Under the pieces are notes generated by a model. That model was not told where the DNA came from, did not search any database, and saw only the letters and a list, made by a program, of their open reading frames with translations. Positions 1 through 64,000 of a stretch of 64,000 nt of DNA are shown piece by piece (positions within the stretch are counted from its first letter, which is position 1; each line of letters opens with the position of its first letter). The DNA comes from Trypanosoma brucei (lineage: Eukaryota): NCBI GenBank assembly GCA_000002445.1, contig CM000207.1, positions 1,056,001-1,120,000 of the forward strand, in the 5' to 3' direction. The position numbers were made by a program, and so were the translations under genes.

Positions 1-226
1 TGCTAAACGCTCCGATTGGAAGGTAAATTTCATGTTCCCACCCCGGTGGGTTTCGGCACACCCCCTGCGCATGCAAGTGTCTGATTGCTCTTGGGCACCA
101 TGTTCTTCCAGATTAATTGCCCACTTCCTACCGTTTCTTGTCCCACTACATCTAGATACGCATCCTCTCACCTAGTTGGAGTTTTCTCAGGTTTAAAGCG
201 TTGTGTTGTTATCGCGCCGCATCGCT

Positions 227-1228
227 ATGGATGATGAGACATTCGCGTGTATCGTCCCTCCAGCAGCCACAATTCAGCAGTGCTTTGATCGTCTCCTAAA
301 CGAGGCGCCACCCTCGTTAGATGACGGCGAGGGAACGGAAGGGAAAACGTGGAGCATGCTGATTGACCGTAGGGAGTTTGTAGAGGATACGCTTCAGTCC
401 TTCGAGGTCCTGGAAGCACGGCGGAAGGAAACCATGAGAAACGCAAGTGGCCAAGCATACGCAGCTCCTAGCTGTGGCGTAGTGCCCACCGTCGTAGAGC
501 CGTCAGGAAAAGGCCTCCCGTACGCAGTGTCTTCGTTTTTCGGCGAGGGCAAGTGGGAGCACGTGTGGAGTCAGTTTGAGCGTGACGTAGCGCGAGAGAC
601 GCTGATCGTCAACGGTGTAGTGTGCAGAGATGCTGAGGCTGCCTTTGAGAAAATTTCAGATCTCATGAACGATGCATATGACGAACTGCTAGCACAGAAC
701 TCAAATGAAGAGACGAATAGTCCCGCCAGGGTGCCGGGATGGAAAGGACGCGGGATTCTGCGGACCGCAAGGAGTTTTGTGGAGTTAGTGAAGGAAACAG
801 TGAAGAAGCCTGCCAAGGAGCGAAGGGTAAAAGAATCCGTTCGGCTGGCTGTTTTGGGAGCTCAGCAGACTATCTTGGCACTACCACTGGAACTCCTGAC
901 CGCACATTTTTCCAAATCTGAAGAGGACGTGGGAAAGGATGATGATTATGTTCCGCAAATGGTGCACATAGGGGAAATGTCATACGACCCGAGGGATGAA
1001 GGCGTAAAGAGGTACAGTGAAAATAGTCCAGGGAGAATGTTCGTGCAAGTAGAACGTCGCAGCCAGGGAAGTAGGTTACCCTTCGTGCGCGTTGACAAAC
1101 AACTTCGTGTTTTCACGACTGACGAAGCGATGGTGCGGCGAGAAAAATTGTATTTACGCATAATTGTTGAAATTAACCTTCTTTCAGATGATCAAGTGGA
1201 GCTAAGCTGGGAGTGGGGTCGCCCGTAA
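227..1228 (+). CDS. Hypothetical protein, 333 aa from the first ATG. The track's start at 203 is a GTG.
   Basis: Long uninterrupted + strand ORF in the same orientation as the downstream array. ATG verified at 227 ('atcgctATGgatgatgag'). No recognisable domain by eye. Confidence 0.45.
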   Translation: MDDETFACIVPPAATIQQCFDRLLNEAPPSLDDGEGTEGKTWSMLIDRREFVEDTLQSFEVLEARRKETMRNASGQAYAAPSCGVVPTVVEPSGKGLPYAVSSFFGEGKWEHVWSQFERDVARETLIVNGVVCRDAEAAFEKISDLMNDAYDELLAQNSNEETNSPARVPGWKGRGILRTARSFVELVKETVKKPAKERRVKESVRLAVLGAQQTILALPLELLTAHFSKSEEDVGKDDDYVPQMVHIGEMSYDPRDEGVKRYSENSPGRMFVQVERRSQGSRLPFVRVDKQLRVFTTDEAMVRREKLYLRIIVEINLLSDDQVELSWEWGRP

Positions 1229-4200
1229 AGGTAACCATGTTTCTCATACTTTTACTGTTGGTGCTGTTACTTCCATTTCGTCTCGTCGTTGATTCACGGT
1301 CGTGCCCTCGTTGCACCCATTAAAAGGTGTAGCCGTGGTTCGGGGCTGCGCTTTTTGGTCCCATGACACCACACGCAAGTCGCAGCGGACTCAGGAGATA
1401 GAAATGGAGAGGGGTTGCTTTTCGGTCCCGTTTGTGTATCATCCCAATCAACGTCGTGCAATGCTCGCGGAGCATTTTTTTAGTGAGCGCGCTTTGTATG
1501 ACTATTACCAATAACGTGGAGTTTCCACGCATACATCAAATGATTGTCAATGAAAGAAGTGAGGACGACCGTATGGTCCTTAACAAACCCATGGAACCGT
1601 TGCAAATTTTCATCTCTAATATCTCATCCCTCTCTTCCTTCATTTTCTACTTTCTCATTTATCCCTCGATGTTTTTTTGAATATGTGAGACCGGCGCAGA
1701 TTTCAAAGCCCTCCGCTTGGATCTGCCAAGCCGCGAGTTAGGTCTGTTCTCCACATCTGAAAAGAACCGTCTCTTCCTCCCCATTTATAAGTGGCAAAAG
1801 AGTTGAAACTTATTGCAGAGCATCGTAAAGGTCACACGGAAAGAGCACGAAATGCATTCGACAGGGCAGCAGAGCAGCTGAATTGCCTAAATCAACCTTC
1901 AAAGCGTTGTGCAGGCCCCCTGTGGTGCGTGCGGGAGTGTTGTGGTTATCCACTCTGATTCGACACTTGCATGTCGGTTAACTCCCACTTTTTGCACAAC
2001 ATTCCTTTCATCCGAAGGTAGTTGAGAGCATTCTTCTTTTTTTTTTCCTGTCCGCGTTAGGAAAGGGCTGAAGACTTTTATATATCGAATACTCGGACTG
2101 CTCTAAGAAGCACGGTCCCTCAAAGTTTTATTGGTTCTGTAATCGTACAATTTTATCTTACACTTTACCGTTTCGGAAAGGTGAAAGAATCAAAGAGATA
2201 ATGTTAGGGAACCTTATTGAAGGAACCATGAACATCCTGACTTACAGCTCCGATTGCTTTTCCCTCTGGCACAGAACAGAACCCACTCATATATTTAAGA
2301 GTTCTACGCGCAAAGTTTGCTTAGTAGAGCCGATGTGCCTCACATCCCCGTACTAAATAATGAAGGTCGCTCGACCAACTTCAGTTACTTAATATGCCCT
2401 TGTATCACGATGCCTTTGCGGAGGTAGTACCCCTACATCCCTGCCATATGCCTATGACTAGGGCATCAGTCCGCCTGTAGCCCTCAGTTGGCGTTGGGAA
2501 GCGGCCAGGCACGTGAAGCATGTGCTGGTTCCATTTCCGCGGCCCCTGTTGCAGCACATGCGGGAGGCCGGTGGTGTGAAGTCGTTAAAAGCAGCACAAC
2601 AAAGCACTGTTCCATCCGCCAAAAGTAAACCCACCGATGGCTTCTTTAAAAGGGATGCTTTCGTTGTTTTTTTTTTCTTTGGAGGTTGCTGCCGAACTGT
2701 TTTATTGATCGCGGTTGAGGTCATACAGTCCCGGCGTACAATGCTCACCATGTGATTGTCAGTTTGTGAGGGGCCGCGCGCCTGCGGACAAAGCGTGGGT
2801 GGCGAACCGCCATGAGGCAAGGACCTTTGAACCCCGATAGAAGTGAAGGGGGACAGTCGGTGATGGACGTTTCACCGAAGCCCAACCGGCCCCGTTGGTG
2901 GACCTCCGTGAGGCGAAGAGCCCAAAACTGGGGAGTCGGAGTCGGACTGCGACGCCCCCGGGCCCGACGCGCCACCAGGAGCCTCCCGCGCTGTGGATGT
3001 GGTGCAGCAGCTTTTGCCCTTTGGAGAGGTTGAGGGGGGTGTCCGAGGCACCGCTTGGTGTTACTGACGGTGTCATCCTCTTGAACTCTCGTGAGAGGAA
3101 GTGACGGTTGGCTGTGCGGTAAATTCCTTTTAATATTTCAAATGCGCAAAGGGAAAACGCCCCCTCCGGGTGCCGAGTTTGCCTCCAAGCACTGCGGACA
3201 AACCGTTTTTTGGGGGGGAAAGCCGGTGCCATTCGGATTGCAGTTATCCGTCATGAAGGGACGAGGTGTATTTCACTCGAAAGAGCTAAGCGCATCCGAT
3301 CCCTTCGGATTCAGACTGAAGTGTTCGATTCGGCGCTGTTGCTACACCCTGCTTACACCCAATGTCGCCAACGCGCCTCCGCAACCCTGCGGGGTTGTTC
3401 AAATGAACATGTACGGTTGACCCCTGGCCCTTTGGCAAGCGCTGATTGGACCGAAGGTGATGCAAGGGGGAAAGATAACCTAAACGGGGGCAAATCATTC
3501 GCGACACGGTTAGCCAGAAAGCTCGGTATAAATATATTACCTCGGCGATTGACCGGCGAGCGGTCAGCCCACACACACCCAACTGACGTTAGTTGGAGCC
3601 CCAACGGAAAGCGAAACTGCTTCGTTGGCCTCGGTGTGTTGGGAGGCGCGGTCCGTGACATTGTCGAGGTTTTATTCACATTGCGGTACCCTCTTGCTGA
3701 TATGGAAACTCCCAGTTAGAACCGCTGGTCGCCAAGGTTTGTGTGTGCCCTCTGCTGATTATGACGAGTTTACATGGCAAATGTTGCTCCTCATCTTGAA
3801 AGCGCGAACATCCGATGCGCTTTCGGGTCCTAACAGCGCCTCATGGTGGTTCCTGCATCTGCCAGCGCGGATGCTAGGTTATGCAACCCCACAGTCTCCC
3901 ACGAAGCGACGGTTCAGGCGCGCCCGGCGTCCTTACGAGTGGCTTCGCAGCTCCGTCTGGCCTCTGAGTGCTCGTGCCCTTAATATTTGAAACAAGCAGC
4001 ACAACAGCGCCGATCCGTAGCTACGGGAGCCCCTTCCTTCGCACCCCCAGAACGTACACATATTTCCGCGGACGCACACGTGGCCTCCGCGGCTTCAACA
4101 GGGCCTGACGTATCGTTCTTTCAGGGGGCTTCTGGCGCCAGCTCCAGCGTTGGATAACCCAAAGGACGAAAGCTGCCGGTTTGTGTTTCTAAATTTTGGA

Positions 4201-4591
4201 CAAACGAATACGAAACTGCACATTTCGCGACCGGTTTGCTTCTGAACGTTGCCACTGTTTGAAGCAATAGAGTTCCAACCGTATCGTCTCCTTTAAACCT
4301 TTACTTCTTATCTTGATCTGACATTTGTTCTTGAGGTTGTATTTAATGTTGCGATAACTGGCTGCACGTACCTTCCAAAGTGGGCAAGACAGTGCGCCAG
4401 AGGGGGGGCGGTGTGAAGTGCTTTTCGCTGCCATCCACATGCACGTGAAGTGGCAGCAAACACCCCTTTAAACGATAATGCGACCCTGTTGTGTTTTCTT
4501 GTTTTGCTCCTTCTACTCTTTACTTGTTTGTGACATAACCGGAATAGCAAAAGGTTACCACCTCTAAAAAAGTTAAGGCGAGAGCTACGAA

Positions 4592-5470
4592 ATGCACAAG
4601 CAAGGGTTGACATACAAATATGGGAATGAGCCGCGAGTTTTTCCTGAGAGACGGAAAAGGGAGCGGCCGCCGCCTTTCCAACCCCTTGATCCCCAAAGAG
4701 ACCTGGCAGCAACGGCGGAGATTAAATCAGCGGCGCAGACCCTTATGGCAGTGCCCCCCGATTGTTACGGTGCTCAACACAGTTCAGTTAAGCGCCCCGC
4801 GTACGAACACCGCCGCGAGTCATTTAGAAGAAGCGGGCACCGGCGAAGCCAAACAGAAACTGAGCAACTTAGCGTAGAGCAACGCAATTTCACCTCCCGG
4901 CAACAAAATGAAGGATGCAGCACGCAAGATGTAGAGGATGGAGCAGTGAAGACAACGACCCATCAGCCAGAGGTTCCACCGATGGAGGCGAAGCCCCCTG
5001 AACCCAGTCCGCTCCAGGAGCTGTTACGACGAATTATCATATTTGAATTCTCTTCGAAATGCACACAGCGCTCGATCAACGTTGTGCGGACCATTTGTGA
5101 TACACTGTGCAAGAATCCTGCCGGTGTGGTTGAAGCAATGCTAGTCATAGAGGGGTGCTTTGCTGATGCTTTGAAAGAAAGGAACCAGCAAAGACTACTC
5201 CACTATTGGTATATAGTGGACGCCATAATGAAGTTATTCCGGGACAGGCAGCTTATGCTCGAGGCGGTCTTCGTCGCCCTGCCTCATCTTCTTCTTGTGT
5301 ACGTACCCTGGAATAACAGCAAATTGGCCATGGAGCCGTGGTTCAATCGGGAGAAGGACACCGAAAATTATAAAAACTTGTTTAATGTGTGGGAGTCTAT
5401 TGTGCCCGAAAAAATTACAAACGACATCAAGAAACTTTGGCAAGATGGATTCCCTGTGGGAATCCACTGA
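4592..5470 (+). CDS. Hypothetical protein with a possible CID/RPR-like helical domain
   Basis: ATG at 4592. The segment 'LQELLRRIIIFEF…LLHYWYIVDAIMKLF…' resembles the CTD-interaction (CID/RPR) domain pattern of Pcf11/Rtt103-type proteins. The family call is weak. Confidence 0.4.
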   Translation: MHKQGLTYKYGNEPRVFPERRKRERPPPFQPLDPQRDLAATAEIKSAAQTLMAVPPDCYGAQHSSVKRPAYEHRRESFRRSGHRRSQTETEQLSVEQRNFTSRQQNEGCSTQDVEDGAVKTTTHQPEVPPMEAKPPEPSPLQELLRRIIIFEFSSKCTQRSINVVRTICDTLCKNPAGVVEAMLVIEGCFADALKERNQQRLLHYWYIVDAIMKLFRDRQLMLEAVFVALPHLLLVYVPWNNSKLAMEPWFNREKDTENYKNLFNVWESIVPEKITNDIKKLWQDGFPVGIH

Positions 5471-8400
5471 GGGGGGCACTTCAGTGATTGGACACGAGCG
5501 AACGATGGGTCACGCAGAGTGGAAAAAAGATGGCGCCAGTAGTATAATTACATGACAACGACAAAATGTCGAAAACTTAACCGTTAGGAAGAGACCCCAC
5601 AGGAACGTCCCCGTAGGACGACGTACTGGAAAACTCTGACCGCCTTTTCGCCTACCGCGTTGCTAACCGATACACAGTAAGTAATCGTTTTCCGAAAGAG
5701 AAATAGCATCCTGCCTTTAGGTCATACATCATTTTCAGAGCCCTGGTTTTACCTCGTCAACTCTTGGAGGGCAAACCGTCACGGTTATCAAGCGCAGGTG
5801 AAGACCTATGTGTTCCACGCCTGCAAAAACACAAAAGAAAATGAGAGGTATAAGTGTGCTCAGAATTTAACACGCCCCCGGGGACCGTCGGATGCAACCA
5901 CAGACGACAAAGGGACACACCGAGCTGCAAGGCTCTTCGCGGTTTCCTCAAATTGGGATAGGTCCCTGGGTGCGTCGAAGCTTCCCATCTTCCCTGGATC
6001 GCACCCCTCCCTCCCACACACACCACCCACAGTTCCGCTTTTCAGATGGGAAACCCCCTTACCCCATCTTCCTTCATACCGTGTTCAGCCGTAACGACGT
6101 TTATAATTTAAACAGCAAAGCATATAATTGTACTCGAAGTGTTTCCATTTTTTGACGTTCTCTCAGGACAAGAAAAAATTTAGTGTGCAGCGGCGTGGAA
6201 GCAACAGGGTCTCGCATTGTATCTCGTGCGGCGTGGGAAGAGAAAGCCCGCAGAGGTGGGGATTAGAGACGGCATATAGTGAGTGTTGGCGGATTCGGGA
6301 AGACCGTCTGTCGCTGGTTATCCGAAATGTGTCTGCACATCTAAACACGGCGGTGCAGACGCCTTGTTTTCGTCTTAGTGTTTTGTTTGGCGGGTAACGT
6401 TATCTAGGAGAAGACAGGTTCAAGCTTACTCTGAAAGGCAACACGATAAGTAGGGATCTTCGACTTTTTTGACCCCCGAAAACGATAATACTCTAGGAAG
6501 AGATGAAGAAACGGTAGGATTACATGTGCTTTGGAGATTTTCATCTTTTTTTTAGGGGATCTGACGAGGGGAATGACCAAACTTTGCCCATTTTCATGTG
6601 AAATCCAACAATCCATCATGATTCTTGTCTTCATCTCATGCTTCAGAAGGGCGTCACAAAAAGTATGTCTTTGAAACTAGGAGTAGGTTGAAGGCAATGT
6701 TAACCACAAGACCTCAGCGACCCTTCATGGGTGGACAACTGGTGGCAAGACCCATAAGTTCTCACAGTGTTCGTCAGACGGAGTGATCAGATACCATTTT
6801 CTTTTGACTGGAAACCACACTTTGGTACGTAACTCAATTGTACCGAGGGCACCTTAACTATGGAACAAACAAAACTCATGATGCATCCTGAAGGTGGTAC
6901 CAAAACTAACTTTTGTTCTTTACGATACTTCACGTGCCTTTCACCAAGCCGAAGACTGAGGGCTTCCACAGGGCATTTGACGATGCACGAGTGACCCTTC
7001 GGAATGAATGGCTGAAGTTGGATGAAAGGCAAATCAATTATGCATCAGCAGTGTGTGATGGCCCATGCATATCTGGTCGGAGAAATTTAAAGATCCAACA
7101 AAAAGCATACTTGCAAACATTGGGTTCAAGGGGTCGCATGAATCAGCTTCGGCAGCACATCAACGTACTGGGGCTGCAGATAAAGCAGATGCAAGCTCAA
7201 ACGGATCGGGTGAAGGTGTCGCTTGCCCGGAAGTGGAAACAGGCTGGACCTCTTTCCAGCCGCACAAGGCGTCAGCGATAGGGCCGTATGGAGCATTATA
7301 GCACAACTCGTTATGCACTCGTGCCCAATGGCATGCTCAAACAACGAAACCGATAGCGACCGTTGTGGCGGTGAACACCCCAGGTGACACGAAAGTATTG
7401 GAATCTACACTAAGTGAGTGGAAAGGGTGTACCGCGTTTCCAACGAGCTGAAACCCCCTCCGCGGAAAGGCGCCAACACGTTACCCCGTCATGCGGGTTA
7501 TGAAAGAGATGTTTCCCTCGCTCAACACAAGGAAGACCCCACAAGGGGATTGGAAGGGTCTCTTAGGTAAGGCTATGTCACACTTGAAAACTTCAGAAAA
7601 CGAGGTATCAATAAGCAGTACCGGCCCACGATCCCTATGTTGCGGCATTGGCTTCAGAAGCAATTCACATCACCAAGAGTGTATGGACACAAACGAGTTG
7701 GGAACAAAGTGTTTCCATAATGCGGGGATTTTGCAATTCCTTAACAAAGAATAATCCATAGCCTCGGGAAGAAAATGCTTCTTTGCGTATTGTAAGCTAA
7801 TAATTGGCCAGGGGCGGTGCGGTGTGATATACCAGAACCTTATTGACGTTGCTAGCCACAGTAAAATCATCAGTTCATATGTTTTTAGCCGGCCCTCAAA
7901 GGAAGGCGGCCGCAAGCCACACAAAACGAGTTCACCCCATGGAAAGCTTGGGAATTGGATCTTATCGGCGAGTTGTTAACTCTAGAAAACGATCGGGTGG
8001 ACCAACGACCCGTCTGAGTGACAGTCAGTTGATGGATGGAAATCGCGTTGCCCAAAAAAGAAATTTTCATCCCTCACCCTCGAAAAAAGGGCGCTCTGAT
8101 TGTGGATTGGAGGGCCCAGCCGAAGACGCACAAGCCCAACTCACACATAGAGCGGTATGGTATGTGGTGATCGGGGGAGAAGATGCACAAGGGGTAAAAG
8201 CTGTAATCAAGAGCATGGGGGAGGGGGAACGGCTCTCAGTGCCAACCGTGAGGGAAACGGAAAGCGCTCTCCGACTATGCGGCACGACGGGGCATCCCAT
8301 ACAAGAGGCGCGCTAGCGCATGCAATTGCAGCGGTGATCGAAGGCGGTCTCAACACCCGATTGGCGGTGCAGTTATGGGAAACACGCGAACCCTCTAGAG

Positions 8401-11400
8401 TTGCCATGAAAAAACACAGATCGCCGCATAGGGTCTCGGATAGCCCTAGAAGGCAAGTCCGCTCACCTGACACCATATATGTGGTAGAAGCGGTAAGGAA
8501 AATGGGCAAATTCACCGTGGATAGTTCCGATCAGAGGACATGATAGGGGGCAACTCTTCCAATGGCATTGCACCGAACGACGCACTCACCGTGCACGGGT
8601 GGAAGATAAAGACGACGAACGAAGGCCGCTGGCACAGCATGTGAACGTGGACATTCCATCCTTGAACTGAGTCCTGAGTCGACTAAAATCAAAGGAGCCT
8701 GAAAGGTTTGGGGTGCAGTGTGGAACGTTAGGAAACAACCAAATATCTCGAGGAAAGAGCGAGGAGGAAGGAGGGGCCCTTTGAGGACAACAAATGCGGA
8801 TGCTCAAACAATGAAACAGGCGGGAGTTGCTTAAACTGCATCGAGGTTACCAACCATGGGGTGAGTGGCGCCTTTTGCTATCGCTGGGGAGAAACTGTTG
8901 GGGTCGCGGCGGCGTTTCATAGCCTGGTCAAAATCAAAAAATGAACAGGAAGACTGCGGGACGAGGGTTTCTTTGGGTTACATTTCCCTGTAATTTGGGG
9001 GCAGTTTGTATTAAAATCACTGCCATTTCTTCGTTTGAAGGAGGTTATTTTCCAAGTAACTTTTCCAGAAACGCAGAAATTTCCGTTGTCGCGTCGGAAA
9101 ATAATCCTGTGGATGGCGGCTCACGCGGGGTGAAGGTCTCACCGCCGGACATAGCGAAGGGGACTGTGGGAGGCAGATTAGGGGTGCTTTCAGTACCTCC
9201 TTTTCGCCCGTTTAAAAGCCACTAGCCTCCTTATAATCTAAAGTTAGGATTTTCAATAAGGACCCTCAACAATGCAAATGATGGATATGATGGTCGCAAC
9301 GGAAGTTCGATATGAGTTTTTTTTGTTCCAACACACTCCTTACTTAACAAAGAGGTGGGGTATAGACTATTCTATGGAAATAAGTTAATCGCAGCTAACA
9401 AGGATGTGGCCAGCCCTTCCGCTTCAGCCATCTTGCACCGTTTGGACATGATCATGAAAAGACGGTCGCATGCCCAAAGGCGGGCCAAGGGAGCATCGTG
9501 GTAAAACATGATGTATTCTAAGATATCACCCCCTTGCTTCCCTTTCCGCAACTACTTAGGAAATAGGGCCATTCATCGGATCTTTCATTCGGTGTCGAGT
9601 AGGTTGCCAAATGTTTTCATGCGAAAGCGAAACATTGATCCTTTGTGACTAAAAGCCTCCCCTAATAACCACACCGTAGTATGAAGGTTAGACGGCGGCC
9701 GTTTGACGGTTCTCTGCCGAATGTTTCACGGAATCTCACGTCATATGTGGGAAACTATGTCACTGATTTTGCCTTTAAAAAAAAATGATATGATGGAATA
9801 CTTCTTTATTATTTATTTAATTGCTGCTCAATTTATGTAAACCTTCTCAATCTTTCAATGCATATTTTTCTCGATCCCCCACCATTCCCGTGCTTAGAGG
9901 AAAACGATACTATTTCCCGTGGTAATTTACTTCGTCGTTCCGTGAGCATTTGTTCCCTACCCCAAACAAGCCACTTGTTTCCACATATTTGAACAACAGG
10001 CCCCAATAATCCTTCCAATATTTCCACTGAACTACCGCCCTAACTCTTTTACCTTACACACAATCGGCAACAAAAAAAAACATCTTTCAACGAACTTTTC
10101 TCTGCGTACCAAGAGGTCCGTGGATTGGTGACGGCCCGCCTGCACGGGGCTGCGGGCCCTAAATCATTGCTCAGCCGTTAACGGACCTGCTGCGGGCGAG
10201 ATGGCGCGCTGTTGCCATGGCACTTTCCCTGGACCCACAGCTCGCCAAGCAGGTGGCAGCCACTTGTCCGCTCCCGACCCAGCAAGCCGCTAAACAGTAA
10301 TGTCACGCTGGGGCGGCTGTTATCATCGCGACCTCAGTGCTCTCATTTTTTTTTTCCGCGTCGGTACCCACGCAGGTGGATGAACCCTCCCAGGAGGGTT
10401 TTTACCTGTTGGAAGGGTGAACCTCCTCTGAAATTTTCTTTAAATTTTGCTGTGCGCATACGCTACTACGAAGAAATGCGAAGGAAAGTCAGAAGGGGAA
10501 AGCGGAGGCTGAAGCGTTGAATGGTAAAAAAAAAACATAAAGAGAACAGATATTATTAAAGTGGAAGGTCACAGTTTGAAGTTTGCAATAACAACGAGTG
10601 TCAGCAGCAGCCGGCAGCAGGAATGAAGAAATATTTAGAGAAGTGTTTGTCGTGGGGGGAGAAGGCCGAAGGAGGAAGCGCCTGAGCTTTTTATTGAGTC
10701 TGATACTGTAAATATCAGTGTTCTGCTTTCTTCCCCATCAATTTTTCATTCCTAAACATTGGTTTGCTGGCCTTTTCTCGGTGAAACGAAACTGCGAGGT
10801 GGGCGCTTTTCATTTGTCTTCAAGTTTCCCCCTTACAAAGCTCCTCAACAGTTGGTCTTATTCTGGAACGACCTTACAGTTTAGCCATCTCTATTCCCCA
10901 GCACCCTCTCCCAGTACAACACATGACCCTTTCTTTCCCCCTCTTTCGTCCCGCGCGCATCTCAAATCTACCCTCCGCGTTGTCCAATATATGTGGAAAG
11001 ATGCTCAGTGTCCTGCTGCACGGTTTCTTTTATGTTTCGGACAAGGTTTGCACTAATTTTCCAAAGTTTCCTATCCACGCCCTTTTTGAGGTCCACAGGC
11101 ATCACACATTTTCCCCACTTCTCCTCTAGATCCTCCCCAAGGACCAATGTTTCCCTCCTTCCTGGTACTCTCGAAAACCAACTGACCTCCCTCCATCAGA
11201 CCATTTCAATATTCAAAGCACATCCTCCGATAACTCCCAGCACTGCTGAAAAACACTCCTGAACCACCCAGTCGAAAAATAATCACAATTAAAAACGGCC
11301 CCTTTATCCCCCGAATTTGCTTTATATACAGCGCTTCGAACTCTTTTGTACCGCCTTTCCCATGGCGATGTCAATCATATCCACGTTGCGGCATGGCCCG

Positions 11401-12253
11401 CCACTCCGCTCAGGTGATGAAAGGCAAGCACCCGCATCTTATTCCGTTGGAGTGGATCGCGGCGGAAGGGCTTCAGCACCACACCAAAGCTTAGACTATG
11501 ACAAATGCGCTACACAGCAGGCGCCATCATAGGAGGGTCCCTGGGCACGTTCTGACTTCCCGCAAACGGTGCCATCCGCAGGAAAATGCTGGGCAGTGCA
11601 GACGTCAATTAGAATCCCGGGTGCTTTTTTTTTCGGTATAAATTGGAACGTTGCTGCGCTCTTAAACGAAGTGAGCAGCACCCGTCACCGCGTTGCCTTC
11701 AGCCGCGATGCAAAGAGAGATATACCTATTCCGATCCCTGAAGATATCCTTCTGGAGGTGAACTTCTCGAAGGGTTCATTACACGATCATTTCCATTTTG
11801 CGGTATGTCCCATACAAATACTCGAACTAACACAAGCCTCCGCTTTTCCCCTCGTCGAAAAGGAGGGTACGCCAGAGAAAAACTTGACGATCTCCTTCAG
11901 GATGGTCCACGAGTATTTGGTGACGATCCCAACTTTCATTCTCTTGTGCCATAGATGTCTCCCCCTATGCGGTGGAAGTGGCTTCACAGCTCGACTAAAC
12001 GCAGAAAATAAAAACACCGCCGGAAAGACCCACGAAACTGTGTGTTAAGACTTGGGCCAGGGGCGCTGGTCCCACATACGGTGTAATTTCTTGAAAAGAC
12101 TGTTTTGTTGCGAAAAGGAGCCCTCAACCCACGGCGTAAAGCTGCCGTTCGATCATATTCTTCCACGGCCACGTCGGGTCGGACGAGCCGCTATTTTCAC
12201 TGCAAATATCCTTACAAGCATCGCATCAGCGGAAATACCATAACTTGTGGGAA

Positions 12254-12805
12254 CTAGAACTCGCCACGCAGGGGAAAACTGAGACGATTAAGGAAGAGGG
12301 ACATATCCACAGTCACGACGACGCGCTTGCAATCATAGTTTGCGAGGCGCCGATCGCCGCAGTCTGGCAGGTAGAACAATATCCATAAACCTTTCCCCAT
12401 GGACAAAGAGGTGGCTGAAATGGAAAATAAGATTAATAACACCACGGAAAACACTGAACGGAATCGTCCTGTAACGCAGGGTCGACCGCATTTATTACCG
12501 TGCTCGATTCCCAACGTTGTCGAAACAAGTTCTTCAAAATGAGCATATCTGACAAGAAAAGCCTGAAACGTCAGCAGGCGAGTTGTAGCCTGCTCAGTGG
12601 AAACCTCGGCATGAGGATCGCACTGCACGAGAGAAGAATAGGAGCATTTTCCTTGTAACTTCGACCACTTCTGGAGGGTCAAATTCTGATCTGTCCTGCT
12701 TCCCGAGCGGCACTCACCATCACAAGGATGATAGAAGAATTTTGTGAGAGCACCTGACAACTGATTGACCAGTGAAAGTACCAGAAGTAATTTAAAAAAC
12801 GTCAT
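12254..12805 (-). CDS. Orphan minus-strand ORF, 183 aa, with a predicted N-terminal signal peptide and one internal TM segment. It may be spurious.
   Basis: ATG verified on the minus strand ('cat' at 12803-12805). Hydrophobic N-terminus 'MTFFKLLLVLSLVNQLSGA' and an internal hydrophobic stretch 'VFSVVLLILFSISATSL'. It lies alone inside the gene-poor region and opposite to the dominant coding strand. Confidence 0.15.
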   Translation of the reverse strand: MTFFKLLLVLSLVNQLSGALTKFFYHPCDGECRSGSRTDQNLTLQKWSKLQGKCSYSSLVQCDPHAEVSTEQATTRLLTFQAFLVRYAHFEELVSTTLGIEHGNKCGRPCVTGRFRSVFSVVLLILFSISATSLSMGKGLWILFYLPDCGDRRLANYDCKRVVVTVDMSLFLNRLSFPLRGEF

Positions 12806-14372
12806 CCTCTTTAATGCCTATTCCGGAGCATCTCATACAGTGGCCCAACGCGGAGGGTAGTGCAAAAAAAAAAACGTAAAGTTGGTGGAGAAACCCGCCC
12901 GCCCTCCGTCCAACCTCCTTTCAAACAGTGCTAAAGGCGGCACGATACTTAAGCAAACCACTTTCCTAACGGAAATAACTCAAAAGAAAATGGGCAAATG
13001 GCACAGCACCAGGCCCCCTCCACTGTTAGTAAGCGCAGCGAACTTCCTTCCCACTTTGAGGGAGCGTCGCAAGAGATAATATCCAACCCCGACTTGGCAT
13101 CTTCGAAAGCGGCCTGGCGATAAGGAGAGGAAATGAAGATGTGTCTTCAGAAGGGACTGAATATTGCAGCCGTTATAGGAATCCGCATTTACTCCGGCAG
13201 ATTGATCATGAACAAAACAGGGTGTGTGGTGCTCGGGGGACGTTTTGATCTCACAGTTGCGCCGGCAGTCGCTGGCAACCGCTTCAAAATGAGCTTTTCT
13301 TCCCTTCGCTCAAATATTGATGATCTTTTGTTTGTTTTACCTCCTCTCACAAATGAAGAACACGGTGGTGAACGCAAACTGGCGTTGCCACTCTCCATTA
13401 CTCCAAGCATGCATCGCACAAATACACGCGCACAGCTTGTGTATATACGATATCGCGTGATCATGCAGGGCTTTTCAAATATCAGCGACACACCATTGAT
13501 ATTCATGCCTTCTTAACTCTTTTTCACCCAATCTATCATTCCACATCATTTCTCCCACTAGAACACAATGGTATGGAGTAATAATGTGAGGTGAAGCACA
13601 TACATATGATGTGAGAAGGAGAGGTGTGACACTGTAGTGTTTCATCCGAAGGAAGAGTTAACAAATAACATATACAGTAGCCACACCTCCCATATTGTGC
13701 ACATAATGCCTCATGGTATATTATTAGTATGTACAGGGGAAAACTATGTCGATATATTATAACAAACCTTCACAGCCACAAAATATACGGTTTGCATTAT
13801 TCTCACATTTCTAGAAAAGCGGCAAACACAAAGGAGCTTATTATCATATTCCTATAAATTCCCCATACGTGTGCAAGCTGTCCCCTCAGCATATAATATA
13901 TTGTGATATGGTGAACATAACCCCCCACCAGTGCGACAAATATGGGATCTATGTAAATATAAATAAATATACACTTGCCTCTTGGACATATTGGATGTCA
14001 TATACAACAGCATTTGAGTTGTATTCTCTGTTAGGCCAACTTATGTATATATAATAGAGTGAGGCCTTTCCAGACTGTGATGAAATGAGTTGGTGTGTAT
14101 TAATGACAACTCTCCCAAGGCATACGGAAGAGATACTATTTCCCCTGAGGGCTGCCGAATCTTTCCTCTGGAACTTTGCCCTGGGGGCTCCGATGCATTT
14201 TGACGCCCTAAGGGATCCAGCAGCGCATTTTCGTTCTGAACCGGCAATGTCCACACTTCAGCGATGCTGGTGGGCTGCGTCCATACTTCGTCCTATGCAG
14301 CCTCCTTTCGTGAGATGGCCTCGCATTTCGACTCGGCTCCGTTTTGCAAGATTCCCGCCTCCCCGCAAACCT

Positions 14373-14891
14373 CCAGTACACGATGAAAGTTGAGGCATTT
14401 CTTTTTCCCATTGAACATTCAACTTCCGCGCGTGGCACTGCACCGCCAAGACTTCAGTCGCTTACTAGATGCAAGTCCATTCGTGTCATTCCAATATGCC
14501 GGTAACCATGGAGAAATGGTCATTCCACTTTCCAAAACCCTCACGTACGTGCGTTTTACTTCTGATGGAGGAGAAAATAAAAGAGTTACTGCGTCCTCAA
14601 CAATCATATTTACGAAGTAACAATGCCTCGCTATCCGATGAACGACCACCCGCATTCCGTTAGTCTCTTTAGGAAATGGCATTTGGGTTCTTATTGATAA
14701 GCAACAACAAAACACATTTGCATGCATTTATATTCGAAAGGATGCGTGCGCGAGGTTACTTTACCCGACTTATGTTATTTGTCGATGCCGTTTCGATATA
14801 ACAAAAAAAAAGGAGGTTGGCTCTTTTTCTGAGTTCTAGGCAAGGTGCTCGACGCTGACACATTGGTGAGGCAAGTGCCGAACTGTGGAAA
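14373..14891 (-). repeat. Copy A of a ~520-bp dispersed repeat, in inverted orientation relative to copy B
   Basis: The reverse complement of 14373..14891 aligns base for base with 46424..46951. Checked at both ends: '…gtggaaa' ↔ 'tttccac…' and 'ccagtacacgatgaaagttgaggcattt' ↔ 'aaatgcctcaactttcatcgtgtactgg'. Only a few substitutions (e.g. agtcttgg/agttttgg) and a poly-A length difference. The flanks diverge immediately. Confidence 0.85.
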
Positions 14892-15730
14892 GACTATGGT
14901 TTGATCAGCGAATTGCTGCGGGGGATGCGGCGGTGGTTGGCACGGGCTCGTGTTGCTGTCGCCTGAAACGTTCTCTGCGATGTCACCGCCGGTATGAGTT
15001 TGTTGTGGTCGGGATGCTCGGATGCCGATTCTTTGTGGGCTTTGAGAAAGAACGTTTTGATTCCCCACCGCTGGTAACCAGGGATGGGTGTCACGTCTAG
15101 TATCTGATTGTGGTAGGAAGTGGAACAATAGAAATGTAGGTTAGTGGTTTCCCAATCGGGCTGGTAACAGGCTCAAATTGTTTAAAAAAATCAGTTTGTG
15201 AGGTAGACTACCGGTGTGAATAGGGGAGTTCTTCCGCATTTGACTTCTTTGACTGCTTGCTGATCTTACGTTCTACGTACCTTTTCCAAGAAACTGAAAG
15301 AGGGATCGGTGCCCTTACTATGCAGAAGAGGTATTGTTGGGCATCTGCTATTCGCCTTAGTGTTTGTGATTTTATCATTTAAGAAATTGGTGCATTGCTC
15401 AGTAGCGCCTGAAGTGTGTGTGGGGATTAGTTGATACTGTAACGAAGAAAATCGTTTTTGTTATTTCGTGAGCATTACAGCTTTTTATTTTTAAAGGTAG
15501 AAGTTCTTTTCAACCTCTTTGGAGTGCCGGATACAGTATGAATGACTACTAATTGAGGGTTGATTCCTGCGTTGCCTTCCTAACAAAATGCTTTCCAGCA
15601 CTTCATCTACTGTTTCATTTGTTAGTAACTCTTTTTTGGTTTTTGTGACCCTGATTATTCATGAGGGAGATGAGGGGTAGTGAATTACGTGGTTGTGTTG
15701 CTGTGTTTAGGCAAATGTACGTGACTCGAG

Positions 15731-15768
15731 TGTATGTATGTATGTATGCATGCATGTATGTATGTATG

Positions 15769-15802
<34 letters not shown>

Positions 15803-15803
15803 G
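15731..15803. repeat. Compound microsatellite (TGTA/TGCA)n-(TA)n-(GT)n
   Basis: Direct reading: 'tgtatgtatgtatgtatgcatgcatgtatgtatgtatgtatatatatatatatatatgtgtgtgtgtgtgtgg'. Confidence 0.9.
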
Positions 15804-16511
15804 TGTTCTCTTAAGAATGTGTACCTACACCACACGCGTTGTACATAGAGTTAGATGTGGAATTACATTGTATTGGTGCGATCATATCACTCAGCACCGT
15901 TGTTTTTGTTCGTATTTCATTTGTCTGATTGCTTTATTACATATTTCCCTATTGATGTGTTATCAAGGGGCATACAAGGTTATGTCTGTGTCGCTTTGGC
16001 GGACATTTTACCGCGAAGCGGAGCATAGTTGAAGTGAATGTGGCGCGCTAATAACCTGAGATATGTTACTATTGTTGGTACGGTGCGTGGTAGATTGTTG
16101 CGTCACATTCCCACCGTTGTTTGGATGGAATGCCCATGCACGTGATATTTGCGGCTCCTTTCCTCCTTTTTTAACATAATGATTTTTATGGCAGCGGAGG
16201 GTCCTTGCAGCATTGCCATTTGACGTGTTGCACGCAGACCCTTCAGAGTAAAGGACCGTTTGTTAATTGACGACGGGCTATGCGAGGTGCAGTGCTACTT
16301 TCTCTACAAGGACAAAGGACGTGTGTGCGTGTGATATTTAGTTCTTTCATTTTAATTGCATTTCCCCTTGACTAACGTTATTTGATGGCACGCCCCCTGC
16401 AAAGCACGATATACAACAAAAAATTTTCTTATCTGCAGCAGTGAAAAGTTTTTATTTTTTCTGATCCATTTGACTTTTAGTATAAAGGGCAAGGTAAAGT
16501 TTGGTTACCCG

Positions 16512-16512
<1 letters not shown>

Positions 16513-16540
<28 letters not shown>
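16513..16540. repeat. (TG)14 microsatellite
   Basis: Direct reading 'tgtgtgtgtgtgtgtgtgtgtgtgtgtg' followed by 'cgtc'. Confidence 0.9.
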
Positions 16541-16543
<3 letters not shown>

Positions 16544-18968
16544 CATTGGTTTGTTGAACTCAAGGGATTTTCAAAGTTTTGTTTAGAGATCTTTTTTTAG
16601 TTACTACGAAGATATTTAATTTTCCCAGTCCTTTACGGCTCATTTATAGATAAGATGCTTTGTGTAACTTCAGCTATATTTCTTTTGGACAGAATAAAAA
16701 ATAGCTGCGTACATTCCACTCTTTCCCACAATATAAGGCACGTCACTTTTTATATTCGCACGATATGCCGTCTCTGTTTCCCAACACATGTGCTTAGTTT
16801 CACCGACTCAGCTGAACGCTACGGTTTGGTTTGGTTGTGCGTCCTACTTGGTTGTCATCTCTTCCTGTTTTCGTTTATAACTAAGGAATACACAGAAGGA
16901 TGGACTAGAACTCAAAACGCTTTGTGCCGTCCGTCAAATAGATAGATGCCTCTCGCAACGCCCTAAGTTCTTGATGCCTTGTGAAAGGCCAATGAAGGTA
17001 TTAACACAGAAACTTCAATGCAGGAACCAAGGGAAGAATGGAGATAAGTTGGTACTGGAGAGATGTTTTTCGTGTTGTCTTTTTGTTACCTTCGTCTGAT
17101 GCGTTCACAGTGGTTTGGGTATTATTAATGGCGTACCCTGTAGCTTCTGGTATTTTTGGCTGCGTCAGTCGGCCAAAGTTTCAAGTTTTTTTTAAAATAT
17201 TTGGATACCAAACGGACAACGTAAGGTGGCTGGAGCATAAACAAAAACACTCTATTATTCACAACGCTCTTTCTTTCGGTTTTCGAACCAACTGGAGGAT
17301 AACGAATGCTGTACCGGTGACGCAGTGTCGCGGGCAATGCAATGGACCTAAAAAGCACTGAGTACCAAGGTTACTAGCTGACCACTTGTTAGGGGTGTGG
17401 GTTCGTCTCCCATGTGGCGCTTTCCTCTCCCGGGGAATGGCAGCACGTTAAAGGACTACAAGTGCTGACCATTGAAAGTAAATGACACGAAGGCGAAATC
17501 AAACAGGATGCGGTAGCATCATCTCCATGTCCACGCACCATGAAATTTGGAGAAGCGATGTAAAGTTGTATCATTCTTTTATTGGCTCCAGCGCACGTGT
17601 CTTACATGTTGGATGCTTTGGTGTATGTTTCCCATGAGGTGACACATTCGTCGACCTCACGGGACCTTTCGTGTTGTTTATACCACCAATCACCACAATA
17701 GGAAGAAAAAGCAATCATCTTCATGTGAACCAATGGCCGTGCGACTAAGTAAAAGCTTAGCCGTGTATGGAAGATGCCACCTTCATTTCTTGTCGTGTAG
17801 TGACAACATCAATGATTACTATATGTGTTCTGTTTCATCTTCCACCGCAATGATCGCTTTTACGATTCCCGCTTATGCGGGTGGATTGCATGTATGTTTT
17901 GATGAGGTGATGTTTGATCCTATTCGTTTGAATCACTTATGATCGCAGGTTCAAGATGTTCGATACATTTGCCAATGGGAGATGACACAGCACCCTCTTC
18001 TATTGATCATTATGGTCCATAATTGGCGTGTATTCCCTTTCTTTTTCCCTTTCTTTTTTTTTTTGCAAAAAAAAAAAGGAAGCTCATGTGAACTATGCAA
18101 CACCCACTGTCTCGTGGAGGGGCTCTAAATTCTATGTTCTTAGTAACAATCAATTCTTTGCCTTCCCCCAAGGTGTCGGTGAAAGGTTGACACCAGCTAT
18201 CGTCTTTAGTGTGTTGTCCGCCACGGGAAATGCTGCAAGTGGAAGGTGTTATGCCGTTTAGCTTGGACGACACCATTGGGTGATTTTCAGGTATGAAACT
18301 TACGACTCATTAGTCGTTACATGGAGTGTAAAACGGATGAATGTACCTGCCGTTTTGCCCCACACGGACCGTTGCAAAAGGCACAAGACACATGTTCGGC
18401 ACTCCAGCAGTTTGAAATGGGGGTGACACTTCGGAAGACATGCCGTCCTCAGAGTTTTTTTTTGTAGGAACGAATGGAGAGGCTTTTGAGTGTTGGGAAA
18501 ACACGGGATAGTCTTCGAAGGAGGAGTTACTGAAAGTCAGTAGGTGGTGGTGTGCCCTCTTGCTCTCAGCGCACTTTACCGATTCCAGTGTTAAGCAACA
18601 TTATGGCAAGCCCTGATTATTGGAGCAATTCTGGGGAGGCTCGACCTGCGGGTGTCTCCTCGGAAGTTGCTATGCCAGTTATCACTTCCTCTGTAGAATA
18701 TAATGTTTATGGTTATTGTTGGTCTATGGAACTATGTCTGTTGTTTGTGTGGAGTATATGCTGGTCGCAACTTTTTTTTGCTTTTGTGTGTGCGTGTGCG
18801 GATCACTGCTGTTGAATGTGCTCACCTTCATTTTCCCTACAGCAAACTGCTGATCCGACATCTGATTTTGTCTTTTCCCCCATCGAAAACATTTACATAT
18901 CTGTCGGCATTTCTTTATAAATTAAATATTCGGCATAGTTTGCGCGTTTCGTATCCATTTGGTGAGTG

Positions 18969-19415
18969 ATGTCTCGAGTGTACGTTGGTAACATTGAAAA
19001 ACGTGCAACAAAAAAGGAACTACTTGAGTTCCTGAAACCAATGGAGGAACATATCGAGGACTCGTGGTTAGCTCGGCGACCTCCGGGGTTCGCCTTCATC
19101 ACAATTGCTCCGTCTCGTGCGTGTGAATTCGTGGAGACTTTCAACGGAAAGGAGTTTCGTGGAAAGGCTCTTTTGGTTGAGCTGTCCACAATGTCGTCAC
19201 AGCGGAAGGACGGAGAGAACCGCCGCCGCCGAAGCAGTGATAGCAGACGTGATAGCAGTCGACGCAGGAGGAGGTCTGGAAGCCGCTCAAGGCACAGTGA
19301 TAGACGGCGCGACCGGAGTCGCAGCCGCAGTCACCGGCGGGACCATTCAAGAGACAGAAAGCGCCGTTGCCGCTCACGCAGCCGTAGTAGCTCTCAGGGG
19401 CCTTGTTCCCCGTGA
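18969..19415 (+). CDS. Small RNA-binding protein with an N-terminal RRM and a C-terminal Arg/Ser-rich (RS) domain, SR-protein-like
   Basis: ATG at 18969; the track's start at 18966 is a GTG. 'VYVGNI…GFAFITIA…FNGKEFRGKALLVEL' has the RNP-2/RNP-1 pattern of an RRM. The C-terminal ~60 aa are RS/RD/RR dipeptide repeats. Confidence 0.6.
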   Translation: MSRVYVGNIEKRATKKELLEFLKPMEEHIEDSWLARRPPGFAFITIAPSRACEFVETFNGKEFRGKALLVELSTMSSQRKDGENRRRRSSDSRRDSSRRRRRSGSRSRHSDRRRDRSRSRSHRRDHSRDRKRRCRSRSRSSSQGPCSP

Positions 19416-19758
19416 AATGTTGTACTTTCGGAAAAGCAATCCCAAAAGAAGTAACGATACGTGGCGAGATCCCCCCATTTTTTTTCGTTGAAGAGTACTA
19501 ACCGTATCAGTAAAGTCATGAATGAAAGGTGCGTTGAAAATCCCTATTCTTCTTTGAGACATTCTGAGTTACCCTACTCCACCTCTGGTTTAATCATCAA
19601 ACGTTGGCGGCTTATCGGTGGTTTTGTGTACGGGATTTCCCAAACTTGGTTTTCTTTCTGCAGGGGAGTTCGTTCCCCTCATTGATATCCTATTTACAAT
19701 TATATAACTTTGTCTTTCCCTACAGTGTTGTCTACTCTCAGAACAACTCTTGTTAAGA

Positions 19759-21714
19759 ATGGAAGGAAAAAATGAGAGAGACCAATACCAGGATTTGGCA
19801 CTCCACTTGAGTTTCTCATCTGGTACAGAGTTGAGCGATTCATATGTAATGTCCTATAGGGGCAGCGATGGGTGTTTTGGCGATGCTGTGTTCAATGGTG
19901 CCGCACCCGCTCGGAACGTCCTCTTTGGGAACATTCCATGCAAACAAAGAGTGGAAAAGTTTAGTATTCAGGATAGCAGCTTAGCGAATCGGTGTAACAT
20001 GCAGGTAAACTTAAAGCGTGACACACCCGTTCTTCAAGACCCTTCGGACACATTTGCAAGGATGAATCAAGTGATGCACCAAACTTTGAAGTATGTAAAG
20101 GAGGTGGAAAGTATTGATTTTAGTAGCAGTAACATAATAGATTTCAACGGTGAAATCATGGAGGACCCAAGGAGAGTGTTTCTTTCGGTATGCACCAGTG
20201 TGTTTGCTAACTTCTCGTTCTGCTCTCAGTTAGATGTAGAAAAACTTCTGAGTTTTCTATCAGATATTTTCGAGAACTATTCTGAAGACAATGCTTATCA
20301 CAACGCGGTCCACGCGGCTGACTCGGTTCAAATGTTGTACCTCATATTGAGGGAGAAACCTGCAATCCTGTTATTTACCAACGAGGAGATTCTTGTTTGC
20401 TTTTTGGCTACGCTTTGTTTGTCATTCATACACCCAGGTGTAACAGACGCGTTTCTGGCACGCATTGACCACCCGCTAACCCTTGTTTACGGTGACGTTA
20501 CAACCCAGAGGTCAGCAAGCCTTACGGCCTTCCTCTACTTCCTTAATAGAGAGGAGAACCGTTTCATAGATCTGTCCTCCAGCGCTGGCACTCGTCCCAT
20601 TTCCCAATATTTGAGGGAGTTGTTGGTTGAAACGGTTCTGGCAACTGCTCCTCGATCCCGTAGGACGCTGCTGAGTGATCTTCAGGATGTGGCGGCGTCT
20701 AATGTGGTATCGGTGGATGACCTTAGGTTCCTGCTCTCAGCGATTGTGACTCTATCGGATAGTGCGCTAGCATTGCGCCCGCGGGCACAATTTATCAGCT
20801 GGTCGCGGCTACTTTGTGCTGAGTGGCTGAGCGAGGCAACTCAAGAAGAGAGGAGAAGGATGGACCCACTCGTGCCGAACCTCCAAAAGCGAGTCGGTGA
20901 AGGTGGACTCACGATGGTATCGGATTACTGCCGGGTGTGGCTACGACCTGTGGCTGCTGCGACCCGTGCACTGGTTCCGCAGGACCTTTACGACAATTTG
21001 GAGCGAAACAGTGATGTCCCCACTTTTGGTGAAGTTGCAGCCTTCTCTGTGCCGGATGTTTCGGCTGATAAGCCATGGAGTGATGGAAGTTTATCTGTTT
21101 TTGAGATTCTTCGCAAGGTGACTATGCATGCAAAGTCTTTGGACCGAAAGGCCTCAAAGCGTGCCATTCTCAACGCAACATGTGGGCGTCTGGTATCGGC
21201 CCCCGCGTCGCAATTGTCATCACCGTTCCATGCACCTTCTGAACCGTCGATTTCGTGCTCTCCGGTGGAGAAATTGGTTTCTCATCCAAGCCGGTGCGAG
21301 CATTACTTCTCGTTTTTGCGGCTTTACGACACTTACGACAGAGAGGGCCGTCCCGCAACCGAGTTTGCAGAGCAGCTAGTTTTTTTAGCGATGCAGCTGA
21401 ATCCTGATTATGTTGGGCGTTACGCTCGCGAGGGCATAGATGCGTCTTCTAAGGAGGACTGCAGCAAGATTGCGTCCCTTATTATCCAAAGTGAAGAGGC
21501 ACCATCCACCGCGGAGGTGATAGCATCCCCATTGCGCGGGGCTGAGCAGACCGATGGCTTCATTTTGCGTTTGATGGAGATGTACACCGAACGCGACAGA
21601 AACAGAAATAATTGCTCCGTCCAGAATAGCCACACAAACCTTCAGTCGACTTCGAGGTGCCTCTTGCCTTGCTCCAACCCCGTATACGGGGGTATGGACC
21701 GTGGAAGAAAGTAG
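19759..21714 (+). CDS. Class-I cyclic-nucleotide phosphodiesterase-fold protein with degenerate metal-binding residues (probable pseudo-PDE), 651 aa
   Basis: The first ATG is at 19759; the track's start is a TTG. 'AYHNAVHAADSVQ' (nt ~20291-20330) matches the PDEase signature YHNxxHAADVxQ. The downstream region aligns to PDE4-like 'AIHDVDHPGVSNQFL…LALMYND…VLATDMS' but reads 'LSFIHPGVTDAFL…LTLVYGD…VLATAPR'. The HD and the later Asp ligands are therefore replaced. Confidence 0.6.
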   Translation: MEGKNERDQYQDLALHLSFSSGTELSDSYVMSYRGSDGCFGDAVFNGAAPARNVLFGNIPCKQRVEKFSIQDSSLANRCNMQVNLKRDTPVLQDPSDTFARMNQVMHQTLKYVKEVESIDFSSSNIIDFNGEIMEDPRRVFLSVCTSVFANFSFCSQLDVEKLLSFLSDIFENYSEDNAYHNAVHAADSVQMLYLILREKPAILLFTNEEILVCFLATLCLSFIHPGVTDAFLARIDHPLTLVYGDVTTQRSASLTAFLYFLNREENRFIDLSSSAGTRPISQYLRELLVETVLATAPRSRRTLLSDLQDVAASNVVSVDDLRFLLSAIVTLSDSALALRPRAQFISWSRLLCAEWLSEATQEERRRMDPLVPNLQKRVGEGGLTMVSDYCRVWLRPVAAATRALVPQDLYDNLERNSDVPTFGEVAAFSVPDVSADKPWSDGSLSVFEILRKVTMHAKSLDRKASKRAILNATCGRLVSAPASQLSSPFHAPSEPSISCSPVEKLVSHPSRCEHYFSFLRLYDTYDREGRPATEFAEQLVFLAMQLNPDYVGRYAREGIDASSKEDCSKIASLIIQSEEAPSTAEVIASPLRGAEQTDGFILRLMEMYTERDRNRNNCSVQNSHTNLQSTSRCLLPCSNPVYGGMDRGRK

Positions 21715-22078
21715 CGGAGCGATTGCTTCCCCGTGTATGATATTTATGGAAGTGCTATGTATACGATCGTAATTGTTGCGCGTGTAGGGAACTCTTCCCC
21801 CCTTTGCATTTTATATCTTTCAAACTTATTTGGTGAATCATCGTGCCAAGGTAACGGTGGTGATGAGACCACAGAATTTTCTCCTTTTATTCCTTTTCCC
21901 GATTTTTTCAACTGTTGGCCTTGTCGATTTCTGCGGTCACTTCCTTCCTGTTACCGTGTCTGGCAATGCGATCAGTGACTTCGACTGCTGGCTGTGTCTT
22001 TGCCCTTGGTTTAATTTGCATTTTCCTTCTTTCTCCTCCACTACCTTAATTACAACGGTATGGTATTTGCAGGGACTC

Positions 22079-22282
22079 ATGGGCCCACGCATGGCCGGTT
22101 TTCTGTTAGGTTCGGTTGCTGCTGCATCGGTGGCGGCTTTCCTCGTGCAGTACGACGTACTTCGTAGAAAGGACATAACAGAGAGGGAGATTGATGATAT
22201 GGAAACCCAAGCTGCGCTGGTTAAGGATCGTTTTTACCGGGTGCAGAGCAGGTTATTGGAATGTCAGGGAGGTGATGAATAA
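22079..22282 (+). CDS. Possible small single-TM protein, 67 aa. Low confidence; the upstream part of the track ORF is probably UTR.
   Basis: ATG verified at 22079. 'MGPRMAGFLLGSVAAASVAAFLVQY' is a hydrophobic helix followed by a charged tail. It is short and has no similarity I can recognise. Confidence 0.2.
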   Translation: MGPRMAGFLLGSVAAASVAAFLVQYDVLRRKDITEREIDDMETQAALVKDRFYRVQSRLLECQGGDE

Positions 22283-23288
22283 TGTTCTCTCCATTTTTGA
22301 TGGGTGTCATAAACGGTTTAACGAAGGAAAGAGTTTATTTTTATGGAGAGTGTGAAATGAGGAGGTGGTAGAAGAGGGAAAGATAATGCTGGAAACGGAA
22401 GTTTTAGCATCTTCTCTTGCCCTTCCTCTCGTTATTTTAGTGGGACCCCCTTTTCTCACATGCCGACGGTGAATAGTGCTGTAAGAGGACTTCCGGGACC
22501 TCTTCCCTTTCGGGATGAGTACGTCACTGCGTATCGTTAGATGTTTCACCGACGTATAATCCCCCCTTCCTTGATGTCCACTGCAAAAAGCATTGAGGAG
22601 AGAAAAAAATGTGGCGACCGAAACACGGTTCCATTTTTTAAAGATGCCAGATTTCAACACAAATGATTCGGGCGCCACTGCCTGTTCAGCCATTCCCAAA
22701 GGGGTCCGAAAGTTTTTCTTTGTTGTTTTTACCGTGAGTGTTGCACACTATGAGGTGTTTAAGGTATTGCAGTGTTGCTTTAGTGGAATCAGAGGTTGCT
22801 GGTGAGCCGGTGTTGGTGTTGAACTGCCACGGAGAGTCTTTTCCTATAGTGCTTGTGGATTAGTTCGTGCGGGAAGAAGGGGACGTACGTACAGGGTGTG
22901 AAGCAAAATTGGTCACGTAGGTTGGCGTGTTACCTTGTTACACTCTGAATGCTAAAACGGTGCTTCCGCCCCCACACCGGGCTCCAAAGACAAAAGTGTG
23001 TTGCCGTTTATAAAGGTTGAAGTGATGTACTACTATACGAGGGGGGTGCCTAGCTTTGTTGGAGTGGAGTGTGTGGTGATAACGAACCCACTGTTGTAGC
23101 ATTTTATGGGGGTGCCAGAAGGTGCCATTTTTTTAAAGTGACGTTGTGCATTGCACTGAACGTGGAGCGAGTTACATCCTTTCCATACGATACACTTTCC
23201 GCTTTTATTCTCCACGCTTCTTTTTTTTTTTTGTCCATACGCGTTTTTTTTAATTATTTGTGTAGGAATCAGGGAAAGTGGCTTCCCC

Positions 23289-23777
23289 ATGGCTCAGTGG
23301 GTTCCTAAAACGGCGTGGAAGGTATCCAACCTCAACAAGCGCTATGGGCCTGGATATATTACATCTGGGTTTTCAAGTGAAAACACGCTTGGTTATACGC
23401 ATATGGTGCATGACTCCCACAAACTACGCGAGAAGCTTTCCAGCAGGAAAGGCATTTTCGTTATCGATGTACGTGACCCTGGGGAAAGAAAGCTGAACCC
23501 CGTTCCGCGTAGCGTTGCTTTACACCACCACGATCTGCTCTCAGGGGCATCGTGTCCCATTCTTCCACAGCAAAAAAGTGCTGCAGAGCTTTTCGTTTTG
23601 GCCAGTAACGAGAGCCGCGGATTAAATAGCGCGGCGGCTCTCCGTCGCTGGGGATATGACAGTGTTGTTCAGGTCGACTACAATACCTTGGTTGAGGCTG
23701 GTTATGTTTCTCGGTGTGACTATGCGACGGCAGGCACGAAGGACAGTGCTGAGCAAGCGGTTTCTGGTGAGGACTAA
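23289..23777 (+). CDS. Rhodanese-homology-domain protein, 162 aa, apparently lacking the active-site cysteine
   Basis: ATG at 23289. 'IFVIDVRDPGERKLNPVPRSVALHHHDLL…ELFVLASNESRGLNSAAALRRWGYDSVVQVDYNTLVEAG' fits the rhodanese/Cdc25 fold pattern (xIDVRxxxE … active-site loop … GxxxV). The loop reads 'ASNESRG' where a Cys is expected. Confidence 0.45.
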   Translation: MAQWVPKTAWKVSNLNKRYGPGYITSGFSSENTLGYTHMVHDSHKLREKLSSRKGIFVIDVRDPGERKLNPVPRSVALHHHDLLSGASCPILPQQKSAAELFVLASNESRGLNSAAALRRWGYDSVVQVDYNTLVEAGYVSRCDYATAGTKDSAEQAVSGED

Positions 23778-23950
23778 TTTTTGTTGGAGGGTAGGTACGC
23801 GACCTCTTCACCGTATTTATTAACTTTAATCTTTTAAAAACTGTTTGGCGTATTTTTTGTTCACTTACCCACCTTCTTCCCTCATTAGGTGAGAGTGCGT
23901 ACACTGCAGTGAAACAATTTTTTTTCATAGGTAGGACACGAACGAATCTT

Positions 23951-25039
23951 ATGACACCAACAGTAACCCCTCTACAGTTACCTAAGAGGGAGGGAGTGAA
24001 GCCCTTTCCCGATGCACCGTTAGGAGGAGCGGCCGTAGAGCCGCATGCACTGCCTCCAAAGCCAAGAACCCGGGCTTCCAGCGTAAACGATGGGAGGAAA
24101 AAGACGACCAGCTACCCTTCGTACATGAATCCACTGAAGCTCCCCACGAAAGCTATCGTCTGGACAAACAAGCCCCCAGTTAAGCCCAACAAAATTTCCG
24201 TGTCACTTGAAAACTTTGAGGATGCTCCGAGAATCAAAGGTGTTTTTAACAGTCCTCGAAGCCTCAAGGCGTGTGAGATCGCAGTCGTTGATCCACGCAA
24301 CCTGCTAAAGCGCCCTCTCTCTCACTTTGAAGGAAAGGGTGTCCCCGAAACCCTTGCGCAGATGCGGCACACATACTACGAAAACAGAAGGAAAACTAAA
24401 TTGGAGGAAGTGCGCCGGATTCGTGACGGACTACCTGTTGAGGTTCCTCAGGAAAAAGAGGATGAACAAACTAACGTCAATGGGCGAACCCCCTCAGTCA
24501 ATAATGGTCATCGGGCCCCACTACTAAGGGAGAGAAGTCCCCCACCAATGGTCCGCCAGAGAACGCCTATGCGTCGCTCTACGTCCTTTGGTTTCTGTTC
24601 TCGCAGCAGCAGCAGCGCTCCATATAAGGTTGGAGGGGAGAAACCTTATCCTCCCTCACGAAGAACCACGTTGCACGGCGCTGACGGGCGTTCCCCGTCA
24701 GTGGGCGCCCTGAAGGTTCTGAATCGCGCGATGAGTGAGAACCGTTCCCTCTCCGCCGCGGATTACGACATGCTAAGGCGCATTGAGGAGCGTGAGGAAA
24801 GAGCAAACGAGGCCAGGCAACGTGCGGAGGAGATGGAGGCGGCCCGTGAAAGGGAGTTGCTAGAGAGAGGGCTCCGGAAAGAACTTCACGGAATCAATAA
24901 GCTCATCGAGAGGGAAAACGAGAGGATCAGCGCCGTGCAGATGCGCCGGCAGAAACTGGAAATGCGGTTGCAGCAAGCGCGTGAGCGCCAGAAGCGGAGC
25001 GAAGAGGAACGTCTCGGCCAGTGGAACGCTAAGCGCTAG
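23951..25039 (+). CDS. Hypothetical protein, 362 aa, with a Pro/basic-rich N-terminal half and a C-terminal Arg/Glu-rich coiled coil
   Basis: The track's start at 23909 is a GTG. The first ATG is at 23951. The C-terminus 'EERANEARQRAEEMEAARERELLERGLRKELHGINKLIERENERISAVQMRRQKLEMRLQQARERQKRSEEER' is a strong heptad/charged coiled coil. Confidence 0.45.
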   Translation: MTPTVTPLQLPKREGVKPFPDAPLGGAAVEPHALPPKPRTRASSVNDGRKKTTSYPSYMNPLKLPTKAIVWTNKPPVKPNKISVSLENFEDAPRIKGVFNSPRSLKACEIAVVDPRNLLKRPLSHFEGKGVPETLAQMRHTYYENRRKTKLEEVRRIRDGLPVEVPQEKEDEQTNVNGRTPSVNNGHRAPLLRERSPPPMVRQRTPMRRSTSFGFCSRSSSSAPYKVGGEKPYPPSRRTTLHGADGRSPSVGALKVLNRAMSENRSLSAADYDMLRRIEEREERANEARQRAEEMEAARERELLERGLRKELHGINKLIERENERISAVQMRRQKLEMRLQQARERQKRSEEERLGQWNAKR

Positions 25040-25439
25040 TGCCTTTGTGGAACAGAAATTTTGATGCAAAAGGGAAGGAAAGAAAGTGGTAGCAGTTAAG
25101 GGATTGGGGAGGAGAGACTGTAGCTGATTAGTTATAAAAATATGATGAGGAAAATAAATAAACGTGCATATGTAGTTTTCCTTTCTTTGTTCCACTCTGC
25201 CCCATTTGTTGTGGTATTTTTAGCGCGCACTTTAGCGTCTGTTGTTCCTAACGTTGTCACTAGCTCGCTCCATATTCGTGTTCACGAGTATGTTGCCTTT
25301 CATTCGTGCATGACGAGCAAGCAAATTAGTTGCCAATAAGTGACGTGGTGCCGAATGTACAAATCCCCCTAAGAAAAAGGGCACCGAAGGATAAAAACAG
25401 GAGGGGAGGAGAAGGGGTAAAGTGTGAATGGCTGATTTT

Positions 25440-25500
25440 ATTGTACGATTTCCCCTTTTTTTTATTTTTTCCTGCCTTATAATCCTAGGGCATAACGCCA
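25440..25500 (+). promoter_or_regulatory. Polypyrimidine tract, a candidate trans-splice acceptor / polyadenylation-coupling signal, upstream of TOP1S
   Basis: 'ttgtacgatttcccctttttttttattttttcctgccttataatcctagg' is a U/C-rich run followed by AG dinucleotides ~250 nt before the ATG at 25758. This is the kinetoplastid gene-boundary signal pattern (established knowledge). Actual usage is not verifiable here. Confidence 0.35.
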
Positions 25501-25757
25501 GCGGAGTAATTTTGATACATCGGTACACTTCTATACACGTGCGTACGCACATACAGGGAAAGAGGGGTGAGGGCGTTATGAGAGGCTGGAAGGGTAGGGA
25601 TAGTTACGCTACCACTGCGTGCATTTGTTATGTGCTTTGGCCGTTTTTCCCCAAGTCCTTTGACGTACGAACCCTGACCCCTCTTTTCTCTCTTACCTCT
25701 TTATCCTCATTTGCACTTTTTTTTTTGCTTCAAAAATGTGTACCACCCTTTAGAGCA

Positions 25758-26579
25758 ATGTCTTCGGCTAACTCGGAGGTACGTAACGGTGGTTCATCTT
25801 CAGTTGCCGCCGCGCAACCCCGTGCGGCATCGCCCGCGAAGATCCCCGTGAAGGTACCCTACTCACTTGCCAAAGTTCCAATGCCGCGGCTTGTACCGGC
25901 GAAGATGCCGGCACCAAAGCGAGCAGCTGAGAGCGAGGCTCAACATCGCGGCAACAGGGAAGACAGTGACGACGCTCTGCTTGAGTCCTCCGCACCCTCT
26001 AAAAAACCAAAGAAGGAGGAGTCAAAAAAGGCTCCTCTAGTGGAAACGGAGTCTAGCAGTAGCAGCGAGTACAGTTCTTCTGACAGCGATGATACCGATG
26101 CTAGTGACAGCGAAAGCGAGGGCTCGAAAACGTCTACAGTTTCCGATTCAAGTGACATTTCGGACGACGAAGAAAGCGTTTCTGAGGACAATCTGACATT
26201 TTTTGAATTAGCCGAGAGAAGCGGCCTCATGAATGATATCAAGAATAAGGTAAACTCTGGGGAAGGGGAACAGGAGGAGGAGGAGGAGGTGCACATCGAC
26301 GGGAAGCCACCACGGCCCAAGTTTCTTCGTAGCTTTCCTCGCGATATTGAGGCGGAAATCGGGAAACACGAGAAACGCCTCAAGGATGTTGAGAATATGT
26401 TAAAAATGAAACAGGATAATAAAACTGTTTCGTTGGGCACAAGTAAGGTAAATTATATAGACCCACGGATTGTGTGCTCCTGGGCCAACGAGAACAACGT
26501 CCCCATTTCGAGGCTGTTTTCTGCGACACTTCAAAAAAAGTTCCCTTGGGCACTGAAGGCAAGGGACTTTACGTTTTGA
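25758..26579 (+). CDS. TOP1S: DNA topoisomerase IB small subunit, 273 aa: the C-terminal catalytic-tyrosine fragment of the kinetoplastid heterodimeric TOP1B
   Basis: ATG verified at 25758. The track's upstream extension is a hydrophobic pyrimidine-tract translation. The C-terminus 'LGTSKVNYIDPRIVCSWANENNVPISRLFSATLQKKFPWALKARDFTF' matches the human TOP1 C-terminus '[50 protein letters not shown]', including the active-site Tyr. The N-terminal half is a Ser/Asp/Glu-rich low-complexity region. Confidence 0.8.
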   Translation: MSSANSEVRNGGSSSVAAAQPRAASPAKIPVKVPYSLAKVPMPRLVPAKMPAPKRAAESEAQHRGNREDSDDALLESSAPSKKPKKEESKKAPLVETESSSSSEYSSSDSDDTDASDSESEGSKTSTVSDSSDISDDEESVSEDNLTFFELAERSGLMNDIKNKVNSGEGEQEEEEEVHIDGKPPRPKFLRSFPRDIEAEIGKHEKRLKDVENMLKMKQDNKTVSLGTSKVNYIDPRIVCSWANENNVPISRLFSATLQKKFPWALKARDFTF

Positions 26580-27842
26580 GTTGCCGAAACAGAAAGGTAC
26601 CACAAGTTGATGGAGGGGAGCGCTAAATGTGTGTGCTGTGTGTGCGTTTTTCGAAAACCTCAGTTAAACTTGCGAGAGAGAGAAAGAGATAGCAACAACA
26701 TTTGAGAAGGTAATAGCGGCTCGGGTTTAAAGCCGGATTCAGCGGAGACAGAAGGGGGAAGGTGAGATAACTTTTTTTTTTTTTTAAAGAGCCCCCTTTA
26801 CTATATTTTTCTTTTCCCCACTTTCACGTTTGTATTCGTGTGTGTTTAATAGACGGTTCCGCTATTGTGGCTACGCTACCTACGCTAGCGAACACGCTGG
26901 TACGAAAATTGCGGTCACATCGTACATACCTCTGTCTAGTCACCGCCGCACCGCTCGTTCAGGCACCTCACTCCCATTCTCTCGTTGCCTAATACACCGT
27001 GAGCGCGGCCGTGTCGGGTACTGACACACATGCGGCGATCTTTCGTTCCGTACACACTGTTTGTGTGCCACATTTGATGGGGTTTTCCCGTCTCCATGAT
27101 GATCGTTATAACCCCTTGTCTTCCAAAGGTATGAGAGGAAAAAGTATGAGAAGAAGGCACTGGAAGTAACCGCCCTGACTTCTTCACCGCGGACAGCTTC
27201 CGTTGTGCCACCTTTCCCCCTTTTAACCCTGATATTACAATATCTTTTTATTTAAGTGTTTCTCCCTTTTTTTAATTTCATGTGCGCCTGGCTGTTGGTT
27301 GTCTTCATCCATGAGCTTTCGTGTCCATAACGCGCTCGGTGCGAGGTGATTTCGCTCTTCCTAAAAATTTTTAGGGCTCATGCGTTTTTTAACCTTTGAC
27401 GAAATACGGGCAACAGTGGAGGAGAAACACCCCGACCCACCTTGTGTGTTTCTCGACAGGAATGACACTGATCGCCGTTGTGTCCCGCCCCCTGGTCGAA
27501 AACTGCTTTTGATGATGTCGTGGGCGTGGGAAGGTTGGCTACTCAAAAAAAAAAAAAGAAAAGCCTTTGACTTGTCGCAGGACACGCAGATAGACGTTCC
27601 GCTTTTTCTGCGTGGCTTGTTCTTTCTTTCTCACCCTAGCTGGGAACACTGGGAGGCCTTTGTTTATCCGTTGTTGCCGTTGTTGGCCCCGCGCTCCCCT
27701 ATAGGCGAGCTACTTCGGCTCCACGCAGTTACCCTTTATCATTATTATTATTATTTTTCTGGTTCATGCATCTTTCTCTTCTCTGAACTCTTTCCTTTAA
27801 GACTCCCCACAAAAAGTCCCCGCGTCAGCAGCCGTCAGCCAG

Positions 27843-28865
27843 ATGAACTCCCCTCACGACTCGGGGCGCTCATCCGCAACGAGTACGGCGCATTCTGTGG
27901 GTTCATTGGGCGATAGCGGTGGGGCACAAAAAGATCATTCTAATCCGCTCCCTGAGAAGGAAGATGAGGAGGGCGTAGCATGGGATGAAAGGCTCAGGTA
28001 CTTTGTTGGCGTTGTGAAAAGTGCGTTCGATGCCATGAGGTCAGAGCAGCGGCTATGCAATGGCTCTGTTTGCTCCAAGCGGTTGCAGGATCGAATAGAG
28101 TGGGACTACCCAGCTGAATATGCCACATTTGTCAACGGTTTGTTCAACCGTTCGTGGGACCGTTTCCTTGAGGCAAAAACAGATATTGTCTGCTATCCCC
28201 ACAATGAAGGCGGTGCGGAGTCCAACACCAAGTGGTTGATGGCCCATGGTTCTCTGCGTTGTCGACTGCGGACAGAGGATATAAACCGCGTTCGGGATGC
28301 AGATGAAATGCTGGGGCGAATGGTTCGCGACAAGTGCTTGTGGGATCTGGAGGATGCCTGTCGCTCTATCCTTATGGAGGTGTTTCTCTCCATGGATGCC
28401 TCTGCCATTGTGTGTAAGGGGTGCATGCGACTGAACAAGAGTGAACAGTACCATCTTGGGAGTTTGGCGGTGTGGGAGCCCATCCTTGCAAGGTTATGGG
28501 GCCGGCAAACTGTTGGTGGTGCTGTGCGACTTCGTGACATGGAGCGCCCTTCCCAGCAGCTGGGGTTTCACGTCCGGCTGAGGTGCCGCTGGACGGAGCT
28601 TCTAGGGAACAATCTTCTCGCAAAATGCATATGTGGATCTGTTCTCCGCGTTTTTCTTAATGTTGAAAAGCCAGAAATGCTCCCTGTCGCGGGTGCCGGC
28701 GCAAGGCCTGCGAAGGAGGAGTTGGCGGTGAAACTACATCAGCCGTCTGGCGAATTGATTGTGGCTCTAGGCGACACTGGTTTATGGGGCCGCCGGCCTC
28801 CGTCCTCCCAGCCGAATCCCCCCTTTTTGGCCTGTTGCAGGGGATACCCGCGTCACACGAGATAG
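27843..28865 (+). CDS. Hypothetical Cys-rich protein, 340 aa
   Basis: ATG at 27843. It is a long + strand ORF in the array with no recognisable domain. Confidence 0.4.
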   Translation: MNSPHDSGRSSATSTAHSVGSLGDSGGAQKDHSNPLPEKEDEEGVAWDERLRYFVGVVKSAFDAMRSEQRLCNGSVCSKRLQDRIEWDYPAEYATFVNGLFNRSWDRFLEAKTDIVCYPHNEGGAESNTKWLMAHGSLRCRLRTEDINRVRDADEMLGRMVRDKCLWDLEDACRSILMEVFLSMDASAIVCKGCMRLNKSEQYHLGSLAVWEPILARLWGRQTVGGAVRLRDMERPSQQLGFHVRLRCRWTELLGNNLLAKCICGSVLRVFLNVEKPEMLPVAGAGARPAKEELAVKLHQPSGELIVALGDTGLWGRRPPSSQPNPPFLACCRGYPRHTR

Positions 28866-29819
28866 GAGCCCCATTAGCATTCAAACGGAAAACTGTGCAC
28901 GTGTATTAGGGGAGACGTTCCTTTTCTTGTTGGTGCTTGAATTTGTATCCTTTGGGATGAGCAGCGTCTGCTTCATGTTGTTCTTGTTCCTTTTCATGGT
29001 TCCAGAGGCCGACATTTCCCCACGAAACAAAGAGATCATTGAACAGCATCCCCGAGTCCTGCCACTCTTACTTTTTAAATCATTTGCCGCGTTTTGCGCC
29101 GATGGAGGGCACATGACCGCCCCCTTAATTATGTGAGGTTCTGTACCTTATTATTATTTTTTTTTGATTTTTAACCTTCGGCTTTATTTATCGTTATTAC
29201 TGGCTTTCTTTTTTTGTTGTGTGTGTGTGTGACAGCTGCCACTGTCCTGAATGTAATCGCTTCAACTGTGCCTTACTTACTGATCCTCCCACCACCACGT
29301 CCTTTTTCTCTGTTGTTTTGGACGGAGAAAATATTTGCGTGTGTGAAAGGAGGTTCGTAGTCATCGGGCAACAGCTCCCTTCAGTGATGGTGAACCAGGC
29401 ATGCTTTTACTTACTTTTTTTTCAAGTTGCGTTAACAACGCATTTAAGTTGACGTCTGTGCGTCTATTAGTTGCTGTACATTTTTATCCCTTTCGGTTTT
29501 GGTCTTGCTGGTGGGTGTTGTTTGAGCAACTAAGTGGGAATGCACCTTGTCGGAATTTTGTTGTTATTTTATGCGCGAAACAGGCACCGCTCAATAGCTT
29601 TAATGTAAATATGGCTTCTTTCTCTTATTCTTTGTGCCCCCTGGCGGCGTGCCTATTCTTCTTTTGTTGTTCTGTTTTTCGGTATCCTTTCGACGCTTTT
29701 CACTTTATTGAGCAAGTCGCTTTCAGCGTCTGTTTCCATTTCCACTTCGAACGGCGTACTATTGTGTTTTACTTTTCCTTGGGTACTTGTTTTCTTGGCG
29801 TGTGCTGTTACACCCTGCC

Positions 29820-29930
29820 ATATCTTTTTTAACACACTCTTCATTATTCTACTTTTTTGCCCCCTTCCACTTCTTAAATGTTTGTTATTTATTTGCTATT
29901 ATTATTATTTTTTTTTTTGCACCTCTCATG
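29820..29930 (+). promoter_or_regulatory. Long polypyrimidine tract in the intergenic region upstream of the methyltransferase gene
   Basis: 'tatcttttttaacacactcttcattattctacttttttgcccccttccacttcttaaatgtttgttatttatttgctattattattatttttttttttgcacctctc' is more than 100 nt of almost pure pyrimidine on the coding strand. Confidence 0.35.
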
Positions 29931-30484
29931 TAAACTCGTGCGAAGTACGGGGTGGAAAGAACGGTCTACACTTCCCACCCTCTTATTGTCCGTCTTTAAT
30001 CCAGACGTGGCATTTACCAATATCAACAATGACAATGGGCGTTATCACTGCTTACTTCAGTGGTCTAATTAATCTTGTTCGTTTAACTCCGTACTCGCTG
30101 TTGAGACAATGCAGAGTGTGTGCTACTTTTCTTTTATTTCCCTTGCGCCCCGTGCAAGTCGTTGAGACACATGGTTTCCCTGCTCTCACCGACGTTGGTG
30201 AAGGTGCACACACATCGCGGCGGTGGTACCCGCCGCAAAACATGGCGCTTGGAAGCATATTTTTGAATAGGAGCGGATTACCGCTTGCTTTACTTCCTGC
30301 GCTCCGCTCCTGCATACGCTAACCATTATCATTAATATAACTGCACGATAAGGCGGTGTCTTCCCATCACCTGTCCTCTTCACGCATCTGTGTGCAGACT
30401 TCTGTCCTGAATAAACGCCATTGGTTTCCCTTTCCATTTTTTACGTTTAAATTAAAAGTTGTGTGGGCGGTGTTTAAGGCTACG

Positions 30485-31186
30485 ATGGAACCTAAGAGCG
30501 TCGAGGAGTACAGCCAGCAGAACTACTGGATTGGCAGATATGAAGTGGAGGAGCAACACGACTGGTTTTTGTCGGTTCGACAACCAACCATAGCTGCCCT
30601 GTGTGATGAATTGCTGAAGGTGTTTCAGCAGCGTGAGAGGCTGCACTCCGCCGACGGTAACGTGGAGGGGGACCAACCAGCTCTACGTGTACTTCACTTA
30701 GGCACTGGTAATTCATCGCTCTGTATGGATCTGTACGAGGCCGTACGTGAGCGTCAACTTCCATTCGCACTGCATCAGGTAGCTATGGACTATGCGCCAA
30801 ATGTTATTGAGAGGATGCAAAGCAAGTATTCACCTGATATTCTTCCCAACGCCCAGTGGATCGTCGGTGATGTACGCAAGCTGGAGGAATTCCGTGAGTA
30901 TGGTCCATTCGATGCGGTGATCGAAAAGGGAACGATGGATGCCATTGAAGCGGACAAAAATAGACCGGAGATGAAAGGGGATGTTGAGGCTATGCTCCAT
31001 GGTGTGGACACGCTTCTGAAGCACGCGAAAGGTTATGGCGCATTTTTGCAGGTTACGTGGGTGGCACCGCATCTCCGATTGCCATACACAAAAGGAGATG
31101 CGTTCGCGTGGGGTGACCAGGTGCGTTATAGCCTTCTTGGGGAAAGTGATATTTACAGGCTGTTTGTTTACACGGTCAGGGAATAA
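30485..31186 (+). CDS. Class I SAM-dependent methyltransferase of the EFM4/METTL10/ECE2-MT-like family, 233 aa
   Basis: ATG verified at 30485. 'YWIGRYE…HDWF…LRVLHLGTGNSSLCMDLY…VAMDYAPNVIERMQSKY…WIVGDVRKL…FDAVIEKGTMDAI' follows the YWDxRY / LVLGCGNS / IDYS / MDV / FDVVLEKGTLDAL motif order of the eEF1A-lysine-methyltransferase (METTL10 / ECE2 N-terminal) clade. Confidence 0.65.
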   Translation: MEPKSVEEYSQQNYWIGRYEVEEQHDWFLSVRQPTIAALCDELLKVFQQRERLHSADGNVEGDQPALRVLHLGTGNSSLCMDLYEAVRERQLPFALHQVAMDYAPNVIERMQSKYSPDILPNAQWIVGDVRKLEEFREYGPFDAVIEKGTMDAIEADKNRPEMKGDVEAMLHGVDTLLKHAKGYGAFLQVTWVAPHLRLPYTKGDAFAWGDQVRYSLLGESDIYRLFVYTVRE

Positions 31187-31597
31187 CAACTCCGTGGGGG
31201 CTTTTCCCTTTAAAGTTTTCCCACTTTCCAAAACAATTAGCGAACGACCTCATGCATCTGCAACATAGGGACGGGGGCGATAATACTCACATGCGTATAT
31301 ACATTCTTTTTATTTTTCTGTTTGTTCCTTTTTTTTTGAAAAAAAGGAACGCTCTCAACACTAACGCAGAACGCACTTTTGCCGTTTGCACCGCAAGAGA
31401 AGAGTCCTGTTTAGACCTCTATTCCCTAAAACGTTGTTTTATACTTTGTGCCTGAATTCCTTTTCGCTGTTGATGCTCTCGTCATTGTTGTGGGAGGGGG
31501 GGGTTTCGCACTATGGAGGGGTGGGGGGTGCTGCTTTGAGGGAAAGGTACGCCAATCTCTCTCGTTATTTCTCTGACAACAGTAAGGTCAATACAAC

Positions 31598-32275
31598 ATG
31601 GCACTCACGCTGATACCGCGCTGCCTACAGTTCTGCACCCGCCACGCTTTTCCAAGCCTCACGCGAGGTCCGGTAACACCAATGCTGTGGTACTGCACAG
31701 GAAAGAAGGAAGGCACGTCACGGGGGAGTGGAAAGGGCAAAACATCGAGTAAGAAAAAGCGTAAGAGTGAAGGGAACTCCAAAAAGGTGAGGAAAGAGCC
31801 TGACGCGGGCGAATCTACGGTTCCGTGCGTACCAACCACACCAGATGTGGTTTCTCAACCCACGGCTTCTCCTCAAATTGTTGAGAAAATCAAAGAGACT
31901 TGTTCTTCCACAAGCAGTTGGTGCCCTACGACACAAGATTATGAAGCACTTATAGTGGACATGCTTCTGTATCGACAAGAAACGGTGGAAGCAGTGGTGG
32001 ATGCCTTGCGCAAGGAACGGTTATTGCTTGACGAGTCCATTAAGCGAATGGAAGAGCATATTGCTGACGTGTACCTGGTACGGGAGGAAATTCGAGAGAT
32101 GCTTCAGGAGAGTGCCGCCGTTCAGAAGCAAATGCTCTCTGACGCCCTTCAGTTAATTGGCGAAAAGTGCAAAGACGTGGAATCTGCAGTTGACGGTGGA
32201 TCCTCGGGAATAGTTCCAGCAGAGGTGACCGCAGATAACGCCGAAAACGATGATGACGGGGAAATAATATTTTGA
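31598..32275 (+). CDS. Hypothetical protein, 225 aa, with a Lys-rich basic N-terminal region and a central coiled coil
   Basis: ATG at 31598. 'GKGKTSSKKKRKSEGNSKKVRKE' looks like an NLS-like basic patch. An acidic/helical central region follows. Confidence 0.4.
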   Translation: MALTLIPRCLQFCTRHAFPSLTRGPVTPMLWYCTGKKEGTSRGSGKGKTSSKKKRKSEGNSKKVRKEPDAGESTVPCVPTTPDVVSQPTASPQIVEKIKETCSSTSSWCPTTQDYEALIVDMLLYRQETVEAVVDALRKERLLLDESIKRMEEHIADVYLVREEIREMLQESAAVQKQMLSDALQLIGEKCKDVESAVDGGSSGIVPAEVTADNAENDDDGEIIF

Positions 32276-32586
32276 CGCAGTGTAAATTCTTGTCGGGACA
32301 AGGTCACCCTCTGCATTTGTCGATAGTGCACCTCTTTCCTCACCCCCTTCCACAGAGGGCGTGTGTGTATACTTGTGGGCATAGTGCTTAAATGCGAGTG
32401 TCGTCTAATTTGTACGACAGGGGGGTGAGGAGCGCATACCATAGAGTTTTCTTTTTCGTCTGTTGCGCCACGATGTATTGTTGTCGTTAGTACGTCCTTT
32501 TGTACGATGTTTCCACTTTAACCGTAGCACTACATCTCGCCTTTGCTTCTCTCCTCTGCTTCTTTTAAAGGCGGCGGCTGCAAGCC

Positions 32587-35500
32587 ATGTCGCCGTCAGC
32601 GCGGGAGGTGGAGGAAGTTGTACTATCTGCTGTGAGGAGAGGGGAGTGGGCTCACGCCGCCAATCTACTAGCTGGAGCGGCGCAGCTGCGGTGCGTCCCT
32701 ACCATTCGGACATATGCTGAGGTGATAGCCGCAAACTCATTGAATGGTACATGGGAGGACGCTGTGCGCGTTGTTGACCTTCTACAGAGCAGTCCACTTT
32801 CCAGCCGTGCTCTCCTGTGCACAGCCGCTGATGCGCTCCTCATGAAACCCAGTGTCTGTGCAACAGAGAAGCTTTTTTCAATTATCCTCGCGGCTCGTCG
32901 CCGCCGCGTGCAGATGGAAGTTCGCCACCAGGTTCAATGTAGTCGTCTGCTTGTGGAGGCAGGAGACTGGCAGCGTGCACTTACGTTAGGGGCGTATGGG
33001 CGACCCGTCAGACAAATCCCTGCATTAGCGTCCCCAATGATGCTTGCTGCAGCCACTGGCCGGCGGTGGATGGAAGGATCGAGGATCATGGCTGACTTAC
33101 TTATCTCGGGAACCGTCCCAGGCGCAGATGTTGCAAAAAATTACATCCGCTGCTTCACACCCACAGGACCATGGTGGCGCGCACTTGCAGTAGTGTCGGT
33201 ATTAGTCTGTAGTAGTGACGCTGGTGTAACTGCCGCAGCGCGCGGTCTTCTCAGGGAAGTAAGGAGCGGAGTGGGCGAAGCGGAACTCGCTGCGAAAAAG
33301 GCGAGGTATCAGACAGTTTTACGCCTTGTTGAGCGTCGTGGACCGTTGAATGACGTCTCCGTGGAGGAAGCATCTTATGTATTGAACGCGTTGGGTGAAG
33401 AGCGGTGGGAAGAAGCCCTTGGTATCATTCGTGCGTTCCCGTCGTTGTTAAGTTTTACACCCCGACCACGTGCCGTCCTGTTGCCCACGGCTGTACATAA
33501 AACCCAGGCGGGTTGCTACAAGCACTGGGAGTTCGTATGGAAGGTGCTTTCTTCAGGTTTTAGTAGTAACTCTGCAGAGCACGTCTTCGGCGCGGCCACC
33601 TGCTTTGCGTCGTATGTGTCGTCTGCTTGCAGGGCGGGTGAGGAGCAGTCGGAGTGTATGCGAGAAGTGGAACTCATGGGGAACAGTATGAGTTCTTCAA
33701 TAGTGGACTACCGTGCCCTTGGGGGTGGACTTCCAGAGTACGATGTCCTTAACTCCTTCGTACGCGCTTCCTGTGCATGCGGATGGTGGAAGGATGCTCT
33801 TCTGCTTTCCGAACGCCGGGCTGTTGTGCTCCGGGAACTTCTAGAGGTCGGGCCATGGCAGGCAGCACTCGCAGTATACGAAGGGATGCCACCAAGCGCC
33901 CGGGAGCGTATGGGACCTAAGCTTGAATACCTGTTCATCTCCAGAGGGCTCTGGGTGCCCGCACTACAGTACGCACAGCAACGTCTCCCGCGGGATACGC
34001 TACCGCTCCGCAACCTTTCTATACCTCTCTGTGCAGCCCTTGGTCAGTGGGGCCGAACGCTGCATCTGTTGGATCGCTACGTTAGCTTGCCCACCGACAC
34101 GGAGAAAATATTGAGGAAGAAATGTATCACGAAGGATGCTGAGGATTCGGTGCGTGCCGCCTGTGAAGCCGGTGACTGGGTGAGGGCACTCCGGGCCTGG
34201 TCACGGGTTTATTCAGTACCTCGCAGGCAAAGACAACCCGTCTTAGATGAAAGTAGGAGACGTTTTGAAATGGTGCCTGAGGTTGTGAAACAGCTTGCGA
34301 AGCTGTTACTTGCCGCTAAGCGCTATGACGAGTGCTGCGGTGTGGTTTCTTCCCACACACCAACACCGTCCGATCCTGTTGTTCTTCGTTGTCTGCAGCT
34401 CTTTAACGGGGTCCGCTCATCACCGCTAACGTACGGCAGGCTTTTGCAGGAATATAGGGAAGCTCACAAGCATCACCGTGTGTTGGTGGAATGCTATGCC
34501 GTTCTTGCACTTTGCGTGAGTGGAAACTTTTGTGGTGCCTTCTCAGTAGTTCAGCAGCTAACGGCGCAGAATTTCGGTAGACTTGAGAAGGATGTTACTG
34601 TCTTCAGCGTCCTTGAAGAGGTACCTCACTTGAAAGCGTATCTGCCACTCATCCTCTGCGCTGTGGCCACTCCCGCCAGGGCGGTGGAGCTGGAAGCAGT
34701 CATGGTTTCTCTTACTTGGTGTATTAAATTACCCAACGACACTGACCTATTTAACCGACCGCTTTCGGCCCTGTGGGGAAGCGGGGCGGATGAGCCCCGC
34801 GCTTGCGCATTTCGTGTGGCTGTGTTTGTCCTGCAGCACTCATTGGACCATGACCTTCCTTCCTCATGGGTTGTCATGGATGTTGTGGCAAGGAGTTTGG
34901 AAGATTCATCCAGACGTTCTGTGATTCACATGTTGTGTGAATCAGCGGTGCGCCGCCTTGCCTTTGATGCTGAGCAAAATGGCACCGAAAGCGGACAACA
35001 CGGAGTGCGACAAGGAAAGGGCCAGGAAGAAGTTAATGTTGTGTTTCGAAGTTGTGCAACAGCGTTTGCTCGAAAGGGGCTATGGGAACACGCTCTCGCT
35101 TCGATACAGCACTGCGAGACTGTCGATGCGGGAACCCTACTCAGTATTATCGTTTTCACAAAAGAGTTGCGGGAGCGGCGTTTGGCAACGGCCCAGCGCA
35201 TTGTTCTGGAGTTGGAAACAAGGAGGCGCAGTGATGGTGACGAACCTGAATACCCACCCGGCACGTCCGTGTCTAAGGGCCGCGTTGAGAGTGCACTGGT
35301 GGCGCTGACGGAGCTGCGGGCATGGCGAGCAGCCCTCGTCTTATTTAACTCTGAGGAAGCACAACTCTGTCTGCTGAGCAGTGGGGTTCGTAAAACTTCA
35401 AGCACTGTGGTGGGGTTACTTGTTTCTTGTGTCGCCGTTTCTGGTCCATGGGAGTTATCGTTGCGCCTGCTCGAAGCTGTGCATTGTAATATCTTGCCAA

Positions 35501-37542
35501 GCTGCCCGCTAGTTGAGAAAGGTCTCACGGATGTTCTCGGGGCGGTGGACAGTGGTAGTGGTGCTGCCATGTGCAGCCAAGTACTTCTGTTCATGGTGGA
35601 AAGAATGGGCGTCGTACCGACATCAGGGCAGTATGGTCTGTTGTTGCGTTCATGCCTTGAAGTCCGCTTGACAGTGGCGGAGCGGGAGCTGTGCGCCCGT
35701 ACTTTGAAGCGCCTCAGTCGTTGTCTTAATGAAAGGCAGGTCGTTGACCTTGTAGGGGCAATTAGCACATCTCGGCTGCCGTCAAATCCGTGGAACGAGG
35801 AAGGTCATCCCGGCACTTTGTATTCTTTCCCAACAGGGTCCCTATCAAAAAAAAGAGTGCAGCAGCTGGCGCCCGCGTTGGGTTGGATGAGAGAGGACAG
35901 ACCTTTTCTGAATGACGGAGAGTTAAATCAGCTATGTGAAATAGCTCCACTGGTTACTATTCTCAATGCACAGGATATGGAGAGGCTTTCACAGCAGTTC
36001 TTGGGTGGGCGCTTTGCTTCCTTTGAGCTTATGCTCGTGCTTCAACACTACCGGCAGGAGTTAATGGAGATGTTTGAACAGAATGGCGACGATAGTGTGA
36101 ATGTATCGTTGCTTGAGCACTGTAGGGGATCTAGGCTGTTGCATATTATGCTCGTACCTTACGAGCAGTTGTCACACAATATGATTTGCAACGGTAATGA
36201 ATCCAGTGCAATGTCCTTCCTGCAGGAAGTTCGGTGGGGAGTGTTCCGTGGCTTTGCATCGGTACGGACCGTTGCTGCGGTATGGGAGGCGTGCCGCTCA
36301 TTAGTGTCGGACCTTGCTGCGGGTCGGTGGACCCGGTTGTGCGAGTGTGAATTGCTGACAGAAGTGAGGCGGCGCCGCGGACGACCGCCAGTGTCTCTGA
36401 TCACACGGCCAGGCGCCACCCGCAGCGAAATAGCAAAGTACTGGGCAACATACGGCCGCATTGTGTGGCCGGAGTTGTACTTTAGCGGGCCTGAATTATG
36501 CCAACTTGCCGTGTATGTTCCTCTACTGGAGCCATTACTTCGTAGAGATCAAGAGCTGCGCGAACTCGTTTTCGGTATCCACGCATCACACTTTGCTTTC
36601 CACTCTATACCAAGTGGGGAACTGTTGTTCAGGCGACCGCGGTCACCCGAAGCAATCCGTGCGGTGATTCATCTGGTATTTGGTAAGCTAAAACGTCTTC
36701 ACTCTGAACTGGACGCCGATAAACGAGGTGCACGTCGTTACTATCGTCACACACCCGATATGGTGCTGTGGCAGCGCACGGAGCGTGCCATACAAAAGCG
36801 GCAGGAGAGCGCAGACCAGTCAGCGATGGGCGGCACGGTAGAAGAGCAAACGCCGAGGTGGTCGCTCGCATTGCGCATTTTGTACCACTATCGACGTTCT
36901 ACCAAAGTTACTCTTAAAGTAACCGCACTTGCTGCCTTATTCTCAGCATGTGCCGCGGACGTGGAGGGCGGTAACGTTCAAATTTCTTGTCAGTCTCGAA
37001 AGCAAGGGAAACGACTGGGAGAAATTTCGTGGTGGATGCTATCGATTTATTGTGCGCGGTTTGTTGAACCGAACCTAACTTTAACTATGTGGCGCGATGC
37101 GATGAAGTTGGCAGTCCTGCCGTCCGTATCCAATCCACCGAAGACTCTGCTCACTAGCACATATGGGTTGGAGGACATAAATGATATATCCCTGAGGGCC
37201 ACAATGCAAGTGCTGATGTGCCAAGTAAATGATGCCAGTGGAAACGGGCGGGTGCCCTTCTCCACTTCGCTTCTTCTGGTTGATCAACTGAAGGAGTCAC
37301 TATCTGCTCCACATCACTTTCCATCGTACTGTGTTTCTTTGGATGTTTACCGTTGTTATCGTCCCTTGGAGTGTGCGAGTAAGGGTGAGAGCGATGCTCT
37401 TACCGTGTGGTCATTGTTGCAGACCCATCGCTGCTTGGAGAAAATGGAACCGCTCCATGCGAACTTAGTTCGGCGGATGCTGTTGGGTGGGAAGGGTTTT
37501 GGGGAGACAGGGACTTGTAGTCGCTGCAGGAAGGGTATTTAA
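32587..37542 (+). CDS. Large alpha-helical repeat protein, 1651 aa, possibly pentatricopeptide-repeat-like
   Basis: ATG at 32587. Helical motifs of the form 'G(D/T/P)W(x)xAL' recur throughout: NGTWEDAVRVV, EAGDWQRALTLGAYG, TGPWWRALAVV, ERWEEALGII, CGWWKDALLL, VGPWQAALAVYEGMP, RGLWVPALQYA, EAGDWVRALRAWSRV, KGLWEHALASI, SGPWELSLRLLEAV. This is the hairpin signature of PPR/TPR-type solenoids. Confidence 0.55.
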   Translation: MSPSAREVEEVVLSAVRRGEWAHAANLLAGAAQLRCVPTIRTYAEVIAANSLNGTWEDAVRVVDLLQSSPLSSRALLCTAADALLMKPSVCATEKLFSIILAARRRRVQMEVRHQVQCSRLLVEAGDWQRALTLGAYGRPVRQIPALASPMMLAAATGRRWMEGSRIMADLLISGTVPGADVAKNYIRCFTPTGPWWRALAVVSVLVCSSDAGVTAAARGLLREVRSGVGEAELAAKKARYQTVLRLVERRGPLNDVSVEEASYVLNALGEERWEEALGIIRAFPSLLSFTPRPRAVLLPTAVHKTQAGCYKHWEFVWKVLSSGFSSNSAEHVFGAATCFASYVSSACRAGEEQSECMREVELMGNSMSSSIVDYRALGGGLPEYDVLNSFVRASCACGWWKDALLLSERRAVVLRELLEVGPWQAALAVYEGMPPSARERMGPKLEYLFISRGLWVPALQYAQQRLPRDTLPLRNLSIPLCAALGQWGRTLHLLDRYVSLPTDTEKILRKKCITKDAEDSVRAACEAGDWVRALRAWSRVYSVPRRQRQPVLDESRRRFEMVPEVVKQLAKLLLAAKRYDECCGVVSSHTPTPSDPVVLRCLQLFNGVRSSPLTYGRLLQEYREAHKHHRVLVECYAVLALCVSGNFCGAFSVVQQLTAQNFGRLEKDVTVFSVLEEVPHLKAYLPLILCAVATPARAVELEAVMVSLTWCIKLPNDTDLFNRPLSALWGSGADEPRACAFRVAVFVLQHSLDHDLPSSWVVMDVVARSLEDSSRRSVIHMLCESAVRRLAFDAEQNGTESGQHGVRQGKGQEEVNVVFRSCATAFARKGLWEHALASIQHCETVDAGTLLSIIVFTKELRERRLATAQRIVLELETRRRSDGDEPEYPPGTSVSKGRVESALVALTELRAWRAALVLFNSEEAQLCLLSSGVRKTSSTVVGLLVSCVAVSGPWELSLRLLEAVHCNILPSCPLVEKGLTDVLGAVDSGSGAAMCSQVLLFMVERMGVVPTSGQYGLLLRSCLEVRLTVAERELCARTLKRLSRCLNERQVVDLVGAISTSRLPSNPWNEEGHPGTLYSFPTGSLSKKRVQQLAPALGWMREDRPFLNDGELNQLCEIAPLVTILNAQDMERLSQQFLGGRFASFELMLVLQHYRQELMEMFEQNGDDSVNVSLLEHCRGSRLLHIMLVPYEQLSHNMICNGNESSAMSFLQEVRWGVFRGFASVRTVAAVWEACRSLVSDLAAGRWTRLCECELLTEVRRRRGRPPVSLITRPGATRSEIAKYWATYGRIVWPELYFSGPELCQLAVYVPLLEPLLRRDQELRELVFGIHASHFAFHSIPSGELLFRRPRSPEAIRAVIHLVFGKLKRLHSELDADKRGARRYYRHTPDMVLWQRTERAIQKRQESADQSAMGGTVEEQTPRWSLALRILYHYRRSTKVTLKVTALAALFSACAADVEGGNVQISCQSRKQGKRLGEISWWMLSIYCARFVEPNLTLTMWRDAMKLAVLPSVSNPPKTLLTSTYGLEDINDISLRATMQVLMCQVNDASGNGRVPFSTSLLLVDQLKESLSAPHHFPSYCVSLDVYRCYRPLECASKGESDALTVWSLLQTHRCLEKMEPLHANLVRRMLLGGKGFGETGTCSRCRKGI

Positions 37543-37680
37543 CGCGTGCTGTGAGGCTTTATGACGCACTCTTTACAGAAGGGAATACCCTCCGTTGTTT
37601 CTTGCACTTTGCTTCGGTGTTATTTCTTTCGTAATTGCTTCATGTTTCCTTACCACCTGTGCCGTAATACTACAACGCAA

Positions 37681-37705
37681 CTTTATCGATGTCTTTTTTT
37701 TTTTT
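37681..37705 (+). promoter_or_regulatory. Poly(T) tract upstream of the KAR5/GEX1-like gene
   Basis: 'cgatgtcttttttttttttaaaaactcttgg' lies ~110 nt upstream of the ATG at 37818. Confidence 0.3.
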
Positions 37706-37817
37706 AAAAACTCTTGGATGCAAACACGTGCACATAGACAAACATTCATTATTATCAGTGGGTTCGTGGTTGCTAAACATCGATATTGCAGTGAGGAAAG
37801 CGGCTTTTAAGCTTCCG

Positions 37818-39302
37818 ATGCACCGTACCAGTTTACGCCTAACCATTGTACTTTTCTGCACACTGCTCAACTTTCCAGGCCTTGCGGTGGCGTGGTTCTA
37901 TTCGCCTCTCTCCGCTGCTAAGCAGCAAGCAGACAACAAAGCACCGCTACCGACGGCTGGCGACCATCGTCAGCAGCAGCGACGACGAGCTTCAGTTCAC
38001 ATGGAGTTTCTTAGGGAGAAGAGAGCTGGGGGTGTTGGGAGTGGCCAGCTGACGCAGTTGTGGGCGGAGGCTGAGGCGAAGGGGAGTGTTTCCTCCTGCT
38101 GGAAAAAGGCTCTAGATGAACTGAAAAGTGGATGCAGATCGCTGCGCACGGACGATGGAGCGAGGAGCTGGTTGGCGCTAACCATGGCGACATGTGATGA
38201 TGAAACCGATGGACGGCGGCGTAGCTGGCCCCGCTGTGAAAGCAGAGACAAAATCCAGGACTGTATATACGGTTTAGATGATACACACTATTTAGTTTAT
38301 GTGCAGTACAAGCTTCATACCGACGTTCTTTGCCTCTATATCCAAGAGGAGTCATTTCAAGAGCGTACTGAGGCTGCGGTGCACGCACTGCACACCAGCT
38401 CGATGACAGCAGCAGAGACCCTTGGTGACCTGCATCACTCTAACAAGGAATTGCTGTCATCCATGGGTGACGCCACTGAGCAGCAAAGATTGAATGTTGC
38501 GGAGACGAAGCGGCTTCACCATCAACTGCAGGACATCCAGAAAGGTCAAACGACTGCCTTTGAATCGCTGAAAAGTTCGGCTCAACGCATAACAAGAACA
38601 GTGGAGGATGCATCGTTGCACCTTCAACAACTGCACGCAGCAATTGATGAAGGCGCTGCACGCTCCGTTGCGGCACTAAGGAATGTCGCTCAGGAGGCGG
38701 AGGCATTCCAGAGTCGGACGGAGCTTCATGTTACCGGCATGCTCCGCGGATTGGAGCGGCTCGAGGTTTTCGTGCAGTTGCTTTTGGATGGGACGGTAGG
38801 CATAAGTGAGATACTGCGGGGCGTAGCACTTATGACTATGGTATTGTTGCTCACAATGCCAGCGAGGACTAGTGAAGCACGGCTCCCTTGCCTTTCTCTA
38901 GCTGCGGCAGCATACGCAGTGCGTCCGTTACTTTCAACTTCGCTTCGCAGCACCGTCACCGCGAGGTCATTCCTTACGGCACTCTCTTTCGCAGAGATCT
39001 CTGTACTGGCATACTATGCGTTGATGTACCGCACACCGGAGGAGGCTCTTCGGAGGTTGTTCCGGAGGGAAGTAAAAGGTGCGCTGGACGAGATGTGGGT
39101 ACTTCAGCTGGAAGAAATACACACAACTGTTGACACAGCTTTTAGTACTGCATTTGCCCTGATTGCAGATAGTGAAGGTCGGCACGGATGTTTGAAGGGC
39201 ACTGTGACCCCACGAAATGTTGACACAGAGGAGATCGATCCGACGGATACCCGAAAGGTAGTGCGGAAAATAACAAGCCGAAGCCGATCTCGGCGTGTCT
39301 AA
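37818..39302 (+). CDS. Membrane protein with the KAR5/GEX1 nuclear-fusion-protein architecture: signal peptide, Cys-rich ectodomain, coiled coil, C-terminal TM helices. 494 aa.
   Basis: ATG verified at 37818. The N-terminus 'MHRTSLRLTIVLFCTLLNFPGLAVAWF' is signal-peptide-like. Cys cluster: 'CWKKALDELKSGCRSL…TMATCDDE…WPRCESRDKIQDCIYG…LCLYIQ'. A long helical/coiled region follows. At the C-terminus there are 2-3 hydrophobic helices ('GVALMTMVLLLTM', 'SLAAAAYAVRPLL', 'FLTALSFAEISVLAYYALMY'). Confidence 0.45.
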   Translation: MHRTSLRLTIVLFCTLLNFPGLAVAWFYSPLSAAKQQADNKAPLPTAGDHRQQQRRRASVHMEFLREKRAGGVGSGQLTQLWAEAEAKGSVSSCWKKALDELKSGCRSLRTDDGARSWLALTMATCDDETDGRRRSWPRCESRDKIQDCIYGLDDTHYLVYVQYKLHTDVLCLYIQEESFQERTEAAVHALHTSSMTAAETLGDLHHSNKELLSSMGDATEQQRLNVAETKRLHHQLQDIQKGQTTAFESLKSSAQRITRTVEDASLHLQQLHAAIDEGAARSVAALRNVAQEAEAFQSRTELHVTGMLRGLERLEVFVQLLLDGTVGISEILRGVALMTMVLLLTMPARTSEARLPCLSLAAAAYAVRPLLSTSLRSTVTARSFLTALSFAEISVLAYYALMYRTPEEALRRLFRREVKGALDEMWVLQLEEIHTTVDTAFSTAFALIADSEGRHGCLKGTVTPRNVDTEEIDPTDTRKVVRKITSRSRSRRV

Positions 39303-39787
39303 ATGGAAGCAGCGTGCCGGTGCCGCCGCTGCACCAAAGCTTACTTGACTCAATGATGAGAGTACTTCCGTTTCTTTCCTCTATTTTTTGTTACCCTTTG
39401 TTACCCTTGTTTTTATCAGCATCGTCAAATTCAATGTTTTTCTACTTTCCTTCATTCATTTTCTCGTTTCTTAGTTTGTTTATTGACTGGTCCGTTATAT
39501 TTTATGGCATTGTGGCTTGCAATGTGTTTGTTGCCCTCAGGGAAGATGGGGTTTACTGCAGACGTGAGGAGCACTCTCACAGCAAAGCTCAACTACTTGA
39601 CTTATTTCCCTCCTTTGACACATCCATTACTTCATTTCCTTGAAAGGAAGGGAAATGTGTTATTTGGTGATGTCCTCCCTCCCACTGATGCTGCGGGTGG
39701 TGTGTAAATATTCTTGTGCCTCTCCTGCGTTCGTTTATTAAATCTTATCTTCTTCCCTTCCTCTGTCGTGTTTTATATCAAAAGGTG

Positions 39788-40681
39788 ATGATACTCCCTT
39801 CTGCCCCTCCTGATTCGTCGTCCGTAAGTAATGAACTGATGGGGTGGGCGTACGTTACGAATCAGTTGCTCTTGGACAACGCGCGGCGTGTGGTCACGGA
39901 GGTCGAAGAGCCCTCACGACGTGCCGACCTTGCGGCGGAGTGGGCAGCGGGTTTGGCAGAGCTTCTACACGTGCGTAGCACCTGCGTTTCCTCCATGTTG
40001 TGCCGATTAGTGACGGGGAACAGCAGAGAGGGTACCGAGTATGGAGTAGGGGAAACGATGGGCCTGTGTGCAGAGAATGACCACCGCGAGGCTGCCGAAC
40101 TAAACCGCCTTGAGGCCGCCCGGCGTGAACTTCATCAGTTGCGTGCAGAGCGAGAGGCAGAAAAGCAGTGCCTACGGAGGATGCGCCAATGTGTGAAGCA
40201 AGCATCTAATACTTTCGAAGAGCAGTTTGGCGTCCAGGTTTTCGCACCGAACGTGGAGGACGACACATCTGTGAAGGTAGCGGAATTACAAGATAGTCTT
40301 GCTGCGTACGTGGAGGCTACACAGAAGAAGCAAGTGCAGCTCCAAGAAGAAGTAGCGGCGCTTCGAGTGTTGTTGAAAAGCTGTGAACAGGAAGGGGGCC
40401 AACGGCACGCGTTGCGGGTAGGAGGAACGCCACTTTCATTCCCTTCGCGTAGTAATGGGACGCAGTATTCTGGCGTATTCGTGGGTGAGACGCCGTATGG
40501 TTTAGCACACACTGCAATGGGGGGCTCCCGGCCACAGCAACAGTTGTTACAGAGGAACGCCGACGGTGCAGCTTTCTCTCCTTTTCAGGGGGATCTCTCA
40601 ACCTCAGGGTTGGCTAATGCAGTCCGGGCTTGGAAAGAGAGACAACAGCGACTAAAGGAGGAGTTGCGCAACCTGCAGTGA
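39788..40681 (+). CDS. Hypothetical coiled-coil protein, 297 aa
   Basis: The track's start at 39716 is a GTG. The first ATG is at 39788. The charged helical region 'AAELNRLEAARRELHQLRAEREAEKQCLRRMRQ…' is present, and no enzymatic motif. Confidence 0.4.
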   Translation: MILPSAPPDSSSVSNELMGWAYVTNQLLLDNARRVVTEVEEPSRRADLAAEWAAGLAELLHVRSTCVSSMLCRLVTGNSREGTEYGVGETMGLCAENDHREAAELNRLEAARRELHQLRAEREAEKQCLRRMRQCVKQASNTFEEQFGVQVFAPNVEDDTSVKVAELQDSLAAYVEATQKKQVQLQEEVAALRVLLKSCEQEGGQRHALRVGGTPLSFPSRSNGTQYSGVFVGETPYGLAHTAMGGSRPQQQLLQRNADGAAFSPFQGDLSTSGLANAVRAWKERQQRLKEELRNLQ

Positions 40682-40919
40682 GGGAATGACGGCTAGTTCA
40701 TCATTATTCCAGTTTTCCCAATCCATGACTTTCCTTTTCGAAAGTACAGGCACCCCATTCCAGAGAAAGAAACACTAATGCTTGGTGCGTGTGAGTGGAA
40801 ACTTTCCTGTTTTAACATTTGCATGTATTGCGCCGTGAAACATCCCTTTGCCCTTTGTTTTTCATTATTTTCAATCACTTAGTCAGTGGGACCTGCATCA
40901 AGTCATAGTTGGGTCACAT

Positions 40920-41834
40920 ATGAGTGAAACAAACCCAGTAGTGAGAGGTGCCGTTGGTGTACATGAACTTGCACCACTCTGTTCTCACGTTTGTTTGCCA
41001 GGGGAATCGGTGCTACTGCTGGAACCCACGGCTGTCGTGACCCTTGGTAGTGGTCTTCATCCACTCCAACAAGATGGCAGTGATGACCGTAAGGAGAGTT
41101 TTGAAGCCTCAGGTGAAGAAGGAAGCACTGTTGTGGTTTCCGAGTTTTGTGGACCTGTGTTGCGCACCGCGGGGCCAAATCACACACAGCTATACAAACT
41201 CAATGGACCGGCGGCACGTCGCTACATGTACGCAGCCAGGGACCCCGTAGTGGCAATTGTAATGAAGAAGAACGCGAGTTATTACTCGTGCTATACTGGT
41301 GCTGCATCGTTGGCTGTGCTTGACGCTCTTGGCTTTGATGGTGCCACGAAAACAAACAAACCTCGATTACAAGAGGGTGACGTTGTTTATGCCTTTGTGA
41401 AAGGGAACGCTGATGCCTCATCCCTTGATACAAAGTTTGATGATGGTCGTGTGGTGGTTTCCTCCAGTGACGAGGTGGAACTAAGTTGCATGGCTGCTGA
41501 GGTCGGTTTAGTGGCGCGGGACTGGACCTCAGCAGAGGCAGTCTTTGGCCCGCTTGTGGGTGGCACAGTTGTTCGTGTCGCGTTACCTTATGCGCGCAGT
41601 CTTATCGACGGCCCTGCTTCGCGGTTGCTTGCACTGTTGGGAGATCGCGTGCCGTACGATGTGTGTGTTGGAGTCAACGGTCTCGTCTGGGTGCGAGGAC
41701 ATCCCAGTGCTGCTGACCCCACGGCAGCCGCCCGCCGTACTGTTGCTGTGGCGGCGTGTGTAGTTGAGGCGCAGGATGCCGCGACACTGGAGGAGATGGA
41801 AGCCCACGTACGCGGTTATTTTCCCAAGGAGTAA
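40920..41834 (+). CDS. Exosome cap subunit-like RNA-binding protein with S1 and KH folds, RRP40/RRP4-type, 304 aa
   Basis: ATG verified at 40920. 'GDVVYAFVKGNADASSLDTKFDDGRVV' is S1-like. The C-terminus 'FGPLVGGTVVRVALPYARSLI…LLALLGDRVPYDVCVGVNGLVWVRG' matches the RRP40/RRP4 KH consensus '…LGxxFPFEVAVGMNGRIWV'. Confidence 0.5.
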   Translation: MSETNPVVRGAVGVHELAPLCSHVCLPGESVLLLEPTAVVTLGSGLHPLQQDGSDDRKESFEASGEEGSTVVVSEFCGPVLRTAGPNHTQLYKLNGPAARRYMYAARDPVVAIVMKKNASYYSCYTGAASLAVLDALGFDGATKTNKPRLQEGDVVYAFVKGNADASSLDTKFDDGRVVVSSSDEVELSCMAAEVGLVARDWTSAEAVFGPLVGGTVVRVALPYARSLIDGPASRLLALLGDRVPYDVCVGVNGLVWVRGHPSAADPTAAARRTVAVAACVVEAQDAATLEEMEAHVRGYFPKE

Positions 41835-42184
41835 ATATAAGTTAAGGATGTTAGCGACGGTGCGCTTGCCGCTGTAAGTTTCTTTATTCCTTCTTTCCCT
41901 TTCTTCAAGGAGCTCGTGGAGTTTAATTGCTGTGCTTATACACTCCTCGTATTTTCTATCCCTCCATTTTTTCTACAACCTTTTGTTTGAAAAAGCACTT
42001 TCTGTGTAATTTATTATACACATAAAAGCCCAGGGTGCGGGTGAGATAACAAGGCTAAGGGGAAAAAAGAATAAAAGAAGAAGCGAAGTGGAGTAAACCC
42101 TCTGTCTACGCAGTGTGAAAGGTTTCACAACACTAGCATCATCGTCGCTTTTATTATTAATACTATCACAGGTGAAGCTCACCG

Positions 42185-42565
42185 ATGCCGGATTACACGC
42201 AGTTCATCAAGTACTTTAACGAGTACCCGAACATCCCACCAAGTGAGACCTCTGCGTATAGTCGACTAGCCGACACTACGTGGCGTCTGCTCACAGCTAC
42301 TGACAAGGAAAGTACGGGCACGAAGGCATCATCTCGTTCCGACGCCAACATCACCACGGGACCAACATGCCCGCCCATTGTTGTTGGGCGCTTACTTGTT
42401 TCCACGGAGGACCGCTGGCGTATACAGGCACACATGCGACGTGAGGAGGCGAAAGCTGGAGCCGGTAGGAAAGAATACAATAAAAAGGTGACACGGGCTG
42501 CTAAGCCAACGAAGGGTCCGGCACCCGGCGAAGGTTTCCCTCCGGGGCGCGGTCGGCCCGTGTGA
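42185..42565 (+). CDS. Hypothetical small basic protein, 126 aa
   Basis: ATG at 42185. It lies on the + strand between two array genes and has no recognisable domain. Confidence 0.3.
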   Translation: MPDYTQFIKYFNEYPNIPPSETSAYSRLADTTWRLLTATDKESTGTKASSRSDANITTGPTCPPIVVGRLLVSTEDRWRIQAHMRREEAKAGAGRKEYNKKVTRAAKPTKGPAPGEGFPPGRGRPV

Positions 42566-42645
42566 GGGAGAGCATTACTCGAGAAGCTGCTAGCCGCGGC
42601 CAAAACTCACCTATCCTGTGTCGCTCAGTCGTTGGGTTCTGCTGC

Positions 42646-43995
42646 ATGCGGTTACTTCTCGTGTTCCTCCTCGTGTTTCGAGAAGAACAACGTGCCGCTC
42701 TTGCGACCATCCGACAGTTTTCAATTACTTCTCATCGTTCTCACAGTGCTATTTTTCTCTTTTCCTTTTCCATTCTGCTTGCCAATGAGTATATTGTAGA
42801 CCGAGAGCACCAGTGGAGAGACCAAAGGGCAAGGCTTGTGCGACAGGAAGGAAGCAGTGGACTTCGGCGACATCACAGCGAACTGCAAATTATGTACTCT
42901 CCAAGTGAAGAAGCAGGTGCTTCCCCCGGAAATGGGCAGGACGAGAGGTTAACCTCACAACCTTTTGAAACTTCCAGGGTGCCTTCAATGACTCCCCGGA
43001 GTCTTTGGGCGAATAGCTCGAGAAGCGATGCGAGTGCGAAGCAGTTGGGAAAAAGCGGACAGTCGCTACGCTATCCTTCTCCACCACATGTACCACCTGA
43101 TGGACAGTTGGGAGCGGAGGAAGAAGTGGAACATGAGAAATACGTCTTGCAACTGCTGCAGAGGGCGTCGCGGACCATCAAGGATGAGCGTGCTCACTCA
43201 CTTTCGCTAAAGAAGGAGCTCGACGAACTAAAGCAGCTGGGTGTGACTCCTGGTGGAGTGGAGAAGCTGCAGAAGGAGAACAGATCTCTCAAGGACAGAC
43301 TGACTTTTCTTTGCGGGGGACTAAGTCAAGGAAACTTATTCAGTGTACCGGGTCAGCATTTAGAGGGTGGCAAGCATTACCGATGGAGAAGGGACCAACG
43401 ACCGCTAAAACACACTCCTGTGAGTGCGCGCGTTGACAACACGACACCAGTCCGGACGTTGTTTGGTGTCTCGCCAATGCGTCGCGATTTTGCAAGAGGT
43501 GGGACAGAATCCTGCAGTGGTACGTGGCGTTCTGCGAGTTCGTGTCACACATCACGGCGGGTTTCGGCCCGTGGGCGGTGTGGACTGCGAAGGCGGCTCA
43601 GCGTGGGGAGTACTGGGGCATTAACTGCTCTGTGGGCAGCCGCACCATTGGAAACGAGGGCGGTGAAATACACTGTGGGAATGATCGCACATCTTCGTCG
43701 CGCCATGGCACCATTACCGGCGAAGGAACAGGTTGGAGAGGTAATCCATGCAATGGTACAGGAAATTCTCCGAGAGGCTCGACAGCGCGGCACAGGTCTT
43801 AAGATGAAGCGACAAAAGCCATGTGTCTATGAGTGTACATACTCACCAAAACGAGAAAGGAAAATAGGATGTACTGTCACGCGAGTGGTTCATCTATCCA
43901 TAGACAGCGGCCGACTAACCGTAAAGGTTGGTGGAGGTCACGTGAATTTCTTAGATTTCCTGGAGCGGTATTGCAACTGCCGTTTCGCACGATAG
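42646..43995 (+). CDS. Hypothetical protein, about 449 aa from the first ATG, with a possible N-terminal hydrophobic segment
   Basis: The track ORF 42562..43995 begins at a GTG and overlaps the upstream gene. The first in-frame ATG is at 42646 ('MRLLLVFLLVF…'). The central region is helical and charged ('LKKELDELKQLGV…LQKENRSLKDRL'). Confidence 0.35.
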   Translation: MRLLLVFLLVFREEQRAALATIRQFSITSHRSHSAIFLFSFSILLANEYIVDREHQWRDQRARLVRQEGSSGLRRHHSELQIMYSPSEEAGASPGNGQDERLTSQPFETSRVPSMTPRSLWANSSRSDASAKQLGKSGQSLRYPSPPHVPPDGQLGAEEEVEHEKYVLQLLQRASRTIKDERAHSLSLKKELDELKQLGVTPGGVEKLQKENRSLKDRLTFLCGGLSQGNLFSVPGQHLEGGKHYRWRRDQRPLKHTPVSARVDNTTPVRTLFGVSPMRRDFARGGTESCSGTWRSASSCHTSRRVSARGRCGLRRRLSVGSTGALTALWAAAPLETRAVKYTVGMIAHLRRAMAPLPAKEQVGEVIHAMVQEILREARQRGTGLKMKRQKPCVYECTYSPKRERKIGCTVTRVVHLSIDSGRLTVKVGGGHVNFLDFLERYCNCRFAR

Positions 43996-44393
43996 ACATT
44001 GATACCATAGAAAAGGGTCGCACGGTCATGCGTTCCCTGTTCGATGATAGATAGATATACTGATGCATATAGCACCTTGTTCGCCCGTTTGTTGTCGATG
44101 AGGTTGGAAGGCGGTGCTTAAATACTTTTTCTTCATTATGTTATATTCGGAGTTAACTGCTACATCACGCGCACCCGTCCGGAGTCGCGGATCTTCTCCT
44201 CCCCTCTGCGGTACTTGGTGTGTGTTGATCTGTCCCCACAAGCGGGAGCTCCCGATCTTTCTCTCTTCAACTTTCTCTGAAAACAACAAGGACGAGCTTA
44301 GGAAGAGGAAAGAAACTCCACTTTTTCGTTTCGCGGAGTGACGTGGGGGAAAACGCTTACACTCCTGTACGCGTCAAACGGAACGAGTGACAA

Positions 44394-45134
44394 ATGGCAT
44401 CCAACGGTTTGGCGGAATCCAGTGAAGGCTCTCTGCCTGACGACCTGTGGTTGATCATTGGATTAGGGGGGAGTGGCGCGTTGCTGATCCTCCTCATCCC
44501 TGTGGTGTTTTTGGCCCGGCACTTCTGTGACCGGCGCCATTTCATCTCTGCCGCACCTTTACCTTCCCAAAATCACTTGCCATCGTCCAAAATTCGACTG
44601 AGGAGCAACAGTGCCCCGCCGGCCTCACTTGCTGCCTTATGCGGGCAATCGGGGTCGTATGCCGGTTTCGGCATCGGTGCAACGTCTGCGGGTGGTGGGG
44701 TGTACAACGAAGCAGTGCCTCATAACGGCCCCACGAACACCAACTGCTTCAATTCCGGTACACTCGGTGCAGCGTATAACCCTTCGACACCATCGGGGTG
44801 GGAGGCTGAAGCGGGGCGAAGCTTTACGACCCTTTCCATAGGTCTCAGTGCCCCCCAACCCACTTGGAGTGACACCACTGGGGAACGGCAGCACCCGCCT
44901 GCCACCCCGGTGGGAGACACTTCGCAGTTAGGTTACAACCCGCTAGCAGTTACGAAAGAAGCGCATCTTTTTCAATCCCATCCAAATGTTCCACAGGAGT
45001 GTGGAGGGCCTCCTCAGGAGAGTGCGGACCCCGCACAGCCGTCACCTCAATGTACCACAGAGGATGCGGAACCTCAGCCTTGTCTTAGACGCCGAAATTC
45101 TCGCGTCTCGTTCGTAGGTGAATTCCGTGCATAG
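44394..45134 (+). CDS. Hypothetical single-pass membrane protein, 246 aa
   Basis: ATG at 44394. 'LWLIIGLGGSGALLILLIPVVFLARHF' is a TM helix. The remainder is a Pro/Ser/Gly-rich low-complexity tail. Confidence 0.45.
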   Translation: MASNGLAESSEGSLPDDLWLIIGLGGSGALLILLIPVVFLARHFCDRRHFISAAPLPSQNHLPSSKIRLRSNSAPPASLAALCGQSGSYAGFGIGATSAGGGVYNEAVPHNGPTNTNCFNSGTLGAAYNPSTPSGWEAEAGRSFTTLSIGLSAPQPTWSDTTGERQHPPATPVGDTSQLGYNPLAVTKEAHLFQSHPNVPQECGGPPQESADPAQPSPQCTTEDAEPQPCLRRRNSRVSFVGEFRA

Positions 45135-45251
45135 TTATCGATTTTAGGGTGACTCGACGCAGAAGGAAGATCAGGGGATTGAAAGAACCGAGAGTGCGCA
45201 AGCATATGGGCATTTGTATACTTTCGTATGTCGTATGCCCGTATATAAACA

Positions 45252-45271
45252 ATATATATATATATATATAT
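45252..45271. repeat. (AT)10 microsatellite
   Basis: Direct reading 'atatatatatatatatatat'. Confidence 0.85.
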
Positions 45272-46423
45272 CACAGTTGTGTGCATGTATGTTTGCATTT
45301 TTTCCGCCAAAGTATTTGGCGCATTTTACTATCATTGTATTGTAGGAACCGCTTAGGGATGTAGCGATAAAAGTCGAACCAGTCGCTCGTTGTATCTCTC
45401 TGCGACCATCATCGCTGTTTCACCTGCACCCTTTTCCCTCTCTGTACTTTTCATTACCATTTCCACTATTTAACAGTTTTGTTTTGGTTTCACTGCGTTT
45501 TTGTTCACCCTATTCATGCTCATGTCTCTGGGGATTTTGTTGTTATCGTTTCCCTCACCATTTCCCCTCTGAGGTGATGCTTGGGTGAAGGATGAAATTA
45601 AATTTCATCCACTCGGCCACTTCATGCACAGTTGCTCGAACAGCATCCACGCCTAGTGGGGAGAATGAGACTCCCGCATATTTGGTTTAGTCGCCTGACG
45701 CGGTTGTAGTAATTTTTTAAAATATTCACCATTATACTGTAATTTTTACGTTGCCTCCCCCCTTTCATTTTGTGGCGAAATCGTTTGCCATTGTGTTCTT
45801 TCCCTATTTTTTTTTTTTTTTGGTCGAGGGGAGAGTTCCCCAGACTCCAGTTGTTTTTCTCTACAAAAAATAACGACGCAAGGGCATAGTAACGTCCCCT
45901 AAGTTTGAAAACGAAAGGTGTGTTGAGTTGTGTGTAAATTCACCCATCCATACACCTCCTTTTTTACTTCATCTTTTTAATTTTACTTCGTGCATTCACC
46001 CTAACATCGATGTATCCGTGAAAAAAAGTAAAAAATAAAATAAAATAAAACCAAGGTTGTTTGCTCATTAGTTGCACGTGCCTGAAAAAGTGGTTCTTTT
46101 CTCGTTTGTTTTCCTAATTTCTTCCCTTTCCTCTTTTCTCTTAAAGTTTATGTGAATAATGAGTTGACTAACTAACAATCAAAAGCGCTGCATGTACGTA
46201 ACTGTAGAATGTATGTGTGTGTATGTGTATGGGGAAGGGGGCTCATACATTTAAACCATCGGAAAGGTCGGAAGTTAATATGCACCAGCTAAAAGAAAGG
46301 CGACAAGGCTAGAATAAAGACGGAGGATGCACACAAAACGGATAAAGCAAGTGGGGAACCAAATGTTGTTTTCAAACGCCTCTACCTTTCTTTGACGCAT
46401 TCTCACCAAAGACCGTTGCATCA

Positions 46424-46951
46424 TTTCCACAGTTCGGCACTTGCCTCACCAATGTGTCAGCGTCGAGCACCTTGCCTAGAACTCAGAAAAAGAGCCAACC
46501 TCCTTCTTTTTGTTATATCGAAACGGCATCGACAAATAACATAAGTCGGGTAAAGTAACCTCGCGCACGCATCCTTTCGAATATAAATGCATGCAAATGT
46601 GTTTTGTTGTTGCTTATCAATAAGAACCCAAATGCCATTTCCTAAAGAGACTAACGGAATGCGGGTGGTCGTTCATCGGATAGCGAGGCATTGTTACTTC
46701 GTAAATATGATTGTTGAGGACGCAGTAACTCCTTTATTTTCTCCTCCATCAGAAGTAAAACGCACGTACGTGAGGGTTTTGGAAAGTGGAATGACCATTT
46801 CTCCATGGTTACCGGCATATTGGAATGACACGAATGGACTTGCATCTAGTAAGCGACTGAAGTTTTGGCGGTGCAGTGCCACGCGCGGAAGTTGAATGTT
46901 CAGTGGGAAAAAGAAATGCCTCAACTTTCATCGTGTACTGGCAAGTGAGAA
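46424..46951 (+). repeat. Copy B of the same ~520-bp repeat. It carries the 102-aa ORF 46587..46895 that mirrors 14419..14727(-).
   Basis: About 98% identical to the reverse complement of copy A. The ORF-track proteins from the two copies differ at 2-3 residues only. Confidence 0.85.
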
Positions 46952-47277
46952 GTGTAAACATATTTTCTCATTTCATTCCTTTCCGTTGTGGTGTTGTGAC
47001 AATGAGGTGCCTTCCCTTATGGGGGCGGCACACACGTCTGCGTCGGTTTTAAAGTTCAATAACAGGTCATAGCACACACCAGTGGTGTGATTGTTGCTTG
47101 TGCCCATACCTTCTCTTCCTACGCTTTCCCTTTACTTTCCTCACTGCTTCATTTTTCTTCCCGTTTTTAAAGAAAAAATATTAATCGTTTCTGACACGTA
47201 TCCACACTCCTCTGCACGTGTGTATTTGTGTTTCTGCTTGAAGAAGTTAACGTTGCACTAAGAGACAGGAACAAGTG

Positions 47278-48165
47278 ATGGAGGGAAGCACTGCGCATCG
47301 GGGAGACAGTTTAGAGCTCCAACCGCTGATATTTAATGGCCCTGTTCCTAAACCACATCCGCCCTGCACTGATCCCACACCGGATGAGCAGTACCGCATG
47401 GCTTCTGAAGAGCAATTGAAAAAAATGGAAAAGAAGGACCAAAAAGCACCTCCTCCTGAGGAACAACCAGCGCCTGAGGGGGGAACTAAGGGCTCGAAGA
47501 TGTCTTCACTATTTTCAGGCGCCACCCGCAATATATGCAGCATTGCACATCAGGTGTCGAGTACAGTGGAGAGAGCTGCTGTAAAGGCATCAAATGCAAC
47601 AGGAAACAAAATGCGAGAAATTAACGAGCGGATGAACCACAGTTGGTTCAAGGAAAACTTCCCGCACTTAAGGGCACAAGGCGAGACACTCGTGGCGGAT
47701 TATCCTTGCTCCGCTATCCACGGACCAGGTTATGTTCATGGACGTGTTTATATCACAGCGAACAACCTTTGCTTCAGCACGGGTACGTCCTCTACGTTTC
47801 AGCGAACGAAAGACGTACTGAAGGCGGCTGCTTTTTCAGGGGATGGCAACGAACCAATCATACGGCAAATTATTCCCTTGGCAGATATTGCAAGTATTCA
47901 GCTCTCTGTTCACTTGGAGACAGCGAATAAGGGACCTCCATACTTCATGCTTCTCCCCGCTGAGGTGGTAATTCCAACCTGCCTTCAAGTATTCACCAGG
48001 CGGCAACAAGTGTTTCAGTTCTTCAGCTTCGGGAATCGCGATAAGACAGATTCACTGTCAGACACTTTGAAGGGGAAGCCGGTGGAGCAAGCTTACAATT
48101 ATATTGATCATGTATGGCGTGCTGCCACAACAGTTCCACTGCCGGGTGTTCAGTACACTCAGTAA
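47278..48165 (+). CDS. GRAM-domain-containing protein, 295 aa
   Basis: ATG at 47278; the track's start is a GTG at 47275. 'FKENFPHLRAQGETLVADYPCSAIHGPGYVHGRVYITANNLCFSTG…IIPLADIASIQ' follows the GRAM pattern (F…F…E.L…Y.CAL……G.LYIS.N.ICF.S ……IP…I.SI). Confidence 0.5.
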   Translation: MEGSTAHRGDSLELQPLIFNGPVPKPHPPCTDPTPDEQYRMASEEQLKKMEKKDQKAPPPEEQPAPEGGTKGSKMSSLFSGATRNICSIAHQVSSTVERAAVKASNATGNKMREINERMNHSWFKENFPHLRAQGETLVADYPCSAIHGPGYVHGRVYITANNLCFSTGTSSTFQRTKDVLKAAAFSGDGNEPIIRQIIPLADIASIQLSVHLETANKGPPYFMLLPAEVVIPTCLQVFTRRQQVFQFFSFGNRDKTDSLSDTLKGKPVEQAYNYIDHVWRAATTVPLPGVQYTQ

Positions 48166-49280
48166 ATATGTGAACTTAGGAAGGACAAGGATGGTCGTTG
48201 AATGGGAAGAACAACATGGAAAAAAGAAATGAAGGATAGGGTGTAAATGATGTTCTTTCCCCTACGGCTAATCTGCTTTGGCGTAACTCTCTGGAGAGCG
48301 CTTGTAGACAAAACAAAACGAAAAAGTATTGGAAAAGGTTTGTCCGAAGGAACAAGGTCGCGATATGTAGGTTCCCGCGTTCAACTTAAGGTTTGCACAA
48401 CACAAAATCGATTTTCGAAGAAAAAAAAATGCTCGCACGGTGTGAAAGAGAATGGAGCGAAGATACTGAAGAAAGGGGAAAAGGGGCTTCGGTACCGTGG
48501 AGAACACTGCTTTACTTATTTTTGTATTTTCCGTTTGCTTTCACACCTATGTTTGCGATCTTGGTCCCATACATGAATTACGAGGGCATCTGCTGAGGAA
48601 ACTCTGTCTATTGTTGGGAATGGGAAATGCACGCATAACGCATGTTTCCTTTACAACAACTACTCGCTTTACTACCTCTCTACTTTCGCTTGGTAACAAT
48701 TTTTAAAATTTTACGTGTAATTGAATCTCGCACATCTTTCCTTTTTTTTATCGCACTTTTCTTCAACTGTCTCACGTCTATACAGGAATTACCGTTGCGT
48801 TGCGGTTGGTGTGTGCGTGGGTGGCGGACTACTCGCCGCCCTCCATTAGTCGCTGCGAGAAGAAAAGTTGTTATTTTAGTTCTAAAGAAACTTTTGAAAA
48901 GGGGTGAGGGCGAAAGAGTAGAGAAAGTGCGGATGAGCGGGGATGTGATGTGTGGGTTTAGACTGCAAATGGGCGGAAGGAAGTTTAATTCAAGTGCATT
49001 TTATATTATGGTGTTGGGTACGTTGTGTGTGTACCTCCCCTCGGATGGGTCGTTAACTTGGAAAGCGCTCTAATGCCTTTGACAGCATGGCAGGGGGAGG
49101 TCCACTGAACCGAAAAGGTACTCACGACGTAGCGGTTCCTTCTTTTTAAATCCGATTACCCAAAATATGACGTCACACAAAACAATGTGGATGTGCTACT
49201 TTATGGCGGAGTACGGTCTGTTCAATGAGGAGTAAAATTGTTGTGACCGTAATTTTAACACTACCGGGGCCGGAGACAGA

Positions 49281-49295
49281 TACACACATACATAT

Positions 49296-49335
<40 letters not shown>
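49281..49335. repeat. Compound (CA)n/(TA)n microsatellite
   Basis: 'tacacacatacatatacacacacacatatatatatatatatatatatatatatat' lies immediately upstream of the pseudouridine-synthase gene. Confidence 0.9.
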
Positions 49336-49338
<3 letters not shown>

Positions 49339-49567
49339 ACTTGTGCCCCAATTCTAAAATATGAAATCTTATTATTCAAATGTAAATTATAATGTTTGCT
49401 CACAGTTAGTGGTGTCACAGGTGGCTAACCGCCGTGGCTGAAGGGAGGGGGAACGTAGTTTGCTGCCACACGCCATATATACGTGAAATGCTATGGGTTC
49501 CCTGTGTTTGTGTCTTGATTTGCATTCCCTTATCATTTTGATTAACCACAAAGGCTGTAACGTAAAC

Positions 49568-52500
49568 ATGTCAGTCGGCAAGGTCGCTATGGTGGGTGGC
49601 GGTGGAAGAGTTACTGTTCCGCGAAAATACTTCCGCGCCGCGGTTCGTGGTCTTCAGCACGTCCCGTGGTGGTGTCAAAGCGACGCACGGACCTCAGCCA
49701 CCGGCAAGCATCCGCTAGACGAAGCTCTGAAGTGTGCGGCAACTTTTCAGAGCAGATCATTGAAGCAGTGGGAAGATGCATTGTCTGTTTCCAGTCCTTA
49801 CCGAAGCACCGACCACCTTGCGGCAGGTAAAGCGGTAGTAACAGCACCCGGCACTACCATAACTCTGCAGAGCCTCGCTGATTATGACGGTGGCGAAGCG
49901 GAGGACCAGGAGGAGTCGCACGAGGTGTCTGCGGCGTTTGTTGAAAAACAACAGGCAAAGTTGCACGCCATGTTGCAGCAATGGGTCGCCTACTGTGCAT
50001 TCCACTGTACACGCGCGGAGTTCGCTGCGAGGCAGTCGCTCGTGGCACAGCGACTTCTTCTCTCCCCTCTGGGAGTCTTGCCATCAAGTGCGCACCACCA
50101 AGTGGGTTCGGCTCGTTTGGAGAGGACTTTGCGGCGCCGTGGGGCCCGCGCTTACGTTGATTTGCTCGTTCACCACCAGCTACCCATGCAGCAAAAGCAA
50201 GAATGGGATGTATTGTGCTCGGTTTGGTCCTCCGTGGGGGAAGGACTCCGACGTCAGGGCCTCACCGCCTCTTCAGCAGCTTCCGTTGTAAGACTCCCCT
50301 TTACCCAAGAAGCAGTTGATGAACCGTCGTGGGAAAGAAGTTTGGCTGTATTATCGTGGGCAATGCACTTTAAAGGGGGAAATCAGTTCCATATACCCTC
50401 TTCTGACATTGCCATTGTTCTCCATCAGTACATCCAGAGCTTGGAGGATCGCGTGCAAGGGCCCAACCCTCAACAAATGCCCGTCACAGAGGAACAGGCC
50501 GTTATTCAGCAGCTTCAGCAGTGGTGGAACTCTGCGAGGGAAGCCGAGCAGCGCGACGCAGGGTTGGCGGCGGCATGTGGATTAGACCGTACGGCTTTTA
50601 ACTCAATCCATGTGGAAGGCCGGAAGGTAACCCTCTGTTTATCTGACAAGGAGTTGTCGAAAAGCACTGCTGCGTACGCAGAGTTGCTGTTGCAGGGAAG
50701 GTGGGAGGACGTTCTTGAGCACATTCGACTCGTGGCCACCAATGTCGCTTCCGGTCCTTTCAGTCGCGATAGAGGCGCGGATAGAAGGCAAGGTGACGAT
50801 TTATCCAACCAGCGAGCGGCTGCTGCAGGTGATTGTGACGATGACGAAGGGAAGGAGGAGATTGCACTGATTACGGACGGCGGTTTTGGTGATGTTTTCT
50901 TCAGCATTGGATCGAACGTAACTTCGTGTGGCTCGTCAACTACGGATGCGCTTGTCGCGTTGTTTAACACCCCACGTCCTGTATTTCTGAAAAGCAAAGT
51001 ATGGGCCCGGTCGTCTTCTTCCCCGCTGGGAAAACCACCGCGTGAGTACCTTCTAGCATTGGAGACACCACTTGAGACGGTGTTGCTCCAAAAGCCTCCA
51101 GTGGTTGGGCTTCGGACCCGTGCTTTTGCTACACGGAGTGACGGGGGCACAAGTGGGATAGGATTAATGGGTAAAGTGAGTTGCAGTGATTGTTCGGATA
51201 AGCAGTTGCAAGAGAGTGGGGAGTGTTTAAGGGCGACATCTGCCGCGCTGGTTGAGCTGCGTCGCAAGTTATGGATACTAAGGCAACTTCCCCGGCATCT
51301 TTCGCGTTCATTAGTCCGCTTTGAGGGTGCTGGTTCCTTCATGGTGCCTTATCTATTGCGGTGCCCCGCAAAGGAGCTCCTCCCTTGGTTTCTGCTTAGC
51401 AAAGTTGCCTCAGCACATTCCAGGCATCAGAACCAAGAGAAACTTGAGGAAGCTTTCCGTGACACCCGCTTGCATGTCCTTTATACACTTTTCTTACCGC
51501 ACGCTCATTACGCTGCGTTTCAAGAATACTGTGCAGACCTACTCCTGCAGGTGGGAAGTTTGATTGTACCACTAGATGTTCTTCGAGTGGCAGTACGAGT
51601 TCTTCTTCAACCTCCGTCGTTCGACCACTTCTACGATGTGTTGCAGGGTCGCCGTCTTCCAGTGGAAGTTGACTGCCGCCATTTATGGTCGCGTTCGGTG
51701 GAGTCGTCACATGTAGAGCGAGAGTCTGATTGCTCCACTTCACTGACGCCTTCGTGTTTGAGTCTTTTAAAAGAGTTACAGGGCGACGCTGCCAAGCGGC
51801 AGGCGTTCTTCGTTTGCAAGTCGCATAGCGCGCGTAACTACCACCTCTCTACTTGGATTGAAAGCTGCAGTAAAGTGGAGACGCTATCTGGACTTATAGG
51901 AATTATTGCCCGGGAGGTTAATCTTTATGGGCCGCCACTTCTGTCTCCAGAGGCTGCCGCTGCGCTGCTGACCGCCATTGTCATTCCCCATATTGGTGAA
52001 AGAGGGGGTGCGAAGTATGAAGGCTGTGAACAAGCGTCAGAAATCGGTAATGACACGTTGCGCATGCTAGGAGTTGCATACTTTGTACTACCCAGTGATA
52101 AGGCTTTTGGTGCCGCTCCGTACTTTAAGGGAACTTACAATGAGAAGTACATAATCGATGACGGGTTTGAGTGGACAACCGACTGGGATGGTGCTGAAGC
52201 ACTCCTTGTCGGTCGATCTCTTCGCCGGGTCACTAAATACCCTACCACAACAACAGAATCGTTCTTCCGTGTAGAGTGCTGCTCCACTCAGCAGATGGTA
52301 ACATACCGCGTGCCAAAGCTTCGCTTGCGACTTATGAAGGTTGACCTTGTTGAGGCAATACAATACTTTGAGTGCGGAGTCAAGCGAATCACGCAGGACG
52401 AAGGCGCAAACGACAAAATATGTGGAGAAACAGTGGTGGGCGCGGTAGGGAGACCCGCAGTTGTGGCGTACCACTTGCCTTTTGGCGTTGCAGCGGTTGA

Positions 52501-53332
52501 CAAACCTGCGGGTATGAGCACCACCCTTCATGTGGGGCACCCTCACTTGCTCGATTTTTTGGCAGGGAACCTCCCGTGGAAAGGACCTAGTGCGCCCGTG
52601 CTGTTTCAGCATGGACTTGTTAACCGTATCGACTTGGGTACTAGTGGATTAGTGCTCGTTGCGGATACAGAAGCCTCGCTTGAGGAGGCTCGCCGTGCGA
52701 GTATTGTGGAGCGTTGCGTGGAAAAGGTTTACCGGGCGCTTGTTTTGCATTGTCCCCCACCGATCTCCCGCATAGATACGTCAGAGTGTTGGTACCTCAA
52801 TCCATGTGGGATCATAATGTGCGACGTCCTTGCAAATGGCGCCGACTTTTCTCTTCAGATCGCTGCGTACAATTCCTCGAAGGGAGGCGCCTTGCCTGTA
52901 GGGGCGATGGATCGGCGGTCAGCCACAACAACATATCGTGTATTGCAGTACTTTCCGAGGAGTGGCGTCTATTACTTGGAAATTCATTTACACACGGGAC
53001 GTCGTCACCAGATCCGGCAGCACTTTGCTCGGTTATGTCATCCATTGTTGGGTGACGGCCGTTACAGTCGGCGAGCGCAGGTAGTGGGGGAGGAATTCGG
53101 TTTGCAGCGGCCTGCACTCCATGCAGTCCGTGTTACACTTACCCCACAACATGGAACATCTGCCAAACCACGGGGTGGCGTCGTGGCTCCGCGTGTGGGT
53201 GATGCCGATTACGATGAATATTGCGGCAACGGAGGGGGAAAGACCGTAGTGGAGTGCCCAGTTCCGGAGGACATGCGGCTGACTCTAAAAATGTTGCGGG
53301 AGCGTGAGGACCCGGTAGGGTTGGGTGCTTAA
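49568..53332 (+). CDS. Giant RluA-family pseudouridine synthase, ~1254 aa. The catalytic domain is C-terminal, after an ~800-aa N-terminal extension of unknown function.
   Basis: There is an in-frame ATG at 49493 and another at 49568 (MSVGKVAMVGGGGRVTVPRKYFRAAVRGL…, an Arg-rich presequence-like N-terminus). The choice between them is uncertain. The C-terminal region has the motifs 'HGLVNRIDLGTSGLVLVA' (motif II, with the catalytic Asp) and 'HLHTGRRHQIRQHFARLCHPLLGDGRY' (motif III, HTGRTHQIR…GDxxYG). Confidence 0.7.
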   Translation: MSVGKVAMVGGGGRVTVPRKYFRAAVRGLQHVPWWCQSDARTSATGKHPLDEALKCAATFQSRSLKQWEDALSVSSPYRSTDHLAAGKAVVTAPGTTITLQSLADYDGGEAEDQEESHEVSAAFVEKQQAKLHAMLQQWVAYCAFHCTRAEFAARQSLVAQRLLLSPLGVLPSSAHHQVGSARLERTLRRRGARAYVDLLVHHQLPMQQKQEWDVLCSVWSSVGEGLRRQGLTASSAASVVRLPFTQEAVDEPSWERSLAVLSWAMHFKGGNQFHIPSSDIAIVLHQYIQSLEDRVQGPNPQQMPVTEEQAVIQQLQQWWNSAREAEQRDAGLAAACGLDRTAFNSIHVEGRKVTLCLSDKELSKSTAAYAELLLQGRWEDVLEHIRLVATNVASGPFSRDRGADRRQGDDLSNQRAAAAGDCDDDEGKEEIALITDGGFGDVFFSIGSNVTSCGSSTTDALVALFNTPRPVFLKSKVWARSSSSPLGKPPREYLLALETPLETVLLQKPPVVGLRTRAFATRSDGGTSGIGLMGKVSCSDCSDKQLQESGECLRATSAALVELRRKLWILRQLPRHLSRSLVRFEGAGSFMVPYLLRCPAKELLPWFLLSKVASAHSRHQNQEKLEEAFRDTRLHVLYTLFLPHAHYAAFQEYCADLLLQVGSLIVPLDVLRVAVRVLLQPPSFDHFYDVLQGRRLPVEVDCRHLWSRSVESSHVERESDCSTSLTPSCLSLLKELQGDAAKRQAFFVCKSHSARNYHLSTWIESCSKVETLSGLIGIIAREVNLYGPPLLSPEAAAALLTAIVIPHIGERGGAKYEGCEQASEIGNDTLRMLGVAYFVLPSDKAFGAAPYFKGTYNEKYIIDDGFEWTTDWDGAEALLVGRSLRRVTKYPTTTTESFFRVECCSTQQMVTYRVPKLRLRLMKVDLVEAIQYFECGVKRITQDEGANDKICGETVVGAVGRPAVVAYHLPFGVAAVDKPAGMSTTLHVGHPHLLDFLAGNLPWKGPSAPVLFQHGLVNRIDLGTSGLVLVADTEASLEEARRASIVERCVEKVYRALVLHCPPPISRIDTSECWYLNPCGIIMCDVLANGADFSLQIAAYNSSKGGALPVGAMDRRSATTTYRVLQYFPRSGVYYLEIHLHTGRRHQIRQHFARLCHPLLGDGRYSRRAQVVGEEFGLQRPALHAVRVTLTPQHGTSAKPRGGVVAPRVGDADYDEYCGNGGGKTVVECPVPEDMRLTLKMLREREDPVGLGA

Positions 53333-53592
53333 TTACTGCTTCTCTACGCCGTCAGAAATTCAGCAGGGACGCTTGCCTATCCAGATACATGCGCACGTAA
53401 TTATTTTAACATGCCCTCTTCTTTGTTTTGTTTTTTTCTTTGCATAAGGGAATTAAATTTCAATTTAGGATTTCATTTATGAGACTCCCTTGATCCCTCA
53501 AGGAGTTTTTGCTTCCAAATTTATCTGTTATTCGAATAAGGAAGGCTAAATATAGTTGACATCCAGATTGTTCTCACACGGAGCCGCAGTGC

Positions 53593-54210
53593 ATGGAGGA
53601 CGTGAGGCCTGTAACTTCACCGTTGACGGAAGACACAGCTTATACGCGGTGCTTGCGCGGAGCGAAGGAGGCCAAGGAAAGGGGAAATACCGCCATATCG
53701 GACAAAAACTTTAAAGAGGCTTCCTTTCAGTACAAGAAGGCACTGCTGTTTCTATCTGAATACATACCGGGAGACGGAGGTTTCTCGGAAGATGCGTTGA
53801 TCGACATGTTGGCACGGCGAAGAGGCGTAGCAACACCTCGGGACCTCAGCCCTGGTCGCAAGAGTGAGTTAATGGATCTCTACGTAACAGTTATGAACAA
53901 CTTGGCGGTTGCTGATATGAGGCTCTGTCGTTTTGACAAAGGCGTTGAACACACAACAAAAGTCCTCAATGTTCCTGGACAGGAGAAAAACAGAAAAGCG
54001 TTGTGGCGGCGTGCCGAATGCCATGTGCAAAGAGGCCATATTGAAGAGGCCGAGAAGGATGTGGATGTGCTTGCCGCTTGTGCGGAGGGAAATGGCCAGC
54101 AGTCGGAGGAAGTTGTCGAACAACTACGTATGAAGATAAAAGAAAAGAAGAAGCAGCTGGTGAGGGAAGAGCGTGCGATTTGTAAGAAAATGTTTGAACA
54201 CGGGTCTTAG
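53593..54210 (+). CDS. TPR-repeat protein of the FKBP/cyclophilin-40 C-terminal TPR clamp type, 205 aa
   Basis: ATG at 53593. 'AKEAKERGNTAISDKNFKEASFQYKKALLFL…LYVTVMNNLAVADMRLCRFDKGVEHTTKVLNVPGQEKNRKALWRRAECHVQRGHIEEAEKDVDVL' matches the three-TPR pattern KEKGNxxFK…Y.KAL…N.AaC.LKL…A……L.ld..N.KALFRRGEA. Confidence 0.55.
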   Translation: MEDVRPVTSPLTEDTAYTRCLRGAKEAKERGNTAISDKNFKEASFQYKKALLFLSEYIPGDGGFSEDALIDMLARRRGVATPRDLSPGRKSELMDLYVTVMNNLAVADMRLCRFDKGVEHTTKVLNVPGQEKNRKALWRRAECHVQRGHIEEAEKDVDVLAACAEGNGQQSEEVVEQLRMKIKEKKKQLVREERAICKKMFEHGS

Positions 54211-54514
54211 TGTAGCGCACAAACTCGTGTCTGCGTGCCCTTTACATTTCAAGAGTTTCTTGTATGCGTTTTTCATTGAATGTGGTCCAGGACACAATCT
54301 TCCACAGCTTTAATTCTAACACCTCATACACTATTGTATGCTATCCCTCGTTTTTACGTTTACTTATCCTTATTTCTCTACTTTCGAACACGAGGGAGGT
54401 GCTTGATGTTCTCTTTTCTTCATTGGTCATTGTTTGGGAGAAGTAAACAGAAGCAAGGCTGTTCGTCTTCGGCGGTACTGTTCACATTTGGTTACATTCA
54501 CGTTTGCTCGGAAC

Positions 54515-55930
54515 ATGCAGCGTAATTTAACGAAATTGAGCGCAGCAGCATTCTATGAGTTCGTTGACAATAATTTCCTCAACAACAAACGACCCCCCGT
54601 TCCCGGCGGGTCATGGACGGTTGAGGTGCTACGTAATAAAAGTCTCGCCGATTTGCAGCACATATGGTTCCTGCTTTTGAAGGAGCGAAACATGTTAAAG
54701 TCCATGAAGGAACACTATTTGCGGCACCAAGAAGAACTGGGTGCAATGCCTGCCCCCTCGAGGCTGAAAATGATCGATGAATCGATGCGCAACATTAAGC
54801 GTGTCGTGAAGGAGCGTGATGAGGAAGCAACGGCCCGAGCAGTGGAGATATTTAAGGAAAGGCTGAAACGTGGCATTTATCGTTATCCACCGGGTCCTCC
54901 TCCTCCCCCTGGGGCGCATGACAAAACAAGTGTGGTGAAGGTGGAACTGAGTTGCTATGTTGAGGAGGAGCGCCTGCGTGAACTTTTCGGTCGTTATGAT
55001 GTTTTTGAACCACATAAAGGTATCGTGCGAGTCGAGCTGAAGCTTCCGGATGAGGTGTTGAAACAGAAGGAGGAAGCGGAGCAACTTTGGACGCAGTACA
55101 TGGCGGAATGTAGTGATGTGAAGGCATACCATCAGTGGTCAACGGCAGCACCCAGCGCGTACGACTATACTGAAGTGGAACTGGCCCCGGGGATATTTGC
55201 CAACGATGCCATTTCAGATAAAGGTGCTAAACACAGTGGTGACACTGAAACTCATGAGGGGGTAATTGTCGCAGCACGCGTGCCCGTTCCACCCCCCAAG
55301 GAAAAACAGCCTCCACCAAAGAACCCACTCGAGCGGCTTAAAGCTGAACGGCGGTCATACCTCGCACGCACTACCATCCAACTTGGTTATTTCCCAAATG
55401 TGACGCTACCCCCGCCGCGGTATGAGACTGTTGAGGCTGTGCCGCGTCCGGTACACCCAGATGAGATCGAGGGACCGTGGGAGGCATACATAACCTACGA
55501 CCGGGAGGATGGCTTATCGTACGCGCAGTCATTGGGCATAACTACTATCGGTGTAGCCACTGTGCTTGGCTTGACGGAGCACGTGCGCGAGCCTCAGCCG
55601 TACGCTGTGGTGGATCCCGTGTACTGCGAGGCGCTACGGCGTGAAAGGGCCCGTGAGGAGACACTCATGAAATGGCCACACGTCCCTGAATGGAAGTATG
55701 AGTATAGCACCTATACTCGGAAACATTTGGCTGATATTGTGCAGTACAACTACACGAATGTTGTTGACTATGTGGACCGTGAGGTTCTTCTCACTGGAAA
55801 GTCGGTCTGGGAATGCCCCATTCACATTGATCATACATGCGGTGGAAGCAAGACAGTGCCACCTCACGCCAAAAAACCGGTTCGGTACATGGATGCGGGC
55901 ATTGCAAACGTGGGCGTTACTGACATTTAG
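54515..55930 (+). CDS. Mitochondrial ribosomal protein uL29m (MRPL47 family), 471 aa
   Basis: The track's start at 54434 is a TTG. The first ATG is at 54515. 'GGSWTVEVLRNKSLADLQHIWFLLLKERNMLKSM…MPAPSRLKMIDESMRNIKRVVKERDE' matches the MRP-L47 signature (G.AWT..ELR.KS..DLHKLWYVLLKERNML…P.P.RL.KV..SM…V..ER). Confidence 0.7.
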   Translation: MQRNLTKLSAAAFYEFVDNNFLNNKRPPVPGGSWTVEVLRNKSLADLQHIWFLLLKERNMLKSMKEHYLRHQEELGAMPAPSRLKMIDESMRNIKRVVKERDEEATARAVEIFKERLKRGIYRYPPGPPPPPGAHDKTSVVKVELSCYVEEERLRELFGRYDVFEPHKGIVRVELKLPDEVLKQKEEAEQLWTQYMAECSDVKAYHQWSTAAPSAYDYTEVELAPGIFANDAISDKGAKHSGDTETHEGVIVAARVPVPPPKEKQPPPKNPLERLKAERRSYLARTTIQLGYFPNVTLPPPRYETVEAVPRPVHPDEIEGPWEAYITYDREDGLSYAQSLGITTIGVATVLGLTEHVREPQPYAVVDPVYCEALRRERAREETLMKWPHVPEWKYEYSTYTRKHLADIVQYNYTNVVDYVDREVLLTGKSVWECPIHIDHTCGGSKTVPPHAKKPVRYMDAGIANVGVTDI

Positions 55931-56104
55931 AGGCGTTTGCTTACAGGCGGGGTGCGGGCAGAAACTTCTATTTGTGTTGGTGCTATTAGGAATTTCAATG
56001 GCTAGGGCGAAAGCTGTGTTTATCGAGTGCAATTTTTTTTGGGGGGGGAGGGGCGGCATCGCGCGCAGCCGGTTTACAGTGCACGATTGACTGGGTGTAA
56101 ACAG

Positions 56105-56200
56105 CACTAAAGCTTATTTCTCTCTCTCATGGACTGTGAGCTTCTCTGTATCTCTTTCTTTATTTTTTTCTCCGTTTGTTGAAGGGAGCTGGACGTGTTC
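56105..56200 (+). promoter_or_regulatory. CT-rich polypyrimidine region upstream of the AMPD-like gene
   Basis: 'cttatttctctctctcatgg…cttctctgtatctctttctttatttttttctccgtttg' lies 140-230 nt before the ATG at 56335. Confidence 0.3.
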
Positions 56201-56206
56201 CTCTTC

Positions 56207-56226
56207 TGTGTGTGTGTGTGTGTGTT
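56207..56226. repeat. (TG)10 microsatellite in the pyrimidine-rich leader upstream of the AMPD-like gene
   Basis: Direct reading 'tgtgtgtgtgtgtgtgtgtg'. Confidence 0.85.
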
Positions 56227-56334
56227 TCATTTGATCGACTTTGTGTCTTCCTTTTATTAATATTTTACGGCAGTTTACACCCGTCTGAGCAGAAAGGGGC
56301 TGTTTATAGGAGGTAAAAACCATTTTGGAGGAAC

Positions 56335-59300
56335 ATGGAGCAGCAGGTCTCTAACCGGGGAAGTAACTCTGACCCCCCAGCGTCTTCTCAGTGCGAGGAA
56401 GAGACCAAACAACATGAAGTCTCGGAAACGACTTTTTGCGGAAGTGAGTTTGCAGAAGGCAGTGGTGGAACTTTGTTACAGACGGTGGCACCCGATGCCC
56501 CCAGTGTGAGGAGTTGTGGCAGCCATCAAGTCCCGAGCTCAAGTAAAGGTGCTCCCTTCGCCTCACGGGCGCAGGCGCTGATGTCAGGCGCTGCCAGCGT
56601 CGTGGCGCCACTTTCAGTTCACTCTGGTAGTCAACACACATCCCGAAAGGGAAACACCCACAACTTAGCGCGACTCGCGGTGAAGCACAATTTATATGCC
56701 GTACAACTGGATGGTGACTCCGGCGGCATTGAAATGCAAGCCGCTAGCCAATATCTCCTCCGGGCGGTAACCACACGAGAGAAGTACAAATCAGTGGATA
56801 AGGGACAGAAGGAGGGAACAGGGCGCTTGGTGCCTCCGGTTGTTTTCTCCTTTGAAACTGGTGTCGCCCAGTTCACGGACCAAAAGACCGAAGTTTTACC
56901 ATGGGAGCAGTTCTACGACGACGTGATAGAGTTGTGTGCCACGATGCAGCATCCAGATTGCCGCCGGGCGTGTTCGCAGCGTCTACAAGTGCTGGAAGAG
57001 AAGTATAACCTGTACAAATTGTGCAGCAGCAACGTTGAGAACCCTGACCACCACCGCCACGATGTTGGTGTATTTTCCGATTGTACAAAAGTTGATAATA
57101 GCGTGTATCTGAGTTGCATGGTGAATTCGGAGTTGCTGCGTGAATACATCCAGGACAAGGTGGAGTATTGTGGATCGGATGAGGTGCGGTATTCGGCGGA
57201 TAAAACTGAGGTGCACACACTGAGTACAACATGCGATCAGCTCGGATTTACGGAGGTTGAGCAGCTAACTATCGAGGGTCTGGGGTTGTCACCACCAAAT
57301 GAAAAGCAACGTTACCATTACGATCCGCTTGATCTTGAACTGAACCGCACTGGACGCAACTGCGCGGAGCTATTGCAACTCTTCCTCACACACAATACTT
57401 TGAATAAGGGGAAATACTTTGCAGAAATTGTGAAACCCACACTGTCCGAGAATGAGCAACGAATGCGAAACCCACAGGCAACTGAATGTATAGTTGAACT
57501 ATGTGGTACTTCTGCCGAAGATTGGGAGCAGCTGGCCGCGTGGGCACAGGAGCATAATCTGCTACGAATGTGGCATAACCGCTGGTTCGTTGCCTTACCC
57601 CGGAGACGGATACGAAGCGATTCAACAAAGGATGCACTTGAGAACCACCAGCAACACTTGGAAAATATTTTCCTACCACTGTTTACAGCAACACTCGCTC
57701 CCGAAGACCCGAAGAACGCTTCTATTGTGGCGCTGCTCCAGAACCTTGGTGGGTTTGTGATTGTGTCCGATGAAGAGGAGCGCAACTCCACTTTCGAGCG
57801 CAAGCTGAGGCGACCCGTTGAGGTGCCATGGAGTGAGAATGTTTGCGATCTCTACTTCGCTTACCATGTATGGGCAAATCTTTGTTCCCTCAACGCTTTG
57901 CGCCGTCGCAAGGGCCTCAATACTTTGCAGCTACGTGCCTTCGCCGGGAATCGTGACGGTCAAATAGATGTATTGGTTTATTCTTACCTACTGTGCGACA
58001 GCCTTGTTAACGGTGTTCTCCTAGAGCATAATCCTGTGCTGCAGTATCTTTATGGTGCCGGAAAGATCGGACTGGTCATGATGCCACTGTGTAACAATGG
58101 GATGGGGCTCCCGTATATGCAGAACCCCTTTCCTGTTTTCTTTCGCCGCGGGTTGCTCGTGACACTGACGACCAACCAACCTTTGTTGTTTCACCATTCT
58201 AAAGAACCTCTCATCGAGGAATACGGCACTGCGAGCAAACTGTTTCAGCTATCTGGCACTGATGCATGTGAGATAGCGTTAAACTCCGTGATTGTGTCGT
58301 CATTTCCCGCCGATGTTAAGGCACTGTGGTTGGGGGATTCATTCCTTCAGGAAGGCATTCAGGGGAACATGCTAGAGTTTAGCAAAGTTCCGACGTGCCG
58401 TCTTGTGTTGCGACAGGAACTGTGGCAAACGGAATTGAACATTATTCATCAGGCCGCGGTGCGAAATACGAGGGGAAAGCGAGGGGCGTTTCCTCTCCCG
58501 ACACTGCTGTCCACCCCTCCCCCTCTCATGGCTTCTGGGAGCCATGCTGGGGATTCGACCGAAGTTGAGCCAAGCGGCGTAACTTTACAACAAGCCGTTA
58601 CAATGATGCAGTCAAGTCAAATGCCGTTCCTCGCTCGCGATCCACATACGGACTTTCCTCGCGTTGTCTTCTTAGGCCCCCTCGAACGTGATCCTTCTGA
58701 TACGCTGGTTGTGACTCTGTTGCATCGTGCGTTACAGCTGCGCTCGCAGTATGTTCGGCAGCACAACATACGTGATGTAGATGGGAGAGTGCTGCGGTCG
58801 GACGATATTGAACATGCATTCCGCCGTGATGATACATTTGATGAGGACGAGTGGATGTTCAAAACCGTCGAAGGTGTTGTTGTGCCACACGAGGTTCATC
58901 AGATTCCCCGTCTCCCAAAAGATATGTTTCACTTTGACGACTTTCGTCAACATGTGCAGGAACTGCGCGCCATGCTAGAGAATGCGCACGTACGCAACTT
59001 CGCGACGCGGCGATTGAATTTGCTTGAGCGCAAGTTTATGTTACACCTTGCGGTTAACCGCAGTCTTGAAGCGGGGACAACGGCCAGCAAGGCTTCTCAG
59101 AATCGTGACTTCTATCAAGCAACAAAAGTGGACAATAATGTTCGTATGGAGTCCGGTATGACTGCTCGGCAGCTGCTGAACTTCATCGTTTCCAAGGCTA
59201 ATAATAATGGTGATGACATTGTGGCCCACCAAGAGGGAAAAGAACCGCAAACGTTGCGGCAACTGCTACAGGAGTTAAATATTTCTCCGAGCACACTAAC

Positions 59301-61407
59301 TGTAGATGACCTCAATGTGCAAGTCGACACAACACTTGGTGTTGGGAGCGCACAATATACACCTGGCGGCCGTGATGTCTTGTGTACACTACTGCTGAAC
59401 ACAGACAACCAAATGAAGGGACGCTACTTCGCTGAGTTGACAAAGCTAACCTTTGAGAACTTCGAGCATGACCGTTTCACCTTCACCGAAAACAGGCTAC
59501 CGATTTATGGCGCGAGCCCCAATGAATGGGGGTTGCTCTCTGATTGGTTCGACACACATGGTATGGCATCAGTACACAACCGATGGATGGTGCAGATCCC
59601 GCGCATTTACGGTTATCTGCGCGAGTGTGGAAAGGTCCAAAGTTTTACTGAGTACATCGAAAACATATTCAAACCACTATGGACTGTTTCACTCCATCCA
59701 AGCAAAGATCCCCGCTTGTTCCACTTCCTTAACCACATCTCTGGCTTCGATTGCGTTGAAGACGAACGAAGACACGACATACCGCTCAACAATGCAACGA
59801 AACCGCCTCATGAGTGGACGACCGAGGAAGAGCCTCCATACAACTACTACATGTATCATGTGTGGGCAAATATTTACTCACTGAACGAGTTTCGTCGACG
59901 CCGGAAGTTCTCGACGTTTACATTTCGACCAAGCTGTGGAGAAACAGGCCCTGTGGAACACCTCATCGGTGGGTTTTTACTTGCCAACGCTATTAATTAT
60001 GGCGTTACTCTCGCTGATGATACCCCACTGCAGTATCTTTTTTACCTCGCCCGCATTGGGGTAACGGTAAGCCCGCTGAGCAACAACACGAAGGTGCTCG
60101 GGTACCTGGACAACCCGTTTCCGACGTTCTTTCGTCGCGGTCTTAATGTTTCCCTCGGCACGGACAGCCCACTTATGTTTCATCACACCCAGGAGCCACT
60201 ACTAGAGGAGTACTCCATTGCCTCAAAGGTGTGGAAGCTTTCGCCCAATGATATGTGTGAGATTGCCCGCAACAGTGTGCTTCTTTCAGGTTTTGATGCT
60301 GCCTTTAAACGTGAGCGACTAGGGGATCTGTTTTTTCTTTCAAGTAGCAGAAGCAACGACGCGTCACACACACACCTATCCGACATCCGTGTCGCGTACC
60401 GTTTCGAGACCTACCACGCAGAGATTGCTTTTCTGGAGATGATCTCCACCCTTAATTTCCCAAAGGCACTTCTTACTCTGAGTGAAGAGAGGGCACTGGA
60501 AGCTGATTTTCTTGAGGCGGTAAAGAAAAAGGAAAAGCAGCTTGGGTGTATCATAGAAGTTAAGACTGAGGAGGAGGACATTAAAAGGTTAGAGCAAAGT
60601 CGTGCCGCTCTACTGCGACAGGTTCGAGAGGCTGAAGATACTGTTGAGGAGTTACGCCGGCAGAACAAACAGCTAACGGAGAAGCTTGCTGAAGAGCGGG
60701 CGAGGGACCAACACGCACAGCAGATGCGTCGCAAGGGACTTAAGGAGCGTGTTGTGGGTATTTCAGATCCGGAGGGGAGACGGCAGACATCGTCGTCAAA
60801 CGCCGATATGTCGAGTGATCACCAGCCCTCCCTCGAAATTTCTGTTTTGGAACAAGTGGCGAAGGAAGAAACCAACGGTGAAGATGCCACAGCTGCTGGA
60901 CAAAGTCAGCATCTAGGGGGTGCGAAAGTGGGGCTGACCGCTTTGTCGCCCACTGCTTTGGAGGACACCTCACCGAGGAGTGCTGGCTTCATCTCTAGTG
61001 GGAATGTAGCTGATTTAGACGACAATTTGGATACTGCTGCCACAACGAGTGCACTAGTTGGTATGCTAGAGAGTATGTGGAAAGAAAAACCTGCTGGGGC
61101 CTCTCACTCCGGCGGGCATACCGTTACGGGCGGAGATGCGAGCAGTACCTTCCCACCAATTAATGTTGATGCGGTTACGCTCAGTGAAAGAAAACCGTCA
61201 GGGGCCAGTGGCAGCACCACTAAGCGGGGACCACCACCACCGAGGCGGACCTCCGCGAATTCTGCCTTTGTATTCCCTAAACCTTCCGGGGAAGGGGGTT
61301 CGCATCGCGCGTCACTTCAGGGGTTTGCTAATGTTCAGCAAGCCGCCCGTGAACAGGAAGCAAAAGAGACGGGGAGTTCGCACCGAAGCAGTGAAAGAGG
61401 AGTTTAG
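56335..61407 (+). CDS. AMP-deaminase-like protein, 1690 aa. It has two tandem AMPD catalytic-domain modules, both with substituted zinc-binding/catalytic residues, and a C-terminal coiled-coil plus Ser/Gly-rich tail.
   Basis: ATG at 56335. Module 2 (nt ~59300-60450) aligns almost end to end with metazoan AMPD catalytic domains. Shared motifs include NxxxKGRYFAE, WMVQIPRIY, ENIFKPL, YHVWANIYSLNEFRRRRKF, FRPSCGETG (canonical FRPHCGEAG), LQYLFYLARIGV, SPLSNN, NPFPTFFRRGLNVSLGTDSPLMFHHTQEPLLEEYSIASKVWKLSPNDMCEIARNSV (canonical SLSTDDP…) and IRVAYRFET. Module 1 (nt ~57300-58400) has the same motif order but is more diverged: LRAFAGN, TLTTNQP. Confidence 0.8.
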   Translation: MEQQVSNRGSNSDPPASSQCEEETKQHEVSETTFCGSEFAEGSGGTLLQTVAPDAPSVRSCGSHQVPSSSKGAPFASRAQALMSGAASVVAPLSVHSGSQHTSRKGNTHNLARLAVKHNLYAVQLDGDSGGIEMQAASQYLLRAVTTREKYKSVDKGQKEGTGRLVPPVVFSFETGVAQFTDQKTEVLPWEQFYDDVIELCATMQHPDCRRACSQRLQVLEEKYNLYKLCSSNVENPDHHRHDVGVFSDCTKVDNSVYLSCMVNSELLREYIQDKVEYCGSDEVRYSADKTEVHTLSTTCDQLGFTEVEQLTIEGLGLSPPNEKQRYHYDPLDLELNRTGRNCAELLQLFLTHNTLNKGKYFAEIVKPTLSENEQRMRNPQATECIVELCGTSAEDWEQLAAWAQEHNLLRMWHNRWFVALPRRRIRSDSTKDALENHQQHLENIFLPLFTATLAPEDPKNASIVALLQNLGGFVIVSDEEERNSTFERKLRRPVEVPWSENVCDLYFAYHVWANLCSLNALRRRKGLNTLQLRAFAGNRDGQIDVLVYSYLLCDSLVNGVLLEHNPVLQYLYGAGKIGLVMMPLCNNGMGLPYMQNPFPVFFRRGLLVTLTTNQPLLFHHSKEPLIEEYGTASKLFQLSGTDACEIALNSVIVSSFPADVKALWLGDSFLQEGIQGNMLEFSKVPTCRLVLRQELWQTELNIIHQAAVRNTRGKRGAFPLPTLLSTPPPLMASGSHAGDSTEVEPSGVTLQQAVTMMQSSQMPFLARDPHTDFPRVVFLGPLERDPSDTLVVTLLHRALQLRSQYVRQHNIRDVDGRVLRSDDIEHAFRRDDTFDEDEWMFKTVEGVVVPHEVHQIPRLPKDMFHFDDFRQHVQELRAMLENAHVRNFATRRLNLLERKFMLHLAVNRSLEAGTTASKASQNRDFYQATKVDNNVRMESGMTARQLLNFIVSKANNNGDDIVAHQEGKEPQTLRQLLQELNISPSTLTVDDLNVQVDTTLGVGSAQYTPGGRDVLCTLLLNTDNQMKGRYFAELTKLTFENFEHDRFTFTENRLPIYGASPNEWGLLSDWFDTHGMASVHNRWMVQIPRIYGYLRECGKVQSFTEYIENIFKPLWTVSLHPSKDPRLFHFLNHISGFDCVEDERRHDIPLNNATKPPHEWTTEEEPPYNYYMYHVWANIYSLNEFRRRRKFSTFTFRPSCGETGPVEHLIGGFLLANAINYGVTLADDTPLQYLFYLARIGVTVSPLSNNTKVLGYLDNPFPTFFRRGLNVSLGTDSPLMFHHTQEPLLEEYSIASKVWKLSPNDMCEIARNSVLLSGFDAAFKRERLGDLFFLSSSRSNDASHTHLSDIRVAYRFETYHAEIAFLEMISTLNFPKALLTLSEERALEADFLEAVKKKEKQLGCIIEVKTEEEDIKRLEQSRAALLRQVREAEDTVEELRRQNKQLTEKLAEERARDQHAQQMRRKGLKERVVGISDPEGRRQTSSSNADMSSDHQPSLEISVLEQVAKEETNGEDATAAGQSQHLGGAKVGLTALSPTALEDTSPRSAGFISSGNVADLDDNLDTAATTSALVGMLESMWKEKPAGASHSGGHTVTGGDASSTFPPINVDAVTLSERKPSGASGSTTKRGPPPPRRTSANSAFVFPKPSGEGGSHRASLQGFANVQQAAREQEAKETGSSHRSSERGV

Positions 61408-62031
61408 CTCAGTAGTAGGGCGTTGGCTGCGTTGGACCCCTACTTTGCTTCACCTATTTTATCCTGTTTGTCTCATGCTGTTCCTATCACGTCCAGGAGC
61501 TTTTACTATTTCAATGTGGCAAAGGGGCGCTTCTGTGGTCGTATTGCCGGCATATGAATGGCGCAGACAGAGAGTCTGCTGTGTAGGTGTGTGAAGAGCA
61601 TTTATTTATGTACAAAGTTTGCAAGGGGGAGGGCGTTTGTGTGAACACTTTTGTTTTGTTTTACACTTTACTCCCTTGCGGTAGAAGCACGGGTCCACGC
61701 CCCCCTGCGTGGTGGTTATGTCAAGATGGTGTACGCACATGAGGCTTAAGTTTTAGTGCATTCTCCTTATGTGGCTCGATGGTTGGCCTGCTTCCATTAC
61801 CGATTTGTTTCAATTTTACTTTCAGCTCTGACAGGAATTAATCTCCCTTTGTAAGTGCTCCAGGAGAGACAACACCGGTACGTGTACCTTAAAATAGGCA
61901 GGCGTATCCCATAGTGCCCTCGTGTCTGAGGCACATTAGCAGTAGTACACTTTGTGAGGATACGACACGGGAGGGGAACAAAGAAAGTACAGAAAGTAGT
62001 TTTAGTAAGTTTAGATACTGGGATCGGGAAG

Positions 62032-63369
62032 ATGCGACGCTCTGCCACCTTCCTGGGGTTGACTGCTCTGCGGAGCGTTGCTGCCACTGGTTGGCGCTAC
62101 CACAAACAAGGGGCACCTGAGCGGGTTTTGCAGTACGAGCGCTACCGAATCCCTTTTGATAGGAGCGGTTCTCAAGCAGTGGTAAAGATGTTGGCGGCCC
62201 CCGTCCACCGACACGACCGGGCCATGATCGGCGGGTACTGTGGGCCGCTTCGACCCACCGCATTTCCGCAGGTTGCGGGTGTTGAGGGTGTTGGAGTTGT
62301 TGAAGAAGTTGGTAAAGGGGCCTCACTGCTGCTTCAGGAAGGCGACCTTGTATGGGTTAATAATCCAACAGTGGGCACATGGGCCACACATGTTGTGACG
62401 GATGTTGAAAATTTGGACGTCGTGCCAAATCGCGCAGATGTTGATATTGAATACCTTGCTTCGCTCTCGCTTTTCCATACGGCGTACCATTTAACGAATA
62501 GTTTCGTGAGTCTGCAACCAAACGACGTAGTACTTCAGACAGGCGCCTCGTCCTCTATCGCTCAAATTTGTCAGGGTTACATCCGTGCCCGTGGTGCAAA
62601 ATTGTTCCAGACAATGCAATTGGGACGCACGGAGCATGCACATCTTTTAGCTTTCTTCAAAATGAGGGGAGCATTTGCCGTCGTGCCGTACAATTACGTG
62701 CGAACTAACTACATGCGTCGGCTTCTTTCTGACGTGCCGCCGCCAAAGCTTTTACTCAACCACACCTGTGGTAACTTCGCTTCCAGTTTAGTTAATCTTC
62801 TCGGTGACAATGGTGTTTGTGTTACATATGGCAATACAGGCGGAAAGCCGCTTCAGATCGCCAATATGGACGTCATTGCACGTGGTATTAAGTTCAAAGG
62901 ATTCTTCCTACCACACTGGATAAAGAGCCACACACGTGAGGCTCGGATGCGCGTTCACCAGAATGTTGTGGAGAGCATGACGATTTCGCAGGGCCACGGT
63001 ATATTTCGGGCGCAGCGCTTCAAAATGGATGGCGACAGCATATTCGCCTTCAGCAACGCATGGGATGCTCCCCTCGGCAGCCGCAAACCCGTTCTGCGCA
63101 TGGTGGGCGAATACGGTGAGTGGCGCCGACCCCGCTCAGACCAAGCCGCATGGAACATTGGTCGTGCGGTATGGGACGATTTACTGCAGCAAATGTGGGA
63201 GAGCGCCGGAACAACTGAAAATCCTCAGTCAATGAAGTACTACACTCCCTTCAACGACATTTATTCGCAATTTCATGACGGGAAGCAATCAAAGGAGATG
63301 GGCCATCGTGAAGTTTTCTTCCGTCGGCCAAACGCCCCACGTCACAATGCGGCAGAGAGCACACATTGA
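62032..63369 (+). CDS. Mitochondrial trans-2-enoyl-CoA/ACP reductase (MECR/ETR1-like, MDR superfamily), 445 aa
   Basis: The track's start at 61954 is a GTG. The first ATG is at 62032, giving 'MRRSATFLGLTALRSVAATGWRY', which is mito-presequence-like. 'VVKMLAAPVHRHDRAMIGGYCG…AGVEGVGVVEEVGKG…GDLVW…GTWATH' parallels MECR '[23 protein letters not shown]…GGNEGVAQVVAVGS…GDWVI…GTWRTE'. The Rossmann 'TGASSSIAQ' region and a C-terminal extension follow. Confidence 0.65.
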   Translation: MRRSATFLGLTALRSVAATGWRYHKQGAPERVLQYERYRIPFDRSGSQAVVKMLAAPVHRHDRAMIGGYCGPLRPTAFPQVAGVEGVGVVEEVGKGASLLLQEGDLVWVNNPTVGTWATHVVTDVENLDVVPNRADVDIEYLASLSLFHTAYHLTNSFVSLQPNDVVLQTGASSSIAQICQGYIRARGAKLFQTMQLGRTEHAHLLAFFKMRGAFAVVPYNYVRTNYMRRLLSDVPPPKLLLNHTCGNFASSLVNLLGDNGVCVTYGNTGGKPLQIANMDVIARGIKFKGFFLPHWIKSHTREARMRVHQNVVESMTISQGHGIFRAQRFKMDGDSIFAFSNAWDAPLGSRKPVLRMVGEYGEWRRPRSDQAAWNIGRAVWDDLLQQMWESAGTTENPQSMKYYTPFNDIYSQFHDGKQSKEMGHREVFFRRPNAPRHNAAESTH

Positions 63370-64000
63370 CAATTTTTTCCGAAATCATAGTGGAGGGCAG
63401 AGCAAGTAGGGGAACACTTAATCTTTTGTAGTGGAAGAATGGCGACTAGCGGCGGGTTCACGTATATGAGTATCAACCAAAGATACGTACATTCTGCAGT
63501 TTTGAGTGGTGCGGGAGTCGGGTAGTTGCGCAATGATAGGAGTGTTGTGATGTGTGTTGACATGCGGTACATCTGGTGGGTATGTGACACAATGTTTACG
63601 GCAGACCGGCTGAAGGAAAACACACAGGTGTTGAGGGACGAAGCCAGTTAGAAGGAGACCCATGTCGAAAATTGCGCATTACCACATGGTAAGGGGTGTC
63701 GTAGCGTGCTAACCTTATGTTATTGATGCACTGTGTGCTCACGTAATTGTTTTAAAACCATTGTGTCCCCCGTTCTTTTCGTTTTGATTACTTCCAAATG
63801 CGCGTCGTTACCCCTTCTCAAACGTGATGGTGGTGAAAGGAATAGGGTGGAACCGTGGAAGGAGAGCGTCGGTTGTACCAGTTAGGCACCAGAAACGGCG
63901 ACGGAAGAGGAAGGTGAAAGGGACAAAGGTGTAGTACATTAATAGTATTTGTGTCCGGTTGTTTTGCCTTATGCTCGCGACCCAAACCAAGACGTGGGTT

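What the first reader, a model, noticed from the sequence alone, without database searches (positions are those of the whole stretch)
1229..18968. A ~17-kb gene-poor stretch with only one convincing gene, embedded in a same-strand gene array
Downstream of 19 kb the + strand carries a gene roughly every 1-3 kb. Between 1.2 and 19 kb there is a single convincing + ORF (4592..5470) plus scattered short ORFs on both strands.

The stretch contains:
- GC-rich patches (~2.4-4.2 kb and ~8.0-8.6 kb)
- an AT-rich island (~13.5-14.1 kb)
- three microsatellite blocks (15.73-15.80 kb, 16.51-16.54 kb and poly-A/T runs)
- copy A of the inverted repeat
- one orphan minus-strand ORF with a signal peptide (12254..12805)

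In kinetoplastids such stretches can be:
- degenerate retroelement or repeat graveyards
- transcription start/termination regions
- hosts for non-coding RNA genes (tRNA/snRNA/snoRNA clusters), which I cannot identify by eye
Basis: seen in the sequence. Interest (0 to 1): 0.5.

Follow-up and report, generated by a model that had tools for sequence, protein, structure and literature searches.

The report
Known transcription-unit boundary in trypanosome chromosome
The gene-poor stretch is real, but it is an ordinary, already published feature of Trypanosoma brucei chromosome 9: the gap between two same-direction gene arrays, where RNA polymerase II transcription of one array ends and the next starts.

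Summary
The window is T. brucei TREU927 chromosome 9 (Tb927_09_v4 position = window position + 1,056,000). About 5% of 1.2-19 kb is convincing coding sequence, against about 74% downstream. There are no tRNAs, no Rfam families, no Pfam domains in any frame, and no further conserved ORFs.

The stretch has parts:
- 1.2-6.5 kb is transcribed. It holds a 3'UTR, the published 2.7-kb novel transcript Tb9.NT.39 (1690-4355), and the mRNA of the 292-aa gene (about 4540-6540).
- About 6.5-18.1 kb has no processed transcript in Kolev et al. 2010.
- Tb9.NT.40 (18079-18814) lies just upstream of RBSR1.

Kolev's Table S14 ends one + strand unit at Tb09.160.4950 (the 292-aa gene). It starts the next at Tb09.v2.0050 (17038-17361), typed "Internal". 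Composition agrees. Cumulative GT skew reaches its minimum at 14,654, and 15-16 kb is the most GT-rich kilobase of the 64 kb, as expected for a T. brucei Pol II start region.

Retroelement content is minor: one weak RT-like remnant, plus an ingi insertion present only in T. b. gambiense. The "start/termination region" reading is supported and the ncRNA-cluster reading is refuted. Already known; low interest.

The parts
1229..1611 (+). 3'UTR of the 333-aa gene (CDS 227-1228, inferred Tb09.160.4930)
   Evidence: Seven Logan contigs carrying this CDS span window 114/181 to 1481/1611.
1690..4355 (+). Tb9.NT.39, a published 2,665-nt novel processed transcript without a convincing ORF (lncRNA-like)
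   Evidence: Kolev 2010 Table S7 gives chr9 1057690-1060355. Independent Logan contigs cover 1513-4284, 1628-4168 and 2597-4327. No sequence conservation in the T. vivax syntenic gap.
2759..3232 (-). Tb09.160.4940/EAN76708, 'hypothetical protein, unlikely'. A spurious ORF antisense to Tb9.NT.39
   Evidence: Coding score -15.5.
3123..3719 (+). Weak ORF, annotated as a 192-aa gene in T. b. gambiense only. Not a conserved CDS
   Evidence: A G7/G8 homopolymer difference at about 3211 puts the gambiense ATG out of frame in TREU927. Coding score 10.0 bits; no Pfam.
4539..6536 (+). mRNA of the only real gene (CDS 4592-5470, 292 aa, EAN76709, inferred Tb09.160.4950). It is the last ORF of the upstream PTU
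   Evidence: Logan contigs span 4539/4567 to 6455/6536. Orthologues in T. vivax, T. congolense, T. cruzi and T. conorhini. Kolev Table S14.
6537..10500 (.). Zone with no reported transcript after the last gene. Presumed termination zone of the upstream PTU (inferred)
   Evidence: All annotated ORFs here (7138-7281, 7879-8316, 8406-8543) are in Kolev Table S2, 'no detectable transcript'. No novel transcript is listed between 4355 and 18079. SNP density against DAL972 is 17/kb at 6.5-9.3 kb, against about 2/kb in the 292-aa CDS and UTR.
8578..8987 (+). Probable decayed retroelement fragment (RT-like), with stops and a frameshift
   Evidence: Two collinear tblastx HSPs with identical 99-nt spacing match a T. 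cruzi RT-like remnant next to the orthologous gene, E 2.9e-7. The best of 31 shuffled or reversed controls is 1e-3. The T. cruzi ORF gives only a weak RVT_1 hit, E 0.08.
10500..14654 (-). AC-rich on + (GT-rich on -) arm. Putative antisense arm of a bidirectional start region
   Evidence: These are the lowest GT bins of the whole window (44-47%). Cumulative GT-AC skew falls to its minimum at 14,654. Kolev 2010 reports bidirectional initiation at all putative Pol II sites.
12254..12805 (-). Tb09.160.4990/EAN76714, the orphan ORF with a signal-peptide-like N-terminus. Probably not a gene
   Evidence: Named 'hypothetical protein, unlikely'. Listed as having no detectable transcript. Coding score 11 bits; no Pfam.
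12434..12435 (-). Site of an ingi-type retroposon insertion in T. b. gambiense DAL972, absent from this genome
   Evidence: The alignment to DAL972 stops at 12434. The insert starts with poly(T) and carries ORFs of 341 and 579 aa with RNase H and C2H2 zinc fingers.
14373..14891 (-). Copy A of a 519-nt, 99% identical inverted duplication (copy B at 46424-46941 +). It lies on the skew switch point
   Evidence: No poly(A) tail and no target-site duplication seen at the ends (sequence inspection).
14750..17037 (+). GT-rich + strand arm, the likely core of the internal Pol II transcription start region. Includes the (TGTA)n and (TG)n microsatellites
   Evidence: 15001-16000 is the most GT-rich kb of the 64 kb: 61.7% against a mean of 52.3%, sd 3.2. 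The sense-intergenic 4-mer score peaks at 0.23 here. GT-rich coding-strand elements are T. brucei Pol II promoters (Wedel 2017).
17038..17361 (+). EAN76718, inferred to be Tb09.v2.0050, the 'first annotated ORF' of the downstream PTU (type Internal). The ORF itself is non-coding-like
   Evidence: Kolev Table S14. The accession order EAN76716 (Tb09.160.5010), EAN76718, EAN76719 (RBSR1) supports the assignment. Coding score 1.3 bits.
18033..18064 (+). 32-nt polypyrimidine tract, the longest in the stretch. Likely the splice-acceptor signal for Tb9.NT.40
18079..18814 (+). Tb9.NT.40, a published 735-nt novel transcript immediately upstream of RBSR1 (CDS 18969-19415, Tb927.9.6870)
   Evidence: Kolev Table S7 gives chr9 1074079-1074814. 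RBSR1 identity.

Best explanation
The stretch is the junction between two head-to-tail (same-strand) RNA polymerase II polycistronic transcription units (PTUs) of T. brucei chromosome 9.

- the 3'UTR of the 333-aa gene;
- the non-coding-looking transcript Tb9.NT.39;
- the mRNA of the 292-aa gene, which is the unit's last gene.

No processed RNA is reported from about 6.5 to about 18.1 kb. In this gap polymerase from the upstream unit is presumed to terminate (roughly 6.5-10 kb or further; inferred). A broad, motif-less 'internal' transcription start region then re-initiates transcription. Its centre is at the GT-skew minimum (about 14.65 kb). The GT-rich + strand arm (about 14.75-17 kb) drives the downstream unit: Tb09.v2.0050, Tb9.NT.40, RBSR1, PDE and onwards. 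The mirror-image arm (about 10.5-14.6 kb, GT-rich on the minus strand) would support the weak antisense initiation typical of these promoters.

Because nothing here needs to be expressed, the gap tolerates junk. It holds a decayed RT-like fragment, a segmental inverted duplicate, microsatellites, and an ingi insertion in T. b. gambiense.

Shown: the location, the lack of genes and ncRNAs, the transcripts, the published PTU assignment, and the composition switch. Inferred: the exact termination zone, the chromatin marks, and antisense firing at this particular site.
For: (1) Identity and coordinates. The window's proteins are exact TREU927 entries. Five 'unlikely' ORFs coincide base-for-base with Tb927_09_v4 coordinates minus 1,056,000.

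(2) Kolev et al. 2010 Table S14 lists PTU Tb09.160.3470 to Tb09.160.4950 (+) and then PTU Tb09.v2.0050 to Tb09.160.5330 (+), type 'Internal'. The paper states that 5'-triphosphate reads were enriched at internal sites that also carry the histone marks of Siegel 2009, and that initiation is bidirectional.

(3) Their Table S2 lists every annotated ORF between 7.1 and 16.9 kb as having no detectable transcript. Table S7 has novel transcripts only at 1690-4355 and 18079-18814.

(4) Independent Logan assemblies give transcript-like contigs only for 158-1611, 1513-4327 and 4539-6536.

(5) Composition. The GT maximum of the whole window is at 15-16 kb and the GT minimum at 12-13 kb. Cumulative skew reaches its minimum at 14,654 and then rises monotonically to 64 kb. 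This matches GT-rich coding-strand promoters (Wedel 2017).

(6) No alternative content was found: no tRNA, Rfam, Pfam or coding-potential signal.

(7) In T. cruzi the orthologue of the 292-aa gene is followed by about 9 kb of retroelement debris and a DGF-1 gene on the opposite strand. In T. vivax it is followed by a minus-strand ORF. Its position at the end of a unit may therefore be old.
Against: - I could not map any ChIP-seq (H2A.Z, H4K10ac, H3.V, base J, Pol II) or 5'-PPP reads myself. The TSS call rests on one 2010 supplementary table that names flanking ORFs, not a coordinate.
- Two identities are inferred from ID and accession order, not read from a table: Tb09.160.4950 = the 292-aa gene, and Tb09.v2.0050 = 17038-17361.
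- The Kolev data are from procyclic forms only.
- Positive GT skew is also a general property of sense-strand intergenic DNA, so the 15-19 kb signal alone would not prove a promoter.
- The absence of Logan contigs in the gap is weak evidence, because RBSR1 itself has none.
- The termination zone is unmarked in the sequence.
Confidence: 0.8

Rival explanations
1. The stretch is mainly a graveyard of degenerate retroelements and repeats (ingi/RIME/DIRE, VIPER-like) that pushed the flanking genes apart. The lack of genes is a by-product of insertions rather than of a transcriptional function.
For: - RT-like remnant at 8578-8987, beyond shuffled controls.
- Purine-rich, fast-diverging 6.5-9.3 kb block.
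- ingi insertion at 12434 in DAL972.
- T. equiperdum scaffolds break or are mis-joined around 7.06 and 8.97-9.05 kb.
- The T. cruzi orthologous locus is full of RT/RNase H debris.
Against: - No Pfam RT, endonuclease, RNase H or integrase hit in any frame, even at E up to 10 with stops bridged.
- No tblastx or blastn similarity to the 3-kb ingi 3' half.
- The only long repeat is a 519-nt duplication without poly(A) or target-site duplication.
- At most about 0.4 kb of 17.7 kb is attributable to a mobile element.
- This reading is compatible with, not an alternative to, a PTU boundary.
Confidence: 0.25
2. There is no unit boundary. The stretch is transcribed through as part of one long PTU and consists of unusually long UTRs and unstable long non-coding RNAs.
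For: - 1.2-6.5 kb and 18.08-18.81 kb are indeed UTRs or non-coding transcripts.
- T. brucei has many lncRNAs, and 394 genes with alternative 3'UTR processing.
Against: - Kolev Table S14 splits the array here and types the downstream start 'Internal'.
- No processed transcript is reported for about 11.5 kb.
- The + strand of 4.5-14.65 kb has antisense-type composition, unlike 15 of the 17 intergenic regions of the downstream array.
Confidence: 0.1
3. The stretch hosts non-coding RNA genes (a tRNA, snRNA or snoRNA cluster) that mark the boundary.
For: Many T. brucei PTU starts lie next to tRNA, snRNA or rRNA genes (types listed in Table S14).
Against: - ARAGORN finds no tRNA in 64 kb.
- No Rfam family reaches its gathering score in 64 kb.
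- At E up to 1 there are only miRNA models matching the TGTA/TA/TG microsatellite, plus a chance H19 hit.
- Kolev types this start 'Internal', not 'next to tRNA/snRNA'.
Confidence: 0.03
4. Several real protein-coding genes were missed because of frameshifts, sequencing errors or unusual codon usage.
For: - GenBank TREU927 carries about 11 ORF entries here (EAN76707-08 and EAN76710-18).
- DAL972 annotates 192-aa and 127-aa proteins.
Against: - Most carry the name 'hypothetical protein, unlikely'.
- All have low coding scores and no Pfam domain.
- Table S2 lists ten of them; one is not listed (Tb09.v2.0050), and the two at 2.4-3.2 kb are antisense within Tb9.NT.39.
- The 192-aa ORF is frame-shifted between subspecies.
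- There is no tblastx conservation with the T. vivax or T. cruzi loci apart from the two real genes and the RT-like remnant.
Confidence: 0.03

Closest known systems
Non-divergent ('internal', head-to-tail) Pol II transcription start regions of T. brucei (Siegel et al. 2009; Kolev et al. 2010; 57 non-divergent TSRs in Wedel et al. 2017)
   Same: - Lies between two same-strand gene arrays.
- Listed as an 'Internal' PTU start in Kolev Table S14.
- No focused promoter motif.
- GT-rich coding strand at the 5' side.
- Mirror-image composition upstream, consistent with bidirectional firing.
- No adjacent tRNA or snRNA gene.
   Different: Nothing essential differs. The gene-free gap (about 11.5 kb without a processed transcript) is more than 5 times the largest intergenic spacer elsewhere in this window; genome-wide rank not determined. 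Chromatin marks could not be checked here.
Divergent strand-switch regions of trypanosomatids
   Same: A cumulative GT-skew minimum with GT-rich arms pointing outwards on both strands.
   Different: The minus-strand arm carries no gene. The only ORF (12254..12805) is 'unlikely' and untranscribed. The arm runs head-on into the upstream + unit after about 4-8 kb, so functionally this is a head-to-tail junction.
Synteny-break or 'disruptive' regions with retroelements and surface-gene families (ingi/RIME/DIRE/RHS in T. brucei; DGF-1/L1Tc/VIPER islands in T. cruzi)
   Same: - The T. cruzi orthologue of the 292-aa gene is flanked by RT/RNase H debris and a DGF-1 gene.
- T. b. gambiense has an ingi in the gap.
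- There is an RT-like remnant at 8.6-9.0 kb.
   Different: In this T. brucei genome there is no intact or recognisable retroelement, no RHS or surface-protein gene, and less than 3% attributable mobile-element sequence.
T. brucei long non-coding or 'novel' transcripts (Tb#.NT.# of Kolev 2010)
   Same: Tb9.NT.39 (1690-4355) and Tb9.NT.40 (18079-18814) are members of that published catalogue.
   Different: They explain only about 3.4 kb of the 17.7-kb stretch.

Membership tests
T. brucei internal (non-divergent) Pol II transcription start region / PTU boundary | Lies between two gene arrays on the same strand | tested here: met
   All convincing genes in the window are on the + strand, on both sides of the gap.
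T. brucei internal (non-divergent) Pol II transcription start region / PTU boundary | Experimentally mapped initiation (5'-triphosphate RNA ends) defining a new PTU | tested here: met
   This is a look-up, not my own read mapping. Kolev 2010 Table S14 ends a PTU at Tb09.160.4950 and starts an 'Internal' PTU at Tb09.v2.0050. I mapped the coordinates with offset 1,056,000.
T. brucei internal (non-divergent) Pol II transcription start region / PTU boundary | GT-rich sequence on the coding strand, strongest at the 5' part of the TSR (Wedel 2017) | tested here: met
   15001-16000 is 61.7% G+T, the maximum of 253 overlapping 1-kb bins (mean 52.3%, sd 3.2). The cumulative skew minimum is at 14,654.
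T. brucei internal (non-divergent) Pol II transcription start region / PTU boundary | Broad H2A.Z/H2B.V/H4K10ac/BDF3 domain over the start region | not testable with these tools
   No ChIP-seq data are accessible. The supplements of four chromatin papers held no coordinates for this locus.
T. brucei internal (non-divergent) Pol II transcription start region / PTU boundary | Upstream termination marked by H3.V, H4.V and base J | not testable with these tools
   No data are accessible. Termination in about 6.5-10+ kb is inferred only from the absence of processed transcripts.
ingi/RIME/DIRE (or VIPER) retroelement remnants | Recognisable RT, AP-endonuclease, RNase H or tyrosine-recombinase coding remnants | tested here: inconclusive
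   Pfam finds nothing in six frames. There is one weak but above-control tblastx match to a T. cruzi RT-like remnant at 8578-8987.
ingi/RIME/DIRE (or VIPER) retroelement remnants | Nucleotide or protein similarity to T. brucei ingi; poly(A) tail and target-site duplication | tested here: not met
   No hit to the 3-kb ingi 3' half from DAL972. The 519-nt repeat has no poly(A) and no target-site duplication.
ncRNA gene cluster (tRNA/snRNA/snoRNA/SL RNA) | Match to tRNA or Rfam covariance models | tested here: not met
Protein-coding genes | Coding-type codon usage, conservation in related species, domain hits, transcript evidence | tested here: not met
   The exception is the 292-aa gene, which meets all but the Pfam criterion.

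The most novel reading that the evidence does not exclude
The internal start region is a decayed divergent strand-switch whose gene-less minus-strand arm (10.5-14.65 kb) still fires. Its antisense transcripts would collide with polymerase arriving from the 292-aa gene and so help enforce termination of the upstream unit. In addition, the 519-nt inverted duplicate sits exactly on the switch point (14373-14891). Read on the + strand, it would give an RNA 99% complementary to the 5' flank of the GRAM-domain gene 31.5 kb downstream (46424-46941). That would make a trans-acting antisense or siRNA regulator that is not among the seven inverted-repeat siRNA loci catalogued by Tschudi et al. 2012.
Probability: 0.07. 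Interest if true: 0.5.

Novelty: already known. Interest (0 to 1): 0.15.

Why it matters
It matters little beyond good annotation. It shows that a reader working from raw sequence can pick out a Pol II unit boundary in a trypanosome from gene density alone. It also shows that a simple cumulative GT-skew plot pins the likely start region to within about 1-2 kb (minimum at 14,654, GT maximum at 15-16 kb).

For the genome record:
- The dozen 'hypothetical, unlikely' ORFs here, and the gambiense 192-aa and 127-aa calls, should not be treated as genes.
- The 292-aa protein labelled 'T. brucei spp.-specific' is in fact conserved across Trypanosoma.

If the minor speculative reading were true, the site would be a handy natural case for studying termination by promoter-proximal antisense transcription.

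Tried and rejected
- **Six-frame Pfam scans.** I scanned all ORFs of at least 50 codons in 1229-18968 on both strands. I also scanned stop-bridged + frames covering about 7.2-10.2 kb at E up to 10. Nothing was found.
- **Concatenated-ORF protein search.** I concatenated all gap ORFs of at least 80 aa and ran them as one homologous-protein query, to fish for Logan transcript ORFs and distant homologues. The first attempt was over the length limit. The second returned nothing, not even the exact database entry P0013, so it is a false negative and is not used as evidence. It consumed the last protein search.
- **RIME hypothesis for the 519-nt repeat.** Rejected: no poly(A), no target-site duplication, and no similarity to the ingi 3' end.
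- **Polypyrimidine/polypurine run counts per strand.** Too sparse to give orientation. Replaced by a 4-mer sense/antisense model and by GT skew.
- **TREU927 gene calls through the look-up of encoding contigs.** That record is not indexed. T. congolense is not indexed either.
- **Chromatin and origin papers' supplements.** I searched them for coordinates of this locus: Staneva 2021, Wedel 2017, SPARC 2022, Tiengwe 2012 and the 2025 histone-tail paper. Nothing usable came out except confirmation that Q38EQ1 = Tb927.9.6870.
- **Literature searches on the neighbouring gene IDs.** These gave only false leads (Tb927.9.680).
- **T. equiperdum scaffold L007.** The apparent 1.4-kb insertion at about 8.97-9.05 kb is an N-padded scaffold join and is not reliable.
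- **Profile search of the 292-aa family against PDB sequences.** No significant hit.

Full report
**Source of the window.** The 292-aa protein encoded at 4592..5470 is found exactly in T. brucei gambiense DAL972 chromosome 9 and in T. equiperdum. Nine window proteins are exact entries of T. brucei brucei TREU927, on a 3.06-Mb record. Window 1-12434 is 99.0% identical to DAL972, so the window is TREU927, not gambiense.

Supplementary tables of Kolev et al. 2010 (PMC2936537) give GeneDB v4 coordinates for 'hypothetical, unlikely' ORFs. Five of these coincide exactly with ORFs in the window once 1,056,000 is subtracted:
- Tb09.160.4940 = 2759..3232(-)
- Tb09.160.4990 = 12254..12805(-)
- Tb09.160.5000 = 13133..13516
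- Tb09.160.5010 = 15661..16032
- Tb09.v2.0040 = 16655..16945

The gene at 18969..19415 is RBSR1 = Tb927.9.6870 = Q38EQ1.

**Observation check.** The description is correct. From 19 kb onwards the + strand holds an ORF of at least 150 aa every 1-3 kb. In 1229-18968 only 4592..5470 combines length with coding-type codon usage (39.5 bits). All other stop-to-stop ORFs of at least 80 codons score 11.4 bits or less.

By my arithmetic, CDS covers about 74% of 19-64 kb and about 5% of the stretch. The spacer from 5471 to 18968 (13.5 kb) is six times the largest spacer downstream (2.1 kb). The GC-rich patches, the AT-rich island (13.6-14.0 kb, GC 0.36-0.38), the microsatellites and the inverted repeat are all present.

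**What is not there.**
- *ncRNA genes.* There is no tRNA or tmRNA in 64 kb. No Rfam family reaches its gathering score in 64 kb. At E up to 1 within the stretch there are only three miRNA models matching the TGTA/TA/TG microsatellite and a chance lncRNA hit.
- *Protein domains.* No Pfam domain appears in any of the six frames for ORFs of at least 50 codons. None appears in the purine-rich stretch from about 7.2 to 10.2 kb with stops bridged, at E up to 10.
- *Conservation.* tblastx against the syntenic loci of T. vivax and T. cruzi finds only the 333-aa and 292-aa genes and one weak extra match.
- *Annotated ORFs.* The GenBank ORFs in the stretch are named 'hypothetical protein, unlikely'. The 192-aa gene that the gambiense annotation places at about 3142-3719 is out of frame in TREU927, because of a G7/G8 run.

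Hidden protein genes and an ncRNA cluster are therefore both rejected.

**What is transcribed.** Logan assemblies of runs ERR7929156-64 give short contigs whose ends recur between samples. I infer that these are RNA-seq assemblies. The contigs fall into three groups:
- 114/181 to 1481/1611: the 333-aa mRNA, with a 3'UTR of about 0.3-0.4 kb.
- 1513/1628/2597 to 4168/4284/4327.
- 4539/4567 to 6455/6536: the 292-aa mRNA, with a 3'UTR of about 1 kb.

The middle RNA is the published novel transcript Tb9.NT.39 (chr9 1057690-1060355 = window 1690-4355). A second published transcript, Tb9.NT.40, lies at 18079-18814. It starts directly after the 32-nt polypyrimidine tract at 18033-18064 and ends just before RBSR1.

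Kolev's Table S7 lists nothing between these two. Their Table S2 ('annotated ORFs not producing a detectable transcript') contains every annotated ORF from 7138 to 16945. So about 6.5-18.1 kb is the truly empty part.

- Tb09.160.3470 to Tb09.160.4950, type Divergent.
- Tb09.v2.0050 to Tb09.160.5330, type Internal.

By ID and accession order, Tb09.160.4950 is the 292-aa gene. It is EAN76709, lying between .4940 at 2759-3232 and .4960 at 7138-7281. By the same reasoning Tb09.v2.0050 is EAN76718 at 17038-17361, lying between Tb09.v2.0040 and RBSR1. These two assignments are inferences.

The paper states that 5'-triphosphate reads were enriched at internal sites that also carry the histone marks of Siegel et al. 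2009. It also states that initiation is bidirectional at all such sites.

The sequence agrees:
- On the + strand, G+T content is highest for the whole 64 kb at 15001-16000 (61.7%; mean 52.3%, sd 3.2).
- G+T content is lowest at 12001-13000 (44%).
- Cumulative GT-AC skew peaks at 4532, falls to a minimum at 14,654, and then rises without interruption to the end of the window.
- A 4-mer model of sense-strand intergenic DNA is positive for 15 of 17 held-out intergenic regions. It is negative at 4-9 kb and 11.5-14 kb, and strongly positive (up to 0.23 bits/nt) at 14.5-19 kb.

Wedel et al. 2017 showed that GT-rich elements on the coding strand, concentrated at the 5' side of start regions, drive directional Pol II initiation and H2A.Z deposition in T. 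brucei.

**Mechanism (best explanation, confidence 0.8).** The upstream unit ends with the 292-aa gene. Polymerase terminates somewhere in about 6.5-10+ kb (inferred). A broad start region centred near 14.65 kb re-initiates on the + strand over about 14.75-17 kb. This gives Tb09.v2.0050 and Tb9.NT.40, then RBSR1, PDE and the rest. The mirror-image arm at 10.5-14.6 kb may fire weakly on the minus strand (inferred from the composition and from the general statement in Kolev 2010).

**Mobile-element content.**
- Window 8578-8987 (+) gives two collinear tblastx HSPs, with identical 99-nt spacing in both sequences and with stops and a frameshift. The match is to a T. cruzi RT-like remnant lying 3.4-4.7 kb downstream of the orthologous gene. 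E is 2.9e-7, against 1e-3 for the best of 31 reversed or shuffled controls. The T. cruzi ORF itself has only a weak RVT_1 hit.
- In DAL972 a retroposon is inserted at window 12434 in minus orientation. It starts with poly(T) and carries ORFs of 341 and 579 aa with RNase H and C2H2 fingers, so it is ingi-type. It is absent here and has no similarity to the window.
- The 519-nt inverted repeat has no poly(A) or target-site duplication and looks like a segmental duplicate.

The gap therefore tolerates insertions, but in this genome it is not demonstrably a retroelement graveyard.

**Comparative context.**
- In T. vivax the order FAD-oxidoreductase, methyltransferase-like, 333-aa and 292-aa orthologues is kept. 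There is a 5.6-kb gap before the last gene and a minus-strand ORF 2 kb after it.
- In T. cruzi the orthologue stands alone. Retroelement debris lies on both sides, and a DGF-1 gene sits on the opposite strand about 9 kb downstream.
- I could not view the RBSR1 side in other species.

The position of this gene at the end of a unit may thus be ancestral (inference).

**Verdict.** The retroelement option is marginal, and the ncRNA option is wrong. The feature is a catalogued internal Pol II start site and PTU boundary, so it is already known. Interest is low.

Noticed in passing
window 14373-14891 (-) and 46424-46941 (+): A 519-nt, 99% identical inverted duplication 31.5 kb apart. Copy A sits exactly on the GT-skew minimum (14,654). 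Copy B lies 334 nt upstream of the GRAM-domain gene (47275..48165). There is no poly(A) and no target-site duplication. It is not among the seven inverted-repeat siRNA loci of Tschudi et al. 2012, none of which is on chromosome 9.
   Followed up: partly
window 12434 / L001 17839-20879: T. b. gambiense DAL972 carries an ingi-type retroposon here that TREU927 lacks. It is in minus orientation and encodes RNase H and C2H2 zinc fingers. This is an insertion polymorphism inside the start-region's minus arm, within the 'unlikely' ORF 12254..12805.
   Followed up: partly
window 4592-5470: The 292-aa protein is labelled 'T. brucei spp.-specific' in UniProt. It nevertheless has orthologues in T. congolense, T. 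vivax, T. cruzi, T. c. marinkellei and T. conorhini: 38-46% identity over the whole protein in the alignments, and 56-60% in the C-terminal domain. Residues 1-129 are predicted to be disordered. Residues 140-285 form a confident eight-helix domain whose best PDB matches are VHS/ENTH/CID folds: GGA1 VHS, the Ctk3, Nrd1 and Rtt103 CIDs, and UVSSA. TM-scores are 0.57-0.68 but E-values are only 0.2-1.6. There is no Pfam hit and no PDB sequence hit.
   Followed up: partly
window 6501-9300: SNP density between TREU927 and DAL972 is 17/kb here. It is 2-7/kb in neighbouring CDS, UTR and Tb9.NT.39 sequence, and 7.7/kb at 9.3-12.4 kb. The block is also purine-rich on the + strand. T. equiperdum contigs break here (about 7060), and a scaffold is mis-joined at about 8972-9054. 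The cause is unexplained; a diverged repeat or an old haplotype are possibilities.
   Followed up: no
window 3142-3719: The 192-aa protein annotated in DAL972 depends on an 8-G run. TREU927 has 7 G, which separates the ATG from the rest of the ORF. The ORF lies inside the non-coding-looking transcript Tb9.NT.39.
   Followed up: yes
window 15719-15798: The (TGTA)n(TA)n(TG)n microsatellite gives sub-threshold Rfam hits to mir-297, mir-1277 and mir-3149 (E down to 5e-8, below the gathering scores). These are low-complexity artefacts, not miRNA genes.
   Followed up: yes
L009/L010 (T. cruzi) 7815-8300, 13933-14463, 18696-19280: The T. cruzi orthologue of the 292-aa gene is surrounded by short called 'genes' that look like retroelement fragments. 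I read RNase H-like HCG(I/V)xxNExxD motifs, a C2H2 finger, and an RT-like PxGxxxxP...CIDN motif by eye. A DGF-1 gene follows on the opposite strand.
   Followed up: partly

What the first reader, a model, noticed from the sequence alone, without database searches (positions are those of the whole stretch)
14373..46951. A ~520-bp inverted-repeat pair brackets a 31.5-kb block of ~15 genes
Seen directly. 14373..14891 and 46424..46951 are reverse complements of each other at ~98% identity. The boundaries are sharp, and the flanking sequence diverges within 2-3 nt at both ends. One copy sits in the gene-poor region and the other in an intergenic spacer (45.1-47.3 kb).

Near-identical inverted repeats of this size are substrates for homologous-recombination-mediated inversion. 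Inversion of the intervening block would flip a whole stretch of a polycistronic unit onto the non-transcribed strand. That makes the pair either recent, or homogenised, or a dispersed mobile/SINE-like family inserted twice.

Each copy carries a 102-aa ORF with no features of a real protein, e.g. 'MHANVFCCCLSIRTQMPFPKETNGMRVVVHRIARHCYFVNMIVEDAVT…'. I cannot tell from sequence alone whether this is a known kinetoplastid dispersed repeat (e.g. a SIRE-type element) or a private segmental duplication.
Basis: seen in the sequence. Interest (0 to 1): 0.7.

Follow-up and report, generated by a model that had tools for sequence, protein, structure and literature searches.

The report
Inverted repeat pair kept alike by conversion
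Two 519-bp copies of a non-coding sequence sit in opposite orientation 31.5 kb apart on Trypanosoma brucei chromosome 9; they stay nearly identical because they copy-correct each other, the block between them was not flipped in any genome I could check, and the finding is real but fairly ordinary.

Summary
Arm A is 14373-14891 and arm B is 46424-46941 (not 46951). They are reverse complements with 4 substitutions and 1 indel (99%). The edges are sharp and there are no target-site duplications.

The window is T. brucei brucei TREU927 chromosome 9, around RRP40 (Tb927.9.7070).

- **Conservation:** both arms occupy the same sites and orientation in T. b. gambiense DAL972.
- **Orientation:** parental junctions are also seen in T. 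equiperdum OVI, T. b. equiperdum IVM-t1 and one Logan read-set contig. No inverted junction was found. T. cruzi and T. theileri have the same gene order and orientation, so the reference orientation is ancestral.
- **Concerted evolution:** the DAL972 arms are identical to each other, yet each differs from its TREU927 orthologue at 6-7 sites. Four of those sites are shared by both arms. This indicates gene conversion between the arms. Between-lineage divergence equals that of the flanks, so the sequence itself is not constrained.
- **Not a known element:** there is no similarity to an ingi element (whose ends make up RIME), no poly(A) end, no Rfam hit and no fold signal. The 102-aa ORFs are spurious.

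Genome-wide copy number could not be measured directly. The pair is not among the seven long inverted repeats catalogued in T. brucei in 2012. I read it as a new member of that known kind, of modest interest.

The parts
14373..14891 (+). Arm A of the inverted repeat (519 nt)
   Evidence: The same site, flanks and orientation are found in DAL972 (L014 5891-6408) and in T. equiperdum OVI (L015 5410-5927, contiguous sequence on both sides).
46424..46941 (-). Arm B of the inverted repeat (518 nt), the reverse complement of A
   Evidence: The same site with both parental flanks is found in DAL972 (L011 12023-12540), IVM-t1 (L008 2843-3360) and Logan ERR7929159 (L022 1971-2488).
14892..46423 (+). 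Bracketed 31.5-kb block: 4 kb of non-coding sequence, then about 17 plus-strand genes. These include an RRM/RS-rich protein (probably RBSR1), a PDE-like protein, the topoisomerase IB small subunit and RRP40.
   Evidence: ORFs; Pfam; gene calls in DAL972. Gene order and orientation are the same in T. cruzi and T. theileri.
14419..14727 (-). Spurious 102-aa ORF in arm A
   Evidence: No Pfam hit. Only one annotated counterpart exists, a 'hypothetical protein, unlikely' in DAL972 arm B.
46587..46895 (+). Spurious 102-aa ORF in arm B, differing by 2 aa from the arm A version
5471..18968 (.). T. brucei-specific stretch without credible genes that hosts arm A. Strand composition switches at about 9.3 kb and about 14.5 kb.
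   Evidence: In T. cruzi and T. theileri this position holds a 2561-aa gene, of which no trace remains here.
45135..47277 (+). Intergenic spacer or 3'UTR region that hosts arm B. A polypyrimidine run begins just after the arm's outer edge.
   Evidence: The orthologous spacers are 1.25-1.57 kb in T. theileri and T. cruzi, against 2.14 kb here.

Best explanation
The pair is a low-copy inverted duplication of 519 bp of non-coding DNA. As far as can be seen it has two copies. It arose in the lineage leading to the T. brucei group, before brucei and gambiense separated.

The arms have no detectable function of their own. Between lineages they drift at the neutral rate of their flanks. Within each genome they are repeatedly reset to one another by intrachromosomal homologous recombination that resolves as non-crossover gene conversion.

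The crossover outcome would invert the 31.5-kb block. That would place about 17 genes of a polycistronic unit, including RRP40 and the topoisomerase IB small subunit, on the non-transcribed strand. It is therefore presumably removed by selection, so only the ancestral orientation is observed.

Shown here: the existence of the pair, its conservation, concerted evolution, neutral between-lineage divergence, and absence of inverted junctions in the sampled genomes. Inferred: the conversion mechanism, selection against crossovers, and the two-copy status genome-wide.
For: **The pair and its edges**
- The arms and their sharp edges.
- The window is identified as TREU927 chromosome 9.
- RRP40 = Tb927.9.7070.

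**Conservation**
- Both arms are at identical sites in DAL972.

**Concerted evolution**
- DAL_A vs DAL_B: 0 differences. TREU_A vs TREU_B: 5. Orthologous arms: 6-7.
- Four sites (A positions 14520, 14584, 14719, 14863) separate the genomes but are shared by both arms.
- No site separates the A arms from the B arms.
- The probability of 4 or more coincident sites by chance is 1.7e-7.

**Neutral divergence**
- TREU/DAL divergence is 1.2-1.35% in the arms and 0.9-1.6% in the adjacent unique flanks.

**Orientation**
- Parental junctions occur in DAL972, OVI, IVM-t1 and ERR7929159.
- The ancestral orientation is shared by T. cruzi and T. theileri. In both, PDE and GRAM lie on one contig, on the same strand, 31-36 kb apart.

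**No function or mobile-element signature**
- No RNA family, fold signal or protein domain.
- No mobile-element hallmarks.
Against: - Genome-wide copy number was not measured, because no T. brucei genome could be searched at the DNA level. Only an ORF-based proxy was available.
- The identical DAL972 arms could in part reflect consensus calling in a Sanger assembly.
- Only assemblies were examined, not reads. A low-frequency or heterozygous inversion would be invisible.
- A single conversion event would suffice to explain the four shared sites, so the word 'repeatedly' is an inference. It draws some support from the mosaic states in IVM-t1 and ERR7929159.
Confidence: 0.65

Rival explanations
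1. The 519-bp unit belongs to a dispersed, possibly mobile (SINE-like or retroposon-derived) family present at many sites in the T. brucei genome. The two copies would then face each other here by coincidence.
For: - The size resembles RIME (about 500 bp; from general knowledge).
- Arm A lies in a dynamic, gene-poor stretch that acquired an ingi in DAL972 only 2 kb away.
- The T. brucei spacer hosting arm B is about 0.5-0.9 kb longer than in T. cruzi and T. theileri, which is compatible with an insertion.
- Genome-wide copy number was not counted.
Against: - No target-site duplication, no terminal poly(A), and no similarity to a full ingi including both ends that make up RIME.
- No third copy in the window or in about 250 kb of fetched Trypanozoon loci, although all of these come from this region.
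- The arm ORF has only two relatives among 15 billion proteins, both from arm B.
- A k-mer assembly of ERR7929159 runs straight through arm B into both flanks, which is unlikely for a high-copy repeat.
- Arms at 99-100% identity with no fixed arm-specific site fit conversion between two partners better than old independent insertions.
Confidence: 0.12
2. The arms are kept complementary by selection. Both are transcribed on the plus strand of the polycistronic unit, so sense and antisense copies pair into a 519-bp double-stranded RNA. That RNA would feed the nuclear Dicer (DCL2)/AGO1 siRNA pathway, as reported for the seven known long inverted repeats of T. brucei.
For: - Tschudi et al. 2012 (PMC3447711) found that all seven long inverted repeats (422 bp to 10 kb, 99-100% identical arms) yield siRNAs. 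They speculated that arm identity is selected.
- Arm B lies inside a plus-strand transcription unit.
- Their unexplained 'miscellaneous' siRNA loci include four on chromosome 9, listed without coordinates.
Against: - This pair is not in their list, although they aligned each chromosome with itself.
- Arm A lies at or just upstream of a strand-composition switch that looks like a transcription start region. It may therefore not be transcribed in the required sense (inference).
- Arms 31.5 kb apart are separated by about 17 co-transcriptionally processed mRNAs, so pairing in cis is unlikely.
- Conversion alone explains the identity, and the sequence drifts at the neutral rate.
Confidence: 0.12
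3. The pair drives a reversible 'flip-flop' inversion of the 31.5-kb block, and that inversion segregates within T. brucei populations.
For: - Evidence of recombination between the arms.
- The block is reversed in the T. equiperdum OVI scaffold CZPT02000195.1, and the locus-tag order follows that reversal.
- A precedent exists in yeast: a 24-kb flip/flop region flanked by homogenised inverted repeats (PMC9731477, abstract seen).
Against: - The OVI reversal is joined by a 10-N gap.
- The reversed piece carries 398 bp of A's outer flank, arm A and the parental inner flank in one contiguous run. Its other end carries the parental 46423|B junction.
- The join places 13975 next to 46942, which matches neither the parental nor the inverted arrangement.
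- All other junctions are parental.
- An inversion would place essential genes antisense to polycistronic transcription (inference from the established mode of kinetoplastid transcription).
Confidence: 0.05

Closest known systems
Long inverted repeats IR1-IR7 of the T. brucei core genome (Tschudi et al. 2012, BMC Genomics 13:427, PMC3447711)
   Same: Two arms of a few hundred bp to 10 kb lie on one megabase chromosome and are 99-100% identical. The unit is non-coding or has no known element identity. The arm length here (519 bp) falls within their range of 422-10,011 bp.
   Different: Their repeats span only 3.6-12 kb in total. This pair brackets 31.5 kb with about 17 housekeeping genes. It is on chromosome 9, where they list none. 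siRNA production, which they showed for all seven, is untested here.
Repeat-mediated rearrangement platforms of Leishmania (Ubeda et al. 2014, PLoS Biol 12:e1001868; cited in PMC8065229)
   Same: Intergenic repeats of several hundred bp bracket gene blocks and recombine by homologous recombination. Inverted pairs are a recognised class.
   Different: The Leishmania repeats form large families (mostly SIDER-derived), and inverted pairs yield linear extrachromosomal amplicons. Here only two copies are seen, no amplification is known, and the detected product is gene conversion.
RIME/ingi retroposons of T. brucei
   Same: Similar unit size (RIME is about 0.5 kb), an intergenic location, and presence in the same gene-poor stretch where DAL972 carries an ingi.
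   Different: There is no sequence similarity to either end of an ingi, no terminal poly(A) and no target-site duplication. All three were tested here and none is met.
Inverted low-copy repeats that undergo concerted evolution and mediate inversions (the yeast chromosome XIV flip/flop region, PMC9731477; human inversion polymorphisms flanked by inverted repeats, PMC3961182)
   Same: Near-identical inverted arms are homogenised by gene conversion and bracket tens of kb with about 15 genes.
   Different: In those systems both orientations segregate. Here only one orientation, the ancestral one, is seen. Polycistronic transcription makes the inverted state presumably deleterious.

Membership tests
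RIME/ingi non-LTR retroposons | Sequence identity to the conserved 5' end and the 3' end of ingi (RIME is the two ends of ingi joined) | tested here: not met
   A word-7 blastn of the arm against a complete 5.2-kb ingi recovered from DAL972 gives only 10-16-nt chance matches with E >= 1.2. That element has APE and RT domains, an A11 tail and a 13-bp target-site duplication.
RIME/ingi non-LTR retroposons | Terminal poly(A) tract and target-site duplication flanking the insert | tested here: not met
   The only A-run (14802-14810) is internal, 81 nt from the arm's edge. The flanks (GCAAACCT / GACTATGG at A; CTCACTTG / TGATGCAA at B) share no duplication.
SIRE/VIPER-type elements of T. cruzi | Sequence similarity to SIRE | tested here: inconclusive
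   No SIRE reference sequence was available. The arm-containing regions gave no hit at E <= 0.01 against about 85 kb of T. cruzi and 43 kb of T. theileri loci. That sample may or may not contain a SIRE copy.
Long inverted repeats of T. brucei (Tschudi et al. 2012) | Two arms of at least about 400 bp in inverted orientation on one chromosome with about 99-100% identity, not an assembly artefact | tested here: met
   519/518 nt at 99% identity. The pair is reproduced in independent assemblies: DAL972 has both arms, and OVI, IVM-t1 and a Logan contig each have one arm with flanks.
Long inverted repeats of T. brucei (Tschudi et al. 2012) | Source of AGO1-bound 22-25-nt siRNAs | not testable with these tools
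   No small-RNA read data are available. The paper's tables give no coordinates for its chromosome 9 'miscellaneous' loci.
Low-copy repeats under concerted evolution (gene conversion) | Paralogous copies within a genome are more alike than orthologous copies between genomes, with shared lineage-specific substitutions | tested here: met
   Differences within a genome are 0 (DAL972) and 5 (TREU927), against 6-7 between orthologues. There are 4 shared lineage-specific sites and 0 arm-specific fixed sites. The chance overlap has P = 1.7e-7.
Inverted-repeat-mediated inversion polymorphism | Both orientations of the bracketed segment exist among individuals or strains | tested here: not met
   Only parental junctions are found in TREU927, DAL972, OVI (at contig level), IVM-t1 and ERR7929159. 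The sample is small and based on assemblies only.
Structured non-coding RNA gene | Match to a curated RNA family, or a fold more stable than shuffled sequence | tested here: not met
   Rfam gives no hit at gathering thresholds or at E <= 1. Fold z-scores are -0.74 and +0.37.

The most novel reading that the evidence does not exclude
The arms are not passive. Arm A sits exactly on the strand-composition switch at about 14.5 kb, which looks like the start of the polycistronic unit. Arm B is an antisense copy 31.5 kb inside that same unit. Together they could generate complementary transcripts that form a 519-bp double-stranded RNA and feed the nuclear DCL2/AGO1 pathway. That would make this an eighth, unusually wide-spaced, siRNA-producing inverted repeat, with arm identity maintained by conversion and possibly by selection.
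Probability: 0.13. Interest if true: 0.5.

Novelty: new member of a known kind. Interest (0 to 1): 0.3.

Why it matters
If the reading is right, this locus is a clean natural example of two points. First, homologous recombination in the T. brucei core genome acts between short (0.5 kb) repeats more than 30 kb apart. Second, only the non-crossover outcome survives, which is consistent with polycistronic transcription forbidding inversions. It adds one pair to the short published catalogue of long inverted repeats in this parasite. It also gives a simple PCR-testable locus for measuring conversion and inversion rates, and a candidate for checking whether wide-spaced repeats also feed the siRNA pathway. 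It does not change any current view of trypanosome genome biology.

Tried and rejected
1. **RIME/ingi identity.** Rejected by direct comparison with an ingi recovered from DAL972.
2. **Real protein in the arms.** Rejected: there is one relative cluster (a DAL972 'hypothetical protein, unlikely' plus one Logan ORF) and no Pfam hit.
3. **Structured RNA.** Rejected.
4. **Arms as the conserved core of a longer, older duplication.** Rejected: there is no extra homology within +-4 kb.
5. **The reversed T. equiperdum OVI scaffold as evidence of inversion.** Rejected after locating the N-gap and the parental junctions inside the contigs.
6. **Polarising which arm is the original.** I looked for homology in the T. 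cruzi and T. theileri spacers and found nothing. Only the weak spacer-length hint remains.
7. **A pseudogene remnant in the gene-poor stretch.** tblastn with the T. cruzi and T. theileri 2561-aa neighbour gene found nothing better than E = 0.02, and that hit is elsewhere in the window. A Pfam scan of ten ORFs found nothing above threshold.
8. **Link to the siRNA-producing pseudogene Tb09.160.3400.** Rejected, because RRP40 in this window is Tb09.160.5160, so that locus lies far away.
9. **Literature searches for TbrPDED gene identifiers** returned nothing.
10. **A direct genome-wide copy count** was impossible.


Full report
**Where the window comes from.** Exact look-ups of eight ORF products place the window on chromosome 9 of Trypanosoma brucei brucei TREU927, covering proteins EAN76709 to EAN76742 on a 3.06-Mb record. 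Pfam identifies several genes:
- a PDE-like gene (19759-21714)
- the small subunit of topoisomerase IB (25428-26579)
- RRP40 (40848-41834)

The literature gives RRP40 as Tb927.9.7070 = Tb09.160.5160. The 148-aa RRM/RS-rich gene at 18969-19415 is probably RBSR1, Tb927.9.6870. That assignment rests on gene numbering and sequence character and was not verified by sequence. All credible genes are on the plus strand.

**The observation.** A single inverted pair exists in the window. Arm A is 14373-14891 (519 nt) and arm B is 46424-46941 (518 nt), with 4 substitutions and one 1-nt indel in an A-run.

The edges are sharp. In an alignment with 60-nt flanks, similarity stops at the first base outside the arms. 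A sensitive blastn of +-4 kb finds nothing more. There is no third copy in the window. The flanks carry no target-site duplication, and the only A-run is internal.

**What the unit is not.**
- It has no Rfam match, either at gathering thresholds or at E <= 1.
- It contains no tRNA.
- It has no fold stability beyond shuffled sequence on either strand.
- The two 102-aa ORFs have no Pfam match.
- Among 5.8 billion clustered proteins the ORFs have one relative cluster with two members. One is a DAL972 'hypothetical protein, unlikely' (CBH14305.1) and the other is a Logan ORF. Both lie in arm B.

By luck, DAL972 carries a complete ingi-type retroelement 2 kb left of arm A. It is 5.2 kb long, with APE and RT domains, an A11 tail and a 13-bp target-site duplication at window 12422-12434. 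The arm shares nothing with it. That excludes RIME, which consists of the two ends of ingi; this last point is from established knowledge.

**Conservation and orientation.** I fetched the orthologous regions through exact protein look-ups.
- **DAL972** has both arms at the same sites, with the same flanks and orientation, in gap-free sequence (L014 5891-6408 and L011 12023-12540).
- **T. b. equiperdum IVM-t1**, a chromosome-level assembly, has arm B between both parental flanks (L008).
- **A 2.5-kb Logan contig from run ERR7929159** runs from the 246-aa gene through arm B into the outer flank (L022).
- **T. equiperdum OVI** looked at first like an inversion. In scaffold CZPT02000195.1 the block is reversed, and the locus tags follow that order. 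However, the reversed piece is one contiguous run of window 13975..46451. It contains A's outer flank, arm A, the parental inner flank and, at its far end, the parental 46423|B junction. It is joined to 46942... across ten Ns. That join matches neither the parental nor the inverted arrangement, so I treat it as a scaffolding artefact caused by the repeat.

No inverted junction was found anywhere.

**Outgroups.** In T. cruzi and T. theileri the genes from the RBSR1 orthologue and PDE through RRP40 to the GRAM-domain gene, pseudouridine synthase, MRP-L47 and AMP deaminase lie on one contig. They are on one strand and in the same order as here. The reference orientation is therefore ancestral.

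Upstream of the RBSR1 orthologue both species have a 2561-aa PH/inositol-phosphatase-like gene. T. brucei has no trace of it in the window. Instead it has 13.5 kb without credible genes, and this stretch hosts arm A. No homology to the arm is detectable in the outgroup spacers. Which arm is the original therefore remains open. The only hint is that the B spacer is 0.5-0.9 kb longer in T. brucei.

**Concerted evolution.** I aligned seven arm sequences. Pairwise differences are as follows.

| Comparison | Differences |
|---|---|
| DAL_A vs DAL_B | 0 |
| TREU_A vs TREU_B | 5 |
| TREU vs DAL, orthologous arms | 7 and 6 |

Four sites (A positions 14520, 14584, 14719, 14863) distinguish the two genomes but have the same state in both arms of each genome. 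No site separates A arms from B arms. The one candidate, 14450, is G in TREU_A and OVI_A but also in the B arm of ERR7929159.

Seven and six differences falling independently among 519 sites would coincide at four or more positions with P = 1.7e-7. Because both genomes share the insertion sites and edges, independent duplication is not credible. The arms must have exchanged sequence after the lineages split. IVM-t1 and ERR7929159 show mosaic combinations of the variable sites, which hints at more than one event.

TREU/DAL divergence in the arms (1.2-1.35%) equals that of the adjacent unique flanks (0.9-1.6%). The sequence is therefore not under purifying selection. Identity within a genome is a product of conversion, not constraint.

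**Mechanism.**
- Shown: recombination between the arms occurs, and only the parental orientation is present in the sampled genomes.
- Inferred: the recombination resolves, or survives, as non-crossover conversion. A crossover would invert about 17 genes of a polycistronic unit and leave them without sense transcription.

The pair is evidence for homogenisation, not for inversion.

**Comparison with known systems.** Tschudi et al. 2012 surveyed TREU927 with Inverted Repeats Finder and self-BLAST. They listed seven long inverted repeats (422 bp to 10 kb, 99-100% identical arms, total spans 3.6-12 kb, none on chromosome 9), and all of them produce siRNAs. The present pair fits that class by arm length and identity. 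It differs in having a far larger, gene-filled spacer, and it is not in their list. Whether it yields siRNAs cannot be tested here.

Their siRNA-producing pseudogene Tb09.160.3400 lies elsewhere on the chromosome, judging by gene numbering. The Leishmania repeat platforms and the inversion systems of yeast and human are mechanistic analogues rather than relatives.

**Limits.**
- No trypanosome genome could be searched at the DNA level, so the two-copy status rests on indirect evidence.
- Orientation evidence comes from assemblies, not reads.
- The identical DAL972 arms might be partly a consensus effect.

**Verdict.** This is a real feature, correctly spotted, with small coordinate errors. It is best read as a low-copy inverted duplication under gene conversion. 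That makes it a new member of a known kind, of modest interest (0.3).

Noticed in passing
window 12422-12434; L001 17839-20879 and L014 1-3942 (DAL972 chr9 830644-835851): T. b. gambiense DAL972 carries a 5.2-kb ingi-type non-LTR retroelement on the minus strand at this site. It has APE and RT domains, an A11 tail and a 13-bp target-site duplication (GGAAAATAAGATT). The site is empty in TREU927.
   Followed up: yes
window 5471-18968; L019 783-8468; L020 643-8328: T. cruzi and T. theileri have a 2561-aa PH_29/Exo_endo_phos2 (inositol-phosphatase-like) gene directly upstream of the RBSR1 orthologue. T. brucei has no detectable remnant of it in the window. Instead it has 13.5 kb without credible genes, which suggests a lineage-specific gene loss or a synteny break.
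   Followed up: partly
window about 9300 and about 14500; 14900-16600: Strand composition switches from purine/G-rich to C-rich at about 9.3 kb and back to G+T-rich at about 14.5 kb. The cumulative GC-skew minimum falls on arm A. The interval 14.9-16.6 kb is strongly G+T-rich on the plus strand and contains (TGTA)18 and (TG)14. This resembles a termination region followed by a GT-rich Pol II start region within a head-to-tail gene array, which is an inference only.
   Followed up: partly
window 15802-16513 vs L014 7319-7546: There is a length polymorphism in the GT-rich stretch: 710 bp in TREU927 against 226 bp in DAL972, and the two do not align.
   Followed up: no
L009 3333-3342; L015 5002-5011 (T. 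equiperdum OVI scaffold CZPT02000195.1): The public OVI scaffold has the whole 32-kb block in reverse orientation, joined across a 10-N gap exactly at the outer edge of arm B. The contig-level junctions are parental, so this is a repeat-induced scaffolding error that also reverses the locus-tag order.
   Followed up: yes
L008 10923-16726 (IVM-t1, GCA_003543875.1): In this assembly the MRP-L47 gene (274 + 87 aa) and the AMP deaminase gene (213 + 427 aa) are split into fragments. They are 471 and 1690 aa in TREU927 and OVI. This probably reflects indel errors in the long-read assembly.
   Followed up: no
L022 (Logan ERR7929159 contig, 2522 bp): A k-mer assembly passes through the whole of arm B into both flanks, and this arm carries four private substitutions. 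Either arm A differs enough in that strain for the assembler to separate the two, or arm A is absent there.
   Followed up: no
window 37689-39302: The ORF is 537 aa in TREU927 but is annotated as 494 aa in DAL972 and OVI and 279 aa in IVM-t1. It is described as T. brucei-specific. The start codon assignment differs between annotations.
   Followed up: no

What the first reader, a model, noticed from the sequence alone, without database searches (positions are those of the whole stretch)
19759..21714. PDE-fold protein that keeps YHNxxHAADV but has lost the HD…D metal ligands (candidate pseudo-phosphodiesterase)
'AYHNAVHAADSVQMLY' (nt ~20291-20338) is an unmistakable class-I PDEase signature. 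The downstream spacing matches PDE4-type catalytic domains. The residues that coordinate the second metal and the nucleotide differ, as the PDE4-like vs ORF pairs show:
- 'AIHDVDHPGVSNQFL' ↔ 'SFIHPGVTDAFL' (HD lost)
- 'VLENHH' ↔ 'VTTQRS'
- 'VLATDMS' ↔ 'VLATAPR' (Asp lost)

A PDE scaffold without its catalytic dyad could act as a cyclic-nucleotide binder or decoy, not a hydrolase. The protein also has a ~250-aa unique N-terminus and a ~300-aa unique C-terminus.
Basis: partly seen in the sequence, partly recalled or inferred. Interest (0 to 1): 0.6.

Follow-up and report, generated by a model that had tools for sequence, protein, structure and literature searches.

The report
Overlooked dead phosphodiesterase-like protein of trypanosomes
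This Trypanosoma brucei gene, annotated as a cAMP phosphodiesterase, encodes a protein with the enzyme's fold but without its catalytic metal site, and it belongs to a conserved, apparently unstudied "sixth PDE-like" family of kinetoplastid parasites whose real function is probably regulatory rather than enzymatic.

Summary
ORF 19759-21714 (+) encodes 651 aa and is 100% identical to T. brucei TREU927 XP_827050.1, "cAMP-specific phosphodiesterase, putative". It matches Pfam PDEase_I at 82 bits, and its model superposes on human PDE4D.

Aligned to PDE4D2:
- Kept: H160, H164 and H204.
- Lost: H200-D201 (now L221-S222), H233 (S254), D272 (A297) and Q369, the purine-recognising glutamine (V387).
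- There is no "HD" dipeptide anywhere in the protein.

The Asp in VLATDMS is not the metal ligand. The true ligand, D318, survives in T. brucei as D334 but varies among orthologues.

By locus the gene is none of the five named kinetoplastid PDEs (A, B1, B2, C, D). It lies beside the TopIB small subunit gene Tb927.9.6940. Orthologues occur across Kinetoplastea, including Bodo saltans, and all 27 examined lack H200 and H233.

A linker motif (SLDRKASKRAILNA) and a new ~110-aa C-terminal helical bundle are more conserved than the PDE-like domain. My best reading is a catalytically dead regulatory or scaffold pseudoenzyme. Cyclic-nucleotide binding is neither supported nor excluded. I found no paper describing it as inactive.

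The parts
19759..21714 (+). Complete ORF of 651 aa plus stop. It is T. brucei brucei TREU927 XP_827050.1 / EAN76720.1 / Q38EQ0, 'cAMP-specific phosphodiesterase, putative'.
   Evidence: ORF list. 100% identity to P0001.
19759..20040 (+). N-terminal region, aa 1-94. Predicted disordered and poorly conserved.
   Evidence: pLDDT is 23-41. Identity to other Trypanosoma is 39%, and 12-18% beyond the genus.
20041..21078 (+). PDE-like (class I PDEase fold) domain, aa ~95-440. The Pfam core is aa 180-400.
   Evidence: PF00233 82.2 bits. PDE4D E 5e-20. Foldseek target-normalised TM 0.69-0.75 to PDE4D.
20293..20340 (+). Retained signature AYHNAVHAADSVQMLY. H181 corresponds to PDE4D2 H160 and H185 to the metal ligand H164.
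20419..20424 (+). L221-S222 in place of the metal ligands H200-D201. H225, three residues on, corresponds to H204 and is kept.
20509..20520 (+). R251-S252-A253-S254 in place of E230-N231-H232-H233.
   Evidence: The H233 equivalent is absent in 27/27 family members.
20647..20649 (+). A297 in place of D272, the 'ATDM' Asp.
   Evidence: It is A/V/S in all family members.
20758..20760 (+). D334, corresponding to the true fourth metal ligand D318. It is retained in Trypanosoma but is F/S/R/C/H/E/I/A/M in other members.
   Evidence: Asp in 14/27.
20917..20919 (+). V387 at the position of the invariant glutamine Q369. phmmer places the neighbouring M386 here instead. Either way there is no Gln within 9 residues.
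21079..21183 (+). Conserved post-catalytic linker, aa 441-475: SDGSLSVFEILRKVTMHAKSLDRKASKRAILNATC. It contains a basophilic-kinase-type site, R463-K-A-S466 (nt 21145-21156).
   Evidence: Invariant columns H457-A473. Identity to Bodo-like members is 46%, against 27% for the PDE domain. Motif scan.
21286..21603 (+). C-terminal helical-bundle domain, aa ~510-615 (R.EHYFSFLRLYD ... LVFLA.QL ... EEAP.TAE ... TDGFIL.LM.MY). It has no Pfam family and no informative structural neighbour.
21676..21687 (+). C-terminal NPVY motif. It is conserved as NP[VI]Y in Trypanosoma and most Bodo-like members.

Best explanation
The gene encodes a catalytically dead member of the class I cyclic-nucleotide phosphodiesterase fold. 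It is a pseudo-PDE and forms a sixth, unnamed PDE-like lineage of Kinetoplastea.

Shown:
- The fold is kept.
- The binuclear metal site cannot form, because H200 and D201 are replaced by Leu-Ser.
- H233, D272 and the substrate-recognising Gln369 are also gone.
- The losses of H200, H233 and D272 are shared by every family member, from T. brucei to the free-living Bodo saltans. The protein has therefore been maintained without canonical catalysis for the whole history of the group.
- The strongest constraint has moved to a short post-catalytic helix carrying an invariant SLDRKAS..AILNA motif and to a novel ~110-aa C-terminal helical bundle.

Inferred:
- The protein acts non-enzymatically as a regulatory or scaffolding subunit in nucleotide or cAMP-related signalling.
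- The PDE-like domain serves as a structural or interaction module.
- The C-terminal bundle serves as a protein-protein interaction domain.
- The RKAS serine is a phospho-switch for a basophilic (PKA/AGC-type) kinase.
For: Fold and homology:
- PF00233 scores 82.2 bits.
- PDE4D matches at E 5e-20 with a residue-level alignment.
- Foldseek gives target-normalised TM 0.69-0.75 to PDE4D.

Dead active site:
- 9/16 class I invariant residues are kept. H200, D201, A220, E230, H232, H233 and Q369 are lost.
- H200 is 0/27, H233 is 0/27 and Q369 is 3/27 across the family.
- There is no HD dipeptide in the protein.
- The closest active-looking relatives, P0046/47/49, keep 14-15/16.
- The top PDB hit 2pw3 (PDE4D-cAMP complex) carries N at the D201 position. 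From my own knowledge, this D201N mutant was made to stop hydrolysis. If so, loss of this one residue suffices.

Functional, not decaying:
- Intact full-length orthologues exist in all Trypanosoma sampled, and in Phytomonas, Angomonas, Strigomonas, Porcisia and Bodo saltans. Environmental kinetoplastid-like sequences add more.
- The structured regions are 63-78% identical within Trypanosoma, against 31-45% in disordered segments.
- T. b. gambiense and T. equiperdum differ from T. b. brucei by one residue each.
- The syntenic Leishmania gene LinJ.04.0030 was detected as protein and rose on purine starvation (PMC3937319).

Constraint outside the PDE domain:
- The linker is 46% and the C-domain 44% identical between T. 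brucei and Bodo-like members, against 27% for the PDE domain.
- The C-domain is predicted at pLDDT 85.

Not one of the five named PDEs:
- The gene lies four ORFs upstream of the TopIB small subunit gene Tb927.9.6940.
- PDEA is Tb927.10.13000 and PDED is Tb927.3.3340. PDEC is Tb03.27C5.640, and PDEB1/2 are Tb09.160.3590/3630, 930/925-aa GAF proteins.
- The original L. major genome screen reported only five PDEs.
Against: - No biochemical data exist. Inactivity is inferred from sequence.
- H181, H185, H225 and D334 are conserved within trypanosomatids. A degenerate single-metal or ligand site is therefore conceivable.
- The AF2 model is poor (pLDDT < 50) exactly over aa 225-280, around the former metal site, so pocket geometry could not be inspected.
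- The scaffold/phospho-switch role is inference. No interaction, localisation or phosphoproteomic evidence was retrieved.
- The C-terminal domain has no informative structural or sequence relative.
- The alignment around Q369/F372 differs between phmmer and MAFFT.
Confidence: 0.65

Rival explanations
1. Non-hydrolysing ligand sensor or decoy. The dead pocket still binds cAMP, cGMP, AMP or a purine nucleoside, and the protein transduces or buffers that signal.
For: - The fold and pocket-forming helices are kept.
- H181, H185, H225, the aromatic Y390 and several hydrophobic pocket positions are conserved within trypanosomatids.
- The inactive PDE4D D201N mutant still binds cAMP in crystal structure 2pw3.
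- The Leishmania orthologue rises on purine starvation.
- From my own knowledge: trypanosome cAMP effectors are largely unknown, and trypanosomatid PKA binds nucleosides rather than cAMP.
Against: - The glutamine that reads the purine (Q369) is V/A/L/I/S in 24/27 members.
- N321 is L/F in the trypanosomatid members.
- Positions 329, 332, 336, 337, 340 and 368 vary among orthologues.
- The metal ions that anchor the phosphate cannot be bound.
- In Bodo-like and other members even H160 or H164 is Arg.
- The pocket is therefore not under uniform constraint across the family.
Confidence: 0.15
2. Prozyme-type partner. The dead paralogue heteromerises with a weakly active canonical PDE, PDEA being the obvious candidate, and activates or localises it. 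This would parallel the trypanosomatid AdoMetDC, DHS and PRMT1 prozymes.
For: - Trypanosomatids repeatedly use dead paralogues as activators (PMC5201418, PMC3663545, bioRxiv 10.1101/776112).
- LmjPDEA and TbrPDEA complement yeast only weakly. They give little or no measurable activity in lysates, which the authors ascribed to 'some specific property' (PMC1431542).
- PDEA (LinJ.18.1100) and LinJ.04.0030 both rise on purine starvation.
Against: - No interaction data exist.
- From my own knowledge: class I PDE active sites lie within one subunit rather than at a dimer interface, so the mechanistic rationale is weaker than for AdoMetDC or DHS.
- The pseudo-PDE domain is closer to PDE4 and to environmental active PDEs than to any solved kinetoplastid PDE. 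Its relation to PDEA could not be tested because no PDEA sequence was available.
Confidence: 0.12
3. It is still an active phosphodiesterase, as annotated, using a rearranged or mononuclear site or a different phosphodiester substrate.
For: - The database annotation reads 'cAMP-specific phosphodiesterase, putative'.
- H181, H185, H225 and D334 are retained in T. brucei.
- Two papers list the orthologues among PDEs.
Against: - Two of four metal ligands and the Mg-site Asp are absent.
- No compensating His or Asp is available in the domain.
- The remaining ligands are themselves not conserved in the family: D318 is 14/27, and H164 and H160 are Arg in some members.
- The annotations are homology transfers, not experiments.
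Confidence: 0.05
4. A decaying gene with no function.
For: The catalytic residues have decayed progressively and differently in different lineages.
Against: - The full-length ORF is intact in every lineage.
- There are more than 100 invariant columns among 14 trypanosomatid sequences.
- Identity to Bodo-like members is 44-46% in the linker and C-domain.
- The protein has been detected in Leishmania.
Confidence: 0.02

Closest known systems
Human PDE4 catalytic domain (PDE4D2; class I PDEase, PF00233)
   Same: - All-helical fold (target-normalised TM 0.69-0.75).
- The YHNxxHAAD signature, HPG, E339 and the overall helix order.
- About 23% identity over ~295 columns.
- Best sequence match among solved structures.
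   Different: - It lacks H200, D201, E230, H232/H233, D272, N321 and Q369.
- There is no UCR1/UCR2: no PF18100 hit at E <= 10.
- It carries a different C-terminal domain.
- It is predicted to bind no binuclear metal centre.
Kinetoplastid PDEA, PDEB1/B2, PDEC and PDED (unified nomenclature; Johner 2006 PMC1431542; PMC13340794)
   Same: - The same organisms and the same fold.
- The same database product name, 'cAMP-specific phosphodiesterase'.
   Different: - Different locus: chromosome 9 beside Tb927.9.6940, and Leishmania chromosome 4 (LinJ.04.0030).
- No GAF or FYVE domain.
- All five canonical L. major PDEs keep essentially all 16 invariant residues. This protein keeps 9.
- It was not counted among the five in any paper I read.
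Trypanosomatid 'prozymes' (AdoMetDC prozyme, DHS prozyme, PRMT1 prozyme)
   Same: A catalytically dead paralogue of an enzyme, conserved in trypanosomatids.
   Different: - No partner enzyme or activation has been shown.
- This family is older, being present in Bodo.
- It has acquired an extra domain.
Degenerate EAL / HD-GYP c-di-GMP phosphodiesterase domains of bacteria that act without catalysis (e.g. PMC3484386, PMC5579053)
   Same: The concept is the same: a second-messenger PDE fold kept after loss of catalysis and reused for regulation.
   Different: Unrelated fold and kingdom. Many of those still bind the nucleotide, whereas here the nucleobase-reading residue is lost.

Membership tests
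Class I cyclic nucleotide phosphodiesterase (PF00233 PDEase_I): fold/homology | Significant match to the family profile. | tested here: met
   82.2 bits against a cut-off of 24.8, E 6e-23, aa 180-400 covering profile positions 1-222 of 238.
Class I cyclic nucleotide phosphodiesterase: fold/homology | The predicted 3D structure superposes on solved PDE catalytic domains. | tested here: met
   Foldseek top 50 are PDE4D, PDE4B and PDE8A. E ~5e-9, target-normalised TM 0.69-0.75. The model is low-confidence over aa 225-280.
Class I cyclic nucleotide phosphodiesterase: active enzyme | Four metal ligands H164, H200, D201 and D318 (PDE4D2 numbering). | tested here: not met
   H185 and D334 are present. 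H200 is L221 and D201 is S222. There is no HD dipeptide in the protein.
Class I cyclic nucleotide phosphodiesterase: active enzyme | The 16 residues listed as conserved across class I PDEs (Johner 2006 Table 1). | tested here: not met
   9/16 are kept. Active-looking relatives keep 14-15/16.
Class I cyclic nucleotide phosphodiesterase: active enzyme | Invariant purine-recognising glutamine (Q369). | tested here: not met
   V387 by MAFFT, or M386 by phmmer. No Gln lies within 9 residues.
Class I cyclic nucleotide phosphodiesterase: active enzyme | Hydrolysis of cAMP or cGMP. | not testable with these tools
   This needs a recombinant enzyme assay or yeast PP5 complementation.
Kinetoplastid PDEA-PDED (named families) | Orthology or locus identity with Tb927.10.13000 (PDEA), Tb09.160.3590/3630 (PDEB1/B2), Tb03.27C5.640 (PDEC) or Tb927.3.3340 (PDED). 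| tested here: not met
   The gene lies four ORFs upstream of the TopIB small subunit gene Tb927.9.6940. Direct sequence comparison with PDEA and PDED was not possible because no sequences were available.
Kinetoplastid PDEB / PDEC | GAF-A/GAF-B domains (PDEB) or a FYVE domain (PDEC). | tested here: not met
   Only PF00233 is significant in the Pfam scan at E <= 10.
PDE4 subfamily | UCR1/UCR2 upstream conserved regions. | tested here: not met
   No PDE4_UCR (PF18100) hit. The N-terminus is disordered and non-conserved.
Trypanosomatid prozyme (dead paralogue that activates its active paralogue) | Catalytically dead paralogue of an active enzyme encoded in the same genome. | tested here: met
   Sequence-level inactivation. 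Five active PDE paralogues are reported in T. brucei.
Trypanosomatid prozyme | Forms a heteromer with the active paralogue and stimulates it. | not testable with these tools
   No interaction data were retrieved. Only circumstantial evidence exists: weak PDEA activity when expressed alone.

The most novel reading that the evidence does not exclude
The pseudo-PDE is a functional component of trypanosome cyclic-nucleotide signalling. It would be either a prozyme-like activator or localiser of a weak canonical PDE such as PDEA, or a non-hydrolysing sensor that couples a purine ligand to its conserved C-terminal domain. In either case it would be switched by phosphorylation of the invariant RKAS serine. 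This would add a missing effector or regulator to a pathway whose downstream components in kinetoplastids are largely unknown.
Probability: 0.2. Interest if true: 0.8.

Novelty: new variant of a known kind. Interest (0 to 1): 0.5.

Why it matters
Kinetoplastid PDEs are drug targets, and cAMP signalling controls trypanosome social motility, tsetse colonisation, osmoregulation and differentiation. The field works from a list of five PDEs.

This analysis has four consequences:
1. A sixth PDE-fold gene is conserved from Bodo to Trypanosoma and Leishmania.
2. It is almost certainly not a hydrolase, so its database name is misleading. Two papers have counted the orthologues as PDEs.
3. Its conserved parts point to a regulatory protein with a new domain.
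4. Naturally occurring dead class I PDE domains do not feature in the pseudoenzyme literature I could search.

The protein offers a concrete, testable candidate regulator or effector. It is also a caution for inhibitor and omics studies that count it as PDE activity.

Tried and rejected
- **Exact-sequence contig look-ups** for the window protein and P0001 found nothing on record. Genomic context of orthologues therefore could not be read directly. Synteny was inferred from the literature instead.
- **Word-index search with the C-terminal domain alignment** returned only one transcript fragment and not even the family's own members. It says nothing about where else the domain occurs.
- **Search with the active-looking relative P0046** found only distant algal and metazoan-type PDEs. 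It did not reveal which canonical kinetoplastid PDE is the nearest active paralogue.
- **NCBIfam** gave nothing. PDB sequence search of the C-terminal 239 aa gave only E > 1 matches.
- **Neighbour-joining tree of PDE domains**. The trypanosomatid clade is clean. The Bodo-like and distant members group with other H200-less PDE-like proteins, which is probably long-branch attraction. I therefore rest family unity on the shared C-terminal domain, not on the tree.
- **Literature searches** by candidate gene IDs (Tb927.9.6880-6920, guessed old Tb09.160 IDs, accession numbers) found no paper on the T. brucei gene. The exact TriTrypDB ID was not determined.
- **dN/dS** was not attempted. Close relatives differ by a single residue, and other species are too diverged for synonymous sites.
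- **Active-site geometry** could not be inspected. Model coordinates and PAE are not exposed, and the relevant segment has pLDDT < 50.
Full report
**1. What is there**

The window is Trypanosoma brucei brucei TREU927 DNA. The ORF at 19759-21714 (+) has an ATG at 19759 and encodes 651 aa. It is 100% identical to XP_827050.1 / EAN76720.1 / Q38EQ0, 'cAMP-specific phosphodiesterase, putative'. All long ORFs of the window lie on the + strand, as in a trypanosome polycistron.

Neighbours include:
- an RRM plus RS-rich protein at 18966-19415;
- the topoisomerase IB small subunit at 25428-26579 (Pfam Topo_C_assoc);
- RRP40;
- an AMP deaminase at 56335-61407.

The literature gives the T. brucei TopIB small subunit as Tb927.9.6940, with LmjF04.0060 and TcCLB.506625.110 as its counterparts (PMC4266802). 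The target gene is therefore on chromosome 9, about Tb927.9.6880-6900. I did not determine the exact ID.

**2. Check of the observation**

The motif AYHNAVHAADSVQMLY is encoded at 20293-20340. Three results show that the protein has the PDE fold:
- Pfam PF00233 scores 82.2 bits, E 6e-23, against a cut-off of 24.8.
- The best solved-structure relatives are human PDE4D at E 5e-20. The kinetoplastid PDEC scores 1e-12, and PDEB structures are not among the best 60.
- An AlphaFold2 model built on 14 orthologues has mean pLDDT 59.8. It is good over most of aa 120-440 but below 50 over aa 225-280. It superposes on PDE4D with target-normalised TM 0.69-0.75.

The phmmer alignment to PDE4D and two MAFFT alignments give the same mapping in PDE4D2 numbering:

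| PDE4D2 residue | T. brucei residue |
|---|---|
| H160 | H181 |
| H164 | H185 |
| H200 | L221 |
| D201 | S222 |
| H204 | H225 |
| E230 | R251 |
| H232 | A253 |
| H233 | S254 |
| T271 | T296 |
| D272 | A297 |
| D318 | D334 |
| E339 | E355 |

Q369 maps to V387 by MAFFT, or to the neighbouring M386 by phmmer. No Gln lies nearby under either alignment.

Johner et al. 2006 list 16 residues as conserved across class I PDEs. All five canonical L. major PDEs keep essentially all of them (PMC1431542). The T. brucei protein keeps 9.

The whole protein contains no 'HD' dipeptide, and the domain has only four histidines from the signature motif onward.

The top PDB hit 2pw3, titled 'PDE4D-cAMP complex', carries Asn at the D201 position. 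From my own knowledge, this D201N mutant was made to stop hydrolysis. If so, loss of D201 alone is enough to inactivate PDE4.

- The Asp of 'VLATDMS' (D272) is not the metal ligand. The real ligand, D318, is retained in T. brucei.
- The 'VLENHH' pairing is offset by two residues.
- The unique N-terminus is ~95 aa, not ~250.
- The C-terminal ~210 aa are not featureless.

**3. It is not one of the five known kinetoplastid PDEs**

| Named PDE | T. brucei gene | Source |
|---|---|---|
| PDEA | Tb927.10.13000 | |
| PDED | Tb927.3.3340 | |
| PDEC | Tb03.27C5.640 | |
| PDEB1/B2 | Tb09.160.3590/3630 (930/925 aa, with GAF domains) | |

The original screen of the L. major genome with class I catalytic domains reported only five genes, on chromosomes 18 and 15 and, for PDEC and PDED, chromosome 29.

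The present gene has only a PDEase hit in Pfam and sits at a different locus. Its orthologues were identified by synteny:
- TcCLB.506625.80 is mentioned once, as a developmentally regulated 'cAMP-dependent phosphodiesterase' (PMC4821583).
- LinJ.04.0030 was detected as protein and rose, together with PDEA and PDEB1/2, in purine-starved L. donovani. The authors treated it as a genuine PDE (PMC3937319).
- The chromosome 4 AMP deaminase LinJ.04.0270 in that paper matches the AMP deaminase in this window, which supports the synteny.

I found no paper that names the T. brucei gene or notes that the family lacks catalytic residues. A 2023 review of pseudoenzymes does not mention phosphodiesterases. 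The library does not cover subscription journals, so this is absence of evidence only.

**4. The family**

An exhaustive profile search of 1.8 billion representative proteins gave 17 full-length representatives with E < 1e-89, followed by a sharp drop. Named members are:
- all sampled Trypanosoma species;
- Phytomonas, Angomonas, Strigomonas and Porcisia (Leishmaniinae);
- the free-living Bodo saltans (CUG61985.1).

Four more distant environmental proteins (P0043, 44, 45, 48) share both the PDE-like domain and the C-terminal domain.

Across the 27 members aligned:

| Class I residue | Members that retain it |
|---|---|
| H200 | 0/27 (mostly hydrophobic instead) |
| H233 | 0/27 |
| D272 | 0/27 (always A/S/V) |
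| Q369 | 3/27 |
| D201 | 15/27 (lost in the genus Trypanosoma, in P0035 and in the four distant members) |
| D318 | 14/27 |

H160 or H164 is Arg in several Bodo-like and other members. The site was therefore disabled once, early, and has since decayed differently in each lineage. This is the pattern expected when catalysis is no longer selected.

The next-best hits, P0046, P0047 and P0049, are environmental and of unknown taxon. They keep HDVGHLG, GTDM, HAADLSNP and Q369, 14-15 of the 16 invariant residues. They share family-specific features: 'HPL' after the HD helix, 'W.D' after the catalytic domain, and an N-terminal 'E..WL' motif also present in Bodo-like members. They lack the C-terminal domain. 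They are the likely active sister group. A neighbour-joining tree was not robust enough to show this.

**5. Where the constraint lies**

Identity of the T. brucei protein to Bodo-like members:

| Region | Identity to Bodo-like members |
|---|---|
| PDE-like domain | 27% |
| Linker, aa 441-475 | 46% |
| C-terminal domain, aa 510-615 | 44% |
| Intervening spacer | 6% |
| C-terminal tail | 12% |
| N-terminus | 12% |

The linker carries an almost invariant block, HA.SLDRKASK.AILNA. It appears as LLDRKASQHAILNA in Bodo and as SLNR.VSKMAILNA in another clade. It conserves an Arg at -3 of a Ser, and fits R-[KR]-x-S in most members. That is the consensus of basophilic kinases such as PKA, which is my inference from general knowledge. 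In the full-length model the block is a helix, but at low confidence.

Trypanosoma and most Bodo-like members end in NP[VI]Y. Leishmaniinae-like members end instead in QRDSPIRLPV.TD.

**6. Mechanism**

Shown:
- The fold is a PDE fold.
- The canonical binuclear site cannot form.
- The purine-reading glutamine is absent.
- The gene has been under purifying selection since before the trypanosomatid/bodonid split.
- The most constrained parts are non-catalytic.
- The Leishmania orthologue is made as protein.

Inferred: the protein is a non-catalytic regulatory or scaffold subunit. The PDE-like domain would act as a structural or interaction module, the C-terminal bundle as a binding domain, and the RKAS serine as a phospho-switch. 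By position the linker helix corresponds to the regulatory helix that follows the PDE4 catalytic domain and can cap its pocket. That comparison rests on my own knowledge and is untested here.

- Against it: loss of Q369 and N321, a variable nucleobase sub-pocket, and no metal anchor.
- For it: the conserved His cluster in trypanosomatids, and the purine-starvation response in Leishmania.

A prozyme-like partnership with a weak canonical PDE is an attractive special case.
- For it: trypanosomatids repeatedly use dead paralogues as activators. PDEA from both L. major and T. brucei shows almost no activity when expressed alone.
- Against it: there is no direct evidence, and class I PDE active sites are not at subunit interfaces.

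**7. Comparison and novelty**

The protein is homologous to class I PDEs and closest to PDE4-type catalytic domains. It fails the features that define an active member. It should be filed as a PDE-fold pseudoenzyme, not as a cAMP-specific phosphodiesterase and not as PDEA-D.

As a category, a dead paralogue of a signalling enzyme is familiar. The particular case appears undescribed: a naturally dead class I PDE domain, conserved across Kinetoplastea, fused to a new conserved helical domain and outside the accepted five-gene inventory. I rate it a new variant of a known kind, of moderate interest. The score would be higher if a ligand or a PDE partner were found.

Noticed in passing
window 5500-18900: About 13 kb with no ORF longer than 183 aa. 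There is no Pfam, Rfam, tRNA or tandem-repeat hit. GC is lower (43-49%) and GC skew is negative at 10-14 kb. The rest of the window is a dense + strand gene array, so this low coding density is unexplained.
   Followed up: partly
window 18966-19415 (+): A 149-aa protein with an N-terminal RRM (Pfam E 1.4e-5) and an Arg/Ser-rich tail lies directly upstream of the pseudo-PDE. By position it is probably the SR-type RNA-binding protein that the literature lists as Tb927.9.6870.
   Followed up: partly
window 25428-26579, 40848-41834, 49493-53332, 56335-61407 (+): - The neighbours identified are the TopIB small subunit, exosome RRP40, a 1279-aa protein with a C-terminal pseudouridine synthase domain, and a 1690-aa AMP deaminase with an ~800-aa N-terminal extension.
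- Two of them, the TopIB small subunit (LmjF04.0060) and the AMP deaminase (LinJ.04.0270), have Leishmania chromosome 4 counterparts, so the block is syntenic with it.
   Followed up: partly
P0064, P0067, P0072, P0077, P0086, P0101, P0113 (hits): Other long (788-1132 aa) environmental PDE-domain proteins also lack H200 (I, M or C instead). They keep only 6-12 of the 16 invariant residues, and the profile search matched them only over the PDE-like domain. Degenerate class I PDE domains may therefore be more widespread among uncultured protists. Their taxa are unknown.
   Followed up: partly
orthologues P0011-P0015, P0029-P0034 (alignment A1): Non-Trypanosoma orthologues start with a conserved 'MS.LP.I' N-terminus, and several end with 'QRDSPIRLPV.TD'. 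Both motifs are absent from Trypanosoma, whose proteins end in 'NPVYGG' instead. This suggests lineage-specific terminal motifs, possibly for targeting or binding.
   Followed up: no
window 21830-22282 (+): The 150-aa ORF just downstream has a sub-threshold match to Adenyl_cycl_N (E 0.0011, 19.5 bits against a cut-off of 27). This is most likely chance. I note it only because of the cAMP context.
   Followed up: no

What the first reader, a model, noticed from the sequence alone, without database searches (positions are those of the whole stretch)
37818..39302. Candidate KAR5/GEX1/Brambleberry-type nuclear-fusion protein
The domain order matches the conserved architecture of the KAR5/GEX1 nuclear-envelope fusion family required for karyogamy:
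- signal peptide
- a Cys-rich luminal region: C…C spaced in 'CWKKALDELKSGC', then 'TMATCDDE', 'PRCESRDKIQDC', 'LCLYIQ'
- an extended coiled coil
- two or three C-terminal TM helices

Nothing else about the protein gives it an obvious function. Sexual exchange is known in trypanosomes, so a karyogamy factor is biologically plausible. The assignment rests on architecture only.
Basis: inference. Interest (0 to 1): 0.5.

Follow-up and report, generated by a model that had tools for sequence, protein, structure and literature searches.

The report
Trypanosome GEX1/KAR5 nuclear-fusion protein gene

Summary
The ORF is real.

**Family membership is supported by homology.** A profile of the Trypanosoma orthologues, searched against 1.84 billion proteins, gave 615 significant hits. 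These include proteins that databases name GAMETE EXPRESSED 1 (a conifer) and Brambleberry (Nematostella, Strigamia), at E about 1e-21. Direct BLASTP gives 2e-20 and 9e-20.

**The defining sequence features are present.**
- All six family-defining cysteines are present, with the family's usual spacing.
- A second conserved motif follows the first membrane helix.
- The signal peptide, heptad-periodic luminal rod and 2-3 C-terminal membrane helices all fit.
- Pfam's Tht1 model (fungal Kar5) misses this protein, but it also misses the named GEX1 and Brambleberry proteins.

**The gene is an already-reported one.** The window maps exactly onto T. brucei chromosome 9, and the gene is Tb927.9.7040. 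Published single-cell data list that gene as a marker of the gamete/meiotic cluster, where the same paper reports highest GEX1 expression. The locus is syntenic with a Leishmaniinae chromosome.

**Verdict:** interpretation supported; finding already known. Nuclear-fusion function in trypanosomes is still inferred, not demonstrated.

The parts
37818..39302 (+). Coding sequence of the GEX1/KAR5/Brambleberry-family protein (494 aa plus stop); equals T. brucei Tb927.9.7040 by coordinate mapping
   Evidence: ORF. Orthologue N-termini align from this Met. Profile and BLASTP homology to named GEX1 and Brambleberry proteins. Mapping offset 1,106,960 to Tb927_09_v5.1.
37692..37737 (+). Polypyrimidine tract (T12 at 37694-37705) followed by an AG at 37736-37737: probable trans-splice acceptor region. 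The annotated Tb927.9.7040 feature would start at 37738.
   Evidence: Sequence read directly. 37738..39302 is 1565 nt, the annotated span 1,144,698..1,146,262. Its function as a splice site is inferred.
37818..37895 (+). Predicted cleavable signal peptide (aa 1-26: MHRTSLR / LTIVLFCTLLNF / PGLAVA, then W)
   Evidence: Kyte-Doolittle maximum 1.88. A25 and W26 are invariant in Trypanosoma. The -3/-1 rule was applied by eye; SignalP was not available.
38067..38390 (+). Cys-rich domain (aa 84-191) with the six family cysteines C94, C106, C126, C140, C149, C172 and the motif C-W-x2-A-x3-L-x3-C ... S-x-L-A ... C ... G ... C-x8-C-x22-C-x-[YF]-x-Q-x4-Q-x2-T-E
   Evidence: Cysteines conserved in 134-138 of 138 family rows, with modal or second-modal spacing. 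AF2 pLDDT is above 90 over this region. The T. congolense orthologue's sub-threshold Tht1 hit falls on this domain.
38343..38789 (+). Luminal helical rod / coiled-coil region (aa 176-324; helices 155-272 and 284-324 in the model)
   Evidence: AF2 DSSP. No proline; hydrophobic periodicity 3.55 residues, z = 7.3 for aa 176-272.
38802..38852 (+). Transmembrane helix 1 (aa 329-345)
   Evidence: Hydropathy; AF2 helix 329-345.
38853..38882 (+). Family-wide conserved juxtamembrane motif T-x3-R-T-x2-A-R (aa 346-355, TMPARTSEAR)
   Evidence: In 138 family rows: T346 in 120, T351 in 106, A354 in 101, R355 in 133. The motif is visible in the GEX1 BLASTP second HSP and in Nematostella Brambleberry 'TSSPRTANARL'.
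38886..38942 (+). Weakly hydrophobic helix 2 (aa 357-375); possible second membrane span or re-entrant helix
   Evidence: AF2 helix 349-375. It falls below the hydropathy threshold of 1.3.
38967..39029 (+). Transmembrane helix 3 (aa 384-404)
   Evidence: Hydropathy maximum 1.59; AF2 helix 382-402.
39030..39299 (+). C-terminal tail (aa 405-494): a confident helix at 407-453, then a disordered stretch ending in a basic R/S cluster (SRSRSRRV). Predicted to face the cytoplasm or nucleoplasm if there are three spans.
   Evidence: AF2; charge count; a basic C-terminus is present in all Trypanosoma orthologues. The topology is inferred.

Best explanation
The gene is the Trypanosoma brucei orthologue of GEX1/KAR5/Brambleberry (Tb927.9.7040).

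Proposed architecture and topology:
- The protein enters the ER and nuclear envelope through a cleaved signal peptide.
- Its large N-terminal part lies in the perinuclear lumen. This part is a helical Cys-rich domain, presumably stapled by three disulfides formed from six invariant cysteines, followed by a long coiled-coil rod.
- It is anchored by two or three C-terminal membrane helices, with a basic tail on the cytoplasmic or nucleoplasmic side.

Proposed function: by analogy with yeast Kar5p, Chlamydomonas and Plasmodium GEX1, Arabidopsis GEX1 and zebrafish Brambleberry, it is made in meiotic intermediates and gametes in the tsetse salivary gland. After gamete fusion it would act at the contact site of the two haploid nuclei to couple and fuse the nuclear membranes (karyogamy).

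Shown here: family membership, architecture, orthology and synteny, and identity with a published gamete-cluster marker gene.

Inferred: localisation, disulfides, topology, and the nuclear-fusion role in trypanosomes.
For: Homology:
- The profile of 7 Trypanosoma orthologues gives 615 hits at E<=1e-3 and 260 at E<=1e-10 among 1.84 billion proteins, all matching over the Cys-rich domain and proximal rod.
- Named hits include 'protein GAMETE EXPRESSED 1' (the Cryptomeria cluster of P0042) and 'Protein brambleberry' (Nematostella, Strigamia).
- BLASTP gives E 2e-20 and 9e-20.

Defining motifs:
- Six cysteines are conserved in 134-138 of 138 rows. The spacing x11-x19-x13-x8-x22 is modal or second-modal in the family.
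- The juxtamembrane motif T-x3-RT-x2-AR is conserved, with R355 present in 133 of 138 rows.

Architecture: it matches the published family definition of signal peptide, Cys-rich domain with six Cys, 1-3 coiled coils and 2-3 TMs (PMC4291462 and PMC7586128; here).

Locus identity:
- One offset (1,106,960) maps window 37738..39302 onto Tb927.9.7040 and the ORF end at 28865 onto the end of Tb927.9.6960.
- The predicted GRAM-domain neighbour is present.

Expression: Tb927.9.7040 appears in the marker list and the top-200 list of cluster C3 (meiotic intermediates and gametes). It also appears in the conserved-marker table from integration with a second dataset (Howick et al. 2022 supplements). The same paper states that GEX1 is highest in C3.

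Synteny: the order large protein / GEX1 / 321-338 aa protein / RRP40 is shared with Porcisia hertigi. There the gene lies about 42 kb from the end of a 499-kb chromosome. This is compatible with Leishmania GEX1 = LmjF.04.0100 (PMC8794473).
Against: - No held paper states the T. brucei gene identifier for GEX1. Equating Tb927.9.7040 with the published 'GEX1' rests on my homology result, the matching expression pattern and my own recollection.
- No functional or localisation data for any kinetoplastid GEX1 were found.
- The Pfam Tht1 (Kar5) model is not matched at threshold.
- The link from GEX1/Brambleberry to fungal Kar5 is taken from the literature and was not re-derived here.
- Signal peptide, transmembrane spans and coiled coil were judged with heuristics and AF2, not dedicated predictors.
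Confidence: 0.85

Rival explanations
1. It is a true GEX1-family member, but in trypanosomes it does something other than karyogamy. Possibilities include nuclear-envelope or ER membrane remodelling during meiosis or gamete differentiation, or a structural role in the perinuclear lumen. Nuclear fusion would then be carried out by other factors.
For: - Function has not been tested in any kinetoplastid.
- Yeast work leaves open whether Kar5p is the fusogen or an organiser.
- The transcript is detected in a minority of non-C3 cells. In the S3 conserved-marker table the cell fractions appear to be about 3% outside the cluster versus 41% inside. I did not read the column headers, so these figures are my reading of the row.
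Against: - Every family member tested elsewhere is needed for nuclear-membrane fusion.
- Expression peaks in the gamete/meiotic cluster together with the gamete fusogen HAP2.
- The Cys-rich domain and the juxtamembrane motif are under strong conservation, which suggests a conserved mechanism.
Confidence: 0.12
2. It is a lineage-specific coiled-coil membrane protein whose resemblance to GEX1/KAR5 is only architectural (a chance or low-complexity match).
For: There is no Pfam hit for the window protein. The PDB sequence hits are weak coiled-coil noise. The word-indexed homologue search found only Trypanosoma proteins.
Against: - E-values of 1e-21 to 1e-22 to named family members in a search of 1.84 billion sequences.
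- The matched region is the Cys-rich domain, not the coiled coil.
- Six cysteines are in register, and a second conserved motif follows TM1.
Confidence: 0.01
3. It is a glucosamine-fructose-6-phosphate aminotransferase, as several database records name the T. grayi, T. rangeli, T. theileri and T. conorhini orthologues.
For: Only the names carried by those records.
Against: No glutamine-amidotransferase or SIS domain, nor any enzyme family, is hit in any orthologue. The protein is an all-helical membrane protein. The name looks like a propagated annotation error.
Confidence: 0.01

Closest known systems
GEX1 (GAMETE EXPRESSED 1) of plants, Chlamydomonas and Plasmodium
   Same: - Signal peptide, Cys-rich domain with six cysteines in register, luminal coiled coils, and three predicted C-terminal hydrophobic helices as described for GEX1.
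- 27% identity over 191 aa to Cryptomeria GEX1, E 2e-20, plus a second HSP over the transmembrane region.
- Gamete-associated expression.
   Different: - Shorter than the plant protein (494 aa against about 600-630 aa), with a shorter rod.
- About 65 residues of poorly conserved, disordered linker lie between the signal peptide and the Cys-rich domain.
- The middle hydrophobic helix is weak.
- Function is untested in trypanosomes.
Brambleberry (zebrafish; named orthologues in Nematostella and Strigamia)
   Same: 32% identity over 175 aa to Nematostella Brambleberry, E 9e-20. All six cysteines align. The juxtamembrane motif PRTANARL corresponds to PARTSEARL.
   Different: Brambleberry is described with two TMs and acts in karyomere fusion in embryos rather than in gamete nuclear fusion.
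Kar5p / Tht1 (fungi; Pfam PF04163)
   Same: Same domain order. Six essential conserved cysteines lie in an N-terminal luminal domain (PMC4291462). The T. congolense orthologue's Cys-rich domain aligns to Tht1 profile positions 63-135 at E 0.015.
   Different: No Pfam match at the gathering threshold for any trypanosome sequence. Kar5p has two TMs, with both termini of the bulk protein luminal. Sequence similarity is too low to show with single-sequence methods.
Leishmania GEX1 (LmjF.04.0100)
   Same: Published as the kinetoplastid GEX1 and co-induced with HAP2 in mating-competent cells (PMC8794473). A Leishmaniinae orthologue (Porcisia hertigi P0019) has 33% identity over 295 aa, E 3e-47. It sits in the same gene order, about 42 kb from the end of a chromosome of about 0.5 Mb.
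   Different: I could not retrieve the L. major protein itself, so the link to LmjF.04.0100 is by synteny and chromosomal position in a relative, not by direct comparison. The Leishmaniinae proteins are about 100 aa longer.

Membership tests
GEX1/KAR5/Brambleberry nuclear-fusion family | Significant sequence similarity to recognised members over the Cys-rich domain | tested here: met
   Profile E 1.2e-22 (GEX1 cluster), 1e-21 and 8e-21 (Brambleberry) in a library of 1.84 billion proteins. BLASTP 2e-20 and 9e-20.
GEX1/KAR5/Brambleberry nuclear-fusion family | Cys-rich domain with six conserved cysteines near the N-terminus | tested here: met
   C94, C106, C126, C140, C149 and C172 are cysteine in 134-138 of 138 aligned family members. 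The spacing x11-x19-x13-x8-x22 is modal or second-modal. Definition taken from PMC4291462 and PMC7586128.
GEX1/KAR5/Brambleberry nuclear-fusion family | N-terminal signal peptide | tested here: met
   Basic n-region, hydrophobic core with Kyte-Doolittle 1.88, and AVA|W, conserved in orthologues. This is heuristic only; SignalP was not available.
GEX1/KAR5/Brambleberry nuclear-fusion family | One to three luminal coiled-coil segments after the Cys-rich domain | tested here: met
   AF2 helices 155-272 and 284-324. Heptad-like periodicity z = 7.3, no proline. No dedicated coiled-coil predictor was run.
GEX1/KAR5/Brambleberry nuclear-fusion family | [quoted passage not shown] | tested here: met
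   Hydrophobic helices at 329-345 and 384-404, plus a weaker one at 357-375. The conserved post-TM1 motif is shared with GEX1 and Brambleberry.
GEX1/KAR5/Brambleberry nuclear-fusion family | Expression in gametes or the mating stage | tested here: met
   This rests on a literature look-up, not a computation. The gene maps to Tb927.9.7040, which is listed among the markers and the top-200 genes of gamete/meiotic cluster C3. The paper says GEX1 is highest in C3.
GEX1/KAR5/Brambleberry nuclear-fusion family | Nuclear-envelope localisation | not testable with these tools
   Needs tagging and microscopy in tsetse-derived gametes.
GEX1/KAR5/Brambleberry nuclear-fusion family | Required for nuclear membrane fusion (karyogamy) | not testable with these tools
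   No kinetoplastid knockout was found in the held literature.
Pfam PF04163 Tht1 (fungal Kar5/Tht1 model) | Score at or above the gathering threshold (21 bits) | tested here: not met
   No hit for the window protein. The T. congolense orthologue scores 14.5 bits, E 0.015, on the Cys-rich domain. Named GEX1 and Brambleberry proteins also get no hit, so the model covers only the fungal branch.
Glucosamine-fructose-6-phosphate aminotransferase (the name on some orthologue records) | Glutamine amidotransferase and SIS domains | tested here: not met
   No such Pfam hits in the window protein or in six orthologues.

The most novel reading that the evidence does not exclude
Trypanosome GEX1 may itself be the nuclear-membrane fusogen. 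It would work as a disulfide-stapled helical head on a long coiled-coil hairpin, a fold with no solved structural relative (best PDB Foldseek E 0.97). Its gamete-restricted expression would then give the first molecular handle on the never-observed karyogamy step of the T. brucei sexual cycle. The conserved basic C-terminal tail might direct it to the inner nuclear membrane.
Probability: 0.2. Interest if true: 0.5.

Novelty: already known. Interest (0 to 1): 0.2.

Why it matters
GEX1/KAR5, together with HAP2, is one of the few sex-specific proteins traceable to the last eukaryotic common ancestor. Its presence supports a conventional gamete-fusion-then-karyogamy cycle in trypanosomes.

For this scan the value is confirmatory. 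A tool-free reading recovered the correct family from architecture alone. The gene carries an uninformative name ('hypothetical protein, conserved') in the published T. brucei tables. In several Trypanosoma genome records it carries a wrong name ('glucosamine-fructose-6-phosphate aminotransferase'). The assignment is not new: T. brucei GEX1 and Leishmania GEX1 are already used as sexual-stage markers. What remains open is functional proof in any kinetoplastid.

Tried and rejected
- **Pfam scan of the window protein.** It gave only a spurious 17-bit helical match (Arg_decarbox_C). Scanning the orthologues gave one sub-threshold Tht1 hit. Scanning 88 family members gave no Tht1 hit at all, so Pfam cannot decide this.
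- **PDB sequence search.** Only coiled-coil noise.
- **Word-indexed homologue search.** It returned only eight Trypanosoma proteins, even when given 7- and 138-sequence alignments. The exhaustive HMMER search was what reached the family.
- **AF2 with the 7-sequence alignment.** Poor model, pLDDT 51. The 138-sequence alignment gave pLDDT 78.
- **Structure searches.** The afdb50 Foldseek library was not available. PDB Foldseek gave nothing below E 0.97. The structure therefore adds architecture but no family evidence.
- **Key papers.** Ning et al. 2013 and Speijer et al. 2015, which define the family and its distribution, are not held.
- **Gene identifier in the literature.** No held paper contains 'Tb927.9.7040' in its main text. 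It appears only in supplementary tables.
- **GFAT annotation of orthologues.** Rejected, because no enzyme domains are present.
- **The longer 537-aa ORF starting at 37689.** Rejected, because that ATG lies on the polypyrimidine tract and orthologues start at the downstream Met.
Full report
**1. The observation**

The window has an ORF at 37689..39302 on the + strand (537 aa). Three things favour this start:
- The N-termini of the Trypanosoma orthologues align from this Met.
- The upstream ATG at 37689 lies directly on a T12 tract (37694-37705), followed by an AG at 37736-37737. This is the usual look of a trypanosome trans-splice acceptor region (inference).
- Window 37738..39302 is exactly 1565 nt, the annotated span of Tb927.9.7040.

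Together they hold six cysteines: C94, C106, C126, C140, C149 and C172.

**2. Architecture**

- The N-terminus has a basic n-region (MHRTSLR), a hydrophobic core (Kyte-Doolittle maximum 1.88) and AVA|W. Ala25 and Trp26 are invariant in the genus. This fits a cleavable signal peptide by the -3/-1 rule. It is a heuristic; no SignalP was available.
- AlphaFold2 with a 138-sequence alignment gave mean pLDDT 78, with values above 90 over residues 80-260.
- The model has a helical Cys-rich head (helices 75-91, 93-111, 113-130, 146-151). It runs into a very long helix (155-272), a turn, and a second helix (284-324).
- Membrane-proximal helices follow at 329-345, 349-375 and 382-402, then a confident cytosolic helix at 407-453 and a disordered basic tail.
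- Residues 176-323 contain no proline. Residues 176-272 have a 3.55-residue hydrophobic periodicity that none of 2000 shuffles reaches (z = 7.3).
- Hydropathy supports two clear spans (329-345, 384-404) and one weak span (357-375).

**3. What it is**

- Direct Pfam and PDB sequence searches were uninformative.
- The word-indexed protein search found only orthologues in T. congolense, T. vivax, T. grayi, T. conorhini, T. theileri and T. melophagium.
- A profile of these orthologues (A1) was searched exhaustively against 1.84 billion representative proteins. It gave 615 hits at E<=1e-3, 260 at E<=1e-10 and 24 at E<=1e-30. Nearly all matches cover profile positions ~75-255, the Cys-rich domain and the start of the rod.
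- Cluster look-ups put names on some hits:
  - P0042 (E 1.2e-22) shares a 90% cluster with 'protein GAMETE EXPRESSED 1 [Cryptomeria japonica]'.
  - P0044 (E 1e-21) is UniRef 'Protein brambleberry' of Nematostella.
  - P0047 (E 8e-21) is 'Protein brambleberry' of Strigamia.
  - Other hits come from Acrasis, a heterolobosean, a dictyostelid, fishes and a lizard.
- Pairwise BLASTP of the window protein gives 27% identity over 191 aa (E 2e-20) to the conifer GEX1. A second HSP covers the transmembrane region.
- BLASTP gives 32% identity over 175 aa (E 9e-20) to Nematostella Brambleberry.

**4. The family's defining features**

The literature defines the family by a signal peptide, a Cys-rich domain with six conserved cysteines, one to three coiled coils and two or three C-terminal TMs. 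It states that the six cysteines are conserved in every orthologue and essential in yeast Kar5p (PMC4291462; PMC7586128).

In a 138-sequence alignment of the hits:
- The six window cysteines are cysteine in 134, 135, 138, 137, 138 and 138 rows.
- The window spacing x11-x19-x13-x8-x22 is the most common or second most common value at every interval.
- Further family-wide residues are shared: Trp95, Ala98, Leu102, Ala120, Gly132, His167, Gln176, Thr184, Glu185 and Leu191.
- A second conserved block follows TM1: T-x3-R-T-x2-A-R at residues 346-355, with R355 in 133 of 138 rows.

Pfam's only model for this family, PF04163 Tht1, is not matched at threshold.
- The best result is the T. congolense orthologue: 14.5 bits against a cut-off of 21, E 0.015.
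- That match aligns residues 87-153, the Cys-rich domain, to profile positions 63-135.
- The named GEX1 and Brambleberry proteins and 86 other family members do not match it either.

The model therefore covers the fungal branch only, and the miss does not count against membership.

**5. Where it is and whether it is already known**

Supplementary tables of Howick et al. 2022 (PMC8939820) give TREU927 coordinates for three chromosome 9 genes. A single offset of 1,106,960 maps them onto the window.

| Gene | TREU927 coordinates | Window position | Check |
|---|---|---|---|
| Tb927.9.7040 | 1,144,698..1,146,262 | 37738..39302 | Starts at the first base after the AG; ends at the stop codon |
| Tb927.9.6960 | ..1,135,825 | ORF end 28865 | End matches exactly |
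| Tb927.9.7110 ('GRAM domain containing protein') | 1,153,107..1,155,179 | Near ORF 47275..48165 | That ORF has a Pfam GRAM domain, E 4e-8; its end is 54 nt off (48165 vs 48219; not followed up) |

The window is therefore T. brucei chromosome 9 at about 1.107-1.171 Mb, and the gene is Tb927.9.7040. That gene is annotated 'hypothetical protein, conserved' in those tables.

[quoted passage not shown] It is also in the conserved-marker table from integration with a second dataset. C3 is the cluster of meiotic intermediates and gametes. The paper's text says HAP2 and GEX1 are highly expressed there, and highest there.

Other papers state that T. brucei and L. major encode GEX1 homologues (PMC4810370) and give Leishmania GEX1 as LmjF.04.0100 (PMC8794473).

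The orthologue in the Leishmaniinae species Porcisia hertigi (P0019, E 3e-47) lies at 41.7-43.4 kb on a 499-kb chromosome. Its gene order is the same:
- a large protein upstream (E 1e-39 to window 32587..37542);
- a 338-aa protein downstream (E 6e-8 to window 39716..40681);
- then RRP40.

This fits a position early on Leishmania chromosome 4.

No held paper prints the T. brucei identifier next to the name GEX1. That last link rests on my homology result, the matching expression and my own recollection.

**6. Mechanism**

Shown here: family membership, domain order, conservation pattern, orthology and synteny, and identity with a published sexual-stage marker.

Inferred from the family (Kar5p in yeast, GEX1 in Chlamydomonas, Plasmodium and Arabidopsis, Brambleberry in zebrafish):
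- The protein is inserted into the ER and nuclear envelope.
- The Cys-rich head and coiled-coil rod lie in the perinuclear lumen.
- The protein concentrates where two nuclei touch, and it is needed to couple and fuse the outer and inner nuclear membranes.

Whether it is the fusogen or an organiser is unresolved even in yeast. No solved structure resembles the model (best Foldseek E 0.97). No kinetoplastid knockout or localisation was found.

**7. Rivals**

- A non-karyogamy role for a genuine family member cannot be excluded (about 0.12).
- Chance architectural resemblance is excluded by the E-values and by the motif register.
- The 'glucosamine-fructose-6-phosphate aminotransferase' name on several orthologue records is unsupported by any domain evidence. 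It looks like a propagated error.

**8. Verdict**

The finding is a correct rediscovery of a gene already used in the field as T. brucei GEX1. Interest is low (0.2). Novelty: already known.

Noticed in passing
Orthologues P0005, P0006, P0008, P0009/P0162 (T. conorhini, T. grayi, T. theileri, T. rangeli): NCBI/UniRef records name these GEX1 orthologues 'putative glucosamine-fructose-6-phosphate aminotransferase'. No amidotransferase or SIS domain is detectable. It appears to be a propagated misannotation.
   Followed up: partly
window 40848-41834 (+): The ORF has RRP40_S1 and KH_6 domains (exosome component RRP40). The same gene lies two genes downstream of GEX1 in Porcisia hertigi (L001:14765-15763).
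   Followed up: partly
window 47275-48165 (+), and 46147-48219 by mapping: A GRAM-domain ORF (Pfam E 4e-8) corresponds to Tb927.9.7110. The annotated feature is 2073 nt, but the window's uninterrupted ORF here is only 296 aa, and its end is 54 nt off the mapped end. Possible causes are a strain indel, a frameshift, or UTR included in the annotation.
   Followed up: no
window 32587-37542 (+): A 1651-aa ORF immediately upstream has no Pfam domain. It is conserved and syntenic with an 1877-aa protein in Porcisia hertigi (30% identity over 466 aa, E 1e-39).
   Followed up: partly
P0016 (3488 aa), residues 2277-2717: One hit from the exhaustive search carries the GEX1-like region inside a 3488-aa predicted protein. 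This is probably a gene-model fusion across a polycistron, not a real multidomain protein.
   Followed up: no
window aa 466-494 of the protein (nt ~39213-39299): The C-terminus ends in a basic Arg/Ser cluster (SRSRSRRV). All Trypanosoma orthologues also end in an R/S/T-rich basic stretch. It could be a sorting signal (inner nuclear membrane or ER retrieval).
   Followed up: no
window 1-64000: All 19 ORFs of at least 250 aa, except two antisense ones nested inside larger + strand ORFs, are on the + strand. Cumulative GC skew rises steadily. This is consistent with a single polycistronic transcription unit. Stretches at 12-20 kb and 44-50 kb have lower GC, and 28-30 kb has strong negative AT skew (-0.28).
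   Followed up: no
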